A stretch of DNA of 64,000 nucleotides from assembly GCA_949297145.1 (NCBI GenBank), contig CASFQO010000002.1, positions 250,804-314,803 on the forward strand. Reading direction: 5' to 3'. Below the pieces are notes generated by a model, which worked only from the letters and a program-made list of their open reading frames with translations, did not search any database and was not told where the DNA came from. The translations under genes and the position numbers were made by a program. Positions within the stretch are counted from its first letter, which is position 1. Each line of letters begins with the position of its first letter. The stretch comes from an uncultured Alphaproteobacteria bacterium. Its GTDB lineage: Bacteria; Pseudomonadota; Alphaproteobacteria; RF32; CAG-239. This document shows positions 1 through 64,000 of the stretch, one piece after another.

Positions 1-1
1 T

Positions 2-1390
2 AAACGCCGTAATCTCTATAACTTAGACAAAGCACGTGAAGTCGCTTATAAAGAAAAGAACCTGATAATTTGCGAAGGTTATATGGATGTGATAGCCTTA
101 GACCGATATGGTTTCGGATATGCCGTCGCGCCGTTAGGAACGGCTTTAACGGAAGAACAGATTATGGAAGCCTGGCGCGTTTGCCCTGAGCCGATATTGT
201 GTTTAGATGGGGATAGCCCGGGAGTAAAAGCCGCCATGCGCGCGGTAGACAGAGTCTTGCCGATATTAAAAGCCGGCTACTCGCTGAAATTTCTATTTTT
301 ACCGGATAATCAAGATCCGGATGAATATTTGCAGGCTCATGGCCGAGAAAGTTTCGGCGCTTTGATGAAAAAGACAAAGCCACTCATAGATATTTTGTGG
401 CAAAAATACACAGAAAATGAAGATAGTTCCACACCTGAGAAGAAAGCGCTGATAGAAAAGACCTTACTGGCCGAAGTCGCCAAAATAACGGATGCAACGG
501 TGAGGAGCTATTATGCACAAGAAATTCGTAATCGAATTTATTTGGCATTCAAACAAACCGCATGGCAAAAACGCGAATATACGGCTCCCCAACCACGCAC
601 CTATTCGCCGCGCCCTCAACCGACGCCGGTAAGAGCAACACCTGCCCCCGCACCGTATAATCCGCCAATACAAAATCAAGAACCGCCCGCTTATTTAGAC
701 AATATCCCGATAAGCGAACCATTGCCGATGCCAAAAGCTTATGAACCGGCGGCGCAACAACGCCCGAGAACGCCGCAAACACCGACTTATACGCGCTCTA
801 ATAACGGATACGGCAATAATAGCTATGGTAATAATAATCGTTATGGCAACCGCCGCAACAGTTATAATGCGCCCCGCCCTCAGATTAACCATACCATAAG
901 CAACGCTCCGGAGACTTTGCGCCAAAGTGCCGATGGAGAAAATGATAAAAACATCCGCTTCATGATTGCGGCAGAATTGATTTATCCGGAACTGATTGAC
1001 GAATATGAAGAGCAGTTATTCAGCAGCGATATCAAAAATACCAAATTAAAAGAGTTGCTGGAAACCATCGCTGATATTTATCACAATACGGAAACGCCGA
1101 TGTCTTCAGAAGAGCTATTAGAAAAACTGTCAACGACTCCGCAAAATCAGCAGATTAAAGAATTGTGGGAATTAGATATGTTGCAAAAGCGTCCTCCGTT
1201 TATCAATGACTTACGTCGCAACATTGATAAACTCCTTTTAGAAGACAAGCTCCGCGGTTTAGAGGAAGAAATCAAAACATTAACGCAAGAAGTCTGCCAA
1301 AACTTTACCGAAGACGCCTATACCCGCTTAACTGAGCTCAAAAAAGAACGCGATGCAATTTTATCCCACGCGGCTGAGCCCGAAGTCTAG
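2..1390 (+). CDS. dnaG: DNA primase DnaG, C-terminal part (5' end lies outside the window)
   Basis: The frame is open from nt 2, before the ORF-track ATG at 83. Toprim-type motifs LIICEGYMDVIAL and CLDGDSPG are present. A helical C-terminal domain sits where the DnaB-binding domain is expected. A P/Q/N/Y-rich linker spans 578-892. Confidence 0.85.
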   Translation, partial: KRRNLYNLDKAREVAYKEKNLIICEGYMDVIALDRYGFGYAVAPLGTALTEEQIMEAWRVCPEPILCLDGDSPGVKAAMRAVDRVLPILKAGYSLKFLFLPDNQDPDEYLQAHGRESFGALMKKTKPLIDILWQKYTENEDSSTPEKKALIEKTLLAEVAKITDATVRSYYAQEIRNRIYLAFKQTAWQKREYTAPQPRTYSPRPQPTPVRATPAPAPYNPPIQNQEPPAYLDNIPISEPLPMPKAYEPAAQQRPRTPQTPTYTRSNNGYGNNSYGNNNRYGNRRNSYNAPRPQINHTISNAPETLRQSADGENDKNIRFMIAAELIYPELIDEYEEQLFSSDIKNTKLKELLETIADIYHNTETPMSSEELLEKLSTTPQNQQIKELWELDMLQKRPPFINDLRRNIDKLLLEDKLRGLEEEIKTLTQEVCQNFTEDAYTRLTELKKERDAILSHAAEPEV

Positions 1391-1450
1391 ACAAAATCAC
1401 TTACTCAAATTTAAGCTTCTAGGATTTTACTAAATATTTTCAAAAAAATC

Positions 1451-1479
1451 TTGACAAAACTCTTCCATAATGCTAGAAA
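1451..1479 (+). promoter_or_regulatory. sigma70-type promoter candidate for ncRNA candidate 1
   Basis: TTGACA (1451-1456), 17 nt spacer, TAGAAA (1474-1479). The same cTTGACAAAAC / 17 nt / TAGAA layout recurs at 1942-1970. It fits the TTGAC-N17-TAnnAn pattern seen upstream of rpoD, tRNA-Met and other genes here. Confidence 0.4.
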
Positions 1480-1485
1480 GACAAT

Positions 1486-1905
1486 CACTACAATATAACT
1501 TAAATATTATTTTCTTTTTTTCTTAATTCTTTCTTTTGTCTGCCTTTTTCTAAAATACTATGATTAACGCAGACATCACTCTCCTTCCCTCATGAGAATG
1601 CCGGAACCGAGGTGAAAAGTTTAACAATTTAAGGCAAGACAACTCTTGCTTAATCATGATGTTAGAGCTATCGGTTTGTGAAAATCGATAGTTCTTCTAA
1701 ACAAAAAGATCTATTTTTGCTAGGTAGAGATGTTTACCCTTTCTTTAACATCTCAATAATCTGCCCCTTTGTGAAAAGCAGCAGATTGATTATAAAGAAT
1801 GTTTCTGTTCCATATAAATTTCATGGTTCTCAGTTTACCGTTAAAACGGTAAGCCAAAGATTTGAGGTTTTAAGCGTCTGATTTGTGAAAATCAGGCGCT
1901 TTTTT
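1486..1905 (+). ncRNA. candidate structured ncRNA, copy 1 (unknown family; 5' end only predicted)
   Basis: No credible ORF, a predicted promoter upstream and an intrinsic terminator at the 3' end. Ordered hairpins lie at 1668-1691, 1727-1754, 1758-1787, 1835-1852 and 1874-1899. Three of them are capped by the identical 10-nt UUUGUGAAAA. The same hairpin order is found in the adjacent copy. Confidence 0.35.
1874..1905 (+). terminator. rho-independent terminator
   Basis: GCGTCTGA / TCAGGCGC 8-bp stem (one G.U), UUUGUGAAAA cap, then a T6 run. Confidence 0.7.
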
Positions 1906-1941
1906 GTATCAAAAAACTCTTAAAAAAATTTGAATAAAGAC

Positions 1942-1970
1942 TTGACAAAACATTTAGAACTCGTTAGAAC
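1942..1970 (+). promoter_or_regulatory. sigma70-type promoter candidate for ncRNA candidate 2
   Basis: TTGACA (1942-1947), 17 nt spacer, TAGAAC (1965-1970). Paralogous to 1451-1479. Confidence 0.4.
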
Positions 1971-1976
1971 AACTCC

Positions 1977-2342
1977 CGCAAATTTATTATTGAAATATAC
2001 ATATAAAATCTGTAATAATCCCTGTTTGCAGGTGCATAAACACTTTGCAAACATCAGTTTTCTTTGTTAATAAAGAGCCGTCTGTTTGTGAAAATAGGCC
2101 GTTCTGATAAGTGAAAACGTCTAATTTATGGAGATGTCCCAAAAGCATCTCGCCAATCTGCTTCTTTGTGAAAAGCGGCAGATTTTATAAAGAGTATAAT
2201 TCTTCTTCAGTTCTAGGTAAATAGCCTAAATAGAAGTTTACATATGTAAAAATGACGCTTTACCCCTTTGAGAAAAACGGTAAAGTAATGATTTTTAAGC
2301 AATAAAACGTCTGATTTGTGAAAATCGGACGTTTTACTTTTT
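1977..2342 (+). ncRNA. candidate structured ncRNA, copy 2 (paralog of 1486-1905)
   Basis: Hairpins at 2077-2102, 2131-2151, 2155-2184, about 2258-2285 and 2304-2335 follow the same order as copy 1. Three carry the UUUGUGAAAA cap. There is no ORF of 60 aa or more. Confidence 0.35.
2304..2342. terminator. bidirectional rho-independent terminator
   Basis: AAAACGTCTGA / TCGGACGTTTT 11-bp stem with T-runs on both strands. It ends ncRNA candidate 2 on + and could also end the convergent 863-aa gene on -. Confidence 0.7.
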
Positions 2343-2370
2343 AGAAGCCAAATAAAAATAAAAGAACAAT

Positions 2371-4962
2371 TTATTTTTTGCGAAAGAATTTGATTTTTTG
2401 AGCCAAAGCCCTAATTTTAGCAATGGAAGGTGAATTTGCTAAATCAGCATCTTCAACTTTTTGTTTAATCAAAGCAGCCTGCTCCTCAGCCTTTTTGACC
2501 GCCGCCGTAGCTATTTGTTTAATGTGCTCAAAATGTTTATCTACTTCTTGAGAATTGATATTTAAAATACTGGATATATTTATTTTTTGAGACTTTTCAG
2601 TCTGAGGCTCTGCCGCCCCTTCATTATTCCATTCTTCAAATTTCGGCAACTCCGGTGCAACCGCAGGCGTAGGCTCAGTTGCCTTCTCAGTCTGTTCAGC
2701 AGAATCCGTCTGTTGAGAATTTTCTTGAACGCCCTGCTCCGCTGTTGCCTTTATTTGAGGAACTTCTTGAGAGGCAAAAGAAACATCCGGAGCAATAGCC
2801 CTGTTTTCAACAGCAGCTTTATCTAACTCAACTGCTATAGGTTGCTCGCTGCTTGTTGTTTGAATGTCAAATTTTAACATGGAATCATCAGAAATATTTT
2901 GAGTTTTATCAGAATACGTTGTTTCCATAGATGAAATGCCAGTTTTATCTAGGGGATCAATAATATCGGTAACTGCATCAAGCGATAATCCAGCTTGCGA
3001 TGTTGCGTTAATCACTGTACGATCAACATCATCATTCTGCACTGCTACATCAGTAATCGACTTATCCGGTTGCTGCGTATTCTGTTCTTTTTCAACTTTA
3101 TCTACGATATCAGCGGTATTTTCTTTAAATTGAGTTATTGTACCTTTATGCTGTTCGGCTTGTGCATAGCTCCGCAAAATATCTGCCGAAGAAGGAATTT
3201 TGCTTGTTGGCCTGGTTTCAGAAAAGCTTTTTCGTTCCGGTTCTTTATCTTGAATTTTCTGTGGAATAACCAACTCTTTGGGAGCAGAAAATTCACTATG
3301 CGGTAAATCCTTCTGCGTATCATTGATAATATTTTCAGCCACCTTGGCCAAATCAACAGCATCTTTATCTTCTGGGTGCTTGGTAGTAGAAAGAAGAGTA
3401 TGTTCCTCCACTTCTGCCACAGCGTCAACGACTTCATTTTCCAATTGTGCAGATTGCTGAGCATCTAAGAGTTTCTTTTTATCGTTTTCAGCGTATTTAG
3501 CCCAGTTAAGCATAGAAGTTCCTGCCACAAACTGCTCTAATTTTTGTTTAGCCATAGATAAAGGGTTATCCTCGTCAGTTCCGATAATAACGCCTTCTTC
3601 AGTTTCAAACACACGCAAATTTAATTGTTGTGCCAAGAAACACATTTCTTGTGTTAATTTATCATCCATATACATCAAAGTGTTGGCAAACAAAATAAAT
3701 TGCTTAACCAATTCGTTTTTATCCAAGAACCAGTTACCGAAGACTAAGTATTTAAGGAGTATAGCAGCCTGCTGCGGGCATCCGGCTTCAATAAAAATAC
3801 GAGTAGCCGTCAAAGCACGTCTGGCTGCATATTCCATAAAAAAGGCATCACCGCTGCGAAGATTTTGCATATTCATACAAATAATATCTAAAATAAACCC
3901 TTCCGAGCCTTTAACCTTGGGCAGCAAGCGGTGCAAAAAGCCAATAAGTTCAGTAGCTCTACCCTTTTTAGCCAATTCCAACAAGATTTGCACAGCCGAT
4001 TTGATTTGGTTAAGTTCCACCAAGGTCATTGCAAAAACAACACCCTTAGGCTCCGCATCTTTTTGAATAAATTTCAAACAACGTTCGGTTAAGGGTTTTA
4101 TTTTACCAAACTCGTGCTTAATAAATTTAGCTTCGGTTTCATCAAAAAAGCCGTATTCATCTTCAAATTTCGTAGCAAAATCTTCAATTTCGGCATTTCT
4201 GGCCAAAAGAGGTTCCGCTTCCAACTCAGATAACCCGTCCAACGCCTCGTCAGCCATCAATTTAGCTAAAACGGCATCATCAAGCCCGATAGATTTTGGA
4301 GAAAAGCCGTCATTAACGGCATCAAAGAGATAAGAAAAGAGATAGTCTTTTTCTTTTTCGGTCAATTTACGGTGTGTATATGCAGCCACATCACAAAGTT
4401 TGCGCAGAACGTCCGTTTTTTCATACACAGCCGCCACGGCATCAGGCGTAACACCGCAAGCAGCCCCCATCCCTCTAAATCTTTCCAAATATGATTTTAA
4501 TTTATCATTAAGCTCGGTTTCATTGAGTTGTTCCATCATTTTTTTGTAATCAACGCAATAAGGCGAAACCTGTTGCATCAAATCAGCATCAGTTTTGACT
4601 AATTTTTCCAAAACGGTTTTACGAAATTTAACACTGGCCTGAAAATTATCCAATCCTTTCCAAGCTTTAATTCTACCATCGGCAAAGCAGTCAGCCATTT
4701 TTCGGTTATAATCAGCAAGTTCCCCTTTATCAAACGCCTGAACCACGCCAAATTGCACCAACGCGTTCCAAATTTTGTGTCGAACAACGGGAGATGTTCC
4801 CTTAATACCGGCCACACCGATAAGTCCCCATAAATACGGAAAATTAGTTTTATTAAAAATATCTTCGTTTTCCTGAACGCCCAAATTCTTCATAAACCGC
4901 TCAACGACAATTTCTTTTCCTAAAGCGACTACATTTTGCAGTTCAGTTTCATTCCACAACAT
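2371..4962 (-). CDS. hypothetical protein, 863 aa
   Basis: Long uninterrupted ORF. A structured N-terminal ~470 aa is followed by an acidic, Q/T/S-rich low-complexity half. No motif recognised. Confidence 0.7.
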   Translation of the reverse strand: MLWNETELQNVVALGKEIVVERFMKNLGVQENEDIFNKTNFPYLWGLIGVAGIKGTSPVVRHKIWNALVQFGVVQAFDKGELADYNRKMADCFADGRIKAWKGLDNFQASVKFRKTVLEKLVKTDADLMQQVSPYCVDYKKMMEQLNETELNDKLKSYLERFRGMGAACGVTPDAVAAVYEKTDVLRKLCDVAAYTHRKLTEKEKDYLFSYLFDAVNDGFSPKSIGLDDAVLAKLMADEALDGLSELEAEPLLARNAEIEDFATKFEDEYGFFDETEAKFIKHEFGKIKPLTERCLKFIQKDAEPKGVVFAMTLVELNQIKSAVQILLELAKKGRATELIGFLHRLLPKVKGSEGFILDIICMNMQNLRSGDAFFMEYAARRALTATRIFIEAGCPQQAAILLKYLVFGNWFLDKNELVKQFILFANTLMYMDDKLTQEMCFLAQQLNLRVFETEEGVIIGTDEDNPLSMAKQKLEQFVAGTSMLNWAKYAENDKKKLLDAQQSAQLENEVVDAVAEVEEHTLLSTTKHPEDKDAVDLAKVAENIINDTQKDLPHSEFSAPKELVIPQKIQDKEPERKSFSETRPTSKIPSSADILRSYAQAEQHKGTITQFKENTADIVDKVEKEQNTQQPDKSITDVAVQNDDVDRTVINATSQAGLSLDAVTDIIDPLDKTGISSMETTYSDKTQNISDDSMLKFDIQTTSSEQPIAVELDKAAVENRAIAPDVSFASQEVPQIKATAEQGVQENSQQTDSAEQTEKATEPTPAVAPELPKFEEWNNEGAAEPQTEKSQKINISSILNINSQEVDKHFEHIKQIATAAVKKAEEQAALIKQKVEDADLANSPSIAKIRALAQKIKFFRKK

Positions 4963-5090
4963 AGCGATAACAATCTCCCAACCTACAATAAGTTATCATA
5001 CAAAGATTTAAGTCCAAGTGTCAAGGCAATAAATAAAGGTTTGAACACGAAAAAGAGTTAAAAAAAATCTGCATTAAGCCGAATTTAGAC

Positions 5091-5119
5091 TTGACAAACA
5101 CCCTATGAGCGATTATGTA
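5091..5119 (+). promoter_or_regulatory. sigma70-type promoter candidate for rpoD
   Basis: TTGACA (5091-5096), 17 nt spacer, TATGTA (5114-5119), about 75 nt upstream of the rpoD ATG. Confidence 0.45.
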
Positions 5120-5194
5120 TGTAACCGCTTGCAATTTTTTGTCGGTTTATACTACGTATAAAAAGGCAATTTAAAATCGATTTTAAGGAACGAC

Positions 5195-7261
5195 ATGTCA
5201 GAAACAGATAACGAAGATTACAGAACATCTGATGCCCCTCTGTTGGATTCATTTGGCAGTGCGCTAAAGAAGTTAATTGCCAAAGGAAAAGAGCAAGGAT
5301 ACATCACAATAGAAGAACTTAATCAAGCCCTTCCATCCGAAAGAGAGACCTCCGACCAGATAGAAGATATCATGGCAGCCATTTCCGATATGGAAATCAG
5401 CATAATATCTGCCGATGAAACGGAAGATTTTGAAGATGACAACGGCGAAGAAGAAAGTCCTGAAGAAGACGAAATTTTAGACGACGAAGACGGTGTCGGC
5501 AATTTAGACGGCAAAGAGCTAATGCGCTCGGATGATCCGGTTCGTATGTACTTAAAAGAAATGGGCACCGTAGAATTACTGTCGCGAGAAGGCGAAATAG
5601 CAATCGCCAAAAGAATAGAAGCCGGCAAAACGGTTATGATTGGAGGTCTTTGCGAAAATCCGATGACCTTAAAAGCCATCTCCAAATGGCGTGATGAATT
5701 AGTTGCCGGCACGATGCAACTCCGCAACATCATTGACTTGGAAATGATGTATGGTGTGGATTCAGAGGCCATTGTTTATGATGACGAAACACCACAAGTG
5801 GATGACTTAGAGCAAGTTGCCAAAGATTTAGAAGCCAAAAACTTGGATGAAATAGACGATGATCTAGAAAATGATATTGAATTTGATGACACCGTTGATG
5901 ATGAGCCGGAAGAAGAAGACGTTTCCGAAGGCGGAGATTTAGACGGCGAAGGCGATGGAGAATTGGATGATGAAGAAGAAGGCGGACACAGCACAACTTC
6001 TATCAGCGCCATGGAAGCTGCCCTCTTTGAACCGGTTTTGGATATTTTGAACAAAATTTCCAGCTACTATGATGAATTGAGCCGTATTCAAAGCCAACGC
6101 ATGAAGGCAATCTTGGCTGGAAGAAAAGCACAACCTGCTTTGGAAAAGAAATACACCAATATCAAAAAAGAATTAATTGAGTTAATGAGTTCTATTCACT
6201 TAAACTCAGCTCGTGTTGAAGAATTGGTAGAACAATTAAACGAATTAAACCGCCGTTTGATGGGAGTTGAAGGTAAATTAATGCGTTTGGCATTAAATTG
6301 CCGCGTTAAAAGAGAAGATTTCTTGGAAGCATATCAACGTTCCGAATTAGATCCGCATTGGGTTGAAAAGATGGCTGAAAAGAAAGATAAGCACTGGCAG
6401 AACTTCATCAAAGATAACCTTGAAGAAATTACCGAATTGCGTAACTCTTTGGCAGAAATGAGTAAAGAATGCGGTTTACCGATTTCAGAATATCGTAAAA
6501 TGGTAGATACCATTAAACGTGGCGAAAGAGAAGCAGACCGTGCTAAAAAAGAGATGATTGAAGCAAACTTAAGATTAGTTATCTCAATCTCTAAAAAATA
6601 CACCAACCGCGGTATGCAATTCTTAGATTTAATCCAAGAAGGCAACATCGGTTTGATGAAAGCCGTAGATAAATTTGAATACCGCAGAGGCTATAAATTC
6701 TCGACCTATGCAACCTGGTGGATACGTCAGGCAATCACACGTTCCATTGCCGACCAAGCACGCACAATCCGTATTCCGGTTCATATGATTGAGACCATCA
6801 ATAAATTGGTAAGAACCTCACGCCAAATGTCTTTGGAAATGGGCAGAGAACCAATACCGGAGGAATTGGCAAAGAGATTATCCATGCCGGTAGATAAAAT
6901 CCGTAAGGTAATGAAAATAGCCAAAGAACCGGTCAGCCTTGAAGCTCCGGTCGGAGATGAAGAAGATTCATCATTGGGTGATTTTATTGCTGATGAAAAC
7001 GCATTACAACCGATTGATTCCGCAATTCATGCCAACTTAAAAGAAACCTGCACCCGCATTTTATCCTCCCTTACTCCAAGAGAAGAAAGAGTATTGCGTA
7101 TGCGTTTCGGTATCGGTATGAATACGGACCATACATTGGAAGAAGTTGGACAGCAATTTAATGTCACCAGAGAGCGTATTCGTCAAATTGAGGCAAAGGC
7201 ATTAAGAAAATTGAAGCACCCGAGCCGCAGTAAGAAGTTACGTTCTTTCTTAGACCAATAA
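5195..7261 (+). CDS. rpoD: RNA polymerase primary sigma factor RpoD
   Basis: Region 2 to 4 signatures are present: [54 protein letters not shown] and [28 protein letters not shown] long acidic insert lies in the N-terminal half. Confidence 0.97.
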
Positions 7262-7272
7262 GAAAAAAAGAC

Positions 7273-7303
7273 AAGCCCCGTCACAATGGCGGGGTTTTCT
7301 TTG
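7273..7303 (+). terminator. rho-independent terminator of rpoD
   Basis: aaGCCCCG...CGGGGtt stem followed by TTTTCTTT, 12 nt after the stop codon. Confidence 0.75.
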
Positions 7304-7338
7304 ATAACTATAGCCCTACTCTTTTGTAAGTATATAAC

Positions 7339-7373
7339 AAAAAAGCGGCGTTTCCGATAAGGAAACAACCGCT
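7339..7373 (-). terminator. rho-independent terminator of the 498-aa gene
   Basis: On the minus strand: AGCGG-UU-GUUUCC / GGAAAC-G-CCGCU stem followed by U6. Confidence 0.75.
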
Positions 7374-7380
7374 AATAAAA

Positions 7381-8877
7381 TTACTCAGCAAGTTTTTGCA
7401 AATTGATAACATCATCAAAAGATAATATCTGCTTGTTATCCAGTTTTTTCTTAAACGCGTCCAGTAACGTCAATGCTTCAGCATAATTATGATACTTTTG
7501 TTTCAATTCTTGAGCAAACTGTTTTTGTCTTTCCAAAACTGCAGTATCGTTCAAAATATCATTCATTTTCGCATCCCAATCCAGTATATATTGCAAAGCT
7601 CTACTTCGAGCAAAATTGATTGGTCTTTCATCAAAATAAAGAAGCACATCCGCTTTATGCTCCGAAGGCAAACGTGTCCTATACAGAGACGGCCAAATAC
7701 CACGAGAATAAGAAGCATAACGAGCCCACTTATCCCTGATTTGGCTATACATAACACCACACACTTGTTTTGATATATCCTGCAGTACACCTCGAACTAC
7801 GGCAAATCTCCATTCAGTTTCCAATGCCAATTTAAGGACATCCTTCTGCAAAAAGGCTATATCCATTTTGAGTTCTGTTGTTAATTCTAAAACATTAGCT
7901 GTATAGAACAAAGCCCTATTGAGATAAACATCAGTAGCAGGATTGATAAACCGTTCAGTCCACAAATAATTCATATCATCATGATCCCAAGGGATAAGCT
8001 CATCAATATCAAAATAATTGTTAAACTGAAAAGGTTGTTCACTTTTCCAATCAGAATAGTTAATCCAATACAAAATTTGCACAATTTCCAAAGGTGAAAG
8101 CAACACCGACACGGGTACATCTTCAATAAGTAGATGTTCATCTTTTTCAGACCAACTCCGTTTTGTTTGAATTTTGTGTTGCTGTTCATAATACGGCTCG
8201 TGCGTAATTTTATAAATGCAATTAACCCCGATTTGAATGTAATCCGGATCATAAACCGAATATTCATACCAATCATCCAAATAATATCGACTAAGCCATT
8301 TACAAAACATCATTTGCTCATTAGCTTTTTTACGATATTGATTAGACAAGCCATACCATTCATTTCTATCATCACAAAATTTTTGCTGAAAACTCTGATT
8401 ATCAAATGGTCTGATGTAGAATTGTCCGGAAAGAATATCAAAATAGACTTTAATGATATCAAATTTTTGCGCCAATTCATCTTCCCACAAAGACAGTTCA
8501 TCAAGCTTTTTTTGTAGCTGTTCCGCTTTTGGATTATATCTATCCTCAGACTGATAAGGGACTAATTTGACAAATGTTCTAATATCAATATCACGTTGTT
8601 CGGGCAACTTTGCCAGATTGATAGAAGGAAACCACTCTTCGGCCAAACGCTTCCAATTCCACCCATCTTTAGGCTTATAGGCAAGCATTTCATAAACAAG
8701 ATTAAATCCCAAATCATTTTGAAAAGATTTAGGCTGCTTATCGGATTTAAACCGCACTTGCGCAAAAAAGACATCACAACAGTAATATCCGCTATCATAC
8801 AAGTATTTGCTCAAACAAGCACGCATAAAACGCGCATCTAAAAACTCCTGTCGTAAAGGAACATAAAAATCATTCAT
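7381..8877 (-). CDS. hypothetical protein, 498 aa, W/Y/D-rich
   Basis: Long ORF with its own terminator. No motif recognised. Confidence 0.7.
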   Translation of the reverse strand: MNDFYVPLRQEFLDARFMRACLSKYLYDSGYYCCDVFFAQVRFKSDKQPKSFQNDLGFNLVYEMLAYKPKDGWNWKRLAEEWFPSINLAKLPEQRDIDIRTFVKLVPYQSEDRYNPKAEQLQKKLDELSLWEDELAQKFDIIKVYFDILSGQFYIRPFDNQSFQQKFCDDRNEWYGLSNQYRKKANEQMMFCKWLSRYYLDDWYEYSVYDPDYIQIGVNCIYKITHEPYYEQQHKIQTKRSWSEKDEHLLIEDVPVSVLLSPLEIVQILYWINYSDWKSEQPFQFNNYFDIDELIPWDHDDMNYLWTERFINPATDVYLNRALFYTANVLELTTELKMDIAFLQKDVLKLALETEWRFAVVRGVLQDISKQVCGVMYSQIRDKWARYASYSRGIWPSLYRTRLPSEHKADVLLYFDERPINFARSRALQYILDWDAKMNDILNDTAVLERQKQFAQELKQKYHNYAEALTLLDAFKKKLDNKQILSFDDVINLQKLAE

Positions 8878-8980
8878 AAGCGTAATTTTTTAAGACATAA
8901 TAACTTTTTAATTGTCCACAGTATAGACACAAAAAAACATAAAAGCAACTAAAATTTGTCAAATAGATTTATTCATATAC

Positions 8981-9009
8981 AAAAAAAGCACCGATATAAA
9001 ACCGATGCT
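8981..9009 (-). terminator. rho-independent terminator of the 287-aa gene
   Basis: On the minus strand: AGCAUCG / CGGUGCU 7-bp stem (one G.U) followed by U7. Confidence 0.7.
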
Positions 9010-9033
9010 TTTTTCTCTAAGATTTTAGAAAGA

Positions 9034-9897
9034 TTAACTTTCGGGCTCCACTTCAACATTGTTGTCTGTTTCCTTACTGTGCTTAAATCTTTTTTCGGCA
9101 GCGTTTTTTGCCTCTTTTCTCACTGCAATAATCAGACACATAAGAGTAAGAATAACAATAGTTCTAACGAGCCACTCAGAAGCGGCGTGATAAGAACATT
9201 TGATGAGAACAATATCACTATCCTCCAGTTTGGAAGAAGAAGCAAAAAAAGCCCCATCCCACTCATAAAAAAATTTAAAGTCGTCAGATTTCAGTCCGCT
9301 AACTGCGTCAATATTAAGCGACAACTCACTTTCTGTAACATGAGCAACTACAGGATTATTGTTTTTAGTCTGCGCAATAAAATCAAACAAATGAAATACG
9401 TTTAAGACAAAAACAATCACAATGCCCCACCAGATAGAATTAAGCACCGTTTGTCCTTTTGGGTTACCTTTTTCCAGAAGTTTAATTCCGAACAAAAACA
9501 AAAGCAACACGACAAAACCGATAAGAAACATAACCCACGGCGTAAAGGAACGAATAAAATCATGATAAGCCAATTTTGTGCAAAAAAGTTGCAAACCATT
9601 AGCCCTGTCTAAATTAACGTTAGCTACGACAGAAACATAACCTTCCGTAATATAGACATAGATTTTCTTATTCCAATCGATTTCTTCCCCACACCAACCC
9701 ATTCTGGCATATGTTGTCATATACGTCTTGGTTTTATGTACGGTATCCAATTCATCTTGAATTGTCAAAGACGCCTCATCGGGATTATATTTAGCAATTC
9801 CATAAGCACCTAAAGTACGCGGTCCGACATCTTCACAACTACGGAAACTGTAAACCATCAACAAGAACAGTCCCAAAAAAATCAAAAACTTTTTCAT
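9034..9897 (-). CDS. hypothetical membrane/secreted protein, 287 aa
   Basis: N-terminal signal-like segment MKKFLIFLGLFLLMVYSF plus several internal hydrophobic helices. Confidence 0.65.
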   Translation of the reverse strand: MKKFLIFLGLFLLMVYSFRSCEDVGPRTLGAYGIAKYNPDEASLTIQDELDTVHKTKTYMTTYARMGWCGEEIDWNKKIYVYITEGYVSVVANVNLDRANGLQLFCTKLAYHDFIRSFTPWVMFLIGFVVLLLFLFGIKLLEKGNPKGQTVLNSIWWGIVIVFVLNVFHLFDFIAQTKNNNPVVAHVTESELSLNIDAVSGLKSDDFKFFYEWDGAFFASSSKLEDSDIVLIKCSYHAASEWLVRTIVILTLMCLIIAVRKEAKNAAEKRFKHSKETDNNVEVEPES

Positions 9898-10121
9898 ATC
9901 TATAAAATTAATAATTAGTAAATTCGCCCTATCATAACGTTATTAGACAAAAAGTCAACACATTAATCTCCCCGCACGCTTTATTTTAATACATAAACGC
10001 AAAATTCCCTCAATTCCAAACGCCGAATAATTGCCCACGCCCTCATCCTCACCTTAAAGTAGATACTTTCTTCTATTTATAGGGGATAAACAGTCCACTG
10101 CCCGTTCTCATTATATTCCAC

Positions 10122-10154
10122 AAAAAAAGGACAGCACATAAAGTAACTGTCCTT
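10122..10154 (-). terminator. rho-independent terminator of the rpsF-rpsR-rplI operon
   Basis: On the minus strand: AAGGACAG / CUGUCCUU stem followed by U7, about 90 nt after the rplI stop. Confidence 0.6.
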
Positions 10155-10245
10155 TAATTTCATGCTTTAAGCATCCGTCAGACTTTTAAGTAAAAGCAAG
10201 CCCTATTAACAAACAACGCTCACCCTCAACCAAAAGCCTATTGGC

Positions 10246-10788
10246 TTAGTTTGCTTGAGCTTCAGCCTTAGCTTCCGGTTCAGCCTTAACAGCAGCATCA
10301 GCTGATTGATTATTATAAGCTTTTTCCTGCTTTTTAGCTTCATCAGGAGTTCTTGCAACATTAACCAAGATAGTTTGAGAAACTTCTGGGTGCAAGCTCA
10401 ATTTAACCGGATAGATGCCCAAATATTTAATCGGCTTATCCAAAGCAACGAAACGACGTTCCAAAGCAACACCGGATTCGTTAATAGCTTGAGCAATATC
10501 ACGAATGGTAACAGAACCATAGAGTTGCCCTGTTTCAGCAGCTTGACGAATAACAACAGCAGAAAAACCTTTTAATTCTTCAGCTTTTTTGTTAGCTTCA
10601 TCAAAGAGAGCCTTGTTACGAGCTTCTAATTCTGCGCGTTGTTTTTCAAAGAAAGCAACATTAGCTTCAGTAGCGCGCAAAGCTTTATTTTGAGGCAACA
10701 AATAGTTACGAGCGTAACCGTTTTTAACATGAACTTTATCGCCCATTTTGCCTAATTTTTCGACATGTTCCAAAAGAATGATTTCCAT
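10246..10788 (-). CDS. rplI: 50S ribosomal protein L9
   Basis: N-terminus MEIILLEHVEKLGKMGDKVHVKNGYARNYLLPQNKA is the classic L9 signature. It is the last gene of the S6-S18-L9 order. Confidence 0.95.
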   Translation of the reverse strand: MEIILLEHVEKLGKMGDKVHVKNGYARNYLLPQNKALRATEANVAFFEKQRAELEARNKALFDEANKKAEELKGFSAVVIRQAAETGQLYGSVTIRDIAQAINESGVALERRFVALDKPIKYLGIYPVKLSLHPEVSQTILVNVARTPDEAKKQEKAYNNQSADAAVKAEPEAKAEAQAN

Positions 10789-10800
10789 TGTTCCATCTCC

Positions 10801-11022
10801 TTAGTTAGCAACATACGGCAAGAGAGCAACATAGCGAGCGCGTTTAATAGCACGAGCGATTTCTCTCTGGGTTTTAGAGGTTACGTTAGTGATACGGCTA
10901 GGCATAATTTTGCCTTTTTCCGAGATATAGCGAGAAAGAAACTTTGTATCTTTATAATCAATAACAAAATTAGAATTATCGCTAAAATTTTTTCTTTTAA
11001 AAAATGCTTTATTAGCCATCAT
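10801..11022 (-). CDS. rpsR: 30S ribosomal protein S18
   Basis: [38 protein letters not shown] matches the S18 core. Confidence 0.95.
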
Positions 11023-11033
11023 TCCATCTCCTA

Positions 11034-11363
11034 TTATTGAGCAGCTTCATCAGCAGCTTTATCATCTTTGCTGCTAAATTCTTCAACTTTAACCGTCATA
11101 TAGCGGATAATATCTTCGTTCAAACGAGCCAAGCGTTCAAATTCAAAGATAGCGTTAGCCGGAGCTGAAATATTCAAAACAACATAGTAACCTTTACGGT
11201 TCTTTTTAATGCGGTAAGCCAGGTTTTTCAAGCCCCAGTTATCAACACTAACAACTTCGCCGCCTTCTTTTTTAACAGCTTCAGACAAAGTTGCAACAAT
11301 GTCATTAACTTGAGACTGACCGAGATCCTGACGTGCAATCAACATACTTTCGTATTTAGTCAT
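11034..11363 (-). CDS. rpsF: 30S ribosomal protein S6
   Basis: S6-like [14 protein letters not shown]...[10 protein letters not shown] with an acidic tail. It is the first gene of the S6-S18-L9 order. Confidence 0.92.
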
Positions 11364-11544
11364 CTAAAAAAATCTCCTTATGGATTCTCAACAAAATTAA
11401 TGTATAGCCGTAGAAACGATTTCCTACAGCAAGGACACTGCGAAATATAACAAAATAATTTTAAATTGCAAGCACTTTTTACACCCATAATTATCCCTAT
11501 TTAAAGCATTTACTCTCCATTGATACAATAAAAGCATTTTTTTC

Positions 11545-11573
11545 TTGCAGAGCTAAAGAAAACGCGCTATACT
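11545..11573 (+). promoter_or_regulatory. sigma70-type promoter candidate
   Basis: TTGCAG (11545-11550), 17 nt spacer, TATACT (11568-11573), 30 nt before the 91-aa ORF. Confidence 0.4.
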
Positions 11574-11603
11574 AAAAGCTCAATAACTAATTTTTATTAT
11601 ATT

Positions 11604-11879
11604 ATGATGGAACAGTACATTTCATGCAGACAAAGCAACCAAGAAGTTGCCGCTGCGCAGTCAAGAGAATTAAATCCGGCAGAACAGATTGAACTCATCT
11701 GCCTAAATGACGAAGAATTCTTAAAAGGCTATATAAGCGATAATCGCTTTGATGCCGAGGTAGAAAAAAGTTTTGTAGAATTCGGTAAAATTGCTATGAT
11801 TCTGTTTTACCGCAGAATACATGGCTTGACCGAGGCAGCAAAACAAATTTTTAACCTGCGCTTTGGCAATTTATTGTAG
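11604..11879 (+). CDS. hypothetical protein, 91 aa
   Basis: The ORF is bracketed by a promoter candidate and a terminator (11899-11937). No motif recognised. Confidence 0.45.
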   Translation: MMEQYISCRQSNQEVAAAQSRELNPAEQIELICLNDEEFLKGYISDNRFDAEVEKSFVEFGKIAMILFYRRIHGLTEAAKQIFNLRFGNLL

Positions 11880-11898
11880 CGCTGCATAAAAAACAAAC

Positions 11899-11937
11899 AG
11901 AAAGTCTCTGCCCTCACCGGCAAAGACTTTCTTTTTT
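11899..11937 (+). terminator. rho-independent terminator
   Basis: AGAAAGTCTCTGCC / GGCAAAGACTTTCT stem (one mismatch) followed by T6. Confidence 0.7.
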
Positions 11938-11987
11938 ATTGTCTCAAAAGAAAAGATAAAAAAGTTGTTTTTAGGCACAAAAAAAGC

Positions 11988-12016
11988 TTGACGCAACCGA
12001 TGTTATTACCTATCTA
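11988..12016 (+). promoter_or_regulatory. sigma70-type promoter candidate
   Basis: TTGACG (11988-11993), 17 nt spacer, TATCTA (12011-12016). Confidence 0.45.
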
Positions 12017-12052
12017 ATCAATCGGTTAAATATTATTTTAAACTTAATTATC

Positions 12053-12880
12053 ATGGAAAAAAACATTAAAATTATTATCCGCAAATTAAATGCAATTGGA
12101 AACCAAATCGGTTACCCGTACTATTTTTATCCGGACGGCACCTATGGCAAAGAAAACATCAATGCCATCGTTAGCATTAAGGGGCCCCTCGGACAAGTGA
12201 AATTAAAAGAAGCCGCACCGACATACGCTTCTGTTGCCGAGCTTTATACGAAAGCTCTTGAAAAAGCAAATGTCCTGGACTATCTTTATTCAGACGGAAC
12301 TATTAGCCCCAAGCGCCTTAATCTGGAAATCGCCGGCGTTATCGGGTGGAAGAACCCTGATAAAGATGCGCCCATCGGCAAACGCGCCTTGTGCTTTACG
12401 TTTAACGGGTGGAAATATGATGACTTTATGAGTAACAACGACTTTAGTCAAAACAATCAATTTTCACCGCATAACATCAACAGCCCGCAAGGCATAAAAA
12501 ACAGTCAGCTTCTGCAAGACTTATCCGAGCAAAATCTCGTTAATATTCTGGCAGTCAATCATTGCTTAGAATATGCAGGCGAAGGTTTACAGGCAAATGA
12601 TTGTTTTTTGCCCTCTATCGAAGAAATCAAGCTGACCGAACCGGTATTTTTGGATTTAGTCGGAAAGATAGAAAATCTCAGTTACGGCACTTCCGATAAA
12701 GTACGTTCCAAGCGTTTTGGCACCAACTCAAGTTTATTAAAAAATTTCATTTTCACCTCAAACTTCGTGGCGCCCAATTCCATCATGTGTTATTTATATT
12801 ACCCCGGACAAGACAAAGGCAAGTTTTATGCCAAAGACTTGAACGATTGCGCCTGTATTGCTCCGGCTTTCTGGATATAA
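12053..12880 (+). CDS. hypothetical protein, 275 aa
   Basis: ORF with a promoter candidate and a strong terminator. No motif recognised. Confidence 0.65.
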   Translation: MEKNIKIIIRKLNAIGNQIGYPYYFYPDGTYGKENINAIVSIKGPLGQVKLKEAAPTYASVAELYTKALEKANVLDYLYSDGTISPKRLNLEIAGVIGWKNPDKDAPIGKRALCFTFNGWKYDDFMSNNDFSQNNQFSPHNINSPQGIKNSQLLQDLSEQNLVNILAVNHCLEYAGEGLQANDCFLPSIEEIKLTEPVFLDLVGKIENLSYGTSDKVRSKRFGTNSSLLKNFIFTSNFVAPNSIMCYLYYPGQDKGKFYAKDLNDCACIAPAFWI

Positions 12881-12897
12881 ACAACACAAGACAAACG

Positions 12898-12930
12898 AAA
12901 AAAGACACCATCTCTCGGTGTCTTTTTTTT
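12898..12930 (+). terminator. rho-independent terminator
   Basis: AGACACC / GGTGTCT stem followed by T8. Confidence 0.8.
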
Positions 12931-13025
12931 ATGACAAGAATGAGAAAAACACTTTACAAATAGGTTATTCCGCCTTATACCACGCCATAAATAAAAGAAT
13001 TTTTCTTCCAAAGGAGTAAATATCC

Positions 13026-13511
13026 ATGTCAAACGTCAAAACCAACGCGATGCGGATTTTAGATAAACACAAAATCGCCTATAAGACATATAGCTACGCC
13101 TCAACAACCGCAATTTCAGGCACCGAAGTCGCCGCGGCGCTGGGGCAAAATCCGGCTCAAGTGTTTAAGACGCTTGTCACCACCGGCAAGAGCGGCACTC
13201 ATTATGTCTTTATGCTTCCCGTTGCCGAAGAATTGGACTTAAAAAAAGCGGCACTGGCCGTTAGTGAAAAATCGGTAGAAATGTTAAAACAAAAAGACTT
13301 GCTCCCCCTAACCGGATATGTACACGGCGGTTGCTCCCCGATTGGCATGAAAAAGCAGTTTAAGACCGTGGCACACCAAACCGCTCAAGACTTTGCCACA
13401 ATTATATTCAGCGCCGGCATGATCGGCTATCAGGTAGAGTTATCGCTAAAAGATTTAGCAAGCATTATTCCGTTAACAACAGCCGACATCATCGCACATA
13501 ATGAACCATAA
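13026..13511 (+). CDS. ybaK: Cys-tRNA(Pro)/Cys-tRNA(Cys) deacylase, YbaK/EbsC family
   Basis: The length (161 aa) and the motifs TNAMRILD, VFKTLV and TGYVHGGCSPIGMKK are typical of YbaK. Confidence 0.85.
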   Translation: MSNVKTNAMRILDKHKIAYKTYSYASTTAISGTEVAAALGQNPAQVFKTLVTTGKSGTHYVFMLPVAEELDLKKAALAVSEKSVEMLKQKDLLPLTGYVHGGCSPIGMKKQFKTVAHQTAQDFATIIFSAGMIGYQVELSLKDLASIIPLTTADIIAHNEP

Positions 13512-13558
13512 AAAAGAGGCGTGCTGATAATAAGCACCCCTCTTTAAGCTACATTTGT

Positions 13559-14020
13559 TTACAGCTCACCTTTTTGATATTGCCAATAAATACGGCGAGC
13601 CTTTCTCCATGCCACAATATGCCCCACAGCAAAGATAATATTTCTGTATACATATTGCAACAGCACCGCCACGATGAATCCGGCCAAAACACCCCAAACA
13701 GCCGGCACAAAATAAAGAAACAAGGCTAACCCACCGAAAAGACCGTTTCCGGTAATGAGATTATCCAATTTTTTCTCACCTTCTGTTTTAGGCCGAAAAG
13801 CGGTTTTAGCCCAACATCTGCCACAAAAATCTTTAATTGCCGCAGCTTTGGCAAAATGCTCATAATCATCCTCAGGCACTTCAAAAGGATATTTTTCATC
13901 AAAGAGCAAGCTCTCAAAAAGTCTGAGATTATTAGTCCAATACACCACATTGTAAACAATGCAGGAAATAACGCTAATTGCAAGCAGAACAACGGCTGCA
14001 TAAAATAATAAGTCGTTCAT
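13559..14020 (-). CDS. hypothetical membrane protein, 153 aa from ATG 14020
   Basis: One N-terminal and two C-terminal hydrophobic helices. Paralog of 14142-14597. The ORF-track start at 14026 is a TTG. Confidence 0.6.
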   Translation of the reverse strand: MNDLLFYAAVVLLAISVISCIVYNVVYWTNNLRLFESLLFDEKYPFEVPEDDYEHFAKAAAIKDFCGRCWAKTAFRPKTEGEKKLDNLITGNGLFGGLALFLYFVPAVWGVLAGFIVAVLLQYVYRNIIFAVGHIVAWRKARRIYWQYQKGEL

Positions 14021-14141
14021 AACCAAAAAATTTTAAGTTCATAAAAATATTCTAACTACGCCAACTTTAGCATAAGTAATTCTTTCCGTCAACCACAAAA
14101 AAAAGAGTGCCGAAGCACTCCTAAAAAACATTGTTTTTAAT

Positions 14142-14597
14142 CTACTTCTTTTGCGCTTTGTAGAGAAACCATGCCTTTTTATATGTCTTAATTTCAAAAA
14201 ACATGGAAATGACATGCCGATAAATTCCGACAAGCACTCCTCCGAAGATAACCGCCAGTATCAAGGCTAATCCGGCCGGTAACGAAGCAAAAGATAAGAA
14301 GAGCGCAAAACCGCCGCATCTTCCCATCCATTTAGCATGATTAGATAAATTTTCTTCAGTACCGGACAATTTCCGAAACACGGTAGATATCCAGCAATAA
14401 TTAAATTCATCCACTTCAAACGGAATTCTCAACAGAATATCTTTTTCAATAAGTTCAACCGGATATTTCCTATCCTTCAACAAATGTAGAAAGATATCTA
14501 TATCTTTTTTCCGCCGCACGAGCTCATGGATAAAGCATAAAACAACGCTGAGGCACAAAAGCGCCAACCCAGCCCAAAATAATAAATCTTGTTGCAT
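14142..14597 (-). CDS. hypothetical membrane protein, paralog of 13559-14020
   Basis: Same topology and shared motifs (D.KYP.E, GG.ALFL). The start was chosen by alignment with the paralog. In-frame alternatives exist at 14618 and 14648. Confidence 0.55.
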   Translation of the reverse strand: MQQDLLFWAGLALLCLSVVLCFIHELVRRKKDIDIFLHLLKDRKYPVELIEKDILLRIPFEVDEFNYCWISTVFRKLSGTEENLSNHAKWMGRCGGFALFLSFASLPAGLALILAVIFGGVLVGIYRHVISMFFEIKTYKKAWFLYKAQKK

Positions 14598-14735
14598 AAT
14601 AAGTTTTTTTAAGTTCATAAATATAATTCGACAAAAGGAATGTACCACTTTTTCAACGCCGTGTCAACCGATAAAATACAAAAAAAGCGCCCTGCCGCGC
14701 AGAGCGACAAGGCGTTGACATCAAAGGTTTAATCC

Positions 14736-15218
14736 TTATTTCTTAGTAATTTCAATTTTACGTTTTTTACCTTTTTCATCCTGAGACTTAGGAACAATAA
14801 CCGTCAAAACACCGTTATTGAATTCAGCCTTAGCATCATCAAAGCGCAAATCCCAAGGAAGAGCGACTGTACGCTTGAATGAGCCATAAGAAAATTCAGA
14901 AAAATAGCTACCTTTACCGTGCTCTTTATGTTCTTGTTTCTTTTCACCGGAAATTGTCAAATATCCGTCAGCAGAAATTTCCAAATCAACATCTTTTTCG
15001 TTCATCCCCGGCAATTCGGCAGAAACTTTAACTTCGTTTTCATCTTCGCTGACTTCCAACTTCGGTTCAACGGCTTTAACGGCATTGTTTTCATAAGGGA
15101 AGTCCAACCAGTTATTAAAGAAGCTGTTTACCATATCGTTGAAGTCTTTACGATAGCCGTAACGAGAAGCGACATTATTGTGGTTATTATCTTTACGTGT
15201 AATCATAGAATCTGACAT
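14736..15218 (-). CDS. small heat-shock protein, Hsp20/alpha-crystallin family
   Basis: Alpha-crystallin domain: ELPGMNEKDVDLEISADGYLTISGEKK...FKRTVALPWDL..AEFNNGVLTVIVPK. ATG at 15218 is preceded by GGAGG 8 nt upstream; the ORF-track start is a TTG. Confidence 0.9.
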   Translation of the reverse strand: MSDSMITRKDNNHNNVASRYGYRKDFNDMVNSFFNNWLDFPYENNAVKAVEPKLEVSEDENEVKVSAELPGMNEKDVDLEISADGYLTISGEKKQEHKEHGKGSYFSEFSYGSFKRTVALPWDLRFDDAKAEFNNGVLTVIVPKSQDEKGKKRKIEITKK

Positions 15219-15404
15219 TATTTTATCCTCCAATTCAATCTTGCGTTCATCTCACTGCTCAGCAGTGTGTTCGCATCATGTTCTAATAATCAATTAGGAA
15301 GCGAAAAACACAAAATCAAGACTTTTGGCTAAATAAAAAATATTTTTTTTAAGTCCATATTAAGAAGAACGGCTTAAACTCAAGGAAAAGAAAGGATTTT
15401 GAAG

Positions 15405-16550
15405 ATGAAAAAAATTTTTTTAGCCTCATTTTTTATAAGCACTTTTATTTTACCTCAAACAACAACTTGGGCCAAAACCTATCCCATTTATAACTTCAGC
15501 GCCCCGCTTCTGAATGCCGTTAAAAATTGCTATAAATACAATGAAGAGTTCACAAAAATCAATCCGGATTTAACCGCATCCGAGGCAATTTGCCAGCGTT
15601 TCAATATCCGCATCAACGGCATTATGGCCGATAACCTCTGCCACGCCTCCGTCACACATAAAACTCAAAACATGGGCAAAACCGTCTATAAGTGTAAATT
15701 AAGCCGAGCTGAACGAAACGAGCTCTATCAAGCCATGCTCAACCAATCCGCCTCTCCGATAACCTCAACGTTTAGCATTAAAGAAGAGTATGAAGATGAA
15801 AAAGGCAAGCTTCATCAATCCCTCACGCCCATGACCATGACCGACACGGCTTTTAACATTGCCCTCACCAAATTAAAACACAACGCCTGCACGTCAGACT
15901 ATGAAGAACCAAATGAGAGTGAACAAAAGCTTTTCAACGAATATGTGCTGACATTTTCCGAAAATTTTCAAAACAAATTAAAAACCTGCACGCCCGCACA
16001 AGAATATATCAAAACACCCTATTTAAGCAAGCCGATAAAAATCATCGGCAAGGAAGCCAACACTTGCGTCATAGACAGTGGCACTTTTATTTACCACATT
16101 CCGATGTCAGATATCTATAAGCTCACAAATTACGACCAGTTGAGCACCTTCGCCGCCGACCCTCAAATAGCCAAATATGTTTCCACGCCGGACTTGCGTT
16201 ATGGCCTATTTGCGCTAAGCAAATGCCTCAAAGAAGAAGAGGATTATCAATCTCCCATACAAAATCAAATGATAAACAATATCCAAATGACCAAACAAAC
16301 CACCTCACATAATCAAGACCAAGATTGTGTGCTGAAATTCGTGGAAAGTGTTTCGCGTCCGGATTATTATGAAGCTTACGAAACCGTCTGCATCTTTCCG
16401 GAAGCCGAAGTCAAAGAATTATTAGCCCCTTATCAAAAGATTTTAGCCACGGCTTCACAAACGCAAATATCCCAAACAACGCAAAACGCCGCGCAAAAGC
16501 TCTATGAAACGTTAAATAAAAAAGGCTATTGCCACCTAAACTCTCTTTAA
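15405..16550 (+). CDS. hypothetical secreted protein, 381 aa
   Basis: Signal peptide MKKIFLASFFISTFILPQTTTWA. ATG at 15405 has an AAAGGA RBS. Cys-rich. Confidence 0.7.
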   Translation: MKKIFLASFFISTFILPQTTTWAKTYPIYNFSAPLLNAVKNCYKYNEEFTKINPDLTASEAICQRFNIRINGIMADNLCHASVTHKTQNMGKTVYKCKLSRAERNELYQAMLNQSASPITSTFSIKEEYEDEKGKLHQSLTPMTMTDTAFNIALTKLKHNACTSDYEEPNESEQKLFNEYVLTFSENFQNKLKTCTPAQEYIKTPYLSKPIKIIGKEANTCVIDSGTFIYHIPMSDIYKLTNYDQLSTFAADPQIAKYVSTPDLRYGLFALSKCLKEEEDYQSPIQNQMINNIQMTKQTTSHNQDQDCVLKFVESVSRPDYYEAYETVCIFPEAEVKELLAPYQKILATASQTQISQTTQNAAQKLYETLNKKGYCHLNSL

Positions 16551-16571
16551 GCCTATTTGGGAGATACAAAA

Positions 16572-16595
16572 AAGAGGAGTTTTACCCCTCCTCTT
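16572..16595. terminator. bidirectional terminator hairpin between convergent genes
   Basis: AAGAGGAG / CTCCTCTT stem. The U-run is stronger on the minus strand. Confidence 0.55.
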
Positions 16596-16650
16596 TGAAC
16601 CGTAGTTTGCACAGCCCTGACCTATCCGCGATAAAAGCCCATAATAGCCC

Positions 16651-17121
16651 TTATTTATCTTTGAGCAACATCTCAAAAATTTTCGATTTACCCTTAGGAT
16701 TAGTCACCGTCACAAAAGCTTTCTGACAATCGGCATACCGAATTTGCAACAGGATTTTATACCCGTCTTCCACAAAACTTTTTTCCTGCACTTTCCGCAC
16801 ATCCAACATTGTATCGTTCCCTTTCCGATAAACGCTGAAGTACGGAAATCCTTTGTAGCGCAAAAACAAACACCCAACCGCCAAACATCTGGGGTTTTCA
16901 ACAGTTCCCCACAAAAATGTATCATAATTTCGCAAAAAGAATTCATCATGTCTATCCGGACTGATTAAATACTTTTCACCATCATGATAAAGTTCCTTCC
17001 ACGAAGAGTAAATAGATTTCCCTCCGCCAGTACCAACCATCAAAGCGCATCCTGTCAAGAAAATGCACAGAAAAGCCCAGACTATCGTCAGAACAGTTCC
17101 AACTTTAATAACTTTTTTCAT
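16651..17121 (-). CDS. hypothetical lipoprotein, 156 aa
   Basis: MKKVIKVGTVLTIVWAFLCIFLTGC has a lipobox (LTGC). Start taken at ATG 17121. Confidence 0.65.
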   Translation of the reverse strand: MKKVIKVGTVLTIVWAFLCIFLTGCALMVGTGGGKSIYSSWKELYHDGEKYLISPDRHDEFFLRNYDTFLWGTVENPRCLAVGCLFLRYKGFPYFSVYRKGNDTMLDVRKVQEKSFVEDGYKILLQIRYADCQKAFVTVTNPKGKSKIFEMLLKDK

Positions 17122-17297
17122 AATGATATCAGAATAAATAAACAACTGATACCAATGTAGAAAAACAAGCCCGCCTTGTCCAGTGATTTATAAAATAATA
17201 CGCTGTTTTTTCATATCTTTCATAAAAAATGGATAAAAAAGGTAAAAAGACAAAAAAGGAGAAGCATATTGCCTCTCCCCTCCTTCTGTTATAGAGC

Positions 17298-17726
17298 CTA
17301 CCACTGATACGGCAGCAAGATAAACTGTCTGCGGTATCCGTATGGGTTTGTAATGTAGACACTTTCCCAACCGGCGTTGAGAACTTCTACCAAATACCCA
17401 TTGACTCTATATTTTCTTTCGCCTCGCTCGGGAATGACGACAATTTGTCCGTTTCCTTCGCGAACAACAATGTTGTTTCCCTGGTCCAATGATATAATCA
17501 AAGAACCGATTTGGAGCTGATATGGATGTTCACCACCCCAAACCGTACAGTTGTACTGCGGAAGGTAAACACTACCGCAATAAACCGAATATCCGGAATA
17601 AAGCGGACCACATTCCATAGCCTCCATATAGGCAATATCGTGCGACAAAACCGCCAATGAATAGCAGCTTGTCATCATCACAGTAGCTATCGCCGCCATG
17701 ATGAAAATATATATTTTTCTTCTCAT
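17298..17726 (-). CDS. hypothetical lipoprotein, 142 aa
   Basis: MRRKIYIFIMAAIATVMMTSC is a signal peptide with a lipobox-like cysteine. Confidence 0.6.
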   Translation of the reverse strand: MRRKIYIFIMAAIATVMMTSCYSLAVLSHDIAYMEAMECGPLYSGYSVYCGSVYLPQYNCTVWGGEHPYQLQIGSLIISLDQGNNIVVREGNGQIVVIPERGERKYRVNGYLVEVLNAGWESVYITNPYGYRRQFILLPYQW

Positions 17727-17908
17727 AATAATAAATGTTTTAGAGCTTAAGTATACGCCATTTTAAAGATTTAATCAATAGTTTTTTTAACCTCACACAA
17801 TAGCTTTCACTCAGCAAAAAGCTCTTAAAAATTATCACAAATACCCCTGGTAGGTAACAAAAAAGGAGAGCCAACCTCTCCTTTTTCAATTGAATCAATT
17901 GTCCAATA

Positions 17909-18697
17909 TTACAAAGAAACAATTTCACCGTCATCGGGCACAATAACTTGCGCCTCTAAATGATGTTCAGAAACAAAATCTTTAACCTCATGACGCCCGA
18001 TCATCGCATGCGGAACGGCATCCAAGTGCGTAATAATCACTTTTGCCTCTGGCGCGGCCAAACAAACTTGCCTCATATCATCAAGCCCCATAATGATAGA
18101 GCCGCTATCCGTAAATTGAGCATCGGCAGCGTTAAGCGCAATGATTTCAGGATGATATTTCTTGAGCGTCTTTTCAACATTATCAAACCAAATCGTATCA
18201 CCGGCTAAATAAAATGTCTTTTCATCCTTGTTTTCAAAAACCACCCCGCTTGCCGTCGCGCGCAAGTGAGTTGCGTCATAATATTTTTGTGTTGTTTCCG
18301 GATGTCCGTGCAAACAATCCACCCTAAATAACGTCACGTCATTAAAGCGCACCCCGTCATAGCTGAGCCGCCGCACATCAGAAAAGCCAAACGCTTTAAT
18401 CATTTCGGCATCTGTTTCATCTTGCACAAACAGCGGTATGTTTTTAGCCAATACTTTTGCGGCAAATTCGTCAAAATGATCCGGATGCATATGCGTCACA
18501 ATAACGGCATCAACGTCTTGCACAATTTTTTCACCATCCAGCGGAAGGTCTGCCGTCGGCCAACGCTTATCCGGAAAATGACAAACTTCCAATGGCGGAT
18601 AAAAATCTTTTGGCGCAAAAAACGGATCAATCAAAAACGTACATCCGCCATACATAAGTTTAACCGTTGCGCCGCGAATTTGTTGAAATTGCATCAA
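17909..18697 (-). CDS. MBL-fold metallo-hydrolase
   Basis: Contains the HxHxDH motif (THMHPDHFD), with downstream His and Asp residues spaced as in the beta-lactamase fold. Confidence 0.85.
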   Translation of the reverse strand: MMQFQQIRGATVKLMYGGCTFLIDPFFAPKDFYPPLEVCHFPDKRWPTADLPLDGEKIVQDVDAVIVTHMHPDHFDEFAAKVLAKNIPLFVQDETDAEMIKAFGFSDVRRLSYDGVRFNDVTLFRVDCLHGHPETTQKYYDATHLRATASGVVFENKDEKTFYLAGDTIWFDNVEKTLKKYHPEIIALNAADAQFTDSGSIIMGLDDMRQVCLAAPEAKVIITHLDAVPHAMIGRHEVKDFVSEHHLEAQVIVPDDGEIVSL

Positions 18698-18862
18698 ATC
18701 CTCCTAAAATTATTCATCAAACCTATTAAAAAATTTAGTATTTAAGACCAAGATACCCTCGGTCACAATACCCATATGGGTATATAGCTATAAAATTCCC
18801 CTTTGTCAAGCCATAAAAACATCAGATTGCTTCCAACCCCATCCTAAAATATTCCAACCAAT

Positions 18863-18889
18863 AAAAAAGCACCCCTTCTAAAGAGCGCT
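18863..18889 (-). terminator. rho-independent terminator (same sequence family as 19898-19924 and 20118-20145)
   Basis: On the minus strand: AGCGCUCUU / AAGGGGUGCU 9-bp stem (3 G.U) followed by U6, directly after the stop at 18891. Confidence 0.7.
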
Positions 18890-18890
18890 A

Positions 18891-19253
18891 TTAGTCACTA
18901 CGGCATCTATGCTCATTGTAATCATATACTTGACCGTTTTGCAAACAAAAAGCCACCGTTCTTGCTTCATAAATACCTGACACCAGATTATTCATGGCAC
19001 AATACCCTATAAAAGACACTACCGAGATGATGTATAGAATACGTTTATAACGAAATCTAAAAAAGAAAGCACAACCTAAAGAAATAAAACAAACAAGCAT
19101 TACAAAGGCATATGCAAATAAAACAATCCCCCTTATTGAGTTTTGAACAATAAAATAATCTTCTAAAAATGCTATCAATAACAAAGATAGAATAATGAAC
19201 TTAAAACTCAGGAATATTACCTTTTGTAATGTTATTTTTGTCATTTTACACAT
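18891..19253 (-). CDS. hypothetical small membrane protein, 120 aa
   Basis: Start at ATG 19253, 8 nt after the stop of the upstream SAA-like gene; the longer ORF-track start overlaps that gene. It has 3-4 hydrophobic helices and a Cys-containing tail. Confidence 0.6.
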   Translation of the reverse strand: MCKMTKITLQKVIFLSFKFIILSLLLIAFLEDYFIVQNSIRGIVLFAYAFVMLVCFISLGCAFFFRFRYKRILYIISVVSFIGYCAMNNLVSGIYEARTVAFCLQNGQVYDYNEHRCRSD

Positions 19254-19260
19254 TTCCTCT

Positions 19261-19791
19261 TCAATATCTTTTATAGTGTGTCGGACACGTTTCTTGTAAA
19301 CTTTTTCCTTGTCTAGCCCCTTCTCTCCCACGAGCATTTGCCCATAAATCACGCTTACAATCATCTATTGGATATTTAAAAATATCTTTTGCCTCTTTCA
19401 AATACCCACCAATAGTTGATACAACCGAGCCATACTTTCCCCGAGAAGCTGCCTCATAATGAGCTTTACAATGAAAGAACGTATCGCTAGTCTTCAATTC
19501 AAGTTCATTCATTTTATTAAAATTACGCCATAAATCTTTAACAGGAGCAACCAAGCCACTTCTAACTTTACCTTTAGGATATTGATAATCTTTTATATAA
19601 TTGTCAAGTTCTTTTGCTGTGGCATCTCCATAATGTTGGGTTTCTTTTGTCTCATCAATTCCCTGCTCTTTCATCAACATCTTAATCACTGTCCGGCGAT
19701 TGGATAAATCAAGCTTATTAATTGCCTCACGTTGATGATCTGTAATATTTAACTCACTAGGTATTTCCATAAAAAAATCAAAATCAGACAT
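19261..19791 (-). CDS. serum amyloid A (SAA)-like domain protein, 176 aa
   Basis: The C-terminal ~100 aa aligns without gaps to remembered human SAA1. [36 protein letters not shown] matches [51 protein letters not shown] matches DSLADQAANEWGRSG. Confidence 0.7.
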   Translation of the reverse strand: [176 protein letters not shown]

Positions 19792-19897
19792 ATTAAATTC
19801 CTTTCATAAAAAAAACGGCTAACATTTTGCCAACCGTTGCATTTAAACCAAAGAGCCGTACTCTCATATGCAGCTCAAGACACAAATAATCAGATAC

Positions 19898-20117
19898 AAA
19901 AAAGCACTCCTAAAAAAGAGCGCTATTTGAATTGGTAATCCCAATGGGCGGCCGCAAGAAAAAGTGCTAAAATGCACTTTTTCTAAGGAGGCGCAATGAG
20001 ACTTATTTTTCAGAGCAAGTGTAAACGCCGCTATTGAAAAATTTAGTCGGAAGTAAGAGCCTCCATTCGCTTTGCAAAAGCGATGGGTTCAAATCCCGTA
20101 AAAAATAGATTTAAAAC
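19898..20117 (-). repeat. tRNA-Glu-linked structured module, copy A (possible ncRNA or att-derived element)
   Basis: Roughly 94 percent identical by eye to copy B. It contains a tRNA-Glu 3'-end-like segment (19933-19948) and an 11-bp perfect hairpin (19957-19984). It also has an exact inverted copy of the tRNA-Glu T-arm (20083-20099) and its own terminator (19898-19924). Confidence 0.6.
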
Positions 20118-20345
20118 AAAAAAAGCGCTCTTTAGAAAGAGCGCTATTTGAATTGGTGATCCCAATGGGCGGCCGCAAGAAAAAGTACCCTTATGTACTT
20201 TTTCTAAGGAGACGCAATGAGACTTATTTTTCAGAGCAAGTGTAAACGCCGCTATTGAAAAATTTAGTCGGAAGTAAGAGCCTCTATTCGCTTTGCAAAA
20301 GCGATGGGGTCAAATCCCGTAAAACAGAAAAATAGATTTGAAACA
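20118..20345 (-). repeat. tRNA-Glu-linked structured module, copy B
   Basis: tRNA-Glu 3'-end-like segment at 20154-20169. The 11-bp hairpin at 20178-20205 differs from copy A by a compensatory G:C to A:T change. Inverted T-arm copy at 20304-20320 (1 mismatch) and terminator at 20118-20145. Confidence 0.6.
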
Positions 20346-20377
20346 CAAAAAGAGGAAGTATATACTTCCTCTTTTCT
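20346..20377 (-). terminator. rho-independent terminator of tRNA-Glu
   Basis: Perfect palindrome AGAGGAAGTATATACTTCCTCT, followed on the minus strand by UUUUUGUGUUU. Confidence 0.75.
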
Positions 20378-20380
20378 AAT

Positions 20381-20455
20381 TGGTGATCCCAACGGGATTT
20401 GAACCCATGTTACCGCCGTGAAAGGGCGATGTCCTAACCACTAGACGATGGGACC
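20381..20455 (-). tRNA. tRNA-Glu (anticodon UUC), CCA encoded
   Basis: Manual cloverleaf. Acceptor GGTCCCA/TGGGATC, anticodon stem TCGCC/GGCGG, loop CTTTCAC, T-arm ATGGG-TTCAAAT-CCCGT. Length 75 nt. Confidence 0.93.
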
Positions 20456-20474
20456 AATGATCGGAACAAAAGCG

Positions 20475-20503
20475 TTTATATATAGAAAAAAATAATAAGT
20501 CAA
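20475..20503 (-). promoter_or_regulatory. sigma70-type promoter candidate for tRNA-Glu
   Basis: On the minus strand: TTGACT, 17 nt spacer, TATAAA, ending about 20 nt upstream of the tRNA 5' end. Confidence 0.5.
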
Positions 20504-20602
20504 CACTTTCTTTTTATTTTTTTCACATTTTTGCGCATAAATCAAATAAGCATAATAATATCAATAAGTTAGTCACAAGAAATTCTTACTTAACCTCAAC
20601 AG

Positions 20603-22117
20603 TTATTTTCGCGAAACAATCGCTTTCATCAAATCAACCGCCCCGGCATCTGCATTTTCACCAGATGAAGCAGAACTATTTTTTACATTATTTTCAACAG
20701 GTTGAGCGGATGAATTTTCATCTTTCACCGATTCACTTGCTTTTTCACCCAAAGAAGCCTTGTCAGAAGCATCCGGCTCAACAGAAACCGAAGAACTGTT
20801 CAAAGCATTCGGCTCAGACATTTTCTTAAACAAATTCTCTAACGCCTCATTAGCTTTTTGACTACGCGTAACTTGTTCTTCACGAGCTTGAACAGAAGAA
20901 GCAACTTCATCTGAAGCCTGCACCGCCAAAGCCTTTTTTTCATCAAGAGCATTTTGAATATTTTGAGACTTTTCTTGAACAAGTTCAACCTTTTCAGACA
21001 CTGTCTTTTGCACATTATCCTGCAACTGTTCCTTTTTATCCTGCAGAGCTTTTATCATATCAACCGGCGCATTGTCCGAAGACACATTAGAAGGAAGATT
21101 TTCTTTATTCGCCTCTTCTTTTATTGACGCTTTAAGAGGCTCGGTTCCTTCTTTTGCCACCGGGACCAATAGCGTTGGCTGATTATAAGAAGCCTCTTTA
21201 CCCTCTTCAACAACTTTTGCCTCTTGAGACATATTCTCTGGCGTAGTTTCTTTAGCCTCTGCCGCAACTGCTACTGCCTGAGATACCTGCTCCACAGCCT
21301 TATCTTGCGAAGGTTTAACCTCTTTGACAGTCATTTCATCCGTTTTTACAACCAGCGGTTCAGCCTCTTTTGCCACAACTTCTGGAGAGTTTGAAACCGT
21401 CTGAACATTTTGCGCTGGCTGAGACGTATGCGTTTCCGGAGTTTCAGCTTTTGGCGTTGCAACCACCTCCACACTTTCCTGCACGGCAACAACACCTTTG
21501 TCGCTATCATAAATTTCAATTTTTCCGGCTTCAAACACAGGCTGCGGTTGAGCTTGAACCGGTTTTGAAAGAGAACGCTCTTTAATTTGCCCCAAAGCCG
21601 ATTGCGGCCGTGAGATATTTTCCGCCTTTTGATGAATTTCTTGCAAAGATTGCGTTAATTCCGCCGCCCCATCGTGTGAAGAAACCTCTTTAGGTTGAAC
21701 CGCCTCTTTATTTTCCGGAGCTTTTTCATTTTCGGTTAAAGCTGAATTATTTTCTTTAACTTCAACATTTTGTTGTGATTTCTCCAAACTTTGCGCCAAC
21801 TTCTGCCCCAAAGACGGCTCCGCAACATTTTCCTTTTTCACCTCAGGAGTAGCAATATCTTGCGCTCTCGGCGCATTAAGTTCAGAAACCGGCGCTTTGG
21901 CCTCAAGAGGTGCTTTAATAGCCGCCTTCTCTTTGATATCTTTGACAGCACCGCCCTCTGTTTCGTTATAGTCAAAAATAACCGTAGCCGAGGACATTGG
22001 CGACACGGCATGATGATATTCAGCCACCCCGCCAACCACTAAAACCAACATCAAAAACAAAAACAGCAGTTCCACTCTGCCCTTTGCTTTTACTCTGGAG
22101 ACATCTTGATTATCCAT
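20603..22117 (-). CDS. membrane-anchored low-complexity protein, 504 aa
   Basis: N-terminal TM helix LLFLFLMLVLVVGGV followed by ~450 aa rich in E/K/A/V/Q/S. It lies 85 nt downstream of the phage-like block on the same strand. Whether it belongs to the block is unknown. Confidence 0.65.
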   Translation of the reverse strand: MDNQDVSRVKAKGRVELLFLFLMLVLVVGGVAEYHHAVSPMSSATVIFDYNETEGGAVKDIKEKAAIKAPLEAKAPVSELNAPRAQDIATPEVKKENVAEPSLGQKLAQSLEKSQQNVEVKENNSALTENEKAPENKEAVQPKEVSSHDGAAELTQSLQEIHQKAENISRPQSALGQIKERSLSKPVQAQPQPVFEAGKIEIYDSDKGVVAVQESVEVVATPKAETPETHTSQPAQNVQTVSNSPEVVAKEAEPLVVKTDEMTVKEVKPSQDKAVEQVSQAVAVAAEAKETTPENMSQEAKVVEEGKEASYNQPTLLVPVAKEGTEPLKASIKEEANKENLPSNVSSDNAPVDMIKALQDKKEQLQDNVQKTVSEKVELVQEKSQNIQNALDEKKALAVQASDEVASSVQAREEQVTRSQKANEALENLFKKMSEPNALNSSSVSVEPDASDKASLGEKASESVKDENSSAQPVENNVKNSSASSGENADAGAVDLMKAIVSRK

Positions 22118-22201
22118 AAAAAAACTCCGTCAAAAGAAAAAAACTAAGGCATTATAGAACTGCCGATATATAAATGCAAGTATTTACTTACACATACCCT
22201 C

Positions 22202-25200
22202 TTACCACATATCAAGTTTTTTCATAAAGCGAGAACGTGCTTTAGAGTGATACCGATTGGCATTAGAGAGCAGATTTTTGGCATCATCATTATACTTATC
22301 CCGATGCACCAGCACCGTATTGGTCAAATGATCCAGCCAGATCGTATAAAAATAGAACAACAAATCTTCATCCTCGTTTTCCGGATAAAGCTTATGATCG
22401 AGCGCATACAATAGCCGGTCCACAAAGATTTCCTCTGCGCCGTCGGTTACCGCCTCTTCTGCCGTAAAAAAGCGCCTTGGAATATCGGGCAAATATTTTT
22501 CCCCTTTTCGATAAAATAACCGATAACCATCATCGGCTTTAACCACTTCATAGTTTTCCAAAATAACTTTTCTAAACCGCTCCATCTCCCGGTTATAAAC
22601 AGCCGTTAAGTAAGAATTTCGGTTAAACTGCGAAGTCTGAAACAGTTGACTGAGATAGTGAAAAGTTTCGTGAACAATGGTTTCCGCATTAGCTTTTTCA
22701 AACAAATAAATTGTTTTATCCGCCATATCATAAGCCCCTCTTGCCATTGCCATATTCGTGGAGCTAATGGCATCAGGAACACTGGGCACCGTTTCATCAT
22801 CATCCGGAAGAATACGCTTGCTTTCGGGCAAAAACGGATATTGCGTATCCTCGCTGTCGGCATAATCGGCATACCGCTGCAGTGAGGCATAATTAAGTTT
22901 ACTTTTATCAACCATTGGTTCTTTTTTGGCATCATCCCAATAAGCAAAGCTCCTCTGCCAATCAGAATAATTTTGCCTTCTGAGCATCGCTCTCATGTCA
23001 ATATTTCCCTGAGATGCTTCCCCCATCCAAGGAAACGGCGCCGTGATATAATAGCCGGAAGAAATTCTCGCCCGAATAATCATTTCCATATTCATCTTGT
23101 GCCTTAAATCCATTAACTCCGAATATGCGAAATCAGCCAACTTTCGTTCATCCGGATCGAGCAGATATTGCCCGTATTTTTCATCCATTTTTTTAAACAC
23201 GGCATCAAAATCAATATCCGAATATTTAACGTGTTGCACAGATTGCGAAGACTTTGCAGTATTAGAGGGAGCGTTTTTGCTCTGGCTTTTATAAATGTCT
23301 AATAACGAAATCGGCATATCTTTTTCAACCACATAGTTTTTAGCGCGTTCTTCGGGCATATATCGCGCAAAAAACAAATCCAACCCGTTGATGATTTTGG
23401 GCATAACTTCCGCTTTAGCTAAATAGATATGCCTATCCATAAAGTTTTTCATCTGCGTCTCAGATAAGCTCAAATCAAAATGCTCCTTCATCTGAATAGC
23501 AAACGCCGCCCCTTTCATCAGCAAATCTTTAAGGTTAGCATAATCAAACATCCTCGGATCGATTTCCAAAACATCACTCTCAAGATTTCTGTCATGATAA
23601 AAGTGATATCCGTCATCGTTATTCAGCTCATCAAAACGCACCGTCACATCTTTAAGCTCCGGATAATTTTTATAGAGTTCTTCATGATCTAACAAATCCC
23701 CCAGCTTCATTTCCTTTTTATCAAGCAAAAGCTGACGTTCTGCCCAATACCGCCGCAGACTTTCATCCCCATCCTCAAGATGCTCCTGAACAAAAGCATT
23801 TGCGGCTTGAATATCGCGTTTTTCAGCCAATCTGGCAAAATCAAGCTCTTTATGAAACCGATAAATACGATACACCTGATCCAACAAATCGGCCATAGCG
23901 GTTTTTTCCATATATGTCATATAGCGATATTGCGGTTGAGCAAAAAATCTATCCACCATAGAGAGCGGGATGTGCGCATCGCGATAAAGCTTTTGCATAT
24001 AATTCATATTGAAATAAGGCTTATGAAAATCCCCCTGTCCGGCGAGATACATCCGATAAAACTTTTCTCTGTCAACATCTTCGTAAAAATCCTCAACATC
24101 GGGCAACCCTAAGCGTTTAATAGCCGCTTCACGTTTACCGGCCTGACGTTGCAAATCTTCATCAAGCGATTGCACATAATTTTCAAAAGCACTTGTTTTA
24201 ACGCCGGCTTTATTCAAAAACTTATCCAAACGCTCAATATTTTTATCCACATCAACGGCACTGCGCCAAATATCGCCAATAAAATTCAAATAAGAATATT
24301 CTTCCATCGCTGAACGAATAATTTTCATCTGTTCGCTCGTATAAATATTTCCGAGCGGCGGCACATTGGTGTTTGCGGACTGACGACTTTTAAGCGGCGC
24401 TCTGGTTGTATGTTCTGCCTCTTTTGCAGAGATATTCCGCAGTTCGGCATTCCATACCAAACGACCGTCAGTATCTTCTTTAAGAAGAAGAGCTATATGC
24501 TTTTTCTGACCGTCAATTTCAATCGGCAAAACCGCCTGATAATATGCCTTCGCATCAGGTTCTTTTTGGCGTCCCAAATTCTTTGGATAAAAGACACCCT
24601 TTTCAAGCAACATCGGTAAATACGGAATCAACATCTTGTGCGTATCATCCAAATTTCCCTCAAGCATTAAAGAAGGAGTACTTATTTCTATTTCGCGCTG
24701 AAGCGACGGATTATAAACTTTCATATTCTGATAAGTTGAAAGCAAGTCATTCATAGCCTGGTTAAAGTCTTCATCAGCTCCTTTTTTATAATCAGAAGAA
24801 CGCACAACCGCCAAAACATCTTGTGCCGTTCCCGATTGCTGTCCGCTTAGCTGTTCTTGCGCATTGGGAACTTCTGCATTTTCATTGGCTGAAACCAAAT
24901 GCCTTGTATCATTTTCATCCAAAACATCAAATTTTTCTCTGTCCATCAACACTTGCTTTAAGGTCATATCGCGCAATAAAGGCATTTCACTTGTCGCGTG
25001 CTGTTTATTTCTTTCAGAAAGATACATATACCCGTCTAACAGCCCTTGCACACGGGTCGCAACCTGTCCTTTTTCGTCTTCAATACGCTTTTCATAATTA
25101 TGTTCCGGATCAAGAATGGAAACATCGCCGGTTCGCCCTTGCTTAAAAGAAAAATGACCATTGTAATTTTTATCCAAAAACTCAATAAAATCATCATACA

Positions 25201-27283
25201 TATAGTTATAAAGTTCTTGAGCAAGACTACCGCCGCTTATAAGTGAATCTTCAAGAGAGCGCAGTTGAATAATATCCTGCGCTTCAATTTCTTCCAACTT
25301 ACGCACATAAGACTTCCAATATTGCTTCGGGAGTTCATCTTCTTTCACATTAAAATCAAGTTTAAGTTTGGCTTTAGCATCGCTGATTTCAAAGCGCCAC
25401 TTTCCGTCTGTTCCGCGATACCATCCGGTTTTATTCCAAATAAATCGCGGCATATAATCTTCCGCCTCCAAACGATACGCCTCACCGAGCCGCTTAAAAT
25501 CGGCATACTTAGCGTTAATTCCGCCAAATTGAAACAAGACCGAAGTATTGGGAGCTAAATTTTTCTTAAAATTTTCATACGTTGTTTGTTTCACTTCCGG
25601 AACATTTTCCATCAAGATTTTTTGTGGCGAAAAAGTCTTATCCACATCATACAAAGCCATCGCCGTCGCCTGCATCATACCGGCGGTAATTTGCGCTTTG
25701 CTTTTATCATTGGTAGCTTTAAGCGTCCGTTTATACATCGTATCATATATTTTTCTAAACGCTTTAATGTCTGCTTTCCGCAAGCTTCTATCTTGCGGCT
25801 CTGCTTCAGTCGCAGCCTTTTCCATAGCTTTGAGGTTTTGCTCCAATGAGTAAGATAACACTTTTCCGAAAGCTTCAGGCTTTTGTTGCAAAAACTCTAA
25901 CGTGCTTTTTTTAAAGAGTTCAATTTCTTCATCACTAACCCCTTTAAGCAACATCCGCTGCCGCACATCGTCATATGTTTTTCGCGCATAATAGATACTT
26001 CCGTCAGCACCCATCAAAGCCGACGTACCGGCAATTGCCCCCAATGCACTTTCAATCAATCCTTCAAAGAGTTCTTGGGTATCGTCAATACCGACTTTTC
26101 TAACCAAATTTTCTGCCAACAATTGCTGCAAAACTTCTGAACCGGCTTCACGAAGCGGCGCCCCGACAACTTCTTTGGCAATCATTTGAGACGTCATCTT
26201 AGCACTTTCGGAAATCTGTTTTGGCAACGGATTAAACAGCTTATCAATCACAAAAGTCGTTCCGCCCGAAAGCAAAGCCGCGGTGTTGGCGACATCAACA
26301 TTTTCATCTTTTTGATAAGACTCATTAAACACCTGCGCCGCACCGCCGCCTGCAAATAACAAATAAGTCGGCCCCGCCCCGATATATTTGGATAAAGCCC
26401 CCATCGTTAAAACTTGCGCCGAGCCCTGCCCCAAAACATTCGCCAATTTCGCCCAACTGGGGTCTGTGTTATACGCCTCGACAGACGGAGCCAAAACCGA
26501 ACTCGTATCTATCTTATCGGCATAATTTTGAAATTTATGACCGATATTTTTTAAGATAGACCCGGCTTTCGGTGCAAACAACGCTGCGCCGGATGTCATC
26601 ATACCGATTGTGAGGTTTTTATTTTCTATATTCGTCCCAAAATAAGACAACACATTTCCGACCATTCGCAAATTATCGGAAGTAAACCCTCTGGCACCGG
26701 CTTTAAGAGCTTCTTTACCAAACGCCCCCGCATCAAACTCACCCATATTCCCTTCATTATAAGCCCAAGTATAGTCAGCAACATCCTCACCCAAGCTCTC
26801 GAGCGCATTCCAATACGTCTGCACATCGGTTGCCTGCTTCAACCAATCTCCGATAACCTGAAAACTGGTATGCGGTTTATCAGCATTCACACTATCGGCA
26901 GAAATAACCGGAAATTGCAAATTGTGCTCTTCTTCCACATAAGTGAACGGCAAATCGGTACTTTTCTCGCCAAAATCAAGCTGCAAATCTTGCGCCCGGG
27001 GAGCAGTAGCCGTTGAGGCTCTCAAAGAAACGCCGCTATTTTGAAACGCACTATCATCAGAAGTTTGAGTATTGAATGCTTCTGAAACATCATCGGCCCC
27101 ATCATCCGGTAACTTCAGTAACGTCTGCGGAACTTCTGGGTTAAAAATAGACTGCGTTTCCTCATCATTCGTAACATTTGGCAAAACCGTTTGCTGAAGC
27201 TCATCATCGGCATAAGGAATAGGCGTTTGCATCAACCCCTCACCCGACGCAACGCCCTTAAAATCATCATCAACTTTATTCAT
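22202..27283 (-). CDS. giant virion-associated (ejection/polyvalent-like) protein with HExxH motif, 1693 aa
   Basis: Intact 5.1 kb ORF and the last gene of the block. A zincin-type HETFH motif is encoded at 22658-22672. Size and position correspond to the largest internal virion protein of T7-like phages; this is a positional inference only. Confidence 0.6.
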   Translation of the reverse strand: MNKVDDDFKGVASGEGLMQTPIPYADDELQQTVLPNVTNDEETQSIFNPEVPQTLLKLPDDGADDVSEAFNTQTSDDSAFQNSGVSLRASTATAPRAQDLQLDFGEKSTDLPFTYVEEEHNLQFPVISADSVNADKPHTSFQVIGDWLKQATDVQTYWNALESLGEDVADYTWAYNEGNMGEFDAGAFGKEALKAGARGFTSDNLRMVGNVLSYFGTNIENKNLTIGMMTSGAALFAPKAGSILKNIGHKFQNYADKIDTSSVLAPSVEAYNTDPSWAKLANVLGQGSAQVLTMGALSKYIGAGPTYLLFAGGGAAQVFNESYQKDENVDVANTAALLSGGTTFVIDKLFNPLPKQISESAKMTSQMIAKEVVGAPLREAGSEVLQQLLAENLVRKVGIDDTQELFEGLIESALGAIAGTSALMGADGSIYYARKTYDDVRQRMLLKGVSDEEIELFKKSTLEFLQQKPEAFGKVLSYSLEQNLKAMEKAATEAEPQDRSLRKADIKAFRKIYDTMYKRTLKATNDKSKAQITAGMMQATAMALYDVDKTFSPQKILMENVPEVKQTTYENFKKNLAPNTSVLFQFGGINAKYADFKRLGEAYRLEAEDYMPRFIWNKTGWYRGTDGKWRFEISDAKAKLKLDFNVKEDELPKQYWKSYVRKLEEIEAQDIIQLRSLEDSLISGGSLAQELYNYMYDDFIEFLDKNYNGHFSFKQGRTGDVSILDPEHNYEKRIEDEKGQVATRVQGLLDGYMYLSERNKQHATSEMPLLRDMTLKQVLMDREKFDVLDENDTRHLVSANENAEVPNAQEQLSGQQSGTAQDVLAVVRSSDYKKGADEDFNQAMNDLLSTYQNMKVYNPSLQREIEISTPSLMLEGNLDDTHKMLIPYLPMLLEKGVFYPKNLGRQKEPDAKAYYQAVLPIEIDGQKKHIALLLKEDTDGRLVWNAELRNISAKEAEHTTRAPLKSRQSANTNVPPLGNIYTSEQMKIIRSAMEEYSYLNFIGDIWRSAVDVDKNIERLDKFLNKAGVKTSAFENYVQSLDEDLQRQAGKREAAIKRLGLPDVEDFYEDVDREKFYRMYLAGQGDFHKPYFNMNYMQKLYRDAHIPLSMVDRFFAQPQYRYMTYMEKTAMADLLDQVYRIYRFHKELDFARLAEKRDIQAANAFVQEHLEDGDESLRRYWAERQLLLDKKEMKLGDLLDHEELYKNYPELKDVTVRFDELNNDDGYHFYHDRNLESDVLEIDPRMFDYANLKDLLMKGAAFAIQMKEHFDLSLSETQMKNFMDRHIYLAKAEVMPKIINGLDLFFARYMPEERAKNYVVEKDMPISLLDIYKSQSKNAPSNTAKSSQSVQHVKYSDIDFDAVFKKMDEKYGQYLLDPDERKLADFAYSELMDLRHKMNMEMIIRARISSGYYITAPFPWMGEASQGNIDMRAMLRRQNYSDWQRSFAYWDDAKKEPMVDKSKLNYASLQRYADYADSEDTQYPFLPESKRILPDDDETVPSVPDAISSTNMAMARGAYDMADKTIYLFEKANAETIVHETFHYLSQLFQTSQFNRNSYLTAVYNREMERFRKVILENYEVVKADDGYRLFYRKGEKYLPDIPRRFFTAEEAVTDGAEEIFVDRLLYALDHKLYPENEDEDLLFYFYTIWLDHLTNTVLVHRDKYNDDAKNLLSNANRYHSKARSRFMKKLDMW

Positions 27284-27311
27284 ATCAAATCCTACCTTAA
27301 AACAAAAACCA

Positions 27312-28973
27312 TTAACCCCTCATCACCGCCAATCGTCCCTGAAAATAGAATTTTTCACCGGGAGCCAAATCAGCCTCTGCCAATTCTTCATAAGAATCAA
27401 ATTGCGGATAATTAAGTTCTTTGCGCTGCTCCTCACGAGCAATTTGACGCATCGTTTCAATTTTATCTTCGGCAAACGGCGCCAAAGACGCATATTTTTT
27501 CCAAATACGCGCAACATCCGTTCCCGCATAAGCCGATTGAAGCGCTCTTTTTAATTCGCCAAACGTTACCGCATCTTTTTGAGCATTGGTTTTAAGCATC
27601 ATATCTTTGATAACGCCGTCCAAAGCAAGCCTGCTGATTTTCTTTTCCTGAAGCGGCGTCAACTGCCCGCCGTTTTGTTGCAAAGAAGACGCCAAAGCCG
27701 TTTTTGTGGCATAGTAATTTTGATAAATATCCAACGCAAATTTAGCCTTGTCTTCCATCAACTGCTGCGCTATAAAATTCCCCCTCGTAGATGCTGCAGA
27801 TAAATCAGCCGCAAAGGCTTTATCTACCAGCGCATCAACTTCTTTATCAAACATCATTTCAGCCGTCGGCTTATCGCTTTGCGCTGCCAAGAGTTGATTT
27901 TGCAAAGCCGAAACTTCTTCTAAGCCAAGTTTGTTTTGGTGATAAGCATTGATAAGATAATTAGACGCATCACTGATTTCTTGAGCAGAAAGTTGCGTTC
28001 CTTCGTTCATCTTGCGCACCAAGCGATAAACCTCGCTCAAAGGGGTTAAACTTCTCTCTTCGTCATCTCCCCAAATATCAACCGTTTGCAGAGATTTTTC
28101 GCCGTTTGCATTTGATACCGTATTTTTTTGCCGCAAAACAAAATATTGTGCCGGAGAAATATCGCCATGCTCTTTTTGTTGCCACAAACTTTGCGCCTCG
28201 CTCAAACGATTGAGCAAATCCAATCTTTCACGTTTAGCCTGATCTTGCTGTTGTGCCGTTGCGATTAAAGATTTTGTCTCTTGAATTTGAGCTTTAAGCT
28301 GTTTCTTTTCCGCCTCATCATCAACATACATATCAACCGCACGAGAGGCCGCTTCGGGATTATTTAGCGCCGCATTAAGAATACCGGTTTTAAGATACCC
28401 TTGCCGATAATTCTTTTTATCCGGTTCCGTTAAAAACGGCGTCTTTTGAATTTCATCCGTCCCCATCTCTAAAAGTTTGCTGACCTTTGCTGCATCACCG
28501 TTATCGGCCAATAAATTTTGATTATCCGCCAACATAGAGTTAAGACTTTGCTTACCGAAATCAATTTGCTTCTCCGCCACAATTTTTTTCGTATCGTCAT
28601 GATGCGCCGCCAAGATATTATCGCCGTGTTTTTTCCAAAACGCCCTTGCCTTTTCATCACCATCAAATTGCGCCGCCAAAACCTTATCGCCATCTTTGAC
28701 CATGTTCTGCAACTCATCAGGCGTTGCGGCGTTTTGCAAAGCCTCTCGCGTTGCCTTAAGCGAAACATCTGCCTGCATAGCCAAACGTTCATCTTCCGTC
28801 TTTTGCATTTTATCAGCCAATGTGTTTGCCGCCTCAAGCAGAGCCGAATCAACATAAAGCGAAGAATCCGAGGCCAAAAATCGTCTTGCCGGAGACGTAA
28901 TTTGCGCCGCCACCGGTCTTTTAAGCATAGCGCCGCCTAATCTCATAAAAGGAACTTTTTGTCTGTTTGCCAT
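27312..28973 (-). CDS. phage internal/ejection-like protein, 553 aa
   Basis: Start at ATG 28973 with an AGGAGAG RBS; the longer ORF-track start overlaps the upstream gene. A/Q/K/E-rich and helical. Function inferred from position only. Confidence 0.5.
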   Translation of the reverse strand: MANRQKVPFMRLGGAMLKRPVAAQITSPARRFLASDSSLYVDSALLEAANTLADKMQKTEDERLAMQADVSLKATREALQNAATPDELQNMVKDGDKVLAAQFDGDEKARAFWKKHGDNILAAHHDDTKKIVAEKQIDFGKQSLNSMLADNQNLLADNGDAAKVSKLLEMGTDEIQKTPFLTEPDKKNYRQGYLKTGILNAALNNPEAASRAVDMYVDDEAEKKQLKAQIQETKSLIATAQQQDQAKRERLDLLNRLSEAQSLWQQKEHGDISPAQYFVLRQKNTVSNANGEKSLQTVDIWGDDEERSLTPLSEVYRLVRKMNEGTQLSAQEISDASNYLINAYHQNKLGLEEVSALQNQLLAAQSDKPTAEMMFDKEVDALVDKAFAADLSAASTRGNFIAQQLMEDKAKFALDIYQNYYATKTALASSLQQNGGQLTPLQEKKISRLALDGVIKDMMLKTNAQKDAVTFGELKRALQSAYAGTDVARIWKKYASLAPFAEDKIETMRQIAREEQRKELNYPQFDSYEELAEADLAPGEKFYFQGRLAVMRG

Positions 28974-28989
28974 CTTATCTCTCCTAAAC

Positions 28990-29451
28990 TTAAAACAAAG
29001 AAGAAAGCGAAGATGAAAGCCCGCTGAGCAAATTGCCGCTAAAACGATTTTGCCCCTCTTTGCGATATTGTTTAGCGTTGGCCTCTTCAACCATCGCCTG
29101 ATACAAATAGTTTTCAGCCTCGCTTTCAACACGATATCTTTCGTTTAAGATATTCTGTTCAAGCGCCGCAGAAGTCGTCGCCAGTGCGGTTGTCGTTGTC
29201 GGACTTTCGCCCATCCCCGCTTCACCGGCAGCAGCCGAAGCCGAAGCAACGGTTGCTCTTTTTTGCGAGCGCATAGCATCTTCGTTTTGAGCCCCGCTCA
29301 AGCGGATATTCGCTGCATTTTGCCTATAAACTTGTGCATTTTGTAACGCCAGTTGCGCCTGTTTTTCATATTGATTTTGTTCTTCTTTTCCTTTTAAGAA
29401 ACCGGAAGCAAAATCAATTCCGGCTTTAATTAAGAGTGCCTGAGCCACCAT
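28990..29451 (-). CDS. phage small internal-protein-like protein, 153 aa
   Basis: Start at ATG 29451 with an AAAGGAG RBS. A/Q/S-rich. Function inferred from position only. Confidence 0.45.
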   Translation of the reverse strand: MVAQALLIKAGIDFASGFLKGKEEQNQYEKQAQLALQNAQVYRQNAANIRLSGAQNEDAMRSQKRATVASASAAAGEAGMGESPTTTTALATTSAALEQNILNERYRVESEAENYLYQAMVEEANAKQYRKEGQNRFSGNLLSGLSSSLSSLF

Positions 29452-29938
29452 AATAAAAACTCCTTTCATAAAGTTGATAATTTTTCCCATCAAAAAAATT
29501 TTCCATCACACGCACCGGAACAAACCCGAGCATCAACGCCAAGCGCTTCGCCTGCCAAAAATCATCCCTCACCGTCATCACCACCTGTTTGATTTTTAAG
29601 CGAGCCGCTTCGTGGGCGATTTCTTTTTCTAAAAACCGAACCAGCGTTAAAAGTTTTCCCCCGATATTCTGCCCAATGAGCGCATAACACTGCGCCGTTT
29701 TTTCGTTGTTATCAAAAAACACCTCAAACCCGCATACGGCCAACACTTCTCCATCGTCGTTAATTAACGTATAAGCCCGAACCCGCTCAAATCCGTCCGC
29801 AAAAGTTTGCGCCTCAGCCGCTTGTTGTGCTTGTAACAGAATTTTCTTTGCGTCGCCTGATTGATAATCTCTAATCATCTTCTCACCCATAAAAAAAGAG
29901 GCAATATCTGCCCCTTTTAAGACCTCAAAACCAAGCAC
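29426..29938 (-). CDS. GNAT-like acetyltransferase-fold protein, 170 aa
   Basis: GNAT-like C-terminal pattern KIKQVVMTVRDDFWQAKRLALMLGFVPV...GKNYQLYER. GTG start at 29938 overlaps the previous stop by 1 nt. Internal ATGs lie at 29890 and 29878. Confidence 0.45.
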   Translation of the reverse strand: MLGFEVLKGADIASFFMGEKMIRDYQSGDAKKILLQAQQAAEAQTFADGFERVRAYTLINDDGEVLAVCGFEVFFDNNEKTAQCYALIGQNIGGKLLTLVRFLEKEIAHEAARLKIKQVVMTVRDDFWQAKRLALMLGFVPVRVMENFFDGKNYQLYERSFYYGGSGTLN

Positions 29939-32076
29939 TATTCCGCCACATCCAAATACGGCACAATCGCCAAAATATTAAGAGGCAACGGCGAAGTTGT
30001 CTGGATTAAGAGATTAGCAGCCTGTTCTTTTTGCGTTGTTGAGCCGTCAAACAAAATCTCTTTATTTCCGCTAAACAATTCTTCCGGTTCATTCATTAAA
30101 GCATCCGTATCACGGTAAAGAATATCGGTTAAAGATTTTTCGTCTTCACCGATTTGTCCCCCGCCGGAAAGATAAAGCGAAAGCAACACATGATTGATGC
30201 GTTGTTTTTGCCCGATACCACTGCCGAATTCATTAGGGATATAAACATTTTGCGGTATAAATTGACTGCAAACTGCAAGCCCGACAATAAGGTGCGAAAT
30301 ATTTTTGGGCGCCTCAATCTGCCCGTTATAAACAACCCCGGTGCCCAAAACCGCCCCATCGCCAAAAAGCATCACCTCTTTTCCTTCTAAGTGCTCCAAA
30401 CCGGAGAGAACAGAGGTTTCGGTGTCATTGGTTTTATCAAAAACAACCGTTGCATCCAGATAAACGGAATTTTGCCGGATATAGCGTGCCTCTTGAGCGT
30501 TTTTGGTCTGCCAATCACTAAAGTCAGTCGTCGCCACCGGAAGTGCCTGCGGCATACCGCTATCCATCCACTCCACGGTTCTGAGATAGGCGTTATTAAC
30601 CACTCTTCGCACTTCTAGCCATAATTCGTCACGATTGTCATCCAAGTTTGGGATAACCGTCAAACTCTCCACCGTTCCCGAAACATCATGCCTCGAAAAA
30701 GCCGCCACTTCTTGCTCAGAAGAAAAAGTCACCGCCGCCAAACTGCCGTCGCCGATTAAACACCATAACACTTTATCCGGCACTTCCTGATAAACCATCG
30801 CCACAATGCGGGATTGAAACAAATGTTTTCCGAGAATAGACACATCCGTCTGATCATAACCGTCGTTATAATAGTTATACATCAAGTCGCGCAAACTCAA
30901 ACCATATCGGTCCACAAACAAAACGTGCGCCCCGATTGCCACCGGCATAATCGCCTTGCTCCCGACCGTAGAAATCTGAGAAATGCGAATATTATCGGCT
31001 GCCATCGCCTGAGAAGCCGTAATCGCGTCAATATAAAACTCAGCCGCCCCCGTCCCCACAAAAAGCGCATCACGAGCATAAATCCATTTTCCCTCATTAA
31101 ATTCGGTACTGAGTACCGGCACGGTAATTGCCGTTTCAGCCGTAGCTTCTCCGCAATCCATATCAGCAAAATTATTATAGTCGCCCGAATAAGACAAACA
31201 AACATTAGGACCTGTTTCCGAATTAACCAAAAACGCAAATCTGTTTCTGAAAAAAGCACCGGAAATCGGATAAGAACTCCCCTGATGAATCATCCCCAAT
31301 TCCCAACAAACCGTCCCCTTTTCAAGCGCATCCGGCAAGCGAGAAATCACTTCCGCCGTCACATGTTGAGCATCGGTAAATTCGCTGATTTTGACCAACC
31401 CGATACCATCGTGAACATATTGCCACGACACATTACCGTCCGAGCGCGTTCCTTCGCTGTGTACCGGTTTAATTGCCCCCGTCTGACCGGCACCGACCGC
31501 CATATAATATTTGTTATCGGAAGTACGAATTTCCAAAGCTGAAACATTAGTCCCCGCACTCCATGGTTTGGTCTCATCATCAAGCACTCTCAAGCGCACC
31601 AATCTTCCGACATCTGTTTGAGAAAAAATATCCGTTGAAGCGGTTAATTGCGTTGTGCCTGTTTTTTCTGTAACGCTAATCATTGTTTCGGTCGTATTCA
31701 TACTCAAAAAAGGCCCGTTTTTAAGCTCCAATTCTTCCAAACGCCAATCATCATTAGCATATCGTTTAAGCAGCATAATCGGATGGTTCGCATTAAAAAT
31801 ATACATAATGTCAGAATGCTGAATGGTCTGAATTTTGCAACACAATTCATCATCATCCCACAAATCGCTGTACGTATAAGGAGAAGTCAGCTCAAACGGC
31901 GGAAAAGCCTCATCGGGTTCCTCCGTTGTACCCCCGCCGCCTTCGGTCACGATATTATGCTGACGTACCAATGCTCTCTGTGCATAAAGCCTGATTTTAA
32001 GATGGCTGAATTCCACCACATACGCCACTCTGTGGCTATACTTAAACGGAAACAAAAAACTTCTCGCATTAGACAT
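29938..32076 (-). CDS. tail tubular protein B / nozzle-like protein, 712 aa
   Basis: Size and position after the adaptor-like gene. No motif-level proof. Confidence 0.45.
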   Translation of the reverse strand: MSNARSFLFPFKYSHRVAYVVEFSHLKIRLYAQRALVRQHNIVTEGGGGTTEEPDEAFPPFELTSPYTYSDLWDDDELCCKIQTIQHSDIMYIFNANHPIMLLKRYANDDWRLEELELKNGPFLSMNTTETMISVTEKTGTTQLTASTDIFSQTDVGRLVRLRVLDDETKPWSAGTNVSALEIRTSDNKYYMAVGAGQTGAIKPVHSEGTRSDGNVSWQYVHDGIGLVKISEFTDAQHVTAEVISRLPDALEKGTVCWELGMIHQGSSYPISGAFFRNRFAFLVNSETGPNVCLSYSGDYNNFADMDCGEATAETAITVPVLSTEFNEGKWIYARDALFVGTGAAEFYIDAITASQAMAADNIRISQISTVGSKAIMPVAIGAHVLFVDRYGLSLRDLMYNYYNDGYDQTDVSILGKHLFQSRIVAMVYQEVPDKVLWCLIGDGSLAAVTFSSEQEVAAFSRHDVSGTVESLTVIPNLDDNRDELWLEVRRVVNNAYLRTVEWMDSGMPQALPVATTDFSDWQTKNAQEARYIRQNSVYLDATVVFDKTNDTETSVLSGLEHLEGKEVMLFGDGAVLGTGVVYNGQIEAPKNISHLIVGLAVCSQFIPQNVYIPNEFGSGIGQKQRINHVLLSLYLSGGGQIGEDEKSLTDILYRDTDALMNEPEELFSGNKEILFDGSTTQKEQAANLLIQTTSPLPLNILAIVPYLDVAE

Positions 32077-33136
32077 GACTTTTTCCTTTCAACTCCCAAA
32101 CCAAACGCCCCTTATAATAAACTTTCAAAACATTACCGGAAACGACCCCGACATAATCGTTATCTTCCATAATATACTTTCCGTCCTCATCTTCCGGCCA
32201 ATAACTTAATCGAGCCGTCAAATAATCAATTCCGCCGATGCACGAACCATCCTCATCATAATACCATATAACAATAACATCTTCCGCCGCGCCTCTAACG
32301 GCAACACAAGGCGTGTAATATACACCGCCGACTTTAATTATGGCGTTATACAAGTCATAGTTTGTTTTAAAAAACATCTCGTCGCTGACAACATAGTTTG
32401 CATCAGGCGCCGTATCGCCATAGTTGAAAACAACACCCAAATACCCGTTAGAAAATTTAATCACCCAACTTTTATAGAAATAATCACTGGATAAAAAGAC
32501 TGCACACCCGACAAACTTTTCCAAATTTCCCCAATCACCATAATCAATCTGCGCCAGTTCATCAGGCTCCAAAACAACGCTTAAAGTTTCATTACCCGTC
32601 ACCAAAACCGACCCGCTTTGCAAAATATATCCGTCTTTATACACCTGATATTCAACCGTAGAATTTTTCAAAACTCGCACAGATTGACGTTTATATCCAT
32701 TCAGCACAATTGTTGCATCAAGAGGTTCTGCTACTACCGTAAACGTTAGTAATTCGGATTTGGAAACAAGCGCCACTTCAAGAGAAGTATCTTCTAAAAC
32801 CACATAATTTCCGCTGCTTTCCGAATATCCGTCATAACTGACCTCATAATAAAGTTTATCCCCTCTGGCAACACGAATAGATGATCTCTCCACCCCGTTA
32901 ATCAAAACTTTCGCTTCCGATGGTGTAGGCACAATTTGAAATAAAATATCCTCATCAACCGGCGTCTGCGCCACAAAATGCGTTCCGCCGCGGCGTTTTA
33001 AGCTCCCCTCCACCAAAGGAATAAAATTCCGGCAAAGCTTCGCCGTTTTATCATATTTAGCAATATCCGTTCGTCCTTGCAGCCACGGACTAAGTTCGCC
33101 GCCGTTAAACTGCATTCTTGTCGGTTTAATACTCAT
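32069..33136 (-). CDS. virion/tail-associated protein with PEGA-like repeats, 355 aa
   Basis: Two PEGA-like segments: VLINGVERSSIRVARGDKLYYEVSYDGY and IVLNGYKRQSVRVLKNSTVEYQVYKDGY. The gene overlaps the next one by 8 nt. Confidence 0.45.
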   Translation of the reverse strand: MSIKPTRMQFNGGELSPWLQGRTDIAKYDKTAKLCRNFIPLVEGSLKRRGGTHFVAQTPVDEDILFQIVPTPSEAKVLINGVERSSIRVARGDKLYYEVSYDGYSESSGNYVVLEDTSLEVALVSKSELLTFTVVAEPLDATIVLNGYKRQSVRVLKNSTVEYQVYKDGYILQSGSVLVTGNETLSVVLEPDELAQIDYGDWGNLEKFVGCAVFLSSDYFYKSWVIKFSNGYLGVVFNYGDTAPDANYVVSDEMFFKTNYDLYNAIIKVGGVYYTPCVAVRGAAEDVIVIWYYDEDGSCIGGIDYLTARLSYWPEDEDGKYIMEDNDYVGVVSGNVLKVYYKGRLVWELKGKSHV

Positions 33137-33199
33137 TTTTGCATATCTCCCAAATAAACAGCGCCCGAAAAACGGATACGCATCTCAAAACATCAACAA

Positions 33200-33796
33200 C
33201 TAACAACCCCACACTTGCCGAACCAAAACCCAACTGTTATCCGGCACCAATTCTGCATCTTTGGCAATTTCATTATTCAGTTCGGCCTGCTGAATAAGAG
33301 TTAAAAATTCATTATCGAGCGCCTGCTTTAAGTTAAGCGAATGTTTAATGCGCATCGCAAGTTCGGCAGCAACTTTTGCCGCCACTGCTTCCCGAAAGAG
33401 CGGCGGAAACGGCACATCGTCATCAATAACCCGCACATATTCAACTTCAATTCCCTTATCAAGCAACGTGATAATACAATTATCGGCCAGCTCATACCCT
33501 TGTAGCGCATAAGGCCTTGGCTCGGTCAAATCTTTAATCCCCGCACCAAAAACTTGAAGCAACAGCAAACAATCGTTCGGCAGTTGATACATAAACTTAT
33601 CGCCATATTTTTCTTCTCTTCGGGCCAAACGCTTGGTTGCAACGGCAAATCGCCAAGGATAAGACGACAACAACAGATTTTTCACATCTTCATAAATCAG
33701 CTCATACGATTTGCCGAAAGCAGCATCGTTAAGCGACGAAACCGGCGGTTCGCCCAGTTTGAGCAGCGCGCGGTTAATAATTTCAACTTTAGACAT
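33200..33796 (-). CDS. tail tubular protein A / head-tail adaptor-like protein, 198 aa
   Basis: Start at ATG 33796 with a GGAGG RBS. The N-terminal pattern IINRALLKLGEPPVSSLNDAAFG...YPWRFA resembles podovirus adaptor/tubular-A proteins as I remember them. The position fits. Confidence 0.45.
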   Translation of the reverse strand: MSKVEIINRALLKLGEPPVSSLNDAAFGKSYELIYEDVKNLLLSSYPWRFAVATKRLARREEKYGDKFMYQLPNDCLLLLQVFGAGIKDLTEPRPYALQGYELADNCIITLLDKGIEVEYVRVIDDDVPFPPLFREAVAAKVAAELAMRIKHSLNLKQALDNEFLTLIQQAELNNEIAKDAELVPDNSWVLVRQVWGC

Positions 33797-33908
33797 ATAA
33801 CCTCCAAGAAAGCATAAAATAAAGAGGACGAGCAACTGCCCGCCCTCCGGACTATAGACTTTTTCTTAATAATTTGAGACAAAATAATATGCGGATGCCA
33901 TGCAAAAA

Positions 33909-34283
33909 TTAGCGTGCCAAATAACCTAAGGTCACGCGAATATTGCCTGAATTAGAAGTACTTGAAGCAATCGCCGCCGTCACAAAATCTTTAACATCGG
34001 CAGGCAATGTGGCTGTTGCCATCAATTCCCCGTCAACAAAAGATTTTGTCGCTTCAATAGACATGGTGAGCAATTCGGCAAAAGCGCCCGTTTCAGTATC
34101 CCCATGCTTAACCGTGATGGTAATCGTTCCGTTAACGGCAACATCACCAACCGCAAACGCATTAACACACAAAGCCCCTTGTGTAGAACCTGCAGCCACC
34201 ACATTTCCCTCGGCAATAGAGGCCTGGTTAAGCGCCCCTTTTGCCAAATCCTCGTCATAAACTTTCAAAATATTATTTAACAT
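33909..34283 (-). CDS. small virion protein next to the capsid gene (possible decoration/cement protein), 124 aa
   Basis: ATG at 34283 with a GGGAGA RBS. Beta-rich, G/A/V/T-rich sequence. Function inferred from position. Confidence 0.4.
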   Translation of the reverse strand: MLNNILKVYDEDLAKGALNQASIAEGNVVAAGSTQGALCVNAFAVGDVAVNGTITITVKHGDTETGAFAELLTMSIEATKSFVDGELMATATLPADVKDFVTAAIASSTSNSGNIRVTLGYLAR

Positions 34284-34307
34284 CAAAAAAATCTCCCAAA
34301 AAAGAGG

Positions 34308-35207
34308 TTACGCCAATTCAACAGCCTTTTCAGAACCGTTTTCAAAGTTATAAGAAGTGATAAAGCGAATACCGTTCCAAGCGGCAAAACTACGGTTAAC
34401 ATCCATATCGCCGGTCATGGTTTGCAACACATTGCCTTTGTACTTATTAAGCATAGAAAGTACTTTCGGATGGCAAAAGATATAAGTAGATCCCGGCGTT
34501 GCCTTTGCATCCACCAACATATTGTCAATTTGTTCTGCTGTCGGAATATTATCGGCAGAAATATTAACAATCGCGGAAACCGCATCAGGGTTTGCAAGCT
34601 GCATACCGATATAGCCTTTAATGCGCACGCCATAACCAAGTAAGCCGTTAGCGTTTTTATAGAGTTGACCACCGTTAATCGGCGTTGAATCCAAAAGGCC
34701 GAAACGATTGATATTTTTAGCGGAATAAAGTCCTGTCACTTCACCCGGAATAAAACGAACCGCAACCATAGAGTAGCATTTATTATCCGCTCCCGCAGAA
34801 ACGGCTTTACCGTTTTCAACCGCATACGGGATAAAGTTATCATAAATAATTTTCTTTTCAGCAGTTTCACCGGCGTGCTTCAAAAGGATAGGAACTTTCT
34901 TAGCAAAATATTCGGAAACACCGATAACGGCAGCCTTATCTTCCGGCACGAAGATTTCCCCGCCCAAGATAGACAAGTCAATTTTTTTCAAATTAGAATC
35001 AACTTCCATTTCAGGCAGCGGTTGGTTAATATCAATAAAGCCCGCGCCGGAAATTTTTGCCACTTCTTCATAAGCGTTCCAAAGCCCGTGAGAAGAAGCC
35101 TCAAAACGCATATTATCCAAAATCGGAGAATCATTAGTTAAAAAATCAACATAATGCTCTTGCTTTTTAGACAAAGCAACCGCAATTTCTTTTAATGTAC
35201 CAGACAT
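34308..35207 (-). CDS. major capsid protein (putative)
   Basis: A 299-aa ORF directly after the scaffold-like gene. The codon usage looks highly expressed, and size and position are typical. Confidence 0.6.
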   Translation of the reverse strand: MSGTLKEIAVALSKKQEHYVDFLTNDSPILDNMRFEASSHGLWNAYEEVAKISGAGFIDINQPLPEMEVDSNLKKIDLSILGGEIFVPEDKAAVIGVSEYFAKKVPILLKHAGETAEKKIIYDNFIPYAVENGKAVSAGADNKCYSMVAVRFIPGEVTGLYSAKNINRFGLLDSTPINGGQLYKNANGLLGYGVRIKGYIGMQLANPDAVSAIVNISADNIPTAEQIDNMLVDAKATPGSTYIFCHPKVLSMLNKYKGNVLQTMTGDMDVNRSFAAWNGIRFITSYNFENGSEKAVELA

Positions 35208-35234
35208 TTAAAAAATCCTTTCAACAAACAAAAA

Positions 35235-35960
35235 TTAGTAATCATTAAACATTTCTCTGAAATATTCAACCGCATCCCAATCATCGCCTTTACGGCGTCT
35301 GCCGAAGCTAATCGGATTATCTTCCGAAATCGCCTCACCCAAACGACAAAAGACCTCCATCATACGCTTGGTACCGATTGCCTTTTCAATTTCAGCAACA
35401 GTATTTTCATCATCACAAAACATTCTGACGCCACGCTTCATCAATTCCCAATTACGTTGCGCGCGTGTCCCCCAAGTGCGTTTCATTTCTTCCATTTCGC
35501 GTAAAGAATTTTCCGCCCAAGAGGTTTCGTTTTTTTCATTCAGTTCATCACGATGTTTCACATACCAATCATAGATAGCCTGAGCAGATTGCGGCAGAAT
35601 ATGATTTTCAAGACAAACTTGTTTAAAAGCTTCGCCGTCTTCTTTATCTTCATCGGCAAAGACCACATCAAAACAAGCGCAGTCTTGCGGCATTCCCAAA
35701 CGGGAATAAAGTTTGTCCAAAGCTTTTTTATCGCCGTCCTTCGGCAAAGAAATTTTAGAAGAGAAAGCTCTTTCCAGTTCACGATAAGATTTGAGCAAAT
35801 CGGCAGGAGTTTTAAAACCCTTCTTGTCAATATAATCCAAATCTTCCGCGGACATTTCTCCCCAACCGGATTGTGCACGCAAAAAGTCTTTATCAAATTC
35901 AGACTTTAAGAAGTTATCGGAGGTAGTCTGCCCCTCCGGCTTTTTAGAATTCATCATCAT
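35235..35960 (-). CDS. scaffolding protein (putative), 241 aa
   Basis: Acidic, helical protein encoded between the portal and capsid genes. Confidence 0.5.
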   Translation of the reverse strand: MMMNSKKPEGQTTSDNFLKSEFDKDFLRAQSGWGEMSAEDLDYIDKKGFKTPADLLKSYRELERAFSSKISLPKDGDKKALDKLYSRLGMPQDCACFDVVFADEDKEDGEAFKQVCLENHILPQSAQAIYDWYVKHRDELNEKNETSWAENSLREMEEMKRTWGTRAQRNWELMKRGVRMFCDDENTVAEIEKAIGTKRMMEVFCRLGEAISEDNPISFGRRRKGDDWDAVEYFREMFNDY

Positions 35961-35985
35961 AAAATCCCCACAAAAAAGTTAGCAT

Positions 35986-36018
35986 CAAAAAAGGCAGCCT
36001 CAAAAACGAGCACTGCCT
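35986..36018 (-). terminator. second terminator-like hairpin upstream of the scaffold gene
   Basis: On the minus strand: AGGCAG...CUGCCU stem followed by U6, 25 nt before the scaffold ATG. Confidence 0.45.
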
Positions 36019-36053
36019 AAAAAAATCGTCAGATACGGAGCGCAAAAACGCCC

Positions 36054-36081
36054 ACAAAAAAAGGACGTCAACCACGTCCCC
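36054..36081 (-). terminator. promoter-proximal intrinsic terminator
   Basis: On the minus strand: GGGGACGU / ACGUCCUU 8-bp stem (2 G.U, which are mismatches on the plus strand) followed by a U-run. It starts about 22 nt downstream of the predicted start site. Confidence 0.65.
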
Positions 36082-36109
36082 AAACAAACACTATTTCCAT
36101 TATGCAGTC

Positions 36110-36138
36110 ATCATAACCGACCCCCGACAGGATGTCAA
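36110..36138 (-). promoter_or_regulatory. internal phage-block promoter (copy 2 of the conserved promoter core)
   Basis: On the minus strand: TTGACA, 17 nt spacer, TATGAT. The core AAACCTATTGACATCCTGTCGGGGG is nearly identical to 41529-41557. Confidence 0.6.
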
Positions 36139-36175
36139 TAGGTTTGGAAACGTTTTTGAAAATATTTTTTTTACC

Positions 36176-36517
36176 TTAAACATCTAAGTCACGTTTCACG
36201 TCATCGCCATCGCGTTGCAATTTGGTAAACAAAGCAAACACTTCCGTTTCGGAAAGTGCCAGATATTTAACCAACAAATCAAACATCCGCCTTTTGCCTA
36301 AAAGGAAAGCCGCCGCATTCGGATCAAACCGATTTTGCGCATCATAAAAATAAGGCACCCCGCCGGCACCGAGTTCACCACGAGCCCCCGCTTCGTCTCG
36401 CAAAAATTCAATCACAATTTCCGCTTCGGGCTTGAGTTTACCGTTTGGCGTTAAAAAGAGTTTATGAAACGCTTTCACCAGTTCATGTTCACGCTTAATT
36501 TTCTTAAAAAACATCAC
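36176..36517 (-). CDS. phage hypothetical protein, 113 aa
   Basis: ORF between the portal and scaffold genes. No motif recognised. Confidence 0.55.
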   Translation of the reverse strand: MMFFKKIKREHELVKAFHKLFLTPNGKLKPEAEIVIEFLRDEAGARGELGAGGVPYFYDAQNRFDPNAAAFLLGKRRMFDLLVKYLALSETEVFALFTKLQRDGDDVKRDLDV

Positions 36518-36526
36518 TTTTCTCCT

Positions 36527-38230
36527 TTATGCCGAAGTCTTGTTAAGCAAAGCCGAAAGAGAAGCGTTTTGCGCTCCTGCTTGCGCACCGTTTTGTTGCT
36601 GTTGCAGAAGTGCTTGTTGTTGAGCCTGCTGTTGCATTAAGAGTTCCTCAACTTCATCAGCGGTACGCACCACGTCCGGACCAACACCGTAATAATCGGC
36701 AATTTTGCGGAGTGCCGCTTCGGTATCAAACACATTTAAGATATTCGGGTTAGCCTGTGCCAAAGACGTAGCCGCCTCAATCGTTTTATAAAGCCCGACA
36801 ATCGCACCCGATTGCTGCATATGCACAGCCGGCCCTTCAAACTGAATAGCGATAGAGCCGTCATACATCAACTCATCCGGAACGTCGTCTAAAACACCGT
36901 AAGAAGCCAAAATATCCAATTCACGCTCAATATTACCGGCAAGCCATTCTGCGGAAATACGTTCACACATCGGCGCCAACAACATAGATTTTTCCATCTC
37001 GCGTTTTTCCACTTCGGTAGCAGTCATCTGCTTTGTTTGGGTGAGTGATTGGAACAAAGGCACCAAGAATGCTCTTTCAATCGCCGCCCGCACTTCGCGT
37101 TGCATTTCAACCGTAATCGAGAGATTATTACCATATTGCATAGAAACCGCCGCCGGCTTGCCCTGATTATCCAAACCGCCGCGAATAACCGCCCCCGCCG
37201 AACCGAGCTTATTGGTATCAATCAACCCCATATTGGTAAGGATGGGCGGATTAGCTTGGAGCTGACCGGTACGCAGGATAGTTTTGCCCATTTCATTGGC
37301 GGTTAATAAGTCATAAAACGCCTGCAGCGCCGGACTATCGCCGTAAGAACTTCCGGCAATACCCAAAAATCTCGGTGCCATATACGGACAAGTACGATAC
37401 CCGCCGACATGAATAATACGTTTAGCCGCCATGTCTATATGCACACTGGCATATTTCATGCCGTTAAAATCAGCAGCCTCAAGCGCATAGTCATCACGTT
37501 CAAACACAGCGTGTAAAAACTTAAACATACGTTCAGGCGTATTTTCCGCCGCTTGCAAAATATCGCCCCGCAATTCATCACCAAATTTTTTAGCGGCTTC
37601 TCCGGCGGTTAATTCATATTCACGAAAGACCGCAGCGATTTTTCCGCTGTCATCACGTTTGATATAAGCTTCCTTAACCGGAATAGTGCGATAAACAATC
37701 CCCTGCCCAACGTTATCTTCAACCATCCATAACGCATGTCCGTAAATACCGAGTTGATTAAACAACAAATCACTTTCGGAAGCGAAATTGGAATAAGCCG
37801 AATAGCGCACCCGAAAGAGTAAGTCAGTTGCTTTATCCAAAAACTTTTTAACTTTGGCATTGTCATCTAAATTCGGATCAACCGGTTTAAGTCTGTGCCA
37901 TTGTGATGTCGTCGGCACAATCACCGATTTCATGCTGGAGCAAAAACAAGCCAAAGCGTTCCGCCCCGTGGTGTCAAACACATTTTGGCGCACTCTCCCG
38001 CGGTTATCGGTCGTAAAGAGTTCCGATTCAACCGAACACATTTCCGCCGCCTTGTCCCACATCGGCTCCCATTTAGCTCTTTCGGCTTTCATCGCATCCA
38101 AACGTTTCAAAATATTTTCCGCGTTAAACGCCGGTTTTTTGCGCACCAACCGCGGTGCAAAAGATTGCCCATCTTTAGCAAAAATATTCTCCGGCTGAAA
38201 TTCCGAAGAACGATCATCCAAATGTTCCAT
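36527..38230 (-). CDS. portal (head-tail connector) protein, 567 aa
   Basis: Start at ATG 38230 with a GGGAGG RBS. Size and position after the terminase fit a portal, and the Q-rich C-terminal tail is typical of podovirus connectors. Confidence 0.65.
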   Translation of the reverse strand: MEHLDDRSSEFQPENIFAKDGQSFAPRLVRKKPAFNAENILKRLDAMKAERAKWEPMWDKAAEMCSVESELFTTDNRGRVRQNVFDTTGRNALACFCSSMKSVIVPTTSQWHRLKPVDPNLDDNAKVKKFLDKATDLLFRVRYSAYSNFASESDLLFNQLGIYGHALWMVEDNVGQGIVYRTIPVKEAYIKRDDSGKIAAVFREYELTAGEAAKKFGDELRGDILQAAENTPERMFKFLHAVFERDDYALEAADFNGMKYASVHIDMAAKRIIHVGGYRTCPYMAPRFLGIAGSSYGDSPALQAFYDLLTANEMGKTILRTGQLQANPPILTNMGLIDTNKLGSAGAVIRGGLDNQGKPAAVSMQYGNNLSITVEMQREVRAAIERAFLVPLFQSLTQTKQMTATEVEKREMEKSMLLAPMCERISAEWLAGNIERELDILASYGVLDDVPDELMYDGSIAIQFEGPAVHMQQSGAIVGLYKTIEAATSLAQANPNILNVFDTEAALRKIADYYGVGPDVVRTADEVEELLMQQQAQQQALLQQQQNGAQAGAQNASLSALLNKTSA

Positions 38231-38337
38231 ACGAACCTCCCAAAATAAAGAAACGCGGAAAAGGAAGTTCCACGTTTCAGCCACAAAAAAACCGGCTTGA
38301 GAAGCAAACCGGCTCATTAAAAAGAAAGAATTAAAAC

Positions 38338-38652
38338 CTAGCCCACCAACACTTTACCGATAAGCATCACGCCGCACCAGGCCATATAAAGCCAAACAAA
38401 CATCAGCGCAGATTTAATAAAATGTCGTTTATCCTCATTAACCAAACGCACATAGAGCGGTTTATGCAAAGAAAACGCCGCAATAAAAGCGATAGTAAAC
38501 AACCCAATCAGCAACGCTTTTTGCGAGGATATATTAAGACCGAGATTTGAAGCGAGCGCCCAAACCGTCCACATCGGCAACACCGCCACCCCTATGAGAA
38601 AACATAAGATTGCTTTCCAATACATTTTGATCTTCATCATCTTCCGCCTCAT
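38338..38652 (-). CDS. small membrane protein, 104 aa
   Basis: Three hydrophobic helices. The start overlaps the upstream stop. Confidence 0.5.
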   Translation of the reverse strand: MRRKMMKIKMYWKAILCFLIGVAVLPMWTVWALASNLGLNISSQKALLIGLFTIAFIAAFSLHKPLYVRLVNEDKRHFIKSALMFVWLYMAWCGVMLIGKVLVG

Positions 38653-38972
38653 TACACCAACAAACTAAACATAACCATAAACCCGCACCACAAGAGGTAA
38701 TAAAGCACTCCCACGCCGACAAAACAAGCATATTTCGTCATAGGCTTTTGCAGTTTCATGCTTTGGGTTAATTTGGCATAAACGGTCGTCAACGAACCCC
38801 CGCATCCGCCAATGGCGATAAACAGCACATAAACTCCAACAGCACCAAACATCCAAAAATCCGCACCGTCATCAATAAACAGCCCAAACAACAGTGCCGG
38901 CACGATTGAAGCCATATAGTCAACCACCGTCATCCTTTTGGCTTTAGAGGAATTATTCAAATTTGCGTTCAT
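38652..38972 (-). CDS. small membrane protein, 106 aa
   Basis: Start at ATG 38972 with a GGAGAA RBS. Three to four hydrophobic helices. Confidence 0.5.
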   Translation of the reverse strand: MNANLNNSSKAKRMTVVDYMASIVPALLFGLFIDDGADFWMFGAVGVYVLFIAIGGCGGSLTTVYAKLTQSMKLQKPMTKYACFVGVGVLYYLLWCGFMVMFSLLV

Positions 38973-39058
38973 AGATTTCTCCACATAAAACAAACCATAA
39001 AACACAAATTTTATATCATACCCCACTCATAAATGCAACGTTTTTTTATCGCGCTTAT

Positions 39059-39253
39059 TTACGCACCGAGCGTTGTTTTACCGCCGCCGGAACCATAAGA
39101 ATTATCGTGAGATAAAAGTTGTGATACGGCGCCCATTTTCTTTTTGCGCTTATTTTCCAATTCATGCACTTCAGCAGAATTATCCACAACTTCCAACTCC
39201 ACTTCTTGCGGTTGCACCTGAACAACTTTCGGTTTAGAAAAAACAGAACTCAT
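39059..39253 (-). CDS. phage hypothetical protein, 64 aa
   Basis: Short ORF fitting tightly between terL and the membrane-protein genes. Confidence 0.4.
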   Translation of the reverse strand: MSSVFSKPKVVQVQPQEVELEVVDNSAEVHELENKRKKKMGAVSQLLSHDNSYGSGGGKTTLGA

Positions 39254-39278
39254 CTCTGTACTCCTTTATAAAATTAAG

Positions 39279-40598
39279 TTAAAGATAAACGGAATCATCC
39301 ACAAAATCCCCACCTGAGGGATGAGGAATTTTCAAAAGATATTCCGCATTTTGAATAGCAAACGTGAGCGCCAACGCATCAGCAACATCCGTCGAACGCC
39401 CCAATCTTTTTTTAATCTCGGCTTTAGGTTCCAACTGCAACCGCCCAAGCGCATCAAACATTTTAAGCGGCGCCGTCAAATCTTCCACCAAGCCGGAAAA
39501 TTCGGGCAAAGAAACCGGCAAAGGCGACGTCAGCCATTGAGCCACCCTCGCCCACATTTCCGCCCGACGGTTAACAAAGCGTTCAGCGTTATCAGCCCTC
39601 TCGCCAAAATTAACCGCGACAACATATTCAGCCAAGCCGTTTGCCGCCAACACGTCATACACACCGGCACCAAGCCCACCCACATCAATGCACACCCGCG
39701 CCGGATTATCTTCGGCAATAACAGCACCGATAAGATGCGCCACCTGCACCACATCAAGCTTTTGAAACGTTTTGAATTTTAAGACTTGTCTTCCTCGCCG
39801 ATAGCAAATAGCAGTTTTGTCATCGCCGAAACGCGCCACATCAACCCCGATAATGAGCGGCGCCGTATCGTCATTGATTTTAATATCGTTTTCAAGCGCC
39901 CGATACACTTCTTCGCGCCCGATTAAATGATTATCCGCCGTCAAGCGTGGTTCCCCCTCCCAAACATGCAGATATTCGCCATAATTTTCGTTTTTCATTT
40001 TAAGCGCCAATCGCTTCATGTTATCCGGACAATACGGATTGTCATAATAGTTGACCTTACGAACAATCGTGTCATTGTCGGGATGAAGAGCAAGAGCCTT
40101 CCAAACAGGATCGTTTTCCTCTTCACGGTTGAGAGAAAGCCAAATTTCCGCATTGGGCTTACGAATGGTCGGGTCTAAGATTTGCCATGCGCGTTCTGAT
40201 ATTTTCTGCGCTTCTTCACACCAACAAATATCCACCCCTTCAAGCGATTTAATATTTTGCGCATTGTGTTCCAAAATTCCCTTAAAGATAAATTTAGATT
40301 TATTTTTGAGGTTGACGATTTTATCTTCATAGAGGCGGTATTCGTTGAGCTGATAAAAAGCAATTCTGTCGGCAATCAGCTTATAAACGGAATCTTTAAT
40401 AGAGTTTTGCACCTCACGCACGCAGGCAATTAAGAGCTTGCGACTGGTCGCAAGCGTCAGGAGCGCATCTGCAAACGCATAAGACTTACCGCCGGCTCTT
40501 CCGCCATAAAACATCTTATAGCGTGCTTTAACCGTCAAGAGCTCCCGAAACGCCCGCGGCAGTTGCACTTTCATTTCTTTTTGTATCACCTTAGCCAT
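39279..40598 (-). CDS. terminase large subunit (PBSX/XtmB-like)
   Basis: Walker A-like FYGGRAGGKSYA and a nuclease-domain pattern IIGVDVARFGDDKTAI. GAGGAT RBS. Confidence 0.85.
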   Translation of the reverse strand: MAKVIQKEMKVQLPRAFRELLTVKARYKMFYGGRAGGKSYAFADALLTLATSRKLLIACVREVQNSIKDSVYKLIADRIAFYQLNEYRLYEDKIVNLKNKSKFIFKGILEHNAQNIKSLEGVDICWCEEAQKISERAWQILDPTIRKPNAEIWLSLNREEENDPVWKALALHPDNDTIVRKVNYYDNPYCPDNMKRLALKMKNENYGEYLHVWEGEPRLTADNHLIGREEVYRALENDIKINDDTAPLIIGVDVARFGDDKTAICYRRGRQVLKFKTFQKLDVVQVAHLIGAVIAEDNPARVCIDVGGLGAGVYDVLAANGLAEYVVAVNFGERADNAERFVNRRAEMWARVAQWLTSPLPVSLPEFSGLVEDLTAPLKMFDALGRLQLEPKAEIKKRLGRSTDVADALALTFAIQNAEYLLKIPHPSGGDFVDDSVYL

Positions 40599-40622
40599 TA
40601 TCCTCTGCCCATCATCAAATAC

Positions 40623-41024
40623 TCACACAAACTTCACCACAATTTCTTTCAAATTCTGCCCATCGTCATTATCGTCATCGCCATTTTGCAACGTCGTCCA
40701 GATAGGTTCCGGACAAGCCTTTTGCGCCAACCACTTTTCGGTTTCAATCAAAAGTTTGGCTGTTGAGTTATCAATTTCACCTTTTTTAAGTTCCGCCACA
40801 ATTTTCCGAATATTATCGGTACAGCTATCGGCATAATCAGCCAGCGCCAACTTATACCCTTGCGAAAAAGCGGGATTAGCGGCCGTTGCCTCATAAAATT
40901 GCTTCGTCCCGATACCGTTTTTTTGACAAGCGGCAAAAAGAGAAGCGCCTTTGCGCAACGCCTCAAACACTGCCGTCAAAATTTCTTCATCTGTTTTATT
41001 AATACTTTTTTTCCGAACACCCAT
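40623..41024 (-). CDS. terminase small subunit (putative), 133 aa
   Basis: HTH-like N-terminal region. It lies immediately upstream of terL and is the first gene of the block. Confidence 0.5.
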   Translation of the reverse strand: MGVRKKSINKTDEEILTAVFEALRKGASLFAACQKNGIGTKQFYEATAANPAFSQGYKLALADYADSCTDNIRKIVAELKKGEIDNSTAKLLIETEKWLAQKACPEPIWTTLQNGDDDNDDGQNLKEIVVKFV

Positions 41025-41397
41025 AATAACTCATACCCATATATACGGAACACCCATTGCGCCATAAGAAGCACACGGCGCTTATGTCCGCTCATAAGCG
41101 CCCCGCCCATACATTTTTGCCTAAAGCAAAAATCCCATAATTGACTATAGAAAGAGTGCCTATCCGTTTTTTTAGGAGAATTGCCATTTTCTTATAGAAG
41201 TAGATAAGGTAATAAATTCCTGGCATAAACCAAATCAAAGTTTATTTTTAATTGAATAAAATCTTCATCTTCTCCGTCTCAAAAAAACAGAGCAACCGAA
41301 GAGACATAAAAAGCCGTCATTTTTTTAACACAAAAAAGCCACCGATAAAAACCTGAAAGCTTTTCACGCTCAAAACGAGCCTTTTTTGATTTCGCAC

Positions 41398-41428
41398 TAA
41401 AAAACGCCGCCGATAAAAACCGACAGCG
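41398..41428 (-). terminator. leader terminator downstream of the block promoter
   Basis: On the minus strand: CGCUGUCGG / UCGGCGGCG 9-bp stem. Its 3 G.U pairs would be C.A mismatches on the plus strand. It is followed by U6. A degenerate second copy lies at 41332-41362. Confidence 0.6.
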
Positions 41429-41521
41429 CTCTTTAATGACATTCAATGAAAATTTAAACTTTAAAAATAATTTATATCAAGATTCAACTGTTTTGATATA
41501 CACTCTTCCACGATACCCAAA

Positions 41522-41550
41522 CTTATAACACCCCCCGACAGAGATGTCAA
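41522..41550 (-). promoter_or_regulatory. promoter of the phage-like block (copy 1 of the conserved promoter core)
   Basis: On the minus strand: TTGACA (41550-41545), 17 nt spacer, TATAAG (41527-41522). There is no minus-strand gene upstream. The leader to the terS ATG is about 490 nt. Confidence 0.6.
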
Positions 41551-41689
41551 TAGTTTCAGATTCAAAATGATAAAAAAATAAATAAAGCAAAAACAGTAAG
41601 TTAAACAAACTGTGCATATAATTTTTGTTTAATTGACTAAAAACCGCCCACAAATTAGGGTATAAAATAAGGGAAAGAAGAGAAAAAAG

Positions 41690-43519
41690 ATGCGCAAATC
41701 CGATATAAAAGATACAACTAAACCACAAAAGACCGCAAAAAAGGCTGTTATTAGCCCCAAATCGGTCCAAAAAAGCAAAGAACAAGCACAGCAAACCGCT
41801 GAAATCGCAACGCTAAATCAAACTTCATTGCAAGAAAGAGTTCTGAATTTTGACCTTGTAAACACTTTGCAACAATGGTGTCAAAAAGCCGACAAGCCGT
41901 TCTGGACCGCTTTTTTTACCGCTTTTATAGTTTTAAACCTAATCTTTTTATATCATGGCGCGCAATTTTTATTCGGCGACCATGATTGGCGCTATCTGAA
42001 AGAAGGCATCACACTCAGCGCCGGCTTGTTTGAAGCAAGATTTACTCAATTTATCCCAATAAATATCTTAAGTCGTGGCGAGATATATCCGATAATTAAC
42101 AATCTACTGGGCTTTGCCGGCTTTTCGTTAGGAACAGCCCTACTCGCCCGCTATTGGAATTTACCGCATCATAAAAAACAATATGCGCTATTCGCACTGT
42201 TTTGCGCCATAACTCCATACATTTTGTCATTTATGTATTTTGCCTTTTTGATTATGTCGGTTTTGGGGTGGAACGCTTTTATTTTAGGCGCGTTGGTGAT
42301 AAGTGAGAAGGAACAGAAATTTTCGCTCTTTCGCACCCTAGCCTCCGTCTTTTTAATCATAATGGCATTAGGCGGTTATCCGCCGGTTATCAACTTAATC
42401 GCGGTTGTATTGAGTATCAAATTATTGCAAAGCAGCCTAAATCTTCCCCAAGAAACAAAGTTCACAGCTTTCATCTCCGCCCAATTTAACCGCTATAAAT
42501 GGACGTTTGCCAATTTGCTCATCGGGCTTTTGGGGTATAAACTTTGCCTTTGGGGTTTAGAGCAAACCGGTGCCGTAAATACCGCATATTACAATCTGCA
42601 AACCACCCCGATTGCCGAATGGGGCAATAAGTTCATATTGGTGAGCAAAGATGTCTTCCTCCAGTTTATGGTAACCTTGCCGTTTATGCCCGCCACATAT
42701 AAAGCGCTGACTTTAGCACTGGTCGTTTTAGGATTATGCCTAATAATCAAGAAGTTAACAAATAAAGCCGCACCAATCTCTCAAAAATTCATCATTACCG
42801 CCCTAACCATTATCTGCCTCTATGCGCCGTTGGTCACTTTGTTTATCTCCACCTCGCTGGCTGAAACAGAATTTTCCCCGCGGATAGACTTTTTCGGCTT
42901 GATGTACTTATACGCGGGCTTTTTGGCAATCATACTAAGCGCGCCTAATAAAGAAAAAGTTTTTAAGAACATCTGTACCGCCCTTGCCGTAGCGATTATC
43001 TTTGTTTCCGCCAATAACCTATTTGAAGCCCAAAAGGTGTGGAAATTGGGCTTTGATGCAGAAATGAAATTATATCGCCGCGCCGCTGCACGTTTCATGG
43101 CCTCGCCAGCTTTTTCGCTCAATCAAAAATACATCATGATACAAGGGGGTATCGCTTCGTTCCGTCCGCGGTTTTATCATACCCCCTATGACATCAAGAG
43201 CGATGATTTATTGAGCATCTCGTATGTTCCGGGGCTAAATTCCGGGGTGATGTGGAACTATTATGCCCCAAAAGACTTTGCCGACACCACCTCCTATGTC
43301 TATACGCTAAAACCGGATATGCCAACGGCCGCCCAAATCAGGCAATCCGCCGGTTGGCCGCACCAAAACAGCACCGCGATTTCCGTATTACCGTGGCAAC
43401 AATTTTTGCTAGAAAAAGCCCCAGCCAACATCCCCGTCACCACCTCGCACCAAAATTGGATAATGCTGATAATAGATGACGGCGGCCGCGAAAATCTTAG
43501 CCATAGCTATGGATTATAA
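41690..43519 (+). CDS. polytopic inner-membrane protein, 609 aa (function unknown)
   Basis: Basic N-terminus followed by at least 10 hydrophobic helices and a soluble C-terminal region. Confidence 0.7.
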   Translation: MRKSDIKDTTKPQKTAKKAVISPKSVQKSKEQAQQTAEIATLNQTSLQERVLNFDLVNTLQQWCQKADKPFWTAFFTAFIVLNLIFLYHGAQFLFGDHDWRYLKEGITLSAGLFEARFTQFIPINILSRGEIYPIINNLLGFAGFSLGTALLARYWNLPHHKKQYALFALFCAITPYILSFMYFAFLIMSVLGWNAFILGALVISEKEQKFSLFRTLASVFLIIMALGGYPPVINLIAVVLSIKLLQSSLNLPQETKFTAFISAQFNRYKWTFANLLIGLLGYKLCLWGLEQTGAVNTAYYNLQTTPIAEWGNKFILVSKDVFLQFMVTLPFMPATYKALTLALVVLGLCLIIKKLTNKAAPISQKFIITALTIICLYAPLVTLFISTSLAETEFSPRIDFFGLMYLYAGFLAIILSAPNKEKVFKNICTALAVAIIFVSANNLFEAQKVWKLGFDAEMKLYRRAAARFMASPAFSLNQKYIMIQGGIASFRPRFYHTPYDIKSDDLLSISYVPGLNSGVMWNYYAPKDFADTTSYVYTLKPDMPTAAQIRQSAGWPHQNSTAISVLPWQQFLLEKAPANIPVTTSHQNWIMLIIDDGGRENLSHSYGL

Positions 43520-43610
43520 GCCAAATATCCCATAAAGAGATTGACCAAGCTAAAAATTTGTGCTATTCTGATAGAAAATGACGTTGAGCTATTATTATCG
43601 GGAGGTCGAT

Positions 43611-45860
43611 ATGTCTCTAAAAGATAAAATCAAACAAGCAGCCATGGGAGCAACCATAGGTGCGGCCAGCCTATCTCCAACAATGGCGCAACAAACACCT
43701 CAACAAGATATAACCTCCGATAAATACACCAAAACCATCACGGTGAGGAATGACTCAGTCCGAATGGTCGGTAACACGGCGGCATATTACAGTCAAAACG
43801 ACAACCAAATCTACACAATCAAAGGAGATATGCAGTGGAGCGACTTCGGTTTTGAAAACACACCGCACGTCACAGATGAAACTTTACAAATTATACACGA
43901 AGCCCAACACCAAATCAATCGCAACAAAAAGCATCTGGGTTCGGAAAATATGAGCTTAAATGAAAATTATCAACGAGATGTTCATGATGAAATCACAGCT
44001 TTAATCGCTGAAAAGTTAGAAATTCGCCGTCAATATCGCGCGGCCCAAACCAAAGCTGAAAAAGATGCTGTTATAGAAAAATATATGCAAGAGGACGCAC
44101 ACCGCCAATATATCAGCGCCATTAAAGAAGGTCGCATAAATCCCAACAGCAACAAGAGCACCGATTTTGATAAAGAAATGTCTTTTATCAAGAATGACGC
44201 GACAGAGTATCGTGCCGATCCCAACGATGACGGTTACAAAAAACAATGGACCAGCTTAAGCATGGCCTATTTAAACCGTGTCGGAACCAATGCACAATCA
44301 AACCCGAAAGCTCTAAAACAAGAAATCCATGATATCTACCAAATCGGCGGTATCAATTTCACCAAATACGGCAAACATGACGTCTTTGTTTTAGAAAATC
44401 AATCAATAATCGCCGCGGATAATCTATTGCAACAAGGAGCCGAGCCGCAAAAACTGATTGCTTTTATGAACGAAGGCGAAGGTCCGTTTAAGTTAGCAGA
44501 AAGTTTGGATGTCAGCGGCTTATCTAAAGAACAAGCGGAAAAAGTTCTCCAAACGGCCATTGTCACTCAAGAATTACAAGAAAACATCACCGAAGACATT
44601 TGTTTTGGGCAAAAAGGCTCTTATAATTTTGATTTTATATCAGAAGATTTAAGAGAAAAGACCGCCGTTTATCTCGATATGAAGTCAGACATTTGGGAAA
44701 AGAACGGGACTTTGAATCCAAACGGAGATGAAGCCAAATTCAATCAATTGATGCAACAAGCCAAAACCCTAAACATAGACACCGAGCAATGGTTTGAAAG
44801 CATCAAGAATGACCTATCGCATTACACGCTGGCGCAAACCGAAGAAGGGCGAAGAAAATTAATGGAAGCCGTCAAACAAAATCAGGGCCGCACCGTAAAC
44901 TTAGATAATTTCGTCACCAATATGGATGAGTTCACACTCCCCTTAGACGGCACCAGCAAAGAGGCCGTCTTAAAAGAAAAAGCCGACAAAGCTAAAGCAG
45001 ATGCCGATTTCTGGAAAGAATATTATAAAAAGAACCCACCCAAGGCCAAACGCTTATCCGATCCGTATGAAATAAATATTATGGATTTGGAATCAAATAT
45101 ATTAAAAGACGAGTTAAACGCCCGCAAAAAAGCCGAAGAAGAAAAGAAGATAGAACCTTTATATCAATCACCGCGTAACACAACCTATAAACTTTCAGAC
45201 GGCGGCATAGATATAGCCATTCCGAACAACAGTTATGAAAACGCCGAACTAAAACAAATCAAAAACGACAAAGGCGAAGTTTTGGATTTAACTTTGCTCG
45301 ATGGAAAGGTCCATGGTTTATATTCCATCATGGATGAAAACGGCAATATCAAGAGTTTCAAACTCTATGACAAAGGCAAAGAGATAGACTTAAACAAGCA
45401 TCAGTTAGAAATTAAACAAGAAGAACAAGACGGCGCCAAACATGAATATATGTTATTAGACGGCAAGAAATTCGGAACGGAAATCATCACCGGCGCGGAC
45501 GGCACGCAAAAAGCCGCCTTTTGGGATAGTTTTGGCCTGATTAACGGCAGCGAGCAAGCCACCATAGGAACTTCAACCGTCCATGCGGATGATTATACCC
45601 CCTCGCCGCTTCGTCCGGAATATCAAGAAGATTTGGCAAGCCGTGCCGAGCTCAAAGCAAGCCTCAAAAGTCAAACCGGAGAATTACCGACACCGACGGC
45701 TGAAAATACTTCCAAACAACTACGCTTGGATATGCACATAAAAGCGCACGAAAACAATCGTCCCGACGAGGTTAATGGCAAAAAGGCTATCAAAGAAAAC
45801 AAAAGACAAGACACCAACACGCTGTATGTACCGATATGGCAGCAGCAAAACACACACTAG
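43611..45860 (+). CDS. hypothetical secreted protein, 749 aa
   Basis: ATG at 43611 is preceded by GGGAGG. Signal-like AAMGATIGAASLSPTMAQQ. No motif recognised. Confidence 0.7.
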   Translation: MSLKDKIKQAAMGATIGAASLSPTMAQQTPQQDITSDKYTKTITVRNDSVRMVGNTAAYYSQNDNQIYTIKGDMQWSDFGFENTPHVTDETLQIIHEAQHQINRNKKHLGSENMSLNENYQRDVHDEITALIAEKLEIRRQYRAAQTKAEKDAVIEKYMQEDAHRQYISAIKEGRINPNSNKSTDFDKEMSFIKNDATEYRADPNDDGYKKQWTSLSMAYLNRVGTNAQSNPKALKQEIHDIYQIGGINFTKYGKHDVFVLENQSIIAADNLLQQGAEPQKLIAFMNEGEGPFKLAESLDVSGLSKEQAEKVLQTAIVTQELQENITEDICFGQKGSYNFDFISEDLREKTAVYLDMKSDIWEKNGTLNPNGDEAKFNQLMQQAKTLNIDTEQWFESIKNDLSHYTLAQTEEGRRKLMEAVKQNQGRTVNLDNFVTNMDEFTLPLDGTSKEAVLKEKADKAKADADFWKEYYKKNPPKAKRLSDPYEINIMDLESNILKDELNARKKAEEEKKIEPLYQSPRNTTYKLSDGGIDIAIPNNSYENAELKQIKNDKGEVLDLTLLDGKVHGLYSIMDENGNIKSFKLYDKGKEIDLNKHQLEIKQEEQDGAKHEYMLLDGKKFGTEIITGADGTQKAAFWDSFGLINGSEQATIGTSTVHADDYTPSPLRPEYQEDLASRAELKASLKSQTGELPTPTAENTSKQLRLDMHIKAHENNRPDEVNGKKAIKENKRQDTNTLYVPIWQQQNTH

Positions 45861-45897
45861 AACAATAATCAGCCGAAAAACAGGGCTAAGACAATAA

Positions 45898-45930
45898 CAA
45901 AAAAGAGCGCCGATAATTAGCGCCCTTTTA
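45898..45930. terminator. bidirectional terminator between convergent genes
   Basis: AGAGCGC / GCGCCCT stem with T-runs on both strands. Confidence 0.6.
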
Positions 45931-45947
45931 AGTTTAAGAACCATGCA

Positions 45948-46595
45948 TTATTTACGTTTAAAGCGGTCTTTACGCCCGGTATCTTGCGCCTTGCTAAACT
46001 CAAACAGACTTTCATCCAAAGTTCCGTCCGCCACAGTATTGTAGAGTGACAGAGAAACCTCCATAGCTTGCGGCGTAACGACTTTCCATTGTTTAAGCTG
46101 CATCGGGTTATTGGCAAAAACAAGCGTAAACGGCCCCAAATCACCGGCATTAGCATATTGCAACCCGATTTTGGTCACGCCCGGATCTTCATAAAAATCA
46201 GTAACTTTCAGCTCTTTGCCGTCAATTTTAACCGTATTGGCCAAAACAGCCGCCGCCGGAATATCTTCATAATCAATATTGGTAATCTGGTCCAACTCTT
46301 TGTCATAATAAACGATATAGTCGCCGTTTCCGACAATCAAGATATTAGACGGTTCGTTATATTCCATGCGGATTTTATTAGGTTTTTCAATATAAATCCG
46401 CCCCTCAACTTTTTCCCCGTTGCTGGCAATTTGCACAAAATCGGCACGCATGGTTTTAAGCGAGTTCAGATAATTTTCCACTTTTTTAATATCATCGGCA
46501 GAAGGAGCTGTACCGGCAGCCAAAACCGGATAAGCCGCCCCCAAGAAGCAACCGCCGCAAAGCATAACGGCAAAAACTTTTGCAAATTTCATCAA
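45948..46595 (-). CDS. lolA: outer-membrane lipoprotein carrier protein LolA
   Basis: Signal peptide plus the LolA-family pattern LKTMRADFVQ...GRIYIEKPNKIRMEY..P....IV.NGD..Y.YD. Confidence 0.85.
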   Translation of the reverse strand: MMKFAKVFAVMLCGGCFLGAAYPVLAAGTAPSADDIKKVENYLNSLKTMRADFVQIASNGEKVEGRIYIEKPNKIRMEYNEPSNILIVGNGDYIVYYDKELDQITNIDYEDIPAAAVLANTVKIDGKELKVTDFYEDPGVTKIGLQYANAGDLGPFTLVFANNPMQLKQWKVVTPQAMEVSLSLYNTVADGTLDESLFEFSKAQDTGRKDRFKRK

Positions 46596-46741
46596 TTCAT
46601 CCTTAAAAAAACTAAACTAATGTATAAGATAAGGGCAAAGTCTGATTTTTTCAAGTTAAATTCGCGGTTATCTTCAACAATTTCCCCAAAGAAATCCACA
46701 ACAAGAAGCCTTAAAAAAGATAAAAAAAGCTTTCAGATATA

Positions 46742-46770
46742 TTGACTCACCCCCGAAAATGTGCTACACT
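46742..46770 (+). promoter_or_regulatory. sigma70-type promoter candidate
   Basis: TTGACT (46742-46747), 17 nt spacer, TACACT (46765-46770). Confidence 0.45.
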
Positions 46771-46809
46771 CCGACGAATAAACAATCTCTTATTAAGGTA
46801 TCAAATTAA

Positions 46810-47937
46810 ATGGCAAACAAAGCACTGACATCACCGGAAATTCTGTTACTGGATAAATTAGAAGAAGTAGACAAATCTCTGCCGGTAACTCTGTGGGAAC
46901 AGATGCGCTCCGATGTCACGATGGCCGATGCGGTAGAAGAAGCGGATATACACACACTTCCGGCCGTCCGTCAACGTAAAAAGATGTTTTTGCGAGACTT
47001 TGTTGAAAGAGCCATCAATCACCCGATACGCGTTTATCCTGATGTTCCGGAAGAAACTTTGCGCCAATTATATCGGCTGCACCTGTTTTGCTGCCAACGC
47101 GCCATCCATAACATCGAGGTTAAAAGAAACCCGTTTCAGCTTGGTTTTGTCGCTTTAAGAGAGATGAAAACGGCATTGATGGGGATGTTGATATCCTATC
47201 GCTTGATAGATCCCTCTTGTCCGTATAGTTGGAATCATCAATTTTTTGAAATGAACATCATAACGGATAAAAACGCTGACGGCGACACGGTCATTAAGTT
47301 TAACCGCATTCCGCCGCAAATTATCCCCTTGGCCGTAACCGAAGAGTTAGTGACAGATTGGCTCATATACCGCGCTTATGATAATAACGGCATCCGCACC
47401 TTGATGGATTATAAAAATAACCTCTTAACCCTGCCCGATTATCAACGCGGCGGCGCACCGGAAAATGAGTTTTCGCGCTTTGAACGTAAGATGCAAGAAC
47501 AGCGTAACCGTTTTGAACGCCATAAAAATCAAGAATTGGACCTAGAGTTTCGCAAAACTTTGGTAAGAAACGTTGCCCAACAAACCGCCAATGAGATGTT
47601 AAATTCAGGGCTAAGCGCTTCAGAAATCTTAGAACAAGCCTTCAAGGCAGATTTAAGCAGTTTGGTTGTAGATAAACCTAAACCACGTTATAACGAGATG
47701 AATTATCACGCAGTTCCCAGCCATCAATCACATGAGCACCATCCCAAAATACAAGAGCAAAATAAACCTTGGCTCGATTCGGTGGCAGAAGAAGAGTACT
47801 TAAACGCACCGCAAGCGCAAAAGCTGCAAGCCCTCCCCGCGCCGGAATCAACCCCTCAAAAAACCAAGAAGCCCCTAAAGCATGAAGATACATCGATGAT
47901 AGATGAAATGATTGCAAAGTTTTTGGATGAAGATTAG
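46810..47937 (+). CDS. hypothetical protein, 375 aa
   Basis: Long ORF with a promoter candidate. No motif recognised. Confidence 0.65.
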   Translation: MANKALTSPEILLLDKLEEVDKSLPVTLWEQMRSDVTMADAVEEADIHTLPAVRQRKKMFLRDFVERAINHPIRVYPDVPEETLRQLYRLHLFCCQRAIHNIEVKRNPFQLGFVALREMKTALMGMLISYRLIDPSCPYSWNHQFFEMNIITDKNADGDTVIKFNRIPPQIIPLAVTEELVTDWLIYRAYDNNGIRTLMDYKNNLLTLPDYQRGGAPENEFSRFERKMQEQRNRFERHKNQELDLEFRKTLVRNVAQQTANEMLNSGLSASEILEQAFKADLSSLVVDKPKPRYNEMNYHAVPSHQSHEHHPKIQEQNKPWLDSVAEEEYLNAPQAQKLQALPAPESTPQKTKKPLKHEDTSMIDEMIAKFLDED

Positions 47938-48108
47938 TTTGTCGTTTTGCTTGCCATGAGCAGGATGAAATATCTTCGCACCCCTCAACACTGAAGTTAG
48001 AATAAAAAAAAGCGGATAAAAAAATTCCCCGCTCTCATCCGGCGCACAAAATTTCGCTCGCGCAAAAAACGTCTGCACCAAAAGAGAATACGGAGATGTG
48101 GGAGAATT

Positions 48109-48182
48109 TGGAGCAGGTGACGGGAATCGAACCCGCATTAAAAGCTTGGGAAGCTCTCATTCTACCATTGAATTACACCTGC
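48109..48182 (-). tRNA. tRNA-Gly (anticodon CCC), CCA encoded
   Basis: Manual cloverleaf. Acceptor GCAGGTG/CACCTGC, anticodon stem AGAGC/GCTTT, loop TTCCCAA, T-arm GCGGG-TTCGATT-CCCGT. Length 74 nt. Confidence 0.92.
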
Positions 48183-48346
48183 GTCCAAGAGAGTTATCAC
48201 AAACAACGGAGAATAAATAAAAGATAAAAACAAAATTTTCAACGTTTTTTGCACCAATGTGCATAAAATTGTGCATAACTAACGCCAAAAAAATACAAAA
48301 AAAGCAAAAGATTAGCCCTCAAAAGCCAAGCAATTTCATAAAAAAA

Positions 48347-49789
48347 TTACCTTTGTTTACGCTTAAACAAATTCATCACTTGTCCTTGTAAAGTATCGCC
48401 AAGGTAGAACTTACCCTTCCAATCATCTTCAAAATCTAATCCGCTCTTCATAAGTTGCTTTCTGTTTTTAAACATCAACCGCGCCTCATTTCCAAACTTT
48501 GCGCTATGAAGAAACAAAGTTTCGCAAGGGGTGAAATCAATTTTAGCATTGATATTTTTAGCCCCCCACATACTAACCTCTGCCCCTTTCCGAAAACGAA
48601 AAGTTTTGACGGTAGCCAAATCGCAGGAATCAAGCACCACCTTGCGACATTCGGAAAAATCCACTTGAGGAGACAAATTCTTCGTCCATTGAAAATTAAC
48701 CTCTGCCCCCGGCATAAAATGTAAATTCTGCTGATTGCCCAAGTCGCAATAAGACATCTCCACCACCCGATAACGAGAAACATCAAGATTGGGAGGCAAA
48801 TTTCTGGAACTAATAAAATGTACCTCTCCCTCATCTTTAAGCCGAACATCGGATACGCCGTCCAAATCAGAAAGCGAAAATTCAAGCCGTTGACATTTAG
48901 AATAATCCAAATTTTGCGGAATATTAAAAACTCTGCCGAAGCTAACCGCCGCGCCGTCTCTAAACAAAAAGTTTTCGGTCTGTTCCAGATTGCACTCTTC
49001 AATTCTCACTTCTCCGAAAGCAGAAAAATCCCACACACCGGATAAATTTTCCCCTTTGGTGTGCATAGCCATCGTCTCGGGATTATACTTCCAACTTTTT
49101 AAGCAAGAATCAGGTTTCGTAAGCTCAACATCATTAACCAGAATTTGGTCACACATAGAAACATCAAGATGAAAAGGCAGATGACGCACATCTTTGAGTT
49201 TAACTTTAGCTTTTTTGCGAAAAACCACCCTTTTGACACCTGCAAAATCACTACCGCTAAAATCCACCTCATCCGCGAGCGGAAATTCCATCACTTGCGG
49301 TAACTTTTCTTTATTTTGTAAATAGATTTTGGAAATATCCAAACAAATCAGCTTGTCATACAAACTCAAGTCTAAATCTCTAATTTCTTCCCCGCGAAAG
49401 CCGCGAGAAAGTTTGGGAGAAGACAGTAAAAACTCCCCCTCTCCAGGTTGAATTATTGTTTTAAATTCTGCACTATAACCACCCAACCGCGCAAAGTTTT
49501 CACCCATTTCCATAATACTGTCAGGCTGCTCACGTTGCGAAAAAGTAGAGAGAATAACCTCTTTGAATTGCGCTTGTTCGGTAACGGGCAATTCCGCAAT
49601 ACAGAGAAGCATATCTTTAATATTACGCGCATAATTGGTGGATTGCAAAACCTCAAAACACACCTCGGGCGTAATCTTTTCTTTAGGAAGACGCTGCTTT
49701 TTGTCATCACTCAAGCGCCCCTTTTTATAGGGGATTAAGATGTTTTCAACGGCAATCGCCGATTTAAAATTTTGAATATCAACAAACAT
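48347..49789 (-). CDS. 41-residue-repeat (LRR/beta-solenoid-like) protein, 480 aa
   Basis: A conserved ~110-aa N-terminal domain is shared with 51953-53900. It is followed by about 7 repeats of the pattern NLPxxLDVSxCxxVxLxxCDLxxVxxLRFxxGAxVxF. Confidence 0.75.
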   Translation of the reverse strand: MFVDIQNFKSAIAVENILIPYKKGRLSDDKKQRLPKEKITPEVCFEVLQSTNYARNIKDMLLCIAELPVTEQAQFKEVILSTFSQREQPDSIMEMGENFARLGGYSAEFKTIIQPGEGEFLLSSPKLSRGFRGEEIRDLDLSLYDKLICLDISKIYLQNKEKLPQVMEFPLADEVDFSGSDFAGVKRVVFRKKAKVKLKDVRHLPFHLDVSMCDQILVNDVELTKPDSCLKSWKYNPETMAMHTKGENLSGVWDFSAFGEVRIEECNLEQTENFLFRDGAAVSFGRVFNIPQNLDYSKCQRLEFSLSDLDGVSDVRLKDEGEVHFISSRNLPPNLDVSRYRVVEMSYCDLGNQQNLHFMPGAEVNFQWTKNLSPQVDFSECRKVVLDSCDLATVKTFRFRKGAEVSMWGAKNINAKIDFTPCETLFLHSAKFGNEARLMFKNRKQLMKSGLDFEDDWKGKFYLGDTLQGQVMNLFKRKQR

Positions 49790-49924
49790 TTACGCGCTTT
49801 CATGCAACCGATTTAGGAAGAAAGTAGCACAATTCCCCCTTTAAAGCAACAAAAAAAATCTCCATAAAAAAACAGCGATACGCCCATAAACATACCGCCG
49901 TCACCGAGAAAGTTCCTAAAAAAA

Positions 49925-51023
49925 TTAGCTGGCTTTTTGGGAAAGATACGCCGATAAAAACATATCAATATCACCATCCAAAACCCCTCTGTCATCGGAA
50001 GTTTCCGCTCCCGTGCGCAAATCTTTAATCATCTTATAGGGTTGTAAAACGTATGAACGAATTTGATATCCCCAACCGTTATCGCCTTGATCTTCCCACT
50101 TTTGTTCAGCCGCCGCTTCTTTTTTGCGCAACTCAATTTCATAAAGTTTAGCTTTTAACATATTCATCGCCTGATCGCGGTTTGCAAATTGCGAACGCTC
50201 TGTTTGGCAAGAAACAACCACCCCGCTCGGAATGTGGGTAATCCGCACGGCAGATTCGGTTTTATTAATGTGTTGCCCACCCGCACCGGAAGAACGATAT
50301 GTATCCATCTTCAAGTCCGCCGGATTGATTTCAATGTGAATAGAATCATCCACCACCGGATAAACACTGATAGAAGCAAAGCTGGTATGGCGTCTGGCAT
50401 TGCTGTCAAAAGGAGAAATACGCACCAAACGATGCACGCCGCTCTCCCCTTTAAGCCAACCGTATGCATTATGACCGGAAATTTTAACCGTAGCGGATTT
50501 AAGGCCTGCAACCTCGCCTTCGGTTTCTTCCACGTATGTCAATTTATAATGATGTTTTTCCGCCCACCGAGAGTACATTCTAAGCAACATCTCCGCCCAA
50601 TCTTGCGCTTCCGTCCCGCCGGAACCCGCATGCACTTCAAGATAAGCGTCTTTAGCGTCCATTTCACCGGAAAGCAAAGCCTCCAGCTCGTGCCTTTTAG
50701 CCTCACTCTTCAAATTTTCAAGATGCTGATACAAATCCGCCAACATTGCCTCATCATTATCAGCCTCAGCCATTTCCACCATTTCTTCGGAGTTTTGCAA
50801 ATCCGCCATTAAATCTTCAAAAAAAGCAATTTTCTCATCCAAAACATTTTTTTCGCCGGTCAATTTCATGGCCTGCTCTTGATTATCCCAAAGTTTCGGA
50901 TCAGCGGTTAAAGCATTAAGTTCTTCTTGGCGTTGTTTAGCATTATCGTAGTCAAAGAGACCTCCGCAAAAGCTCGGCACTGGCTTTGATTTCGTTCAAT
51001 AAATTATAAAATTCGGCACGCAT
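49925..51023 (-). CDS. prfB: peptide chain release factor 2, with programmed +1 frameshift
   Basis: Frame 0 (51023-50955) encodes MRAEFYNLLNEIKASAELLRRSL and ends in CTT TGA C, preceded by the SD-like GGAGG. The +1 frame continues DYDNAKQRQEEL. SPF and GGQ (SGAGGQHINK) motifs are present. Total 365 aa. Confidence 0.95.
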
Positions 51024-51138
51024 AACAAATCTCCTTCAAAAACAACATAGAGCATAGATAAGCAAAAAACTTCCGTTTGTAAAGTTTTTTTTAAACCTCC
51101 CCGCTTATAATAAGATGAATTAAAAAGAGAGAACCGCC

Positions 51139-51897
51139 ATGAGCTTTAGAAGAATCATCAATCACAGCCCGAATTATCGTAACCGCACCCAACCCATCCG
51201 TTACATCATCATCCACTGTTCCAAATTCTCCCCCGAAAAGCAGATAGAGATTTTAAACGAATATAAACTAAGCACGCATTACATAATTTCTCAAACCGGA
51301 AAAGTGACGGAAAATTGCCCCCCTGAGCGTGTTGCTTATCATAGCGGAGAAAGCCATTGGCTGCAAAGTCCGGAAAAATCCTTAAATGAAACGAGCATCG
51401 GTATAGAGTTGGAAGCTCCCCATTTAGGACAAACAACAGAAGATTATCCGCGAAGTTTACGCAGTGCACTGACGCGCGTGCTAAAAGAATTAAGCAAACT
51501 TTATAACATCCGCCCCGAAAACGTTTTAGGCCATTCAGATATTGCCCCCACGCGCAAGATTGACCCCGGATGCGGTTTTCCGTGGTATAAGTTATACCGT
51601 AACGGCTACGGCGTTTGGCCGGATTTCAAACAAACATCGCCCGAAGGTAGCGAAGAAGAACTATTGCAAACCATCGGTTATGACACGAGCGATTTGATTG
51701 CGGCAAGATATGCTTTTTGCCGTCATTTTCTCCCCGAAGAAGTTCTCATCAACAACGATTTACAAGAGCTGTTGGATAATCCCTACCCCAAAGATTTCGC
51801 CGTTCAAAATCAAGAAAAATATCAGCTTTATTTAAGAGCAACCGCAAAGGCTTATGAAACGGCAAGACAAAAACGATATTGGTATATGGAAGAATAA
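51139..51897 (+). CDS. N-acetylmuramoyl-L-alanine amidase, AmpD/amidase_2 family, with C-terminal extension
   Basis: Motifs IIIHCS, AYHSGES.W, NETSIGIELE and LGHSDIAPTRKIDPGCGFPW. Confidence 0.8.
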   Translation: MSFRRIINHSPNYRNRTQPIRYIIIHCSKFSPEKQIEILNEYKLSTHYIISQTGKVTENCPPERVAYHSGESHWLQSPEKSLNETSIGIELEAPHLGQTTEDYPRSLRSALTRVLKELSKLYNIRPENVLGHSDIAPTRKIDPGCGFPWYKLYRNGYGVWPDFKQTSPEGSEEELLQTIGYDTSDLIAARYAFCRHFLPEEVLINNDLQELLDNPYPKDFAVQNQEKYQLYLRATAKAYETARQKRYWYMEE

Positions 51898-51952
51898 TCC
51901 CAAACATAGCAAAAGCAAGACCTAACCCCAAGCCTGATTAAAAGTCAAAGAA

Positions 51953-53728
51953 TTATCGTCCGCCTTTTGTTTTCGCCATATAAGCCATATTCGTTAAATC
52001 AGCCTGAGGTAAATCGTCGGTATATACAATTTTATCTTCATCAACTTTCAAATAAAACAAACAAGCATTTCTTCTTTGTTCCTCATTTTTGAAAATAACC
52101 TTTTCCACACCCTTAAAAATGGTAAAACTTCCAAATTGAACATCAGAACAATTCGATAAATCAAGCACTGCCGGCAAACCTCTGGCATCTTTGAAATTAA
52201 CTTTAGCTCCCTCTTTGAAGCGTAGATTTTTAATATGTTTCAAATCACATCCTTCAAAATTAACGCTAGCGCACTGCGACACATCTAAATCTGCGGGCAA
52301 ATTTTTCGCATACTTCAAAACAACTGTAGAATTTTCTCTAAAACGTAAACCATGAAGTTCTCTTAAATCACATCCACCCAAATCCACTTTCGCACACTGA
52401 GACAAATCTAGACCAGCCGGAAGTTCCTTAGCCATATTCAGATTAACTTCAGCACCGTCTTTAAAACGTAAATGTCCAAATTGTTTCAAGTTAAGTCCTT
52501 GTAATGAAACCTTGTCACACATGGAAACATCCAAATCTTGCGGCAAGTTTCTGGCATTAGCCAAATCAACATCAGCGCCATCTCTAAAGCGTAAACCGGA
52601 TACATTAGCTAAATCACAATGCCCAAGTGCCACCACAGAACACATGGAAACGTCCAAATTTTCCGGCAGATTATACGCACAGTTTAAAGTAACGTTGGCT
52701 CCTTCTTTAAAACGAACATTTTTCACATGCTCAAAATTACACCCGCTTAAATTGCCTTCATCCAACATCGATAAATCAATTTCTTGAGGAAGAGTTGCCG
52801 CACCTAATTCAACATTCGCTCCTTCTCTAAAACGTAAATGACGCACCTTATCCAAAGAGCATCCACTCAAATTCACCATAGAACACATAGAAACATCCAG
52901 ATTTTCCGGAAGATTGGTTCCGTTATGAAAATCAACCACAGCCCCCTCTTGAAGATGCAGAGTATCTACGCCCGTCCAATCGCTTTGAATAATAGAAACG
53001 GACGGACAATTAGATAAATCTAGCTGAGGAGGTAACCCCCGAACATGGCTAAAATCAATTTTAGCAACATCATTAAGGATTAACTTCTGCACCCCATTAA
53101 AAGAAATTTCATTACAATCAACTTTAGCACATTCAGAACAGTTTATCACCAACGGCAGTTTATTCGTGTCAGAAAAACGCACCTGAGCGCCTTTTTTAAA
53201 AGACAAATCTAATACACCGCTAAAATCTGAATGTTCCGCTTCAAACGAAGCGCATTTAGAAACATCCAGATTTGCCGGCAGATTAGTCATTCTACTAAAA
53301 CGAATACTGACATCATCACCAAATAATACCTCCTGAACACCACTTAAATGCCCATCTTTAAAAGCAATACTTTTAGCATAAGGGACTTCAATAGTTTTAG
53401 GATTAGCTTGAACTTTTTCCCAGACAAACATATTTTGATGCAAACACACAACCTTTTCAAGCTGTCCATACTGAGCTAAATATTCAGCATTTAAATTCCA
53501 CTCAGGCGTTCTCAATTCTTTTTTAAGACTGGAATCCGAATAAAGATATAGGCCCTCGTGAATTTTGCAAATTTCCCCAAGCTCTGCCTCATAATCACCG
53601 GCAACAGCCATTTTTTTCCCTAAAACAATAATATTGCTGGGTTGCTCCCGATTATCAAAACACGCCAACACAACATCTTTAAACAGTACTTGTTCTTCAA
53701 CCGGTAATTCTTTAATACAATTAAGCAT
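51953..53728 (-). CDS. 41-residue-repeat protein, 591-aa ORF (the homologous N-terminal 57 codons lie upstream in another frame)
   Basis: About ten 41-aa repeats. 53729-53900 encodes MFVDIKEFKSALMVENMLTPYKK..., homologous to the N-terminus of 48347-49789. That part is out of frame because of an A7 tract (53831-53837). Confidence 0.75.
   Translation of the reverse strand: MLNCIKELPVEEQVLFKDVVLACFDNREQPSNIIVLGKKMAVAGDYEAELGEICKIHEGLYLYSDSSLKKELRTPEWNLNAEYLAQYGQLEKVVCLHQNMFVWEKVQANPKTIEVPYAKSIAFKDGHLSGVQEVLFGDDVSIRFSRMTNLPANLDVSKCASFEAEHSDFSGVLDLSFKKGAQVRFSDTNKLPLVINCSECAKVDCNEISFNGVQKLILNDVAKIDFSHVRGLPPQLDLSNCPSVSIIQSDWTGVDTLHLQEGAVVDFHNGTNLPENLDVSMCSMVNLSGCSLDKVRHLRFREGANVELGAATLPQEIDLSMLDEGNLSGCNFEHVKNVRFKEGANVTLNCAYNLPENLDVSMCSVVALGHCDLANVSGLRFRDGADVDLANARNLPQDLDVSMCDKVSLQGLNLKQFGHLRFKDGAEVNLNMAKELPAGLDLSQCAKVDLGGCDLRELHGLRFRENSTVVLKYAKNLPADLDVSQCASVNFEGCDLKHIKNLRFKEGAKVNFKDARGLPAVLDLSNCSDVQFGSFTIFKGVEKVIFKNEEQRRNACLFYLKVDEDKIVYTDDLPQADLTNMAYMAKTKGGR
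52048..53311 (-). repeat. about ten tandem 123-bp (41-codon) coding repeats
   Basis: The LP..LD(V/L)S.C motif recurs every ~41 residues in the translated ORF. The boundaries are approximate. Confidence 0.6.
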
Positions 53729-54174
53729 ATCAAGGATATTTCGTTTATAGTTGGTAGACTTTAAGACTTCCCAACAAACATCAGGTGTAATTTTTTGCTT
53801 TGGCTGACAAACGCCTTTAATAACCAGCCCTTTTTTTATAAGGTGTGAGCATATTTTCCACCATCAAAGCCGATTTAAATTCTTTAATATCCACAAACAT
53901 ATGCATTCTCCCCCTAAACTAACATACTAAAAGAATACCATAATTTCATCAATTCAGCAAGAAGAAAAAAGCGTAAATTATTTCCCCAAAGTTAACCCTG
54001 CAAATAATCTCCAAAGCTCATCAAGAAAACAATCCCTCAAGTTTACCAATACAAACTTGCCCCGAAGGGCAATCACACACGCCACAGAACGGAACAATCG
54101 GCATTTTTAGAATAAAGCCAACCCCCAATCCCCCTTTGCCGAGTCAAAAAAAGAATTAGCACAAAGGTTCTCAC

Positions 54175-56991
54175 TTAGATTTTTCCTTTAAGATATTTAT
54201 AGGTATATCCTTTGGCTTTTTTAACAATTTCTTCAGGAGTACCCTCGGCAACAATTCGCCCGCCGCCATCACCGCCTTCCGGCCCCATATCAATAATGTA
54301 GTCCGCAACTTTAATCACATCAAGGTTGTGCTCAATCACGACCACGGTGTTCCCTTGGTCAACCAGAGCCTGCAACACTTTCAAAAGTTTATTGATGTCT
54401 TCAAAATGCAAACCTGTCGTCGGCTCATCCAAAATATAAATCGTCTTGCCGGTCGCCCGTTTAGAGAGCTCTTTGGAGAGCTTAATACGTTGCGCCTCAC
54501 CGCCGGAAAGCGTGGTGGCCGATTGTCCCAAACGAATATAGCCTAAACCAACTTTTTGTAATAACTCAAGCCTTGAAGCGATAGACGGAATATTGCTAAA
54601 GAATTCATGCGCATCATCAACCGTCATATCCAACACATCGGCAATAGATTTACCTTTATAGGTTACTTCCAGCGTTTCGCGGTTAAAGCGTTTGCCATGA
54701 CATTGTTCACATTCCACATACACATCGGGCAAGAAGTTCATTTCAATCTTAGTAACGCCGTCCCCTTTGCACGCTTCACAACGTCCGCCGGCCACGTTAA
54801 ACGAAAACCGCCCCGCCTGATAACCGCGCGCTTTAGAAAGCGGAAGTTCGGCAAACCAATCACGAATATAAGTAAACAAGCCCGTGTAAGTCGCCGGATT
54901 AGACCGCGGCGTCCGTCCGATTGGCGATTGGTCAATATCAATCACTTTATCAATATTTTCAAGCCCGATAAGTTTGTCATAAACCCCCGTCGGTTCACGC
55001 GAAGCATTAAGCTCTTTATTAAGGGCTTTATAGAGCGTTTCCAAAATAAGCGAAGATTTACCGCCGCCTGAAACACCGGTAACAAGCGTCAATGTTCCCA
55101 ACGGAATTTTGAGCTTAACGTTTTTAAGGTTATGCGTTTTTGCACCGGTTAATTCCAAAAATTTACCATTACCTTTCCGCCGTCTGCGAGGCACGGAAAT
55201 TTCCTTTTGCCCGTTTAAATATTGCGCGGTGAGGCTATTTTTATTGGCAAGCACTTCATCAACCGTACCGGCCGCAACGACATTTCCGCCAAGCTCGCCT
55301 GCCCCCGGCCCCATATCAATCAGATAGTCGGCCGAACGAATAGCATCTTCGTCATGTTCCACCACAATCACGGTATTGCCGATATCACGCAACCGATTGA
55401 GCGTCTCAAGCAGTTTGTCATTATCACGTTGGTGTAAACCGATGGACGGTTCATCCAAAACATAGAGCACGCCGGTTAAGCCCGAACCGATTTGTGAGGC
55501 CAAACGAATACGTTGTGATTCACCGCCCGATAACCCACCGGATTGTCTTGAGAGTGTCAGATAATCCAGACCGACATTATTTAAAAATTGCAAGCGGTCA
55601 ATAATTTCCTTCAAGATTTTATGCGCAATTTGCTGTTTTTGCGGCGAAAGCTGTTCCTCCACCTGAGAAAACCATTTCAGCGCCTCTTTAATGGATAAAT
55701 CCGAAACCTCCATAATATCTTTTCCGCAAACCTTAACGGCAAGCGCTTCCGGCTTCAATCTTTTGCCGTTGCAATAGGTGCAAGGCGCTGCGGATTGATA
55801 ATGCGAAAGTTCTTCACGAGAAGCCGCTGAATCCGTTTCCAAGAAACGCCGTTCCATATTTGGAATAACCCCTTCAAACGGCTTATCGGAAACAAACGTG
55901 GAATAATAAAGCGGCACGCAAACATTTCCCGAACCGTAAAGAATAATATGACGGGCTTCTTCAGGCAAATCTTTCCACGGTGTATCTTGCGAGATATGCA
56001 AGAAGTCGCAAAGCGAAACCAATGTTTGTTTATAAAAAGCGGACTTAAAGCCATACCACGGCGCAATCGCCCCTTGCGCGATAGAGCGATTAACATTCGG
56101 AATAACGAGTTTTTCATCCATATAAAGCCGCGCGCCCAAACCATCACAATGCGGGCAAGCCCCTTGCGGATTGTTAAAAGAAAAGAGCCGCGGTTCAATT
56201 TCTTCAATCGTAAAGCCCGAAACCGGACAAGCATATTTTGCCGAACATGTAAACCGATTATTTTCCGAAAGATTATCGACATAAAGAATACCGTCGCCGA
56301 TTTTGAGCGCCGTTTCCACAGATTGCGCCACCCGCTCGCTCATATCTTCATCTTTAATCACCAAACGGTCAACGACCACTTCAATATCGTGCTTAATATT
56401 TTTTTCAAGTGCCGGCACTTCTTCCAAATCATAGACTTCGCCGTCAATTTTAACACGTTGAAATCCCTGCTTCAAAAGACCTTCCAACTCTTTTTTAAAT
56501 TCGCCTTTGCGTTGACGCACCATCGGTGCCACCAACATCACTTTCGTTCCAACCGGCAGCGCCAAAATTTTATCCACCATCTGCGAAACGGTTTGCGCCT
56601 CAATCGGAAGCCCCGTCGCCGGAGAATAAGGTGTACCGGCACGCGCCCACAACAGACGCATATAGTCATAAATTTCGGTGATGGTGCCCACGGTAGAACG
56701 TGGATTATGAGAAGTGGTTTTTTGCTCAATAGAAATTGCCGGTGCCAACCCTTCAATAGAGTCTACCTCTGGCTTTTTCATCAAATCCAAAAACTGTCTG
56801 GCATATGCCGAAAGGCTCTCCACATAGCGGCGCTGTCCTTCGGCATAAATCGTATCAAATGCGAGCGAAGATTTTCCCGAGCCGGAAAGTCCCGTAATCA
56901 CGGTCAACTGATTTTTAGGGATAGAAATATTGACATTTTTAAGATTATGTTCCCTCGCCCCTTTAATTTCAATAAACTTACTCTCCGCCAT
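54175..56991 (-). CDS. uvrA: excinuclease ABC subunit A
   Basis: Two ABC modules (GLSGSGKSS and GVSGGGKSS Walker A; LSGGESQR and LSGGEAQR signatures) plus CxxC zinc-finger motifs. Length 938 aa. Confidence 0.98.
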
Positions 56992-57167
56992 AATCTGTGC
57001 CTCCGCAACAACAAAAAAAAGCTGAAATTTTTATACCGAAGAGATTAGATAGACTACTTTTGTTCTTTTTGCAAGTATTTTTTACCGCCCCATAATATGA
57101 AATATTTTTACGAAAAATTAACAGAGATAAATTATGTTAGAATAGAATTATAGCAACGGAGGATACG

Positions 57168-57992
57168 ATGGCTAAAACACCCCAAACCACAAAAACGGCA
57201 AAAACAAATAAATCAACTGCTAAAAATAAACAACCTCAGATAAAAACGGCTCCCAAAGAGCTAAAATCAAAAAAAGCCGCTCCACAAACAACAGACATAG
57301 CATTAACGCCTGAAGCGCCAAAAACAACACCGCAAAAAAGCGTTTTATCGCCCGATAATCTGTTTAAGATATGGTTTGAAGGTTGGAAAAAGACCTTTGT
57401 TTTAAGAGGCCGCTCTTCGCGTTTCGAACTCTGGACCTTTATGTTGTTCAACAGTCTTTTGATGATAGCCATCCAGCTCAAATGCAGTTATATCTTATCC
57501 CCGCGCTTTTTGCGAAACGCGAATAATATGGGCTTTACGATAGATAAAATCGAAAACTACATTATCGTTGCCGAAATTCTGTTTTATATTGTGATGATTG
57601 TTCCGCTCTTCCCGTTAGGTTCCATGCTCATCCGCCGTATGCATGATTTAAACAGACTAGCCTGGCACAATTATTTGGAACCGGTATTTATGGGCGTTGT
57701 CGTCTTAAGTATGATAAACATAGCCATTTCATCACTGGCAAACACCGATCTTGCCTATATAGCAATGTTTTTAAGCATCTGCTTCATTGTTATCTTGTAT
57801 GGCGTCGGTTTTTACGGCTTAAAATTTTTAATAATGACCATGTTTTACCGTGGTGATAAAATAAAGAACAACTACGGCGAACCGAAATATACCGACGAAG
57901 AACATGAAGAAAAAGCCTTAAATTTAAGCTGTGTTTATTTCTTATTCATCGGCACCATCGGCCTATTATATCTGGTCTTAGCCTTGTTATAA
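57168..57992 (+). CDS. DUF805-family inner-membrane protein with K/T/P-rich N-terminal extension
   Basis: The DUF805-like core RGRSSRFELWTFMLFN is followed by 4 hydrophobic helices. Confidence 0.7.
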   Translation: MAKTPQTTKTAKTNKSTAKNKQPQIKTAPKELKSKKAAPQTTDIALTPEAPKTTPQKSVLSPDNLFKIWFEGWKKTFVLRGRSSRFELWTFMLFNSLLMIAIQLKCSYILSPRFLRNANNMGFTIDKIENYIIVAEILFYIVMIVPLFPLGSMLIRRMHDLNRLAWHNYLEPVFMGVVVLSMINIAISSLANTDLAYIAMFLSICFIVILYGVGFYGLKFLIMTMFYRGDKIKNNYGEPKYTDEEHEEKALNLSCVYFLFIGTIGLLYLVLALL

Positions 57993-58118
57993 AAAAGCCG
58001 GACAATAGCCCAAGAATTATGCTCACCGGATAAAAAGCGCTTGATTTTATAAAGCGCTTAGGTTAAAGACTAAATCAAATAAGACTAAAGCAAATAAAGT
58101 TAATCAAAAAGGAGATTT

Positions 58119-59543
58119 ATGGACATGAAAGCAAGAACACGTTTTGCGCCCAGTCCGACAGGATATATGCATATCGGCAACCTAAGAACCGCGTTATATG
58201 AATACCTTATCGCCAAATCATCAGGCGGTAGTTTCATTTTGCGCATTGAAGACACCGACCAAAAACGCTATGTCGAAGGCGCAACGGAAATCATTTACAA
58301 CACCTTAAAAACCGTTGGAATGAATTGGGACGAAGGTCCGGATATCGGCGGAGAATATGGGCCATATATCCAGTCCGAAAGATTACCCTTATATCAAGAA
58401 TATGCCCATAAATTGGTAGAATTGGGCGGTGCGCATTATTGCTTCTGCAGCAAAGATGAAGCCGATGAACAAAAAGATGAAGAAATGAACATCAAGTTCA
58501 AAGACCCCTGCAAAAATATCCCCTTGGCAGAAGCCAAAGCAAGAATTGCCAACGGTGAGCCGTATGTTGTCCGCCAAAACATCAATAAAAAAGGCAAAGC
58601 AACCTTCCACGACGTTGTATACGGCGATATCGAGATTGACTATGACGAGCTGGATGAAGGCGTATTGTTAAAATCAGACGGTTTCCCGACCTATAACTTT
58701 GCCAACGTCATAGACGACCACTTGATGAACATCACCCATGTCGTCAGAGGTAACGAATATATTTCCTCCACCCCGAAATATAATTTGATATATGAAGCTT
58801 TCGGGTGGACACCGCCGATATATGTACACGTTGCCCAAGTGATGAAAGATGCGCAACATAAACTCTCAAAAAGAAACGGCGATGCCTCGTTCCAAGATTT
58901 GGTAGATAAAGGCTTTTTGCCGATGGCGATTTTGAATTATATCGCCCTGCTCGGCTGGAACCCCGGAACGGAGCAAGAAATTTTCTCATTGGAAGAGTTG
59001 GAAAAAATCTTTGATGCAAATCGTATCAACAAATCTCCGGCCATTTTTGACATAACGAAATTGCGCTGGATGAACGGATGCTACATCAGAGCTTTGCCGT
59101 TTGAGGAATTTCATAAGTTGGCCGAAAAGGAATATGCAAAATTCATCACGCGCAAGATTAACGCTGAGGAATTATCCAAAGTTTTACAACCACGTGTTGA
59201 AACCTTAAAGGATATAGAAGAAGTAGCCGGCTTTATTGAAACCTTGCCGACCTTTAGCGAAGAACTTTACATCAACAAAAAGATGAAAACGGATGTGGAG
59301 ATTGCTAAAAAATCATTAGCATTAGCAGAACCCGCTTTAGAAAAGTTGGAAAACTGGAGTAATGAATCTCTGTTTGAATGCTTAAAAGCAGTTGCCACCG
59401 AAAACGGATTGAAAAACGGTCAAGTTTTGTATCCGGTACGTATCGCCCTAACCGGCTTGGAAACAACGCCGGGCGGTGCTAGCGAGATTGCCGCGGTATT
59501 AGGCAAAGAAGAAACTTTGCGCCGTATCAAACAAGCCTTATAA
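58119..59543 (+). CDS. gltX: glutamate--tRNA ligase
   Basis: Class I signatures PSPTGYMHIGNLRTAL (HIGH-type) and KLSKRNG (KMSKS-type). Length 474 aa. Confidence 0.96.
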   Translation: MDMKARTRFAPSPTGYMHIGNLRTALYEYLIAKSSGGSFILRIEDTDQKRYVEGATEIIYNTLKTVGMNWDEGPDIGGEYGPYIQSERLPLYQEYAHKLVELGGAHYCFCSKDEADEQKDEEMNIKFKDPCKNIPLAEAKARIANGEPYVVRQNINKKGKATFHDVVYGDIEIDYDELDEGVLLKSDGFPTYNFANVIDDHLMNITHVVRGNEYISSTPKYNLIYEAFGWTPPIYVHVAQVMKDAQHKLSKRNGDASFQDLVDKGFLPMAILNYIALLGWNPGTEQEIFSLEELEKIFDANRINKSPAIFDITKLRWMNGCYIRALPFEEFHKLAEKEYAKFITRKINAEELSKVLQPRVETLKDIEEVAGFIETLPTFSEELYINKKMKTDVEIAKKSLALAEPALEKLENWSNESLFECLKAVATENGLKNGQVLYPVRIALTGLETTPGGASEIAAVLGKEETLRRIKQAL

Positions 59544-59562
59544 GCAAATAGGCAAAAAAGAC

Positions 59563-59596
59563 AAACGCGGGAATGTGAAAATTCTCGCGTTTTTTG
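59563..59596 (+). terminator. rho-independent terminator of gltX
   Basis: AAACGCGGGAAT / ATTCTCGCGTTT 12-bp stem, GUGAAA loop, then a T-run. Confidence 0.8.
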
Positions 59597-59729
59597 TATG
59601 CAACAAATCGTAATAAATTTTGACCGCAAAAAGGCTAAAAAAGCGCTAAGAAAAATAAAATCTGCTTTACATCATAAAGGAAATTTGTTAGCATTCGAAC
59701 CAGTAATAATTTTGATATGGAGAAAAAAT

Positions 59730-60551
59730 ATGATACATCCTTCTGCAGTTGTTGAAGACGGCGCACAAATTGATGAAACCGCTGAAATTGGACCATTCTG
59801 CTACATTTCTGGCCGCGCCAAAATCGGAGCACATAACAAATTGATTGCTCGCGTCACCATCTTAGGTGATACAACCTTAGGCGAAGGAAACGTCATATTT
59901 CCGGGCGCATGCTTAGGCGGCGGCCCGCAAGACCACGGCAATGAATTTCAACCGGATGCAAAGTTGGTAATCGGTTCACATAATGTGATAAGAGAAAACG
60001 TAACCATGCACGCCGGCACCCCGAAGGGGCAAAACCCGATAGCCGGCGAGCCGGTAGAAAAATTAATCACCCGCGTTGGCAGCAACGGCATGTTTATGGT
60101 CAATTCGCACATTGCGCATGACTGTGTTGTCGGCGATAATGTGATAATGACCAATAACGCGGTCATCGGCGGCCACGTACGCTTGGAAGACGGGGTTATC
60201 TTGGGCGGCAACTCAGCGGTACACCAATTCTGCCGCATTGGGCGCAAGACCATGGTTGGCGGCATGACCGGTATCGGCCGTGATGTTATTCCGTTTGCAA
60301 TTGTCACCGGCGACAGAGGCAAATTAAGAGGTTTGAACTTGGTCGGCTTAAGAAGAAGCGGCTATGATGAACACACCATCAAATCCGTCACCCGCGCTTA
60401 TATGTATATTTTCAAGTCAAACGACGGTACGTTTGAAGAAAGAGTTGCCAAAGCCAAAGAAAAATATGCCGACAACAGCATGGTTCAAGAACAAATTAAA
60501 TTTATTGAAGAAGCTATGCACAGCCGCCGTCAGGTTTTAGTTGCGGAATAA
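59730..60551 (+). CDS. lpxA: acyl-ACP--UDP-N-acetylglucosamine O-acyltransferase
   Basis: Start at ATG 59730 with a GGAGA RBS. Hexapeptide-repeat region and the LpxA core NSHIAHDCVVGDNVIMTNNAVIGGHV...AVHQFCRIG...VGGMTGIGRDVIPF. The upstream 44 codons of the ORF-track ORF are probably not translated. Confidence 0.93.
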   Translation: MIHPSAVVEDGAQIDETAEIGPFCYISGRAKIGAHNKLIARVTILGDTTLGEGNVIFPGACLGGGPQDHGNEFQPDAKLVIGSHNVIRENVTMHAGTPKGQNPIAGEPVEKLITRVGSNGMFMVNSHIAHDCVVGDNVIMTNNAVIGGHVRLEDGVILGGNSAVHQFCRIGRKTMVGGMTGIGRDVIPFAIVTGDRGKLRGLNLVGLRRSGYDEHTIKSVTRAYMYIFKSNDGTFEERVAKAKEKYADNSMVQEQIKFIEEAMHSRRQVLVAE

Positions 60552-60643
60552 TAAAAAGCGACATTATAATATCCCCCAGAAAATCATCTGGGGGATTTTT
60601 TTTTATGTGAGAGAAAATTTCCCAAGAAAGATAAGGAGCCAAA

Positions 60644-61585
60644 ATGAACAAACGCCTGCTGACACTTATCATCTTCGGCCTTGTTGTGATGACGGGCATC
60701 ATCGGGGTATACGCTTACCAACATCAAACCTTGACCATCAAACAAGAACTTACGCCTCTAAATCAAGATAAAACCACCACCATATTTGCCGCCTACTCAG
60801 CCGATGGCAGCGTTTCAGACTACGTTCTAACCTATCTCAAGGCGCTCAAAGAAGTCTCGCCAAACATAATTTTCATCACCGATAATAAGATACAAAGAAG
60901 AGAGATAAAAAGGCTTGCACCATATATAAACCAAATCATCGCCGAACGACATGGCGAATATGATTGGGGCTCGTTTAAGCGTGGCCTTGAGATATTAAAA
61001 CAACAAGGCTGGCTCAACCATCCCGAAGCGACCTCAAAAGAAGAACCGTTATTGATATTTGCCAATGATTCCAGTTTATTGGTCGCCCCGACGCTCAAAC
61101 CGATTTTTCAAGAAATGCAAACAAGAAAAGCCGATTTTTGGGGCATAACTGCCAACCAAGACGGGATGTATCATCTGCAAAGTTACTTTTTGGTATTCAC
61201 GCCCAAAGTATATCAAAGCATAGAGTTTTATGGGTTTCTACAAGCCGTTAAAGCTGAAAAAGACGGCCTGACCGTGGCCTATCGTTATGAAGTTCCTTTC
61301 ACCGGATTTTTAGAAAATTTAGGTTACAAATCCGCCGCCTATATTCCGTATGAAGAATTGAGTTATTTACCTCTAAACGACAAAAACTGTTATCCGCTGG
61401 CTTTGTTAGGCAAACACCATGCGCCGTTTTTGAAAATGCGCACGTTTACGGATAGATTAAACGTACAAGACGCGCGCCGTTTAGTTTTCCATTGGTTAAA
61501 TGAGCACAATCCGAAAGCCTATAAAGAATTGGTCGCCCACTTAAAAAAGATAAATTCACCCTATCTTAAGGAGGCAAGAGAATGA
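60644..61585 (+). CDS. membrane-anchored polysaccharide-biosynthesis protein (RgpF-like glycosyltransferase, tentative)
   Basis: N-terminal TM anchor. Motifs GEYDWGSFKRG, IFANDS and HLQSYFLVF are shared with the next gene. The family assignment is from memory and is uncertain. Confidence 0.5.
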   Translation: MNKRLLTLIIFGLVVMTGIIGVYAYQHQTLTIKQELTPLNQDKTTTIFAAYSADGSVSDYVLTYLKALKEVSPNIIFITDNKIQRREIKRLAPYINQIIAERHGEYDWGSFKRGLEILKQQGWLNHPEATSKEEPLLIFANDSSLLVAPTLKPIFQEMQTRKADFWGITANQDGMYHLQSYFLVFTPKVYQSIEFYGFLQAVKAEKDGLTVAYRYEVPFTGFLENLGYKSAAYIPYEELSYLPLNDKNCYPLALLGKHHAPFLKMRTFTDRLNVQDARRLVFHWLNEHNPKAYKELVAHLKKINSPYLKEARE

Positions 61586-62517
61586 AAGTCACCCCGACTT
61601 TAAGCAAAATTAGATTAGCACGCATCAAAACACTGCTCAGCAACAGCGCCGATAAAATCAGTTGGAAAAGCATTTTGATTATAGGCGTTTTAGTAATATT
61701 AACCCTAAGCTCACTTTGTTATGTAACCCCCTGCCCGAAAAGATATGTGGTTTTTGCCGGCTATAACGCCGATGGCGAGTTAGCCCCGTATGTGAAGAGA
61801 TATATCAAAAAATTAAATGAAATCAGCAGCGGCGTGGTCTACATCACCGACAGCCCTTTAAGCGAACAAGCCCAAAAGGAAATCGCCCCTTATGTGCTGC
61901 ATGGCGAATATCAACGACACGGCGAATATGATTGGGGCTCATATAAACGAGGGTACGAATGGTTAAAAACCAATCATATGCTTGAAAACGCGGATGAGCT
62001 GATTTTTGCCAACGATTCCTGCTATGCGCCGTTACAAAGTTTTCGCCCGATGTTTAAGAAGATGCGCCATATCGGGGTAGACTTTTGGGGAAACACGCAA
62101 AATCAGAAGTTTAATCAACATTTGCAAAGTTATTTCTTAGTCTTTCGCCATCCGGTTATCAAGTCCAAAACGTTCGCAACGTTTATGAACAATATCAAAA
62201 AACAACCCGACCACTCGCTCTATATTACCGAATATGAAATAAAACTAACCCCGATGTTAGAAAATTTGGGTTATACATGGGTTAGTTATATTCCGGATTT
62301 CAGCAGTGAGCAAGCCAAGCTTGGCAAATCCGAAGATCCGAATTCATACCCGCTGACGCTGATAAAGGAATATCATAATCAATTCTTAAAACGCCGCACG
62401 TTTACGGAAAAATTGCCGATAGAAGAAGATAAAAAAGCCCTTTTGAGCTATTTGCAACAACACGCTCCCACCACTTATAACAACATAAAAGCGGATTTTC
62501 CGAACGCTATACGTTAA
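61582..62517 (+). CDS. paralog of 60644-61585 (RgpF-like, tentative)
   Basis: ATGA start/stop overlap with the upstream gene. Same motifs: GEYDWGSYKRG, IFANDS, HLQSYFLVF. Confidence 0.5.
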   Translation: MKVTPTLSKIRLARIKTLLSNSADKISWKSILIIGVLVILTLSSLCYVTPCPKRYVVFAGYNADGELAPYVKRYIKKLNEISSGVVYITDSPLSEQAQKEIAPYVLHGEYQRHGEYDWGSYKRGYEWLKTNHMLENADELIFANDSCYAPLQSFRPMFKKMRHIGVDFWGNTQNQKFNQHLQSYFLVFRHPVIKSKTFATFMNNIKKQPDHSLYITEYEIKLTPMLENLGYTWVSYIPDFSSEQAKLGKSEDPNSYPLTLIKEYHNQFLKRRTFTEKLPIEEDKKALLSYLQQHAPTTYNNIKADFPNAIR

Positions 62518-62551
62518 ACACTATATAAAAACCTCATCGGAGAATTTAAGT

Positions 62552-63637
62552 ATGCCTCGTCCAACCAAAGCCCCCGCCCCTTCAAATGATATAAATAAAG
62601 CCACACCCCACCGCGCCGTGTTAAAATCTCTAAACGGCATCAAAGCGCTGGCGGTTATCGGCGTTATTTTCGGCCACATGAATTTTGGCGGCAGCTGGGA
62701 TATGTGCGCCCGCATGGTGGAAATATTGTTTATTCTATCGGGCTTTTGCATGGCGTATAATCATTATCAAGATAGCGCAAAAGAACCGGAAAAGACCGGC
62801 TGGGAAATTGTCAAAAGCAAATTACCGAAGTTTTATCCGGTGCACGTGACGACGTTTCTCTTACAAGTTTTGTTTGTACCAACCTGGGCGATGAAGAGTA
62901 TGGGGTTTATTTTGGTGTTTGGCGCATTGAATTTAAGTTTGCAACAAGCGTGGTTTCAAAAGACGCAATTTATGTTTAACAATGTGTCGTGGTTTTTGAG
63001 CTCGCTGATATTTTGCTATTTCATCACCCCGAGTTTAAAGAAGTTATGCCGTTATAGTGAAGAAAGAGGCAAATTGTGGTTATGTTTTTTAAGCCTGTTA
63101 GGGATTAGGATATATCTGGAATATACCATCTTGAACTACCCGATGTATGTGTTTATGGATTTACACACCAACCCGATAATTCAGAGTTTGAATTATGCAC
63201 TAGGTTTTATCACCGGTATATATTTCATCCGCCCCACGCATATAAATCGCTATTTAAGCACTCAAAGCGATAGATCAGAGATGAGTGTGTTAGAATGTGT
63301 GTTTATCGGTGTGTATGCTAGTTTTTGTTATAGTTTTGGCGTGGAGTTATACCGTATTTTTTATGTCGTGCTGGCATTACCGATAATTTATCTCTTAGGA
63401 TTCGGCAACGGTTTGATAAGCCGTCTGTTGAGTATTAAGCCGCTCATGTGGTTTGAAAAAATAAATTTGGAGTTATTTATGTTCCACTCGTTTATTTTGT
63501 ATCATCTGCCGGTAGAGAGCGGGAATATAGGGTATTATGTCAAATTCTGGCTGATAAGCATCATGGTAGCCCTAGGGTTTAAGATGATATGGAATAAGAC
63601 GACAAATTACATCGGCGCCCACCGCCGCGCAGAGTAG
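62552..63637 (+). CDS. acyltransferase family 3 (OafA-like) membrane protein
   Basis: N-terminal motif LNGIKALAVIGVIFGHM and about 10 hydrophobic helices. It lies next to polysaccharide-biosynthesis genes. Confidence 0.75.
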   Translation: MPRPTKAPAPSNDINKATPHRAVLKSLNGIKALAVIGVIFGHMNFGGSWDMCARMVEILFILSGFCMAYNHYQDSAKEPEKTGWEIVKSKLPKFYPVHVTTFLLQVLFVPTWAMKSMGFILVFGALNLSLQQAWFQKTQFMFNNVSWFLSSLIFCYFITPSLKKLCRYSEERGKLWLCFLSLLGIRIYLEYTILNYPMYVFMDLHTNPIIQSLNYALGFITGIYFIRPTHINRYLSTQSDRSEMSVLECVFIGVYASFCYSFGVELYRIFYVVLALPIIYLLGFGNGLISRLLSIKPLMWFEKINLELFMFHSFILYHLPVESGNIGYYVKFWLISIMVALGFKMIWNKTTNYIGAHRRAE

Positions 63638-63711
63638 CAGAGTAATGAGATAAAAGGATAATAAAATAAACAAGAAAAAACAAAAAAGGTGGATAAAGGC
63701 AAAAAATTTTC

Positions 63712-63740
63712 TTGACTGAAAAGAATAACTATCCTAAAAA
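63712..63740 (+). promoter_or_regulatory. sigma70-type promoter candidate for the CAU tRNA
   Basis: TTGACT (63712-63717), 17 nt spacer, TAAAAA (63735-63740), 10 nt before the tRNA 5' end. Confidence 0.5.
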
Positions 63741-63750
63741 GGACGGCGAC

Positions 63751-63827
63751 GGGTCCTTAGCTCAGTTGGTTAGAGCCGGCCGCTCATAACGGTCTGGTCG
63801 TAGGTTCGAGTCCTACAGGACCCACCA
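63751..63827 (+). tRNA. tRNA with CAU anticodon, elongator type (Met, or Ile2 if lysidine-modified), CCA encoded
   Basis: Manual cloverleaf. Acceptor GGGTCCT/AGGACCC with G1-C72 paired, anticodon stem GGCCG/CGGTC, loop CTCATAA. It lacks the three G-C pairs typical of initiator tRNA. Length 77 nt. Confidence 0.9.
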
Positions 63828-63840
63828 GTTAAAATAAAAA

Positions 63841-63866
63841 AGCGGGGTATTATCCCTGCTTTTTTG
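63841..63866. terminator. terminator hairpin after the CAU tRNA (usable in both directions)
   Basis: AGCGGGG / CCCTGCT stem with a T6 run on plus and an A-run upstream, which reads as a U-run on minus. Confidence 0.7.
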
Positions 63867-64000
63867 TTTTAAATAAGGATTTATTTAGGGCTCGAACCGG
63901 AGAGTAGGTTCGACTACCAGCATAAGGCAGACGGAAGTATGCCGGTAAGCCGAAGGCTTATATGCGCCTGTGCGGCCGAGGCTTAAAAAGCCGAAGGTCA

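What the first reader, a model, noticed from the sequence alone, without database searches (positions are those of the whole stretch)
1451..2342. Two tandem ~0.4 kb candidate ncRNA genes whose six hairpins all carry the identical cap UUUGUGAAAA
The 980-bp gap after dnaG has no convincing ORF. It contains two paralogous units, each with the same promoter layout (cTTGACAAAAC, 17 nt spacer, TAGAA) and the same order of five hairpins ending in a terminator. Three hairpins per unit carry UUUGUGAAAA at the tip, at 1675, 1768, 1882, 2085, 2165 and 2315. This can be read as three U-A pairs closing a GUGA (GNRA-type) tetraloop. The supporting stems fall into three unrelated sequence classes (CUAUCGG / GCCGUCUG, AAUCUGC, CGUCUGA). 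The cap is therefore conserved while the stems vary, which is the reverse of REP-type repeats. Other hairpins keep their pairing with changed sequence: GAGATGTT/AACATCTC vs GAGATG/CATCTC, and TTACCG/CGGTAA vs CTTTACC/GGTAAAG. Multiple identical loops on one RNA recall protein-titrating sRNAs (the CsrB/RsmZ logic) or tetraloop-receptor architectures of large structured RNAs. I do not recognise the family.
Basis: partly seen in the sequence, partly recalled or inferred. Interest (0 to 1): 0.62.

Follow-up and report, generated by a model that had tools for sequence, protein, structure and literature searches.

The report
Tandem sRNA genes with capped hairpins
The gap after dnaG holds two neighbouring genes for an undescribed small RNA of uncultured gut Alphaproteobacteria; each RNA is a string of hairpins ending in the same 10-base tip, probably a repeated docking site for an unknown partner.

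Summary
TTTGTGAAAA occurs six times in 64 kb (0.88 expected), always on the + strand, always at a hairpin tip, and only within 1675-2324. A seventh cap (TTTGAGAAAA, 2267) was missed. Two units (about 1486-1908 and 1977-2342) each have a TTGACA-N17-TAGAAx promoter and a capped intrinsic terminator, and both fold strongly (z -7.8 and -6.7).

It is a family. I found 15 complete units plus partial arrays in related Alphaproteobacteria MAGs from cattle, yak, chicken and human gut, at the same dnaG/gene X/rpoD locus and at two other loci. Among 49 distinct hairpins chosen by cap sequence alone, the cap U3-G(U/C/A)GA-A3 is fixed. The nine stem pairs below it vary but stay paired (88% against 63% shuffled and 47-55% slid).

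The cap is not a general terminator or REP feature here. Rfam and the literature hold nothing like it. Bovine metatranscriptome contigs cover only the RNA units of one relative, not its flanking genes.

The function is inferred, not shown. The most likely role is a multivalent decoy or scaffold for a cap-recognising factor (CsrB/RsmZ logic with a different code). A base-pairing role for the conserved AU-rich 5' end, or tetraloop-mediated RNA architecture, remain open. There are no expression data for this window itself.

The parts
1451..1479 (+). Promoter of unit 1: -35 TTGACA (1451-1456), 17-nt spacer, -10 TAGAAA (1474-1479)
   Evidence: Sequence. The same TTGAC(A/T)-N16/17-TAnnnn layout heads all 15 units aligned.
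1486..1908 (+). Unit 1 RNA, about 420 nt. The start is inferred from the promoter and the end from the terminator U-tract.
   Evidence: Fold -122.5 kcal/mol, z -7.75. Orthologous single units occur in L123 and L124.
1486..1536 (+). AU-rich, mostly unpaired 5' region (…CACUACAAUAUAACUUAAAUAUUAUUUUC…), conserved across units
   Evidence: Alignments. Unpaired in the MFE fold.
1537..1575 (+). 5' hairpin GUCUGCC/GCAGAC with a large loop containing UACUAUGA
   Evidence: The stem is retained in L123, L124, L125 and L126.
1576..1615 (+). Hairpin H0 tipped CAU-GAGA-AUG (loop 1594-1597). It is homologous to a fully capped hairpin CCUUCCCCUUUGUGAAAACCGGAAGG in L125, L126 and L153.
1664..1695 (+). Capped hairpin H1 (cap 1675-1684)
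   Evidence: R1 score 33.2 bits.
1727..1754 (+). Uncapped hairpin GAGAUGUU/AACAUCUC
   Evidence: It is replaced by GGAUAUUU/AAAUAUCC in L124.
1758..1787 (+). Capped hairpin H2 (cap 1768-1777) with an internal C·C/C·A mismatch
   Evidence: R1 score 36.7 bits.
1833..1853 (+). Hairpin UUUACCG/CGGUAAG with loop UUAAAA. It is the counterpart of the GAGA-capped hairpin of unit 2 and looks like a decayed cap.
1872..1908 (+). Capped intrinsic terminator of unit 1 (cap 1882-1891) plus U-tract
   Evidence: R1 score 33.1 bits.
1942..1970 (+). Promoter of unit 2: -35 TTGACA (1942-1947), 17-nt spacer, -10 TAGAAC (1965-1970)
1977..2342 (+). Unit 2 RNA, about 365 nt (ends inferred)
   Evidence: Fold -100.8 kcal/mol, z -6.67
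2074..2105 (+). Capped hairpin H1' (cap 2085-2094)
   Evidence: R1 score 31.2 bits.
2131..2151 (+). Uncapped hairpin GAGAUG/CAUCUC
2155..2184 (+). Capped hairpin H2' (cap 2165-2174)
   Evidence: R1 score 38.2 bits.
2258..2285 (+). Seventh capped hairpin, CUUUACC/GGUAAAG with cap UUUGAGAAAA (2267-2276)
   Evidence: R1 score 31.0 bits.
2303..2342 (+). Capped intrinsic terminator of unit 2 (cap 2315-2324). It lies 35 nt from the stop of the convergent gene X and probably works in both directions.
   Evidence: R1 score 37.4 bits.

Best explanation
Positions 1451-2342 hold two tandem, independently transcribed genes for a non-coding RNA of about 365-420 nt. The RNA belongs to an undescribed family found in uncultured gut Alphaproteobacteria. 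Each RNA has a conserved AU-rich single-stranded 5' end followed by a variable number of modular hairpins. The stems of these hairpins differ, but their tips are the same 10-nt cap: three U-A pairs closing a GNGA (GNRA-type) tetraloop. The last capped hairpin doubles as the intrinsic terminator. Shown: the anatomy, conservation of the family, covariation of the stems, invariance of the cap, restriction to these loci, and presence in metatranscriptomes for relatives. Inferred: the cap is a recognition module presented in many copies, so the RNA works in trans as a multivalent decoy or scaffold for one cap-recognising factor. That factor is most likely an RNA-binding protein, so the logic is that of CsrB/RsmZ or CrcZ with a different recognition code. 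Gene and hairpin duplication would set the dose.
For: Six exact caps plus one GAGA variant are clustered on one strand. All 15 units have a TTGAC(A/T)-N16/17-TAnnnn promoter, and capped terminators are present. Folds give z -7.75 and -6.67. The family occurs at the syntenic dnaG/gene X/rpoD locus in L090, L121-L127, L130 and L153 and similar loci. It also occurs at other loci: L071 next to tRNA-Leu, and L128/L129 after an ankyrin gene. Among 49 distinct hairpins picked by cap sequence only, 9 of the 10 cap positions are invariant and the loop N is U in 34, C in 13 and A in 2. The 9 stem pairs below all show double-sided changes. Pairing is 88.3% against 63.4% shuffled and 47-55% in slid registers, and the covariation score is 0.63 against 0.18. 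The number of caps per unit varies from 1-2 to 6, units number 1 to 3 per locus, and L090 has amplified a two-hairpin sub-repeat of about 150 nt. That is modular behaviour, as expected of independent binding sites and not of one fixed fold. A covariance model of the hairpin scores the family at 23-40 bits. Everything else in the window scores at most 16 bits, and 583 kb of control loci that each contain two exact 10-mers score at most 21 bits. In four bovine metatranscriptomes, one of them size-fractionated, contigs cover only the two L071 units and partially the adjacent tRNA, with nothing on the flanking CDS. In two faecal/gut metatranscriptomes, the zero-mismatch contigs among those listed for L090 lie in the array. 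Rfam and the literature give no hit.
Against: No partner has been identified. No capped hairpin was found in an mRNA leader in the window or in about 120 kb of related loci, so there is no sign of a regulon sharing the motif. There are no RNA data for the window's own sequence, and the relatives' data are unstranded assembled contigs. In hairpin H0 the closing pairs are C-A-U/A-U-G, not U3/A3, so the U-A run is not absolute. The sponge logic rests on analogy. The conserved 5' region would fit a base-pairing sRNA equally well. The near-identical strain L121 has too few differences to show selection on the hairpins (2 of 20 differences fall in hairpins, p = 0.40).
Confidence: 0.42

Rival explanations
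1. It is a base-pairing sRNA. The conserved AU-rich single-stranded 5' region, with recurring AAUUAUU/AUAUUAUUUU, is the seed that pairs with mRNAs. The GNRA-capped hairpins only provide folding stability, nuclease resistance or processing signals.
For: The 5' stretch is conserved in sequence and position in all 15 units and is unpaired in the MFE fold. Tandem paralogous base-pairing sRNAs are common in Alphaproteobacteria (own knowledge: AbcR1/2). GNRA loops stabilise hairpins (established knowledge).
Against: Stability alone does not explain an invariant U3/A3 closing run, which gives weak pairs, on 49 otherwise different stems. It also does not explain hairpin copy-number expansion. No target was identified, and the duplex scan did not finish.
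Confidence: 0.25
2. It is a self-folding or self-assembling structured RNA. The GNGA tetraloops dock into helical or internal-loop receptors of the same RNA or of sister copies. This would be tetraloop-receptor architecture as in group I/II introns and RNase P, or the multimeric ROOL/GOLLD-type assemblies.
For: GNRA loops are classical tertiary-contact modules (established knowledge). A recurrent mismatch at the fifth pair below the loop is unpaired in 28 of 49 hairpins and could be a receptor. The folds have very low energy.
Against: The number and order of capped hairpins change freely between orthologues, and sub-repeats amplify. That is hard to reconcile with one defined tertiary fold. No conserved 11-nt-type receptor motif was seen. 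No Rfam large-RNA family matches.
Confidence: 0.12
3. It is not an RNA gene. The hairpins would be DNA-level or generic elements: REP/MITE-like repeats, a stack of terminators for dnaG and the convergent gene, or palindromic operators for a TGTGA-binding protein.
For: The last hairpin of unit 2 lies 35 nt from the stop of gene X and can terminate it. TGTGA resembles a CRP half-site (own knowledge). One other terminator, at 59563-59592, has an AUGUGAAAAU tip.
Against: No capped hairpin exists elsewhere in 64 kb, and other terminators use diverse loops. Every cap is on the promoter's strand, and the reverse orientation scores 12-19 bits against 31-38. The loop varies as GNGA, keeping the RNA motif and not the TGTGA word. 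Own promoters are conserved, including at loci without dnaG. RNA contigs are restricted to the units.
Confidence: 0.05
4. It is an anticodon-loop mimic. Read as a 7-nt loop, U-UUGUGAA-A has U33, G34-U35-G36 and A37, so it looks like tRNA-His. The RNA could then decoy an enzyme or toxin that reads U-G-U anticodon loops, such as tRNA-guanine transglycosylase or an anticodon nuclease.
For: Sequence resemblance only. The minimal UGU-hairpin substrate of TGT and the G34-U35 specificity of colicin E5 are from my own knowledge.
Against: The middle base varies (U 34, C 13, A 2), and in the human-gut-type units most caps are GCGA. A tetraloop on three U-A pairs is the thermodynamically favoured form. 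No tRNA-His was at hand for comparison.
Confidence: 0.04

Closest known systems
CsrB/CsrC, RsmX/Y/Z (CsrA/RsmA-sequestering sRNAs)
   Same: A non-coding RNA built from many hairpins that present one short motif at the tip. It has its own promoter and a Rho-independent terminator, paralogous gene copies, and a variable number of motif hairpins between species. CsrA is controlled by sequestration on such sRNAs (PMC4894983).
   Different: The motif here is UUU-GNGA-AAA, not A(N)GGA. The units contain almost no GGA, and none in a loop. There is no covariance-model match. The partner is unknown, and the lineage is uncultured Alphaproteobacteria.
CcsR1-4 / 'cuckoo' RNAs (Rfam ar14 group) of Alphaproteobacteria
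   Same: Alphaproteobacterial sRNAs arranged as several homologous copies side by side. Each copy is made of hairpins that carry one conserved loop motif (PMC8034643; Reinkensmeier & Giegerich 2015, cited there).
   Different: Cuckoo loops are the anti-Shine-Dalgarno CCUCCUCCC and act by base pairing. They are linked to DUF1127 genes and can be processed from a UTR. Here the loops are 4-nt GNGA tetraloops closed by A-U pairs, which are unsuited to pairing with ribosome-binding sites, and each unit has its own promoter. One relative (L126 unit 2) ends in a terminator with a UCCUCCUCCC loop. That is a curiosity, not a membership.
CrcZ/CrcY (Hfq/Crc-titrating sRNAs of Pseudomonas)
   Same: An RNA of about 400 nt with several copies of one short motif, sometimes in tandem paralogues, that acts as a protein sponge (own knowledge; reviewed in PMC8395346).
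   Different: The CrcZ motifs are unstructured A-rich AANAANAA stretches, not hairpin caps. There is no model match.
boxB hairpins bound by lambdoid N proteins
   Same: A short hairpin whose GNRA-like loop, closed by U-A, is the specific ligand of a protein (own knowledge). It shows that a GNRA-type cap can be a protein recognition code.
   Different: boxB is a single cis-acting pentaloop (GAAAA/GAAGA) in a phage nut site. Here there are 3-7 tetraloop caps per chromosomal sRNA locus. The viral-contig scan gave no member.
Large structured RNAs that use GNRA tetraloop contacts (group I/II introns, RNase P, ROOL/GOLLD)
   Same: Several GNRA tetraloops on one highly structured RNA.
   Different: Those RNAs have a fixed architecture with dedicated receptors. 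Here the capped hairpins are modular and vary in number. No Rfam match.

Membership tests
CsrB/RsmZ-type CsrA sponge | Many GGA (A(N)GGA) motifs exposed in hairpin loops | tested here: not met
   All seven caps are UUUG(U/A)GAAAA. GGA occurs once in unit 1 and twice in unit 2, always inside stems.
CsrB/RsmZ-type CsrA sponge | Match to the Rfam covariance models (CsrB, CsrC, RsmX/Y/Z and relatives) | tested here: not met
   No hit at gathering threshold or at E<=10.
CsrB/RsmZ-type CsrA sponge | Binds and sequesters CsrA/RsmA | not testable with these tools
   Needs biochemistry. The presence of csrA in this genome was not examined.
Cuckoo / CcsR / ar14 | Hairpin loops carrying CCUCCUCCC (anti-SD) | tested here: not met
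   The loops are GNGA tetraloops. No Rfam hit.
Cuckoo / CcsR / ar14 | Several homologous copies in tandem | tested here: met
   Two units in the window, L121 and L071, and three in L126.
Cuckoo / CcsR / ar14 | Adjacent DUF1127 gene (CIN1 context) | not tested
   The neighbours are dnaG, gene X and rpoD. Small ORFs were not scanned for DUF1127.
REP / dispersed terminator element | Many copies dispersed through the genome in intergenic regions, in either orientation | tested here: not met
   No further copy in 64 kb with the full-model search. Other terminators have unrelated loops. Orientation always follows the promoter. Only 64 kb plus about 10 kb per relative could be examined.
GNRA tetraloop hairpin | 4-nt loop G-N-R-A on a Watson-Crick stem, with N free to vary | tested here: met
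   Loops are GUGA in 34, GCGA in 13 and GAGA in 2 of 49 hairpins, with rare GCAA/GUAA in looser matches. The closing pairs are invariant U-A. The 3D fold itself is not testable here.
Independent sRNA gene | Own promoter and own Rho-independent terminator, with no conserved ORF | tested here: met
   Promoter layout is the same in 15 of 15 units. Terminators are present. ORFs in the gap are 67 aa or shorter, start inside caps, and are broken by indels between units.
Independent sRNA gene | Discrete transcript of the predicted size and strand | tested here: inconclusive
   There are no RNA runs for the window. For relative L071, RNA contigs cover only the units. For L090, the zero-mismatch contigs among those listed from the two true metatranscriptomes lie in the array. 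These are assembled contigs without strand or end information.
Known Rfam large or small RNA families (all 4227) | Covariance-model score at or above the gathering threshold | tested here: not met
   Only tRNAs pass. The best sub-threshold hits are terminator look-alikes, such as rli36 at 25 bits against 50 and GlmZ at 22.7 against 60.

The most novel reading that the evidence does not exclude
The U3-GNGA-A3 hairpin is the recognition code of a still unknown global RNA-binding regulator of gut Alphaproteobacteria, and these tandem sRNAs are its dedicated multivalent antagonists. That would be a Csr/Rsm-like sequestration system that arose independently with a structured GNRA cap instead of a GGA motif. 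Through the cap-as-terminator design, sRNA dosage would be coupled directly to transcription termination.
Probability: 0.3. Interest if true: 0.8.

Novelty: new variant of a known kind. Interest (0 to 1): 0.6.

Why it matters
Uncultured Alphaproteobacteria of animal and human guts have essentially no described riboregulation. Here is a conserved, apparently abundant sRNA family with an unusually clear design: one invariant structured cap repeated on variable stems, with hairpin and gene copy number changing between lineages. One gene X cluster of the human-gut-type lineage stands for 823 member sequences, so at least one carrier lineage is common. If the cap is a protein-binding code, it defines a new sequestration system and gives a direct handle for finding the regulator: a 10-nt bait with obvious loss-of-function mutants. 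If instead the caps mediate RNA-RNA architecture, the family is a compact new model for modular tetraloop assemblies. In either case the hairpin model (R1) and the promoter-cap-terminator grammar allow the family to be annotated in metagenomes, where these gaps are currently left blank or break assemblies (L090 and L122 end inside the array).

Tried and rejected
1. Rfam at gathering and permissive thresholds, on the window and on 10 related loci: only tRNAs.

2. Literature searches for the cap word and for GNRA, tandem and alphaproteobacterial sRNA: nothing relevant.

Only L071 and L090 are real.

The real hits are six L125-like contigs and the odd array L248. So the family's full range is NOT mapped.

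5. Viral contigs: 8 pattern hits, none with capped hairpins. I rejected a phage origin.

6. RNA runs for the window: none. L126 could not be submitted. The chicken 'RNA-Seq' runs X15 and X16 cover the whole L090 locus evenly, so they behave like DNA and are uninformative.

7. Selection test between the window and L121: too few differences (p = 0.40).

8. Gene X as a candidate partner: no Pfam, NCBIfam or PDB sequence match. The AF2 model shows a helical-repeat N-domain, a disordered linker and a C-terminal helix. Foldseek gives only generic TPR/ARM/HEAT matches with TM <= 0.32. There is no evidence that it binds RNA.

9. RNAduplex scan of the 5' region against start-codon regions: timed out and was not repeated.

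10. Small-ORF reading: the conserved UACUAUGA could start 11-30-codon ORFs in some units. It has no SD, the motif is lost in L124, and the peptides differ. Rejected.

11. Anticodon-mimic idea: weakened by the U/C/A variation of the middle base.
Full report
1. OBSERVATION.

The stretch between the end of dnaG (stop at 1390; Toprim and DnaB-binding domains) and the convergent 863-aa gene X (2371-4962, minus strand) has no credible ORF. TTTGTGAAAA occurs exactly six times in the 64-kb window, at the stated coordinates, always on the + strand. Shuffles give 0.88 on average and never six. The 8-mer core is not enriched overall, but all its copies are here.

Each copy is the centre of an inverted repeat. 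Both units fold far better than shuffles: -122.5 kcal/mol with z -7.75, and -100.8 kcal/mol with z -6.67. The last capped hairpin of each unit is called as an intrinsic terminator (1872-1901 and 2303-2336). The boxes CTTGACAAAAC-N17-TAGAAA/C are present at 1450 and 1941.

A seventh cap with a GAGA loop sits at 2267 on the CTTTACC/GGTAAAG hairpin. A GAGA-tipped hairpin sits at 1591-1600. The unit-1 counterpart of the seventh hairpin (1833-1853) looks like a cap that has lost its tetraloop.

2. NOT A KNOWN FAMILY AND NOT A GENERIC ELEMENT.

Rfam 15 gives only three tRNAs in the window. At E<=10 it gives only terminator look-alikes far below threshold in the gap. A catalogue of all strong hairpins and terminator-like sites in the window shows diverse loops elsewhere, such as UUCG and UAGA. 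The cap appears only in the gap, and one terminator (59563-59592) has a partial AUGUGAAAAU.

A covariance model of the capped hairpin (R1, built from A1), run with filters off, finds seven hits at 31-38 bits. All are at 1666-2333 on the + strand. The same hairpins on the other strand reach 12-19 bits, and the best unrelated site reaches 16 bits. The window's own hairpins were in the training set, so the informative part is the absence of anything else. Control loci totalling 583 kb, each containing two exact 10-mers by chance, reach at most 21 bits.

3. IT IS A FAMILY.

A two-cap pattern scan of one genome per species returned mostly chance hits, but two Alphaproteobacteria MAGs are real. L071 (yak reticulum) has two tandem units of about 260-285 nt. 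Each has TTGACT-N17-TAnnnn, three hairpins capped CUUUGUGAAAAG (one variant), and a capped terminator. They lie between an unrelated gene and tRNA-Leu. L090 is syntenic with the window (rpoD, a gene X homologue, then the array). It has GCGA as well as GUGA loops and an amplified two-hairpin sub-repeat, and its contig ends inside the array.

Gene X has 80 detectable homologues and no annotation. I fetched the DNA around ten of them. In eight the order rpoD, X, gap, dnaG is kept; L122 breaks off inside the gap before dnaG, and extra genes lie between the gap and dnaG in L126 and L130. Each gap (0.5-2.4 kb where complete) carries one to three units. In L128 and L129, where X is only about 32% identical and dnaG and rpoD are absent, a unit of about 235 nt lies after the ankyrin gene downstream of X.

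A three-cap metagenome scan was swamped by satellite repeats. It still added six L125-like contigs, one of them labelled human gut. No viral contig carries the structure. Rfam finds nothing in the relatives.

All 15 complete units share a perfect -35 TTGAC(A/T), a 16-17-nt spacer, a TAnnnn -10, and an AU-rich 5' stretch with recurring AAUUAUU/AUAUUAUUUU. Unit lengths, inferred from promoter and terminator, range from about 235 to about 615 nt.

4. CAP FIXED, STEMS COVARYING.

I extracted every TTTGNGAAAA in the RNA regions with 9 nt on either side, without any pairing filter. This gave 49 distinct sequences that align without gaps (A1). The loop is GUGA in 34, GCGA in 13 and GAGA in 2.

For the plain 12-pair hairpin, 88.3% of cells are standard pairs, against 63.4% after shuffling partners (0 of 500 shuffles reach it) and 47-55% when the 3' arm is slid by 1-3 columns. 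All nine pairs below the cap show changes on both sides (141 cells against 51 expected). The covariation score is 0.63 against 0.18. The fifth pair from the loop is unpaired in 28 of 49, which is a recurrent internal mismatch.

These hairpins are related to one another, so the shuffle control overstates significance. The slid-register control keeps that relatedness, and it is equally clear.

A whole-unit alignment of the four closest units (A2) gives a consensus with H1, the GAGAUG/CAUCUC hairpin, H2 and the terminator, with compensatory pairs in H1 and the terminator. In L124 the middle hairpin is GGAUAUUU/AAAUAUCC, which is a different sequence with the same hairpin. Hairpin H0 of the window (CAU-GAGA-AUG) corresponds to a full cap in L125, L126 and L153. 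There, loop type and pairing are kept while the closing pairs changed.

5. EXPRESSION.

No indexed RNA run holds the window's sequence. It is in four metagenome runs. For L071, nine bovine gut metatranscriptome runs hold part of the region. I laid four of them on 2.3 kb. The assembled contigs cover 2210-2387 (unit A) and 2548-2739 (unit B), with partial, mismatched matches over the tRNA-Leu gene and nothing on either flanking protein gene. One of the four runs is a size-fractionated library.

DNA contamination would have covered the flanks as well. Contig ends coincide with sequence shared between the two units, so they say little about RNA ends.

For L090, two 'RNA-Seq' chicken runs cover the whole locus evenly and behave like DNA. 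In two genuine metatranscriptomes, the zero-mismatch contigs among those listed lie at 7312-7441, inside the array.

This shows that family members are present as RNA at levels above their neighbours. It does not give strand, ends, or anything for the window itself.

6. MECHANISM.

Shown: promoter, terminator, modular hairpins, invariant cap, variable copy number, and locus restriction.

Inferred: a 10-nt element that stays identical on about 50 stems of unrelated sequence, across lineages whose neighbouring protein has diverged to 30-60% identity, must be read by something that sees both sequence and shape. Three U-A pairs are not what selection for stability alone would choose. Presenting 2-7 copies per RNA, duplicating genes and amplifying sub-repeats is how known sequestering sRNAs behave. 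CsrB/RsmZ does this for CsrA (PMC4894983), and CrcZ does it for Hfq/Crc (own knowledge; PMC8395346). I therefore favour a multivalent decoy or scaffold for a cap-binding factor (0.42).

Points against: no partner is known, no mRNA in the sequence at hand carries the cap, and the conserved 5' end suggests a base-pairing function. That function could be the main one (0.25) or could coexist with the decoy role. Tetraloop-receptor architecture (0.12) fits the GNRA chemistry but not the free variation in number and order of capped hairpins. DNA-level or pure-terminator readings (0.05) are contradicted by strand bias, GNGA-type variation, own promoters and the RNA contigs. An anticodon-loop mimic (0.04) is contradicted by the variable middle base.

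7. COMPARISON AND NOVELTY.

The RNA works like a repeated-motif sRNA, but it fails the defining features of each named family. It has no GGA loops, so it is not Csr/Rsm. It has no CCUCCUCCC loops, so it is not cuckoo/CcsR (PMC8034643). It has no A-rich linear motifs, so it is not CrcZ. It matches no Rfam model. It is therefore a new family and a new variant of a known kind of system.

8. GENE X.

X is specific to this clade and keeps company with the sRNA even where dnaG and rpoD are gone. It has a confidently modelled all-helical repeat domain (residues about 20-470), a disordered stretch of about 300 residues, and a conserved C-terminal helix ending KIKFFRKK. The fold search returns only generic helical-repeat scaffolds, and sequence searches return nothing. 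The linkage is noted but gives no mechanism.

Noticed in passing
window 19898-20324 (next to tRNA-Glu, 20381-20455, minus strand): There is a second duplicated intergenic element: two tandem 221-bp copies, 93% identical. Each has a 26-nt copy of the tRNA-Glu 3' end (also at 20371 in the tRNA itself) and a palindromic terminator (19903-19924 and 20124-20145). Each also has a 13-codon ORF with a strong SD on the + strand (MRLIFQSKCKRRY) and a hairpin CCAUUCGC-UUUGCAAAA-GCGAUGG, whose tip is cap-like (UUU-GCAA-AAA) on the + strand. It has no Rfam match and folds with z about -4 on either strand. It could be a tRNA-linked integration scar or another small RNA/peptide gene pair.
   Followed up: partly
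window 2371-4962 (minus strand), gene X: A clade-specific 863-aa protein is inserted between dnaG and rpoD. It has no Pfam, NCBIfam or PDB sequence match. The AF2 model shows a helical-repeat N-domain (pLDDT 85-95), about 300 disordered acidic/polar residues and a conserved C-terminal amphipathic helix ending KIKFFRKK. Foldseek gives only generic TPR/ARM/HEAT hits. It stays within 2.3 kb of the sRNA in L128 and L129, where the dnaG/rpoD context is lost.
   Followed up: partly
L248, minus strand, about 300-1500 of the reverse complement (locus about 3430-4630): This metagenome contig has at least 14 hairpins about 100 nt apart, with tips YUUGUGAAAR. Most are followed by CUUUUUCYAAGAC, and the array lies beside a cluster of four tRNA genes. 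The hairpin model scores six of them at 23-33 bits. The architecture differs from the sRNA family (I looked for no promoters), and the origin is unknown.
   Followed up: partly
L126 6461-8908 (minus strand): Unit 2 of this three-unit locus does not end in a GNRA cap. It ends in a terminator whose loop reads UCCUCCUCCC, the 'cuckoo' anti-SD motif of other alphaproteobacterial sRNAs. Upstream of unit 1 the gap also holds a CT-rich microsatellite and two pairs of repeats of about 100-170 nt.
   Followed up: no
L090 7050-7589 and L122 6671-6802: Assemblies break inside the hairpin array: both contigs end there. Chicken-gut contigs join L090 positions 7403 and 7257 differently, which suggests strain-level variation in sub-repeat copy number.
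   Followed up: no
It is the only other terminator in the window that resembles the cap. The hairpin model does not list it at E <= 10.
   Followed up: partly
window 83-1390 (dnaG, partial): About 140 residues between the DnaB_bind match (106-151) and the C-terminal DnaG_DnaB_bind match (292-419) match no Pfam model. The DNA there (about 600-900) encodes a Pro/Gln/Asn/Tyr-rich low-complexity linker.
   Followed up: no
L071 2210-2387: In one bovine metatranscriptome the contig over unit A runs straight into Illumina adapter at 2387, just before the terminator cap, and starts at the first capped hairpin (2210). This could reflect a defined processed species, or it could be only an assembly or RT artefact.
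   Followed up: no

Follow-up and report, generated by a model that had tools for sequence, protein, structure and literature searches.

Published parallels exist both for tandem islands set apart by copies of a tRNA or tmRNA 3' end and for att-flanked elements without an integrase (PMC5704250; PMC3146451; bioRxiv 10.1101/2020.12.28.424599; PMC9897764). CIMEs of the Streptococcus ICESt1/ICESt3 family accrete in tandem at the 3' end of a target gene and, like the units described here, have no integrase and transfer genes of their own; they are decayed ICEs or IMEs of kilobases (PMC5704250), whereas our units measure 0.2-4 kb and the modules among them are gene-less. Unlike the case of CIMEs, no related integrase-bearing element occurs in the loci examined here, and CIMEs have not been described to carry a left-arm T-arm-like motif that fits the local tRNA. 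The ssrA islands of Dehalococcoides (PMC3146451) resemble our array in that a variable number of them lies in tandem downstream of one small-RNA gene, a 20 bp repeat of the gene's 3' end delimits each island, a conserved difference between gene and repeat marks the insertion point, and some islands lack an integration module and were proposed to be cis-mobilised. They differ in their size, which is typically that of phage genomes as compared to single operons or 220-bp gene-less modules, in the serine-recombinase module (dsiB) found beside attL in sixteen of them and in none of ours, and in the crossover, which is located in the T-loop there and in the terminal ACCA plus 2 nt here.

Tycheposon islands of Prochlorococcus (bioRxiv 10.1101/2020.12.28.424599) likewise arise by repeated integration at the same tRNA with partial tRNA copies as the sole separators, and degenerate remnants with extra partial tRNAs are found deeper in the islands. 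However, tycheposons bring along a tyrosine recombinase and replication genes of their own, and a gene-less structured mini-unit has not been described for them. The lineage investigated here, in contrast to Prochlorococcus, consists of uncultured alphaproteobacteria known only from metagenome assemblies. Integron arrays are composed of small promoter-poor cassettes, each with one to a few genes, arranged head to tail, and gene-less cassettes occur among them. They are similar to our array in outline: neighbouring cassettes are set apart by a recombination region that is conserved and rich in hairpins, with a structured centre that varies. The array studied here is part of a 64-kb stretch of alphaproteobacterial DNA, which is called the window in the following.

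Structure of the tRNA-Glu Array

Two ORF-less modules, unit B and unit A, follow tRNA-Glu(UUC) in the window (Table 1). A preceding sequence-only reading had described them as tandem modules of about 94% identity with a spacing of 221 and 227 bp downstream of tRNA-Glu. ARAGORN and Rfam both found the tRNA, and TRF and a repeat search returned a tandem repeat over positions 19898-20324 with a period of 221 and 93% identity, the two units are 93-94% identical, and a third copy of the tail lies at tRNA-Glu itself, 227 bp onward. TTGGGATYACCAAT is present three times in the window, at tRNA-Glu and at the end of each unit, and is distributed likewise in the related loci. The right end of a unit reads ...GGGATYACCAAT.

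The internal elements that had been proposed could all be located. An inverted copy of the tRNA-Glu T-arm is exact in unit A and carries one mismatch in unit B, and three matches to the T-arm motif were found where 0.01 were expected by chance. It is accompanied by a 7-bp hairpin and by a long-range helix around an inner stem; in unit B the long-range helix reads AGAGGC/GTCTCC and thus contains one A.C mismatch and one G.U pair. The 11-bp hairpins of the units differ by a single compensatory G:C to A:T change in the stem and at 4 of 6 loop positions, and are followed by the palindrome and by a tail that copies the tRNA-Glu 3' end. The acceptor-like pairing was recomputed as 6 of 7 positions, the number given before, with the mismatch fixed at the third pair.

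Neither module of the window contains a credible ORF in the ORF listing. Minus-strand ORFs of 40-42 aa span the terminators and were dismissed as spurious. A plus-strand mini-ORF of 13 codons, MRLIFQSKCKRRY, is preceded by an AAGGAG motif and keeps its length among the variants; coding is unsupported, and by our own translation the substitutions are mostly non-synonymous. Upstream of the array, the window contains phage structural genes and the related locus L036 efflux genes.

Table 1. Position of the features at tRNA-Glu(UUC), the SAA operon terminator and tRNA-Met(CAU) in the window.
Feature	Position	Strand	Evidence or remark
tRNA-Glu(UUC), anchor and attB-bearing gene of the array	20381-20455	-	ARAGORN; Rfam RF00005, 62.4 bits
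T-arm within tRNA-Glu(UUC)	20392-20408	-	
Junction 1, ACCAAT core (tRNA ACCA + AT), border of tRNA and unit B	20379-20384	-	Sequence rightward strain-variable (empty site of L004 vs window)
Unit B, proximal module, 227 bp	20152-20378	-	nhmmer profile match 20154-20320, E 1.6e-61
Unit B, left-end terminator, AGAGGAAGTATATACTTCCTCT + T run	20351-20372	-	Now ends tRNA-Glu transcript; inverted repeat; comparison with L004, L006
Unit B, inverted T-arm copy	20304-20320	-	16/17; ATGGGTTCAAATCCCGT on plus strand
Unit B, 7-bp hairpin	20288-20304	-	
Unit B, interior	20208-20304	-	Layout as in unit A
Unit B, enclosed stem ATTTTTCA/TGAAAAAT	20256-20263/20226-20233	-	
Unit B, 11-bp hairpin	20178-20205	-	GTAC...GTAC haplotype; terminator-like in either orientation
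Unit B, palindrome GCGGCCGC	20169-20176		
Unit B, tail CCCATTGGGAT(C/T)ACCAAT	20152-20169		
Junction 2, ACCAAT	20152-20157	-	Closes unit B
Unit A, distal module, 221 bp	19931-20151	-	nhmmer profile match 19933-20099, E 2.2e-59
Unit A, left-end terminator	20124-20145	-	Assigned to module B in the sequence-only reading
Unit A, inverted T-arm copy	20083-20099	-	17/17; ATGGGTTCAAATCCCGT on plus strand
Unit A, 7-bp hairpin	20067-20083	-	
Unit A, interior	19987-20083	-	7-bp hairpin, long-range helix, enclosed stem
Unit A, long-range helix GGAGGC/GCCTCC	20059-20064/19987-19992	-	
Unit A, enclosed stem ATTTTTCA/TGAAAAAT	20035-20042/20005-20012	-	
Unit A, 11-bp hairpin	19957-19984	-	GTGC...GCAC haplotype
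Unit A, palindrome GCGGCCGC	19948-19955		
Unit A, tail CCCATTGGGAT(C/T)ACCAAT	19931-19948		
Junction 3, ACCAAT	19931-19936	-	Closes unit A; unit-specific variant GGGATT just before
Original downstream flank of tRNA-Glu: native terminator (19903-19924), then GTATCTGATTATTTG	19881-19930	-	Layout of the empty site of L004, L005
SAA operon terminator (18868-18889), GTGACTAAT ahead	18868-18898	-	Same terminator family
tRNA-Met(CAU), second anchor	63751-63827	+	ARAGORN, Rfam
Terminator after tRNA-Met	63842-63859	+	
ORF-less module, second sequence family, cut at window end	63874-64000	+	nhmmer E 6.5e-13 and 9.5e-24
Hairpin TCGAACC/GGTTCGA in tRNA-Met module	63892-63913	+	T-arm-like halves match tRNA-Met T-arm

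Comparison of Related Loci

For the comparison about 45 related metagenomic loci (designated by L-numbers) were available. Two of them, L004 and L005, represent the empty site: tRNA-Glu with its ...ACCAAT end is followed by the native terminator and GTATCTGATTATTTG, and modules are absent. One unit of a distinct variant is present in L006 and L008, one unit in L022, and two units in L001, L002, L007, L021 and the window. Copy number between strains, which had been named as a point to check, thereby varies with 0, 1 or 2 units, with the reservation that short-read assemblers may collapse 94%-identical tandem units, so that some of these differences are possibly artefacts, especially the chimeric single unit of L003. 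The flanking sequences of L001-L006 are 97-100% identical to those of the window, those of L009, L021 and L022 82%. An exact-pattern scan for the window-type module gave one match in the GTDB genomes (L011) and none in the JGI metagenomes or IMG/VR.

Other loci carry genes in the place of a module. In L009 a 353-aa gene lies between the same left arm and a right end reading ...GTCACCAAT. In L022 a MarR + lactamase unit with a different left arm comes after the module tail; this unit has the distinct right end GAGTTAAGCATCACCAAT and is itself followed by a module-type left arm heading a 351-aa gene. What cargo units and ORF-less modules share is limited to the initial 50-90 nt and the final 10-25 nt, and of the long helices the cargo units retain just the 5' halves. 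The modules of L021 show internal deletions, and the GCGGCCGC palindrome is missing from L011, L021 and L022. Direct repeats flanking the units are between 6 and about 130 nt long; the upper value is that of L044, and L006 has about 57 nt. Furthermore, L003 is a chimera with the left part of unit B and the right part of unit A, and L006 is a mosaic of the opposite composition.

The unit types change exactly at ACCAAT, which comprises the ACCA of the tRNA and 2 nt. In the window, L036/L037 and L041 the right end of the unit reads GGGATT and the tRNA keeps GGGATC; since GGGATT stays on the side of the unit and GGGATC on that of the tRNA, the crossover is positioned to the right of the C/T position of the tail. 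The crossover therefore takes place within the terminal ACCA of the tRNA and the next 2 nt, and not in the T loop.

These boundaries lead to a different assignment of the terminators. According to the sequence-only reading each module ends with its own terminator, belonging to a family common to the modules and the SAA operon. The terminators do exist, but because unit types switch at ACCAAT, the tail has to be regarded as an att repeat and each terminator as the first feature of the next unit. The succession of a tRNA-like tail and an "own" terminator is thus the junction of one unit's right arm with the next left end, or, for the last unit, with the native terminator of the tRNA. The common family holds for three terminators (20124-20145, 19903-19924 and 18868-18889), which are 83-87% alike, but not for the fourth at 20351-20372 (AGAGGAAGTATATACTTCCTCT), which is unrelated to them.

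Recombinase Search

Integrase genes had been considered as possible neighbors of the units, but neither the units themselves nor the window and the related loci yielded a recombinase gene. Pfam gave no match to recombinases, integrases or transposases in the units, the 12-kb contig L041 and the other scanned ORFs of the window (nearly all of at least 150 aa), and NCBIfam gave no match for the ten orphan ORFs of the window. PHROGs and PDB sequence searches also revealed no recombinase among the proteins searched (window ORFs and L041). The 353-aa cargo protein has neither a PHROGs match nor a precomputed Pfam domain; for the other cargo genes only unrelated precomputed domains are available, and the called genes of the loci include no recombinase. 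Scans of IMG/VR detected no phage or element with these arms, and a search for the tRNA-tail pattern in this database returned only jumbo-phage tRNA arrays and one chance site. Measured against CIMEs, the units combine an intact tRNA gene on one side with a directly repeated tRNA 3' end on the other, a presence/absence polymorphism with a precise empty site (L004, L005) and the absence of integration and transfer genes inside the element, whereas a cognate site-specific recombinase was found neither in the window and L041 nor among the called genes of the loci.

Modules at Other tRNA Genes

A second anchor is tRNA-Met(CAU) near the end of the window, which is followed by a terminator and an ORF-less module of a second sequence family. 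In L048 this module runs on to the tail GTCCAAAGGCACCCACC, a copy of the tRNA-Met 3' end. After tRNA-Met of the window the order is module and then an SAA-like unit flanked by 34-nt repeats starting with ACCCACC. In another clade (L036-L044) tRNA-Glu(CUC) is followed by one or two ORF-less modules and then by the SAA operon; in L036, L038, L039 and L044 the homologous SAA operon forms a unit with ...ACCAAT junctions at its borders. At each of the three anchors, tRNA-Glu(UUC), tRNA-Glu(CUC) and tRNA-Met, the T-arm-like motif corresponds to the local tRNA. In nhmmer and local alignments the two module families had just the tail in common; their layout is the same, but they are not proven homologues. 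The pattern of the second family was detected in four JGI contigs and in no viral contig. Tentatively, GTGACTAAT beside the SAA terminator of the window could be what is left of a junction after decay, in which case the SAA operon (18891-19791) would be a unit of earlier date.

Origin of the Modules

We consider it likely that the modules are integrase-less, CIME-like miniature integrative units which accreted at tRNA 3' ends, and the array is a compact, unusual version of a known bacterial route for collecting foreign DNA. Accreted att-bounded elements had already been put forward in the sequence-only reading, and the empty site, the presence of 0-2 units, the cargo units and the delimiting tRNA 3'-end repeats speak for this part of it. 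Its T-loop-targeting integrases found no support, given the switch at ACCAAT with GGGATT on the unit side, and the statement that the elements were left by integrases goes further than the searches, which found none.

Each module would represent one gene-less, non-autonomous integrative unit of about 220 bp whose insertion into the final bases of tRNA-Glu occurs by conservative site-specific recombination. On the tRNA strand, from the end of ACCAAT onward, such a unit would start with its own rho-independent terminator, ending the tRNA transcript once inserted, continue with a conserved left arm composed of the inverted T-arm copy and the 7-bp hairpin and with a short structured interior, and end in a right arm copying the tRNA 3' end, CCCATTGGGAT(C/T)ACCAAT. 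Since every unit ends in the same core, which stays open to further insertion, units would pile up head to tail, and homologous recombination between them could delete or reshuffle units. The enzyme would probably be a tyrosine-type integrase encoded elsewhere in the genome, for which the left-arm hairpins and T-arm-like motifs are putative recognition or accessory sites. The 11-bp hairpin may be a left-over cargo terminator, and the ORF-less units may be minimal derivatives, or minimal selfish members, of a cargo-carrying family. An inverted or palindromic T-arm-like motif that tracks the local tRNA is not known to be required in integrase attP arms. It also counts against integrative units that the enzyme is hypothetical, with no candidate helper element found in IMG/VR, that circular or excised forms were not observed, and that compensatory and G.U-mediated helix changes together with the sense-strand folding of the second family point to a single-stranded RNA or ssDNA structure more than to plain duplex DNA bound by protein.

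These structural features are the basis of another explanation, which we regard as unlikely: the modules could primarily be structured small-RNA genes on the tRNA strand, comprising a segment complementary to the tRNA T-arm and a tRNA-like 3' end, with the att-like repeats merely as their vehicle. Such RNAs would be made by tRNA read-through or from an unrecognised promoter and then trimmed in tRNA style. Among nine variants of the window-type module 96% of the helix cells are paired, and three helix pairs show compensatory or wobble-mediated changes: one pair of the long-range helix changes from G-C to A.C to A-U and another from G.U to G-C or A-U, and in the 11-bp hairpin G-C changes to A-U, a level of covariation reached by only 3 of 500 shuffles. 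Recurrent elements of the second family are a T-arm-like hairpin, a central domain in the shape of a Y and a hairpin of 4 bp, along with conserved sequence blocks outside the helices, and stems change compensatorily between tRNA-Glu(CUC) and tRNA-Met (TATGC/GCATA, TAGGC/GCCTA, TCAGCC/GGCTGA, TAAGCC/GGCTTA); the sense strand folds better than the antisense strand in 6 of 6 sequences. By our own tally, imperfect helix positions on the tRNA-sense strand are more often G.U than A.C, with counts of 12 to 5 (window-type) and 19 to 6 (second family). The fold z-score is about -5. However, the covariation of the second family is not significant (66 of 500 shuffles, MAFFT alignment), both strands of the window modules fold equally well (-65.7 vs -66.1 kcal/mol), and the acceptor-like stem, paired in 84% of cells with a fixed mismatch in window-type modules, is not conserved in the second family (59%). 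The sample is shallow and closely related, so that a few compensatory events weigh little, and palindrome-templated repair could yield them as well. Moreover, a strong terminator precedes each module, no sigma-70-like promoter was matched on the module strand, and the loss of GCGGCCGC, the internal deletions of L021 and the cargo units with 5' helix halves alone all argue against a conserved RNA. ARAGORN recognized just three true tRNAs in the window and no tRNA or tmRNA in the modules, loci included; Rfam gave nothing over the modules with gathering or permissive cut-offs (window, L041, L043, L044), the permissive matches being far-sub-threshold sRNA noise. The absence of a described RNA family was thus in line with the sequence-only reading, whereas its tRNA-like-ended ncRNAs were not supported, as tandem att junctions fully account for tail and terminators. 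Because the internal helices show a few compensatory changes, the interior may nevertheless have a structured-RNA or folded-DNA role.

The ORF-less module could also be an active specificity device and not a scar, which we find quite unlikely: a single-stranded fold of RNA or DNA would display the T-arm-matched motif beside the copy of the tRNA 3' end, and the folded module would serve a recombinase encoded at another site in placing small gene cassettes downstream of that tRNA. This would amount to an integron-like cassette system docking at tRNA genes, retargetable to Glu-UUC, Glu-CUC or Met by a change of the motif, with a logic similar to that of the bridge RNA of IS110 or of an integron attC site in its folded form. 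It is highly improbable, on the other hand, that no dedicated recombinase was involved and the array originated in local duplications or slippage involving the tRNA 3' end and terminator, followed by reshuffling through homologous recombination between conserved inter-unit sequences, e.g., after uptake of DNA of other strains. The long direct repeats of L006 and L044 are sufficient for RecA-dependent exchange, and the L003 chimera and L006 mosaic are the expected products of it. Yet unit types whose arms are unrelated meet at a core of only 6-9 nt, a length insufficient for homologous recombination. Moreover, wholly different cargo lies between copies of this short core in three clades and also at tRNA-Glu(CUC) and tRNA-Met, the unit B terminator is unrelated to the native one, and the two units of the window differ more (94% identity) than the flanks of the closest strains do (97-100%). 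A fresh in situ tandem duplication was rejected for the last two reasons.

Further candidates were compared with the array and discarded. The podovirus-like gene cluster next to the array is situated upstream of the tRNA, not downstream, and no tRNA-end repeat was found at its far side. A MITE or IS-derived element does not fit, as the repeat search showed no terminal inverted repeats at the unit ends and the flanking repeat of 6 to about 130 nt is tRNA-derived; the left-end hairpins differ completely between units, contrary to IS200/IS605 ends. A Xer/dif site did not fit in a by-eye comparison with dif consensus sequences. Against integron cassettes speaks that the array starts at a tRNA gene with no intI or attI by it and no tyrosine recombinase match, and against attC sites that the boundaries are ACCAAT (tRNA-Glu) or CCCACC (tRNA-Met) instead of GTTRRRY, and that the R''/L''/L'/R' architecture is absent. 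GTTAAGC occurs in some right ends; its inverted partner was not seen in the flanking sequence examined. Brt small RNAs of Bartonella, about 200 nt long and of genus-specific sequence, are located immediately upstream of a helix-turn-helix regulator gene, and no linkage to tRNAs is mentioned for them (PMC5387305); compared by this description, our modules differ in that no HTH gene follows.

Biological Significance

The consequences of miniature integrative units at tRNA 3' ends would concern both annotation and gene exchange. A tRNA 3'-end fragment followed by a terminator should be annotated as a cassette boundary and not as a pseudo-tRNA or sRNA. The array is a hot spot of accessory-gene exchange between strains, including a bacterial serum-amyloid-A homologue. 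Because the left-arm motif copies the local T-arm and the helices tolerate compensatory change, it is directly testable whether the target is chosen via a folded nucleic acid or by protein-DNA contacts alone. If our preferred interpretation is true, the arrays of these little-known uncultured alphaproteobacteria reveal to what small size tRNA-anchored gene capture can be reduced, namely to single operons or 220-bp gene-less units with recombination ends alone, which would be mobilised entirely in trans.

Tandem Units behind tRNA-Glu(UUC)

The minus-strand region following tRNA-Glu(UUC) is occupied by two ORF-less units, the proximal unit B and the distal unit A, whose positions are listed in the table. 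A tandem repeat with a period of 221 and 93% matches was detected by TRF at 19898-20324, and the recurring tRNA-derived tail is spaced at 227 and 221 bp. All six elements which the sequence-only reading had ascribed to each module were recovered in place. The inverted 17-nt T-arm matches at 17 of 17 positions in one copy (20083-20099) and at 16 of 17 in the other (20304-20320), with three matches in the window compared to 0.01 expected, and the tail TTGGGATYACCAAT occurs three times in the window compared to 0.06 expected. The terminators at 20124-20145, 19903-19924 and 18868-18889 indeed form one family, but the terminator directly behind the tRNA lies outside of it.

Main features of the window
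Feature	Position	Strand	Remark
tRNA-Glu(UUC)	20455..20381	minus
Terminator directly after tRNA-Glu	20372..20351	minus	followed by two tandem units
Unit B	20378..20152	minus	227 bp
Unit A	20151..19931	minus	221 bp
LPD23 polyvalent protein	22202-27283	minus	1693 aa
Nozzle	29938-32076	minus
Head fibre	32069-33136	minus
Tail tube	33200-33835	minus
Scaffold and capsid	34308-35960	minus
T7-type portal	36527-38317	minus
Large terminase	39279-40598	minus
ORFs without Pfam/NCBIfam match	2371-4962, 7381-8877, 9034-9897, 12053-12880, 27312-29132, 41690-45860, 46810-47937, 48347-49789, 51953-53728

On the plus strand of each module (~19992-20037 and 20213-20258), the strong Shine-Dalgarno-like motif AAGGAG(G/A) stands four bases ahead of an ORF of 13 codons (MRLIFQSKCKRRY), which has a constant length in all variants and mostly amino-acid-changing substitutions. 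Between the array and the gene of the serum-amyloid-A-like (SAA) protein, about 20 nt upstream of its start codon, a terminator-like hairpin AACGGTTGGCAAAATGTTAGCCGTT with a T run (19814-19838, minus strand) could represent an attenuator or an extra insulating terminator.

Empty Site, Copy Number, and Cargo Units

The same locus was retrieved from metagenome assemblies of other strains via contigs encoding an SAA-like protein identical to that at 19261-19791. Two contigs (L004, L005) contain no module: the ACCAAT of the tRNA directly adjoins the native terminator, which precedes GTATCTGATTATTTG, and the sequence after ACCAAT is exactly that found behind the distal module in the window. One unit, a distinct variant, is present in L006 and L008 and two units in L001, L002 and L007, individual copy numbers being treated with care. 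Other units carry genes. In L009 the same left arm (ACGGAATTTGAACCCGTCGCTTTTAACAAAGCGAATGGAGGC...) is followed by a 353-aa gene and the right end ...GTCACCAAT, and in L021 and L022 the tRNA-Glu precedes two modules and one module, respectively, then a unit with MarR and a metallo-beta-lactamase-fold protein and finally a 351-aa unit. In L012 and L013, from a more distant, GC-poorer organism, gene groups are set apart by ...GAGTTAAGYATCACCAAT, a terminator and a conserved arm.

A fresh duplication as origin of units A and B is ruled out by their identity of 94%, compared to 97-100% for the flanking intergenic DNA of L001-L006 and the window (82% for L009, L021 and L022), and by the terminator brought by unit B, which is unrelated. 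The single unit of L003 combines the left part of B with the right part of A and L006 is the reverse mosaic, which fits homologous exchange between units. The L003 picture would also be expected if a short-read assembler collapsed two 94%-identical repeats, a caveat that touches neither the empty site nor the distinct variants or the cargo units.

The left arm of the cargo unit with the 351/353-aa gene (L009 1660-1690, L022 3895-3925) contains a module segment of ~28 nt (ACACTTGCTCTGAAAAATAAGTCTCATT, window 19995-20022) that is inverted and shortened by an internal deletion (AATGAG..CAAGTGT). A small inversion, or a rearrangement mediated by a hairpin, may account for this.

Probable Position of the Crossover

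For localization of the joint all junctions were aligned. The left-hand sequences comprise several unrelated types, e.g., GGGATC, GGGATT, TTAAGCATC, GGTTTC and ATAATTGTC, and the right-hand sequences several mutually unrelated terminators and arms. Both are freely combined and meet at ACCAAT, so that each unit starts immediately behind an ACCAAT and includes the following one. The GGGATT variant was found at right ends of units in the window and in L036/L037 and L041 (contigs of a second clade), whereas the tRNA always carries GGGATC. Since an exchange further left, e.g., in the T-loop, would have moved this variant into the tRNA, we infer that the crossover lies within ACCAAT, that is, the ACCA of the tRNA and two further nucleotides. 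The tRNA-like tail and the "own terminator" attributed to each module are both present, but the tail is read here as the right arm of the unit and the terminator as the first feature of the next one. Behind the last unit, this terminator would then be the native terminator of the tRNA.

The Layout at tRNA-Glu(CUC) and tRNA-Met

The second clade was reached through the homologous SAA protein (L036-L039), and a pattern scan of JGI metagenomes added four contigs (L041-L044). Here, the order behind tRNA-Glu(CUC) is terminator, ORF-less modules of ~135 nt (one or two) and an SAA operon enclosed by ...ACCAAT junctions, and the SAA unit of L039 and L044 itself has the module's first 65 nt as its left arm. 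These modules share no sequence with those of the window beyond the tail, and yet are constructed alike: each has palindromic T-arm-like halves (TTGAACTC-N7-GAGTTCGA) matching the T-arm of its own tRNA, with a GAG/CTC instead of a GGG/CCC stem at tRNA-Glu(CUC). A profile of this second family matched the window at 63887-63999 (E 6.5e-13 and 9.5e-24), directly behind tRNA-Met(CAU) (63751-63827) and its terminator, and the halves TCGAACC/GGTTCGA (63892-63913) match the T-arm of this tRNA (GTAGGTTCGAG). In L048, the continuation of the window scaffold, the module tail GTCCAAAGGCACCCACC copies the 3' end of tRNA-Met and is followed by an inverted SAA-like unit between 34-nt repeats beginning with ACCCACC.

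The bacterial SAA homolog (PF00277) and a small membrane protein (19261-19791 and 18891-19244, minus strand) behave as a mobile cassette, with tRNA-derived junctions behind tRNA-Glu(CUC) in the other clade (L036-L044) and a second, inverted copy behind tRNA-Met just past the window end (L048 7517-8311). In L028, L029 and L030, from other samples (record names begin with Hadza_), a 67%-identical homolog occurs in unrelated chromosomal contexts, e.g., after tuf. There it is preceded by a ~380-nt intergenic element with CGATACAAAA-type short repeats (L028 4620-5000, 5785-6160), which recurs before the next gene, an inter-gene repeat system different from the tRNA arrays.

Interior Structure of the Modules

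Several results speak for a structured interior. The window module folds well (z about -5), and the helices of the sequence-only reading are 96% paired across nine distinct window-type modules. The compensatory change it had noted in the 11-bp hairpin is one of a few such events among these nine. One pair of the long helix is G-C, A.C or A-U, another is mostly G.U, but unit A has G-C and L021 has A-U, and the 11-bp hairpin occurs as two haplotypes differing by G-C/A-U; this covariation was reached by 3 of 500 column shuffles. Members of the second family share their T-arm-like hairpin, a Y-shaped center rich in GC and a 4-bp hairpin, their stems vary compensatorily, and the sense strand folds better than antisense in all six sequences. 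Other results speak against a structured interior. Both strands of the window modules fold equally well, covariation in the second family was not significant on an automatic alignment, and this family does not keep the acceptor-like closing helix. Of the long helices, cargo units preserve just one half, internal deletions occur, and conservation of the palindrome GCGGCCGC is lacking. The module strand showed no promoter-like site, a strong terminator precedes every module, and no Rfam family matches the modules. We regard the local hairpins as real and probably under constraint; action as RNA, as folded single-stranded DNA or as a protein site would all fit.

Recombinase Search and Phage-Like Cluster

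The proposed check for integrase genes bounding the units gave none: no recombinase, integrase or transposase family match was obtained among the ORFs scanned in the window, in any unit and in the 12-kb contig L041, and the recombinase would therefore be encoded elsewhere. A podovirus-like structural gene cluster (20603-40598, minus strand), in which no lysogeny or replication genes were recognized, is located upstream of tRNA-Glu. As an inserted element it was rejected, as it lies on the wrong side of the tRNA and has no repeat in common with the tRNA end; it may be what is left of a prophage, or a domesticated particle. Most related strains have, upstream of tRNA-Glu, at least the part of the cluster nearest the tRNA, with the polyvalent protein and the next gene of ~500 aa. 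In the JGI contig L041 (2728-6376), the array at tRNA-Glu(CUC) is preceded by a gene resembling DNA methyltransferases and by one for a protein of 945 aa faintly similar to polyvalent proteins (ART-PolyVal), the latter echoing the polyvalent protein upstream of tRNA-Glu(UUC) in the window. The lineage is sparsely covered in annotated databases; ten window ORFs of 275-863 aa had no Pfam/NCBIfam match, and for two orphan ORFs adjoining tRNA-Gly there was no PDB sequence match either.

Proposed Mechanism and Comparison with Known Systems

The compared sequences show discrete, tandemly stacked units with tRNA-derived core boundaries, a site that is empty in some strains and arms that combine freely at the core, and the layout recurs at three tRNA genes. 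A circular unit, with an attP in the order right arm, core, terminator, left arm, may recombine with the core that ends the tRNA or any unit already resident. The tRNA transcript would then be ended by the incoming terminator, and the displaced sequence would be pushed outward by one step. A tyrosine recombinase is the probable enzyme; a shared core of 6-7 bp is typical of their overlap regions. Units may later be deleted or reshuffled by homologous recombination among each other, and the ORF-less modules would be minimal members with two arms and a short structured center.

Integron cassette arrays are alike in outline of working, but membership failed, as the arrays have neither intI/attI nor attC core sites. 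It appears improbable to us that the module serves actively, in folded form, as the specificity element of a cassette-capture system not yet described. Of the systems described, three come closest: elements flanked by att sites but devoid of an integrase, with their accretion in tandem (PMC5704250), the ssrA islands of Dehalococcoides, which lie in tandem between 20-bp copies of the 3' end of that gene (PMC3146451), and tycheposon-built islands adjoining tRNA genes (bioRxiv 10.1101/2020.12.28.424599). More generally, integration is known to leave tRNA fragments behind (PMC9897764). We rate the arrays as a known kind of tRNA-anchored accretion; they differ from these cases in a unit size of 0.2-4 kb, in gene-less structured units recurring across clades, in that no recombinase gene was found in any locus seen and in a T-arm-like motif of the left arm matched to the respective tRNA.

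Follow-up and report, generated by a model that had tools for sequence, protein, structure and literature searches.

The window analyzed here, a 64-kb stretch of DNA, carries on its minus strand (41553 to 20603, ~21 kb) the complete morphogenesis gene set of a BPP-1/T7-supergroup podovirus. The block encodes TerS, TerL, portal, scaffold, HK97 capsid, adaptor, nozzle, a gp14-like protein, and two large internal proteins, and housekeeping genes lie on either side of it. We consider it probable, from the genes and their relatives, that the block is a podovirus module for morphogenesis and packaging that has been domesticated (exapted), a viriform of the gene transfer agent (GTA) kind derived from a BPP-1/T7-supergroup phage of gut Alphaproteobacteria. 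Because it is intact and occupies one and the same chromosomal position throughout a clade of gut Alphaproteobacteria, all uncultured, it looks more like a host-owned GTA-like particle system than like a dead prophage. The first-pass annotation had posed two readings of the block, cryptic remnant and domesticated particle system. Synteny, insertion site, and dN/dS appear to decide between them in favor of domestication, but the boundary, the single promoter, and the premise of exclusively long-tailed GTAs given there were wrong.

Related loci are designated by L numbers. Capsid homologues fell into a chromosomal tier (69 to 99% identity, ~299 aa, contigs of up to 547 kb) and a phage tier (53 to 60% identity, contigs of 31 to 47 kb with the same gene order). 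In the capsid tree, the chromosomal tier formed one clade nested inside the phage tier, and this clade contained no phage-sized contigs.

Gene content of the block

The gene list and the order on one strand (minus) had been read correctly in the first-pass annotation, and profile and structure matches confirmed the identities. The genes are as follows.

40623-41024, minus: TerS, Sf6 type, 133 aa (PF20901 Sf6_terminase, 2.3e-11; phrog_1482, 1.3e-14)
39279-40598, minus: TerL, 439 aa, Terminase_3, P22/Sf6-like (PF04466, 1.2e-32; phrog_3717, 1.8e-52)
39059-39253, minus: 64-aa protein kept after TerL, C-terminal ...GGGKTTLGA (ORF read from the sequence)
38338-39026, minus: two paralogous ~100-aa three-TM proteins, tm124 (38652-39026, probable start ~38972) and tm104 (38338-38652)
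36527-38233, minus: portal, true start M29 of a 596-aa ORF (PF12236, 4.2e-93; phrog_332, 1.6e-111)
36176-36517, minus: 113-aa Bbp19-like protein, p113 (PF25181, 7e-4, weak and under the curated cutoff)
35235-35960, minus: scaffold-position protein, 241 aa (phrog_3742, 3.3e-44, a family without annotated function)
34308-35207, minus: major capsid protein, 299 aa, HK97 fold, BPP-1/Carin1/epsilon15-like (AF2 model and Foldseek)
33909-34286, minus: 125-aa capsid-adjacent protein (position kept in all lineages and the phage tier)
33200-33796, minus: adaptor/tail tubular protein A, 198 aa from M14 (phrog_394, 3.4e-40; phrog_9239 tail tubular protein, 6e-8)
32069-33136, minus: p355, 355 aa (PF25641 Head_fiber_dimeric, twice, 3.1e-27)
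29938-32076, minus: nozzle/tail tubular protein B, 712 aa (phrog_376, 2.7e-149; PDB 8CK1 "Tail Nozzle," 3e-58)
29426-29938, minus: GNAT-like protein, gp13 position (phrog_4177, 7.6e-9; phrog_1249 acetyltransferase, 0.0015; phrog_308 internal virion protein, 0.004)
28990-29451, minus: gp14-like internal virion protein, 153 aa (phrog_418, 1.5e-12; start from homologues)
27312-28973, minus: 553-aa protein, gp15 position (31 to 68% identity in most lineages)
22202-27283, minus: 1693-aa polyvalent protein, gp16 position (PF18838 LPD23, 4.8e-17; PF18798 LPD3, 4.4e-9)
20603-22117, minus: p504, 504-aa single-pass membrane protein with a low-complexity spacer, last gene (homologues across lineages)

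TerS matches the Sf6 TerS profile over positions 2 to 96 of 106. Since the match covers the DNA-binding part, sequence-specific packaging may still be possible for the element. Phage-tier relatives carry another TerS (PF16677 GP3_package, 201 aa). The three small ORFs previously listed after TerL measure 64, ~106, and 104 aa. Small ORFs homologous to the 64-aa protein lie downstream of TerL in L008 and L016, and a 64/65-aa ORF sits at its position in L117 and in phage contig L118; a family search with this protein gave no match. The paired proteins tm124/tm104 are possibly holin-like. Similar small TM pairs with a C-terminal LWCG-like motif occur elsewhere inside the element (L008/L012, L010, L016, L005/L116, and L114), and none was found in 17 phage-tier loci.

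The portal start was placed at M29 because of upstream stops in L002 and L004. Its neighbor p113 is kept in all lineages, and the 241-aa protein is presumably the scaffold, given its position ahead of the capsid gene. The capsid model (pLDDT 80) matched BPP-1 best in Foldseek (3J4U, E = 8e-15), with further matches to 8CJZ (3e-12) and 3J40 (7e-10), and there were zero capsid matches among 50,697 phage records. Chromosomal-tier homologues are 296 to 304 aa long, mostly exactly 299 aa. The genomes of BPP-1, Carin1, and epsilon15 are ~40 kb. As the capsid resembles theirs, the head may be roomy enough for the whole 21-kb locus, and the classical GTA hallmark of a head too small for its own genes may then be irrelevant. 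The 125-aa protein had no match in a family search; by analogy with BPP-1, it is a candidate decoration/cement protein.

The nozzle is split. Its canonical N-terminal ~60 residues stand at the start of p355 and are lacking in the 712-aa protein, which aligns to phrog_376 positions 62 to 709 and to 8CK1 over residues 102 to 565; its ORF overlaps the p355 stop by 8 nt. In p355, a nozzle-type N-terminal arm (residues 1 to 69 resemble phrog_376 positions 2 to 70, and residues 9 to 54 resemble 8CK1 nozzle residues 16 to 61) is followed by two head-fiber Ig-like domains (residues 127 to 189 resemble crAss001 head fiber gp29) and a clade-specific C-terminal beta domain. The AF2 model has residues 1 to 60 disordered and two beta-sandwich domains, and its C-terminal domain had no clear PDB match. 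Phage-tier homologues share the N-terminal half alone, and p355 is a candidate fiber or receptor-binding protein. A GNAT gene follows the tail protein in phage KL4 as well. The lengths of 153 and 553 aa proposed earlier agree with the true starts inferred from homologues. No family matched the 553-aa protein, and the 1693-aa protein has an HExxH motif near its C terminus.

The 504-aa low-complexity membrane protein, previously taken for the left chromosomal flank, is instead the conserved terminal gene of the element. Its homologues share the N-terminal motif and TM segment, a central ~55-aa motif, and the C terminus. They always follow the giant protein, or gp14 where the giant is missing, and always directly precede tRNA-Glu; none occurs in the 17 phage-tier loci. 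As had been claimed, family and profile searches of the unknown ORFs of the window found no integrase, repressor, or replication families, and a search for an att-like direct repeat bracketing the block found none. No canonical tail fiber, endolysin, or regulator was recognized in the element.

Distribution, insertion site, and selection

Of 30 species-level genome loci (nozzle identity, 54 to 99%), 26 carried the block, which makes 26 gut MAG lineages at species level; all hosts are uncultured, and residual binning or assembly errors are possible. Its neighbors in the window are as follows.

41690-43519, plus: mem609, 609-aa polytopic membrane protein of the GtrII-like glucosyltransferase family, divergent from promoter P1
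20381-20455, minus: tRNA-Glu(UUC), which anchors the element's 3' end in the chromosome
18891-19791, minus: accessory cassette of p176 (19261-19791) and p157 (18891 to ~19250)

The first-pass annotation had proposed comparing insertion site and synteny in relatives, and the same anchors were found in 15 related loci. A same-strand tRNA-Glu(UUC) follows the p504-like gene in 15/15 (L001, L002, L004, L008, L009, L010, L012, L016, L019, L021, L022, L023, L112, L116, and L117), with mem609/lolA or the rpsF operon present where the sequence reaches; no tRNA-Glu(UUC) was found in the phage-tier loci scanned. The window, L011, L015, L024, and L025 have lolA-p375-mem609 on one side; on the other, the window and L014 have rpsF-rpsR-rplI. 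The element start adjoins the same GtrII-like membrane gene wherever the sequence reaches: mem609 adjoins P1 in the window, L001, L002, L004, L009, L014, L021, and L117, as well as in the rearranged L011, L015, L024, and L025. The mem609 orthologue in L117 matches PF14264 Glucos_trans_II; mem609 of the window had no match in a Pfam search and may be left over from the ancestral prophage. Next to the locus lie tandem partial copies of the 3' end of tRNA-Glu, showing that this tRNA gene is an integration hotspot.

No internal stops were found in homologous segments at any locus, and the ~17 ORFs, including the 5.1-kb one, were unbroken in every lineage sampled. Purifying selection, which the first-pass annotation had suggested checking, was evident: dN/dS (NG86) was 0.02 to 0.22 for the block genes except the two small TM genes and p504. 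The values were 0.02 to 0.04 for terL and the capsid gene, 0.03 to 0.05 for the portal gene, 0 to 0.03 for p113, 0.04 to 0.08 for the scaffold-position gene, 0.07 to 0.11 for terS, 0.12 to 0.15 for the 553-aa gene, and 0.10 to 0.22 for the giant gene. The p504 gene had 0.30 to 0.45, and tm124/tm104 had 0.13 to 0.63 with an unusually low dS (0.05 to 0.15). GC, GC3, and codon usage could not be told apart from those of housekeeping genes (fully ameliorated). Distance matrices of element genes covaried with that of mem609 (Mantel r, 0.82 to 0.94; 4 to 27 of 5,040 permutations as high), a reference that is possibly prophage derived (GtrII family) and so not a clean host marker.

Blocks remained intact in some lineages despite rearrangement and interruption. 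The portal gene has moved in L008 and L012, p355-nozzle has shifted to the front in L011, L015, L024, and L025, and a GH77 MalQ gene plus up to ~10 kb of cellular-type genes lies between portal and p113 in L114 and L112. Variable copies in close relatives had been named beforehand as a sign of decay; no disrupted ORF was seen anywhere, but in 3 to 4 lineages the locus lacks the two large internal proteins. The 553-aa gene is missing in L021, L022, and L117. Homologues of the giant protein (1350 to 1913 aa) are present in most lineages and missing in L019, L022, and L117; L021 has an unrelated M48-domain giant protein instead. These lineages may be degenerating or may keep the genes elsewhere.

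Comparison of the loci shows that the block was fixed once, between the GtrII-like membrane gene and tRNA-Glu(UUC), in the common ancestor of these uncultured Alphaproteobacteria of animal guts. Since then it has been inherited vertically under purifying selection, with lysogeny and replication functions lost or never retained. The lineage-specific features are the Sf6-type TerS, paired small membrane proteins, the p504 family, SAA/GH108 cell-wall enzymes, and the element's own promoter-terminator cassettes; clade-specific genes were not found in the 17 phage-tier loci.

Control, working, and alternative readings

The block had been described as led by a single promoter; it contains at least two conserved promoter-terminator cassettes, the second a paralogue of the first.

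41392-41553, minus: P1 cassette (-35 TTGACA, 41550-41545; -10 TATAAG, 41527-41522)
35984-36141, minus: P2 cassette (TTGACA, 36138-36133; TATGAT, 36115-36110; -10-like CATAAT+GG)

In P1, a -10-like TATCGT+GG (41515-41508) precedes a conserved leader and intrinsic terminator T1 (~41431-41396), and more hairpins (~41360-41331, ~41293-41268, and 41108-41080) lie between P1 and terS. The core TTGAC[AT]-N17-TA..A-N6-TATC[GA]TGG is kept in L001, L002, L004, L009, L011, L014, L021, and L025, even with p355 rather than terS as the first gene. The terminator folds at -18.5 kcal/mol (z = -4.2) in the window, and other lineages give -15 to -25 kcal/mol with stems unrelated in sequence; an Rfam search with the P1 cassette gave no family match. 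P2 shares CTATTGACATC(T)CTGTCGG... with P1 and has two terminators (36081-36061, -10.9 kcal/mol; ~36017-35986, -14.1 kcal/mol). It stands ahead of the scaffold gene in L001-L004, L009, L020, L112, and L114, and phage-tier loci lack it, with p113 abutting the scaffold gene. The cassettes have been kept over deep divergence with covarying terminators, and this pairing of promoters and terminators suggests antitermination control. The window yielded no antiterminator gene, whether Q, GafZ, or another. Lambda controls its late genes through PR'-qut-tR' and Q. CcGTA is described as controlled by GafYZ anti-termination in the summary given by a later paper (Tran & Le 2024, cited in PMC12946183). Common to these and the element are a strong sigma-70-type promoter, a -10-like element at ~+1 to +6, and then intrinsic terminators before the morphogenesis genes, a likeness to qut and pause elements drawn from general lambda biology and sequence pattern. 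In the window element, the cassette is duplicated inside the cluster.

In the working that we propose, a regulator encoded elsewhere would allow RNA polymerase that starts at P1 and P2, both strong promoters, to pass the terminators by Q- or GafZ-style antitermination. Portal, scaffold, and HK97 capsid protein would form procapsids, and the Sf6/P22-type terminase would fill them by headful packaging, presumably with chromosomal DNA, since the element can neither excise nor replicate. The adaptor, the split nozzle and p355, and the internal proteins (gp14-like, 553 aa, and 1693-aa polyvalent) would complete a short-tailed particle. Lysis of a producer subpopulation would release particles that inject DNA and internal proteins into related cells. 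We infer the roles of p355, p176/p157, and the TM proteins.

Lysis had been reported as absent. This held insofar as no endolysin was recognized within the element, but the prok-SAA cassette downstream is a candidate. The p176 protein is a prok-SAA (Lipocone) enzyme (PF00277 SAA, 9.2e-13) in which we read the sNxxGR active-site motif (defined in PMC12419801) as ANARGR; p157 has several TM segments and a Cys-rich tail at its C terminus. In L008/L012, L005/L116, and L020, the element itself contains pairs of an SAA/DUF6973-like gene and a Cys-rich TM gene; L019 has such a pair behind tRNA-Glu. The cassette might serve in lysis, cell-wall penetration, or as an effector-immunity pair, and is a candidate for supplying the missing cell-wall function.

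These genes also bear on a rather unlikely alternative, a host-maintained killer or effector-delivery particle (PBSX- or headed-tailocin-like) that mainly injects toxic proteins into competitors. Its candidate toxins would be the polyvalent giant protein and prok-SAA/GH108 cell-wall/lipid-II effectors, with the small Cys-rich membrane proteins as immunity factors. The N-terminal 47 aa of p176 resemble residues 94 to 137 of the L025 and L011 proteins, so that a common module is joined to different C-terminal enzymes, prok-SAA or GH108 lysozyme (L025: PF05838; phrog_315 endolysin, 6.7e-17). Genes of the p176 type stand ahead of a gene for a small membrane protein whose Cys-rich tail is periplasmic, a polymorphic toxin-immunity layout, and a head-group-cleaving toxin role has been predicted for prok-SAA (PMC12419801). 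However, the cassette could equally be a lysis module. The giant protein, with its LPD23 and LPD3 polyvalent domains, is swapped or lost between lineages, and nucleotide identity between sister species is 65 to 83% for the tail and injected proteins, against 90 to 95% for head and packaging genes, an arms-race-like gradient. Yet tails evolve rapidly in genuine GTAs too. TerS, TerL, and portal are among the most constrained genes (dN/dS, 0.02 to 0.11), arguing that DNA packaging matters, although PBSX also packages DNA.

A cryptic prophage remnant without present function, in slow decay or hitchhiking beside tRNA-Glu, is very improbable. It would accord with the absence of lysogeny, replication, and recognized lysis genes, with the large internal proteins missing in some lineages, and with the integration hotspot. 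Against it stand the ORFs intact everywhere sampled at low dN/dS, the host-gene insertions and rearrangements without loss of structural ORFs, and the conserved regulatory cassettes. Neutral decay over divergences with saturated dS would have destroyed the ORFs. Shared anchors, the lack of internal stops, dN/dS, ameliorated composition, and the monophyletic chromosomal clade together reject simple decay. It is scarcely credible that the block is the structural part of an element that is still mobile, whether a temperate phage whose remaining modules lie elsewhere or a satellite that forms capsids and uses a helper phage for replication, excision, and lysis: phage-sized gut-metagenome contigs share the structural gene order, and a portal 82% identical to the window's on phage-like contig L034 shows some exchange between tiers, but every lineage has the block at one fixed position, flanked by the same host genes, integrase and att sites were sought and not found, some blocks hold cellular genes, codon usage is ameliorated, and the chromosomal tier is monophyletic without phage-sized contigs.

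Comparison with known systems

Among the known systems closest to the proposed domesticated module are the podophages BPP-1, Carin1, BcepC6B/KL4, and Pelagibacter HTVC. They share its capsid fold variant (3J4U and 8CJZ), nozzle (8CK1, 3e-58), Bbp19-like protein, and order TerS-TerL-portal-scaffold-capsid-adaptor-nozzle-GNAT-internal proteins. In contrast, they are complete phages of ~35 to 45 kb, and identity to cultured phages is only 25 to 30%; the element has no nonstructural module at all, and its TerS type and membrane proteins are its own. PBSX of Bacillus subtilis is the model for the killer reading: a defective phage with a fixed place in the chromosome, it packages host DNA and acts on neighboring cells. 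The element resembles it in chromosomal fixation, whereas PBSX has a contractile tail, a Gram-positive host, known regulators and lysis genes, and unrelated sequence.

Like RcGTA (type I) and BaGTA (type II), the element is a phage-derived cluster for head, tail, and packaging that lacks replication and lysogeny genes, is inherited vertically in an alphaproteobacterial clade under purifying selection, and has scattered or rearranged accessory genes (PMC9662315). Its ancestry differs: it is of the short-tailed BPP-1/T7 supergroup, with adaptor, nozzle, and internal ejection proteins and without tail tube or tape-measure genes. The RcGTA capsid (6TB9) was a generic HK97 match to the element capsid (rank 47, 8% identity).

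The premise that known GTAs are all long-tailed is outdated, as FpGTA of Faecalibacterium, published in 2026, is described as a podovirus-like GTA-like element (Borodovich et al., PMC12946183). Like the element, FpGTA belongs to the gut microbiome, is inferred to be podovirus-like, and keeps TerS, TerL, portal, scaffold, and capsid together in a single operon; further FpGTA genes lie elsewhere. FpGTA differs in its Firmicutes host, its two parts of 10.5 kb and 5.5 kb, its ~40-nm heads packaging 8.4 to 8.9 kb, and its holin and endolysin, and it is backed by particle, proteome, and packaged-DNA data (PMC12946183). The window element, compared with it by description rather than by sequence, is alphaproteobacterial, spans ~21 kb, and encodes T7-like internal proteins, including the 1693-aa polyvalent protein.

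Gene content and particle function

We read the minus-strand gene block as a particle system of the GTA/viriform kind that derives from a podovirus, has been domesticated, and is inherited vertically. It lies in a window of about 40% G+C, where its genes are densely packed from 41024 down to 22202 and recognizable housekeeping genes occur on either side. Every virion role that the first-pass annotation had proposed was borne out, chiefly by family matches, by a structure model for the capsid, and by position for the scaffold and the two largest internal proteins. Several flank-gene identities were read off translations; the tRNAs, the Amidase_2 gene, and a metallo-beta-lactamase-fold protein were confirmed by tools. 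Several proteins are named here by their length in amino acids (p113, p125, p355, p504, p176, p157), and related loci or contigs from other genomes or viral sets carry handles (L001 to L122).

Features of the window, with the genes of the block in their own order
Left flank: dnaG, rpoD, rpsF-rpsR-rplI, ybaK, hsp20, tRNA-Glu
19261-19791: p176, prok-SAA (Lipocone) homolog just past tRNA-Glu (PF00277, 9e-13; sNxxGR motif intact)
18891-19364: p157, multi-TM protein after p176, with a Cys-rich C-terminal motif (...DYNEHRCRSD)
Minus strand: TerS, Sf6 type (profile match)
Minus strand: TerL, Terminase_3 family, then three small ORFs
Minus strand: portal, T7-type, PF12236-type (4.2e-93)
Minus strand: p113, 113 aa, weak Bbp19 match
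Minus strand: scaffold-position protein, between p113 and the capsid gene
Minus strand: capsid, 299 aa
Minus strand: adaptor (tubular A), phrog_394 (3.4e-40)
Minus strand: nozzle (tubular B), 712 aa, phrog_376 (2.7e-149) and 8CK1 (3e-58)
Minus strand: GNAT-like protein, after the nozzle
Minus strand: gp14-like internal virion protein, phrog_418 (1.5e-12)
Minus strand: 553-aa protein, gp15-equivalent role by position and size only
Minus strand: 1,693-aa giant protein, LPD23 and LPD3 polyvalent-protein domains, gp16-equivalent role by position and size only; no transglycosylase domain recognized
Right flank: lolA, tRNA-Gly, prfB, Amidase_2 gene, uvrA, gltX, lpxA

The capsid protein gave a weak N-terminal match to the major-head-protein family phrog_212 (9e-5), no match to any Pfam family or PDB sequence, and zero tblastn matches among 50,697 phage records. 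Its AlphaFold model (pLDDT 80) has the HK97 fold and is nearest to the capsids of BPP-1 (3J4U; E 8e-15), Carin1, and epsilon15. Together with the portal, adaptor, and nozzle, this HK97 capsid makes up a virion module of the T7-supergroup/BPP-1-like type, to which the nearest cultured phages (Burkholderia KL4/BcepC6B, Pelagibacter HTVC podophages, and those of Ralstonia and Liberibacter) are only 25 to 30% identical. Terminase_3 with an Sf6-type TerS is a headful-packaging family, and the phages behind the closest capsid structures have genomes of about 40 kb. By analogy with these nearest structures, the particle head may be larger than the 21-kb locus.

Scans of the block turned up no family of tail fibers or spikes, such as a T7-supergroup virion would carry. 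One phage-sized relative carries, downstream of its giant gene, a 341-aa ORF (a putative fiber by position, with no Pfam match) beside a Phage_tail_APC chaperone, both absent from the window, together with a Bro-N gene. The nozzle gene of the block is split: p355 opens with the canonical nozzle N-terminal arm (phrog_376 positions 2 to 70; 8CK1 residues 16 to 61), and the 712-aa nozzle protein aligns to phrog_376 from position 62 onward. Beyond the arm, p355 has two head-fiber Ig-like domains and a beta-rich, clade-specific C-terminal domain; Foldseek with the whole p355 model returned only low-TM, multidomain noise. We infer that p355 is a fiber-like or receptor-binding appendage anchored at the adaptor-nozzle junction, and regard it as a candidate substitute fiber.

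As the first-pass annotation had observed, no endolysin family occurs within the block. Candidates for a lysis gene are two three-TM proteins, p504, and the p176/p157 cassette. An Amidase_2 gene (51139-51897; T7-lysozyme/AmpD fold with a C-terminal extension of about 100 aa) was considered as the missing endolysin and rejected: its neighbors, 10 kb from the element, are housekeeping genes, and no link between it and the element was found. Two large paralogous proteins of the window (48347-49789 and 51953-53728) consist of approximately 40-aa repeats ('...NLPxxLDVSxCxxVxLxxCDL...FRxGAxV...'); they have no Pfam match and resemble repeat effectors of host-associated bacteria.

Members of the Lipocone superfamily are predicted to cleave the head groups of lipid or isoprenoid carriers, as does the lipid-II toxin TelC (PMC12419801). 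Over its first 47 residues, p176 shares homology with a segment of larger post-portal proteins in two related loci (L025 and L011); the L025 counterpart ends in a GH108 lysozyme domain (Pfam; endolysin PHROG, 7e-17). Inside the element, SAA/DUF6973-like genes also occur paired with Cys-rich TM genes, at varying positions (L008/L012, L005/L116, and L020), and paired three-TM proteins of about 100 aa likewise shift position between lineages. In the window, two small TM genes (38338-39026) have a dS of 0.05 to 0.15 against sister species, compared with 0.3 to 0.5 in neighboring genes, and a relatively high dN/dS (0.13 to 0.63), which suggests recent interspecies recombination or nucleotide-level constraint.

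The p176/p157 cassette could serve in lysis or cell-wall penetration, or could be a toxin-immunity pair. The main rival to a gene transfer function is a killer or effector-delivery particle. That the host maintains a functional particle system of one kind or the other, GTA-like or killer-type, is very probable; DNA transfer as its function is a serious but rather doubtful possibility.

Chromosomal locus, distribution, and selection

Nozzle homologs were found in metagenomes more than 170 times, many of them on contigs of 100 to 550 kb. A scan of one genome per species yielded 30 loci, all in metagenome-assembled genomes of uncultured gut Alphaproteobacteria (from mouse, ruminant, and primate sources), and 26 of these, with nozzle identities of 54 to 99%, form the group of the window. 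According to tblastn and ORF maps, their common gene order is terS, terL, portal, p113, scaffold, capsid, p125, adaptor, p355, nozzle, GNAT, gp14, 553-aa protein, giant protein, and a p504-like gene.

The block also keeps its place in the chromosome. The window and 15 related loci (L001, L002, L004, L008, L009, L010, L012, L016, L019, L021, L022, L023, L112, L116, and L117) have a tRNA-Glu(UUC) gene on the same strand 3' of the last block gene. On the other side, the 609-aa membrane gene mem609 is divergent from the first promoter in every lineage with sequence reaching that far; lolA and a 375-aa gene follow beyond it in four lineages, as in the window. In L014, rpsF-rpsR-rplI lies downstream of the block, again as in the window. 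The insertion site and synteny are thus common to the related loci. Divergence of the element genes tracks that of mem609 (Mantel r, 0.82 to 0.94), a result that is supporting rather than decisive because mem609 may be an old prophage conversion gene. The mem609 product (41690-43519) is a polytopic membrane protein; its L117 ortholog carries a GtrII glucosyltransferase family, which is typical of serotype-converting prophages, and mem609 may be the only surviving nonstructural gene of the ancestral phage.

Some lineages have rearranged the cluster. The portal gene was relocated between p125 and the adaptor in two loci (L008 and L012), and in four others (L011, L015, L024, and L025) p355-nozzle and two unknown genes now come first, right after the conserved promoter. 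Cellular-type genes spanning 3.8 to about 10 kb lie between the portal and p113 in L114 and L112; they include genes for a GH77 4-alpha-glucanotransferase, an ankyrin-repeat protein, and a VgrG3-C-like protein, and all structural ORFs are intact despite the insertion. Rearrangement and insertion without loss of ORFs are as expected for host-owned genes and not for a phage genome that is packaged as a unit.

Neutral decay of a remnant is unlikely. Some observations lean toward it: the 553-aa and giant proteins are missing from the locus in L022 and L117, which counts against a uniform function, and the giant protein is missing from that of L019. In L021, an unrelated 1,816-aa protein with an N-terminal M48 peptidase domain, encoded just past tRNA-Glu at 14804-20254 of that locus, takes the place of the giant protein. 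Of the two signs of decay raised at first pass, frameshifted copies did not appear, as homologous segments had no internal stop in any locus and the few stops seen lay upstream of true starts or at natural ends; variable copies did in part, through the absence of the large internal proteins in three to four lineages. With this exception, the ORFs are intact and under the purifying selection expected of a viriform. Nei-Gojobori dN/dS values against three sister species (dS, 0.2 to 1.8) were well below 1, as the first-pass annotation had proposed for a maintained element: 0.02 to 0.05 for TerL, portal, p113, and capsid, and 0.06 to 0.22 for the scaffold, tail, and internal proteins. The element and the housekeeping genes of the window were indistinguishable in GC (0.437 versus 0.437) and GC3 (0.424 versus 0.431) and inseparable in per-gene codon-usage distances. 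Along 22202-41024, nucleotide identity to L002, L004, and L009 is 90 to 95% in the packaging and head genes and drops sharply to 65 to 83% in the genes for the tail and internal proteins; for the giant protein and p504, amino acid identity with those loci is only 40 to 56%.

Relation to phages

Related modules fall into a chromosomal tier, the host-genome loci of the window's group, and a phage tier of phage-sized contigs. Capsids of the chromosomal tier are 69 to 99% identical, almost all 299 aa long, and found on long contigs; those of the phage tier are 53 to 60% identical, 302 to 316 aa long, and found on contigs of 31 to 47 kb. One phage-tier contig (L118; 45 kb), with TerS as its first gene, shows the identical structural gene order, including p355-like and giant proteins, and four more are of this kind (L111, L119, L120, and L122). 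TerS of the phage tier is of a different family (GP3_package). In the phage-tier loci scanned, we found no p504 family, small TM proteins, SAA-type genes, GtrII-like gene, or tRNA-Glu anchor. In a neighbor-joining tree of capsids, the chromosomal tier forms one clade nested among phage-tier sequences. This clade, the shared anchors and synteny, and the Mantel correlation with the neighboring gene together support the vertical inheritance, fixed locus, and codivergence that characterize a viriform.

Small opposite-strand "early genes" in loci of 40 to 47% identity were rejected as antisense ORFs in giant genes running off the locus ends (L122); a PHROG scan of them was empty. An exact-match scan to extend a viral contig gained only 116 nt. 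One viral contig, L034 (IMGVR_UViG_3300045988_183436), joins a sister-type podovirus module (1-17897) to myovirus tail genes (neck terminator, DUF3383 sheath, E217 gp32 tube, and baseplate hub). It is probably a chimeric assembly or tandem prophages and was set aside. Compared with the window, its portal is 82% identical, its capsid 53%, and its nozzle 46%; the portal identity implies that the phage and chromosomal tiers have undergone exchange.

Such exchange notwithstanding, a still-mobile phage or satellite is unlikely: across the 64-kb window, the unknown ORFs gave no Pfam match to an integrase, recombinase, replication, or repressor family, and a search for att sites yielded no direct repeats flanking the block, as the first-pass annotation had stated. 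The phage structural and packaging genes thus stand without autonomous replication, lysogeny, or excision, as in a viriform, and the integrase with att sites, immunity repressor, and replication module of a functional temperate prophage were not found. Partial tRNA-Glu copies are present but lie beyond the far side of the tRNA, so that the block is not bracketed. They belong to two tandem 221-nt units (19898-20324, and 20371-20396) directly 3' of tRNA-Glu that are 93% mutually identical, each with a copy of the last 19 to 26 nt of the tRNA and a terminator-like hairpin at its end. One unit folds at -62.7 kcal/mol (z, -4.2) on the minus strand, and neither Rfam nor ARAGORN gave a call. The units are probably stacked att remnants of islands integrated at tRNA-Glu or a novel sRNA.

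Control of the block and comparison with known systems

Between sister species, conservation is higher in the intergenic region ahead of terS than in terS itself. This region contains a promoter-terminator cassette, P1 (41392-41553), whose core was found as far off as L014, L021, and L025. The core consists of TATTGAC[A/T], a 17-nt spacer with TGTC/TGTGAC, a -10 element (TATAAG/TATAAA), six bases, and a -10-like hexamer plus GG (TATCGTGG). Between it and the first gene there are always one to three strong intrinsic terminators; folded one by one, these hairpins reached -11 to -25 kcal/mol (z, -3.5 to -7.2), and their stem sequences are unrelated between lineages. The first-pass annotation had described the block as led by a single promoter. 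That description fails, as the window's genus, L020, L112, and L114 have a paralogous cassette, P2 (36141-35984), ahead of the scaffold gene. Loci in which p113 and the scaffold gene adjoin directly, among them those of the phage tier, lack P2. A generic promoter scan was not enriched (29 found versus 37 expected from shuffles), so the promoter calls rest on cross-species conservation. Rfam returned only the three tRNAs, both for the whole window at gathering thresholds and for the P1 leader and tRNA-repeat regions at permissive E values. A CtrA-box reading of TTAA-N7-TTAT upstream of P1 in the window was rejected because conservation of the box does not extend to L014.

We take the order of promoter, promoter-proximal -10-like element, and terminator to be the layout of lambda PR'-qut-tR'. 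The cassettes would then let Q-type antitermination switch on the late operon. The promoter, -10-like pause element, and terminator are present and conserved, but the window has no Q-like or other antiterminator gene, and for this reason we infer the mechanism from the layout. No regulator of element production was identified; the P1 and P2 cassettes are clade specific and conserved. The Caulobacter GTA is a documented case of antitermination (Tran & Le 2024, as cited in PMC12946183).

Tentatively, the element may be a third independently domesticated alphaproteobacterial GTA lineage and the first from a T7/BPP-1-type podovirus, one with internal ejection and giant polyvalent proteins that is switched by antitermination and moves roughly headful-sized chromosomal DNA between cells throughout a clade of uncultured Alphaproteobacteria from the guts of mice, ruminants, and primates. 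The element is conserved across family-level divergence in these bacteria and ties prok-SAA (Lipocone) enzymes to a phage-like particle system. It can be tested directly against existing long-read data sets of virus-like particles, and the lineages with a rearranged cluster, inserted host genes, or lost large internal proteins offer natural "experiments."

To our knowledge, GTAs come from only a handful of lineages, the characterized ones are almost all long-tailed, and a single podovirus-like candidate, the Faecalibacterium element FpGTA of the Firmicutes, has been reported so far. Its report in 2026 (PMC12946183) overturns the first-pass premise that all known GTAs are long-tailed; as a podovirus-like GTA candidate, FpGTA precedes the present element, of which our literature search found no description. 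Another podovirus-derived element, unrelated to the first, would show that particle domestication is recurrent and not bound to one virion architecture, and that antitermination-style control, as in CcGTA, is a possible common solution. It would also offer a specific candidate means of capsid-mediated gene flow for a little-studied gut lineage with small genomes. Host and architecture set the present element apart from FpGTA.
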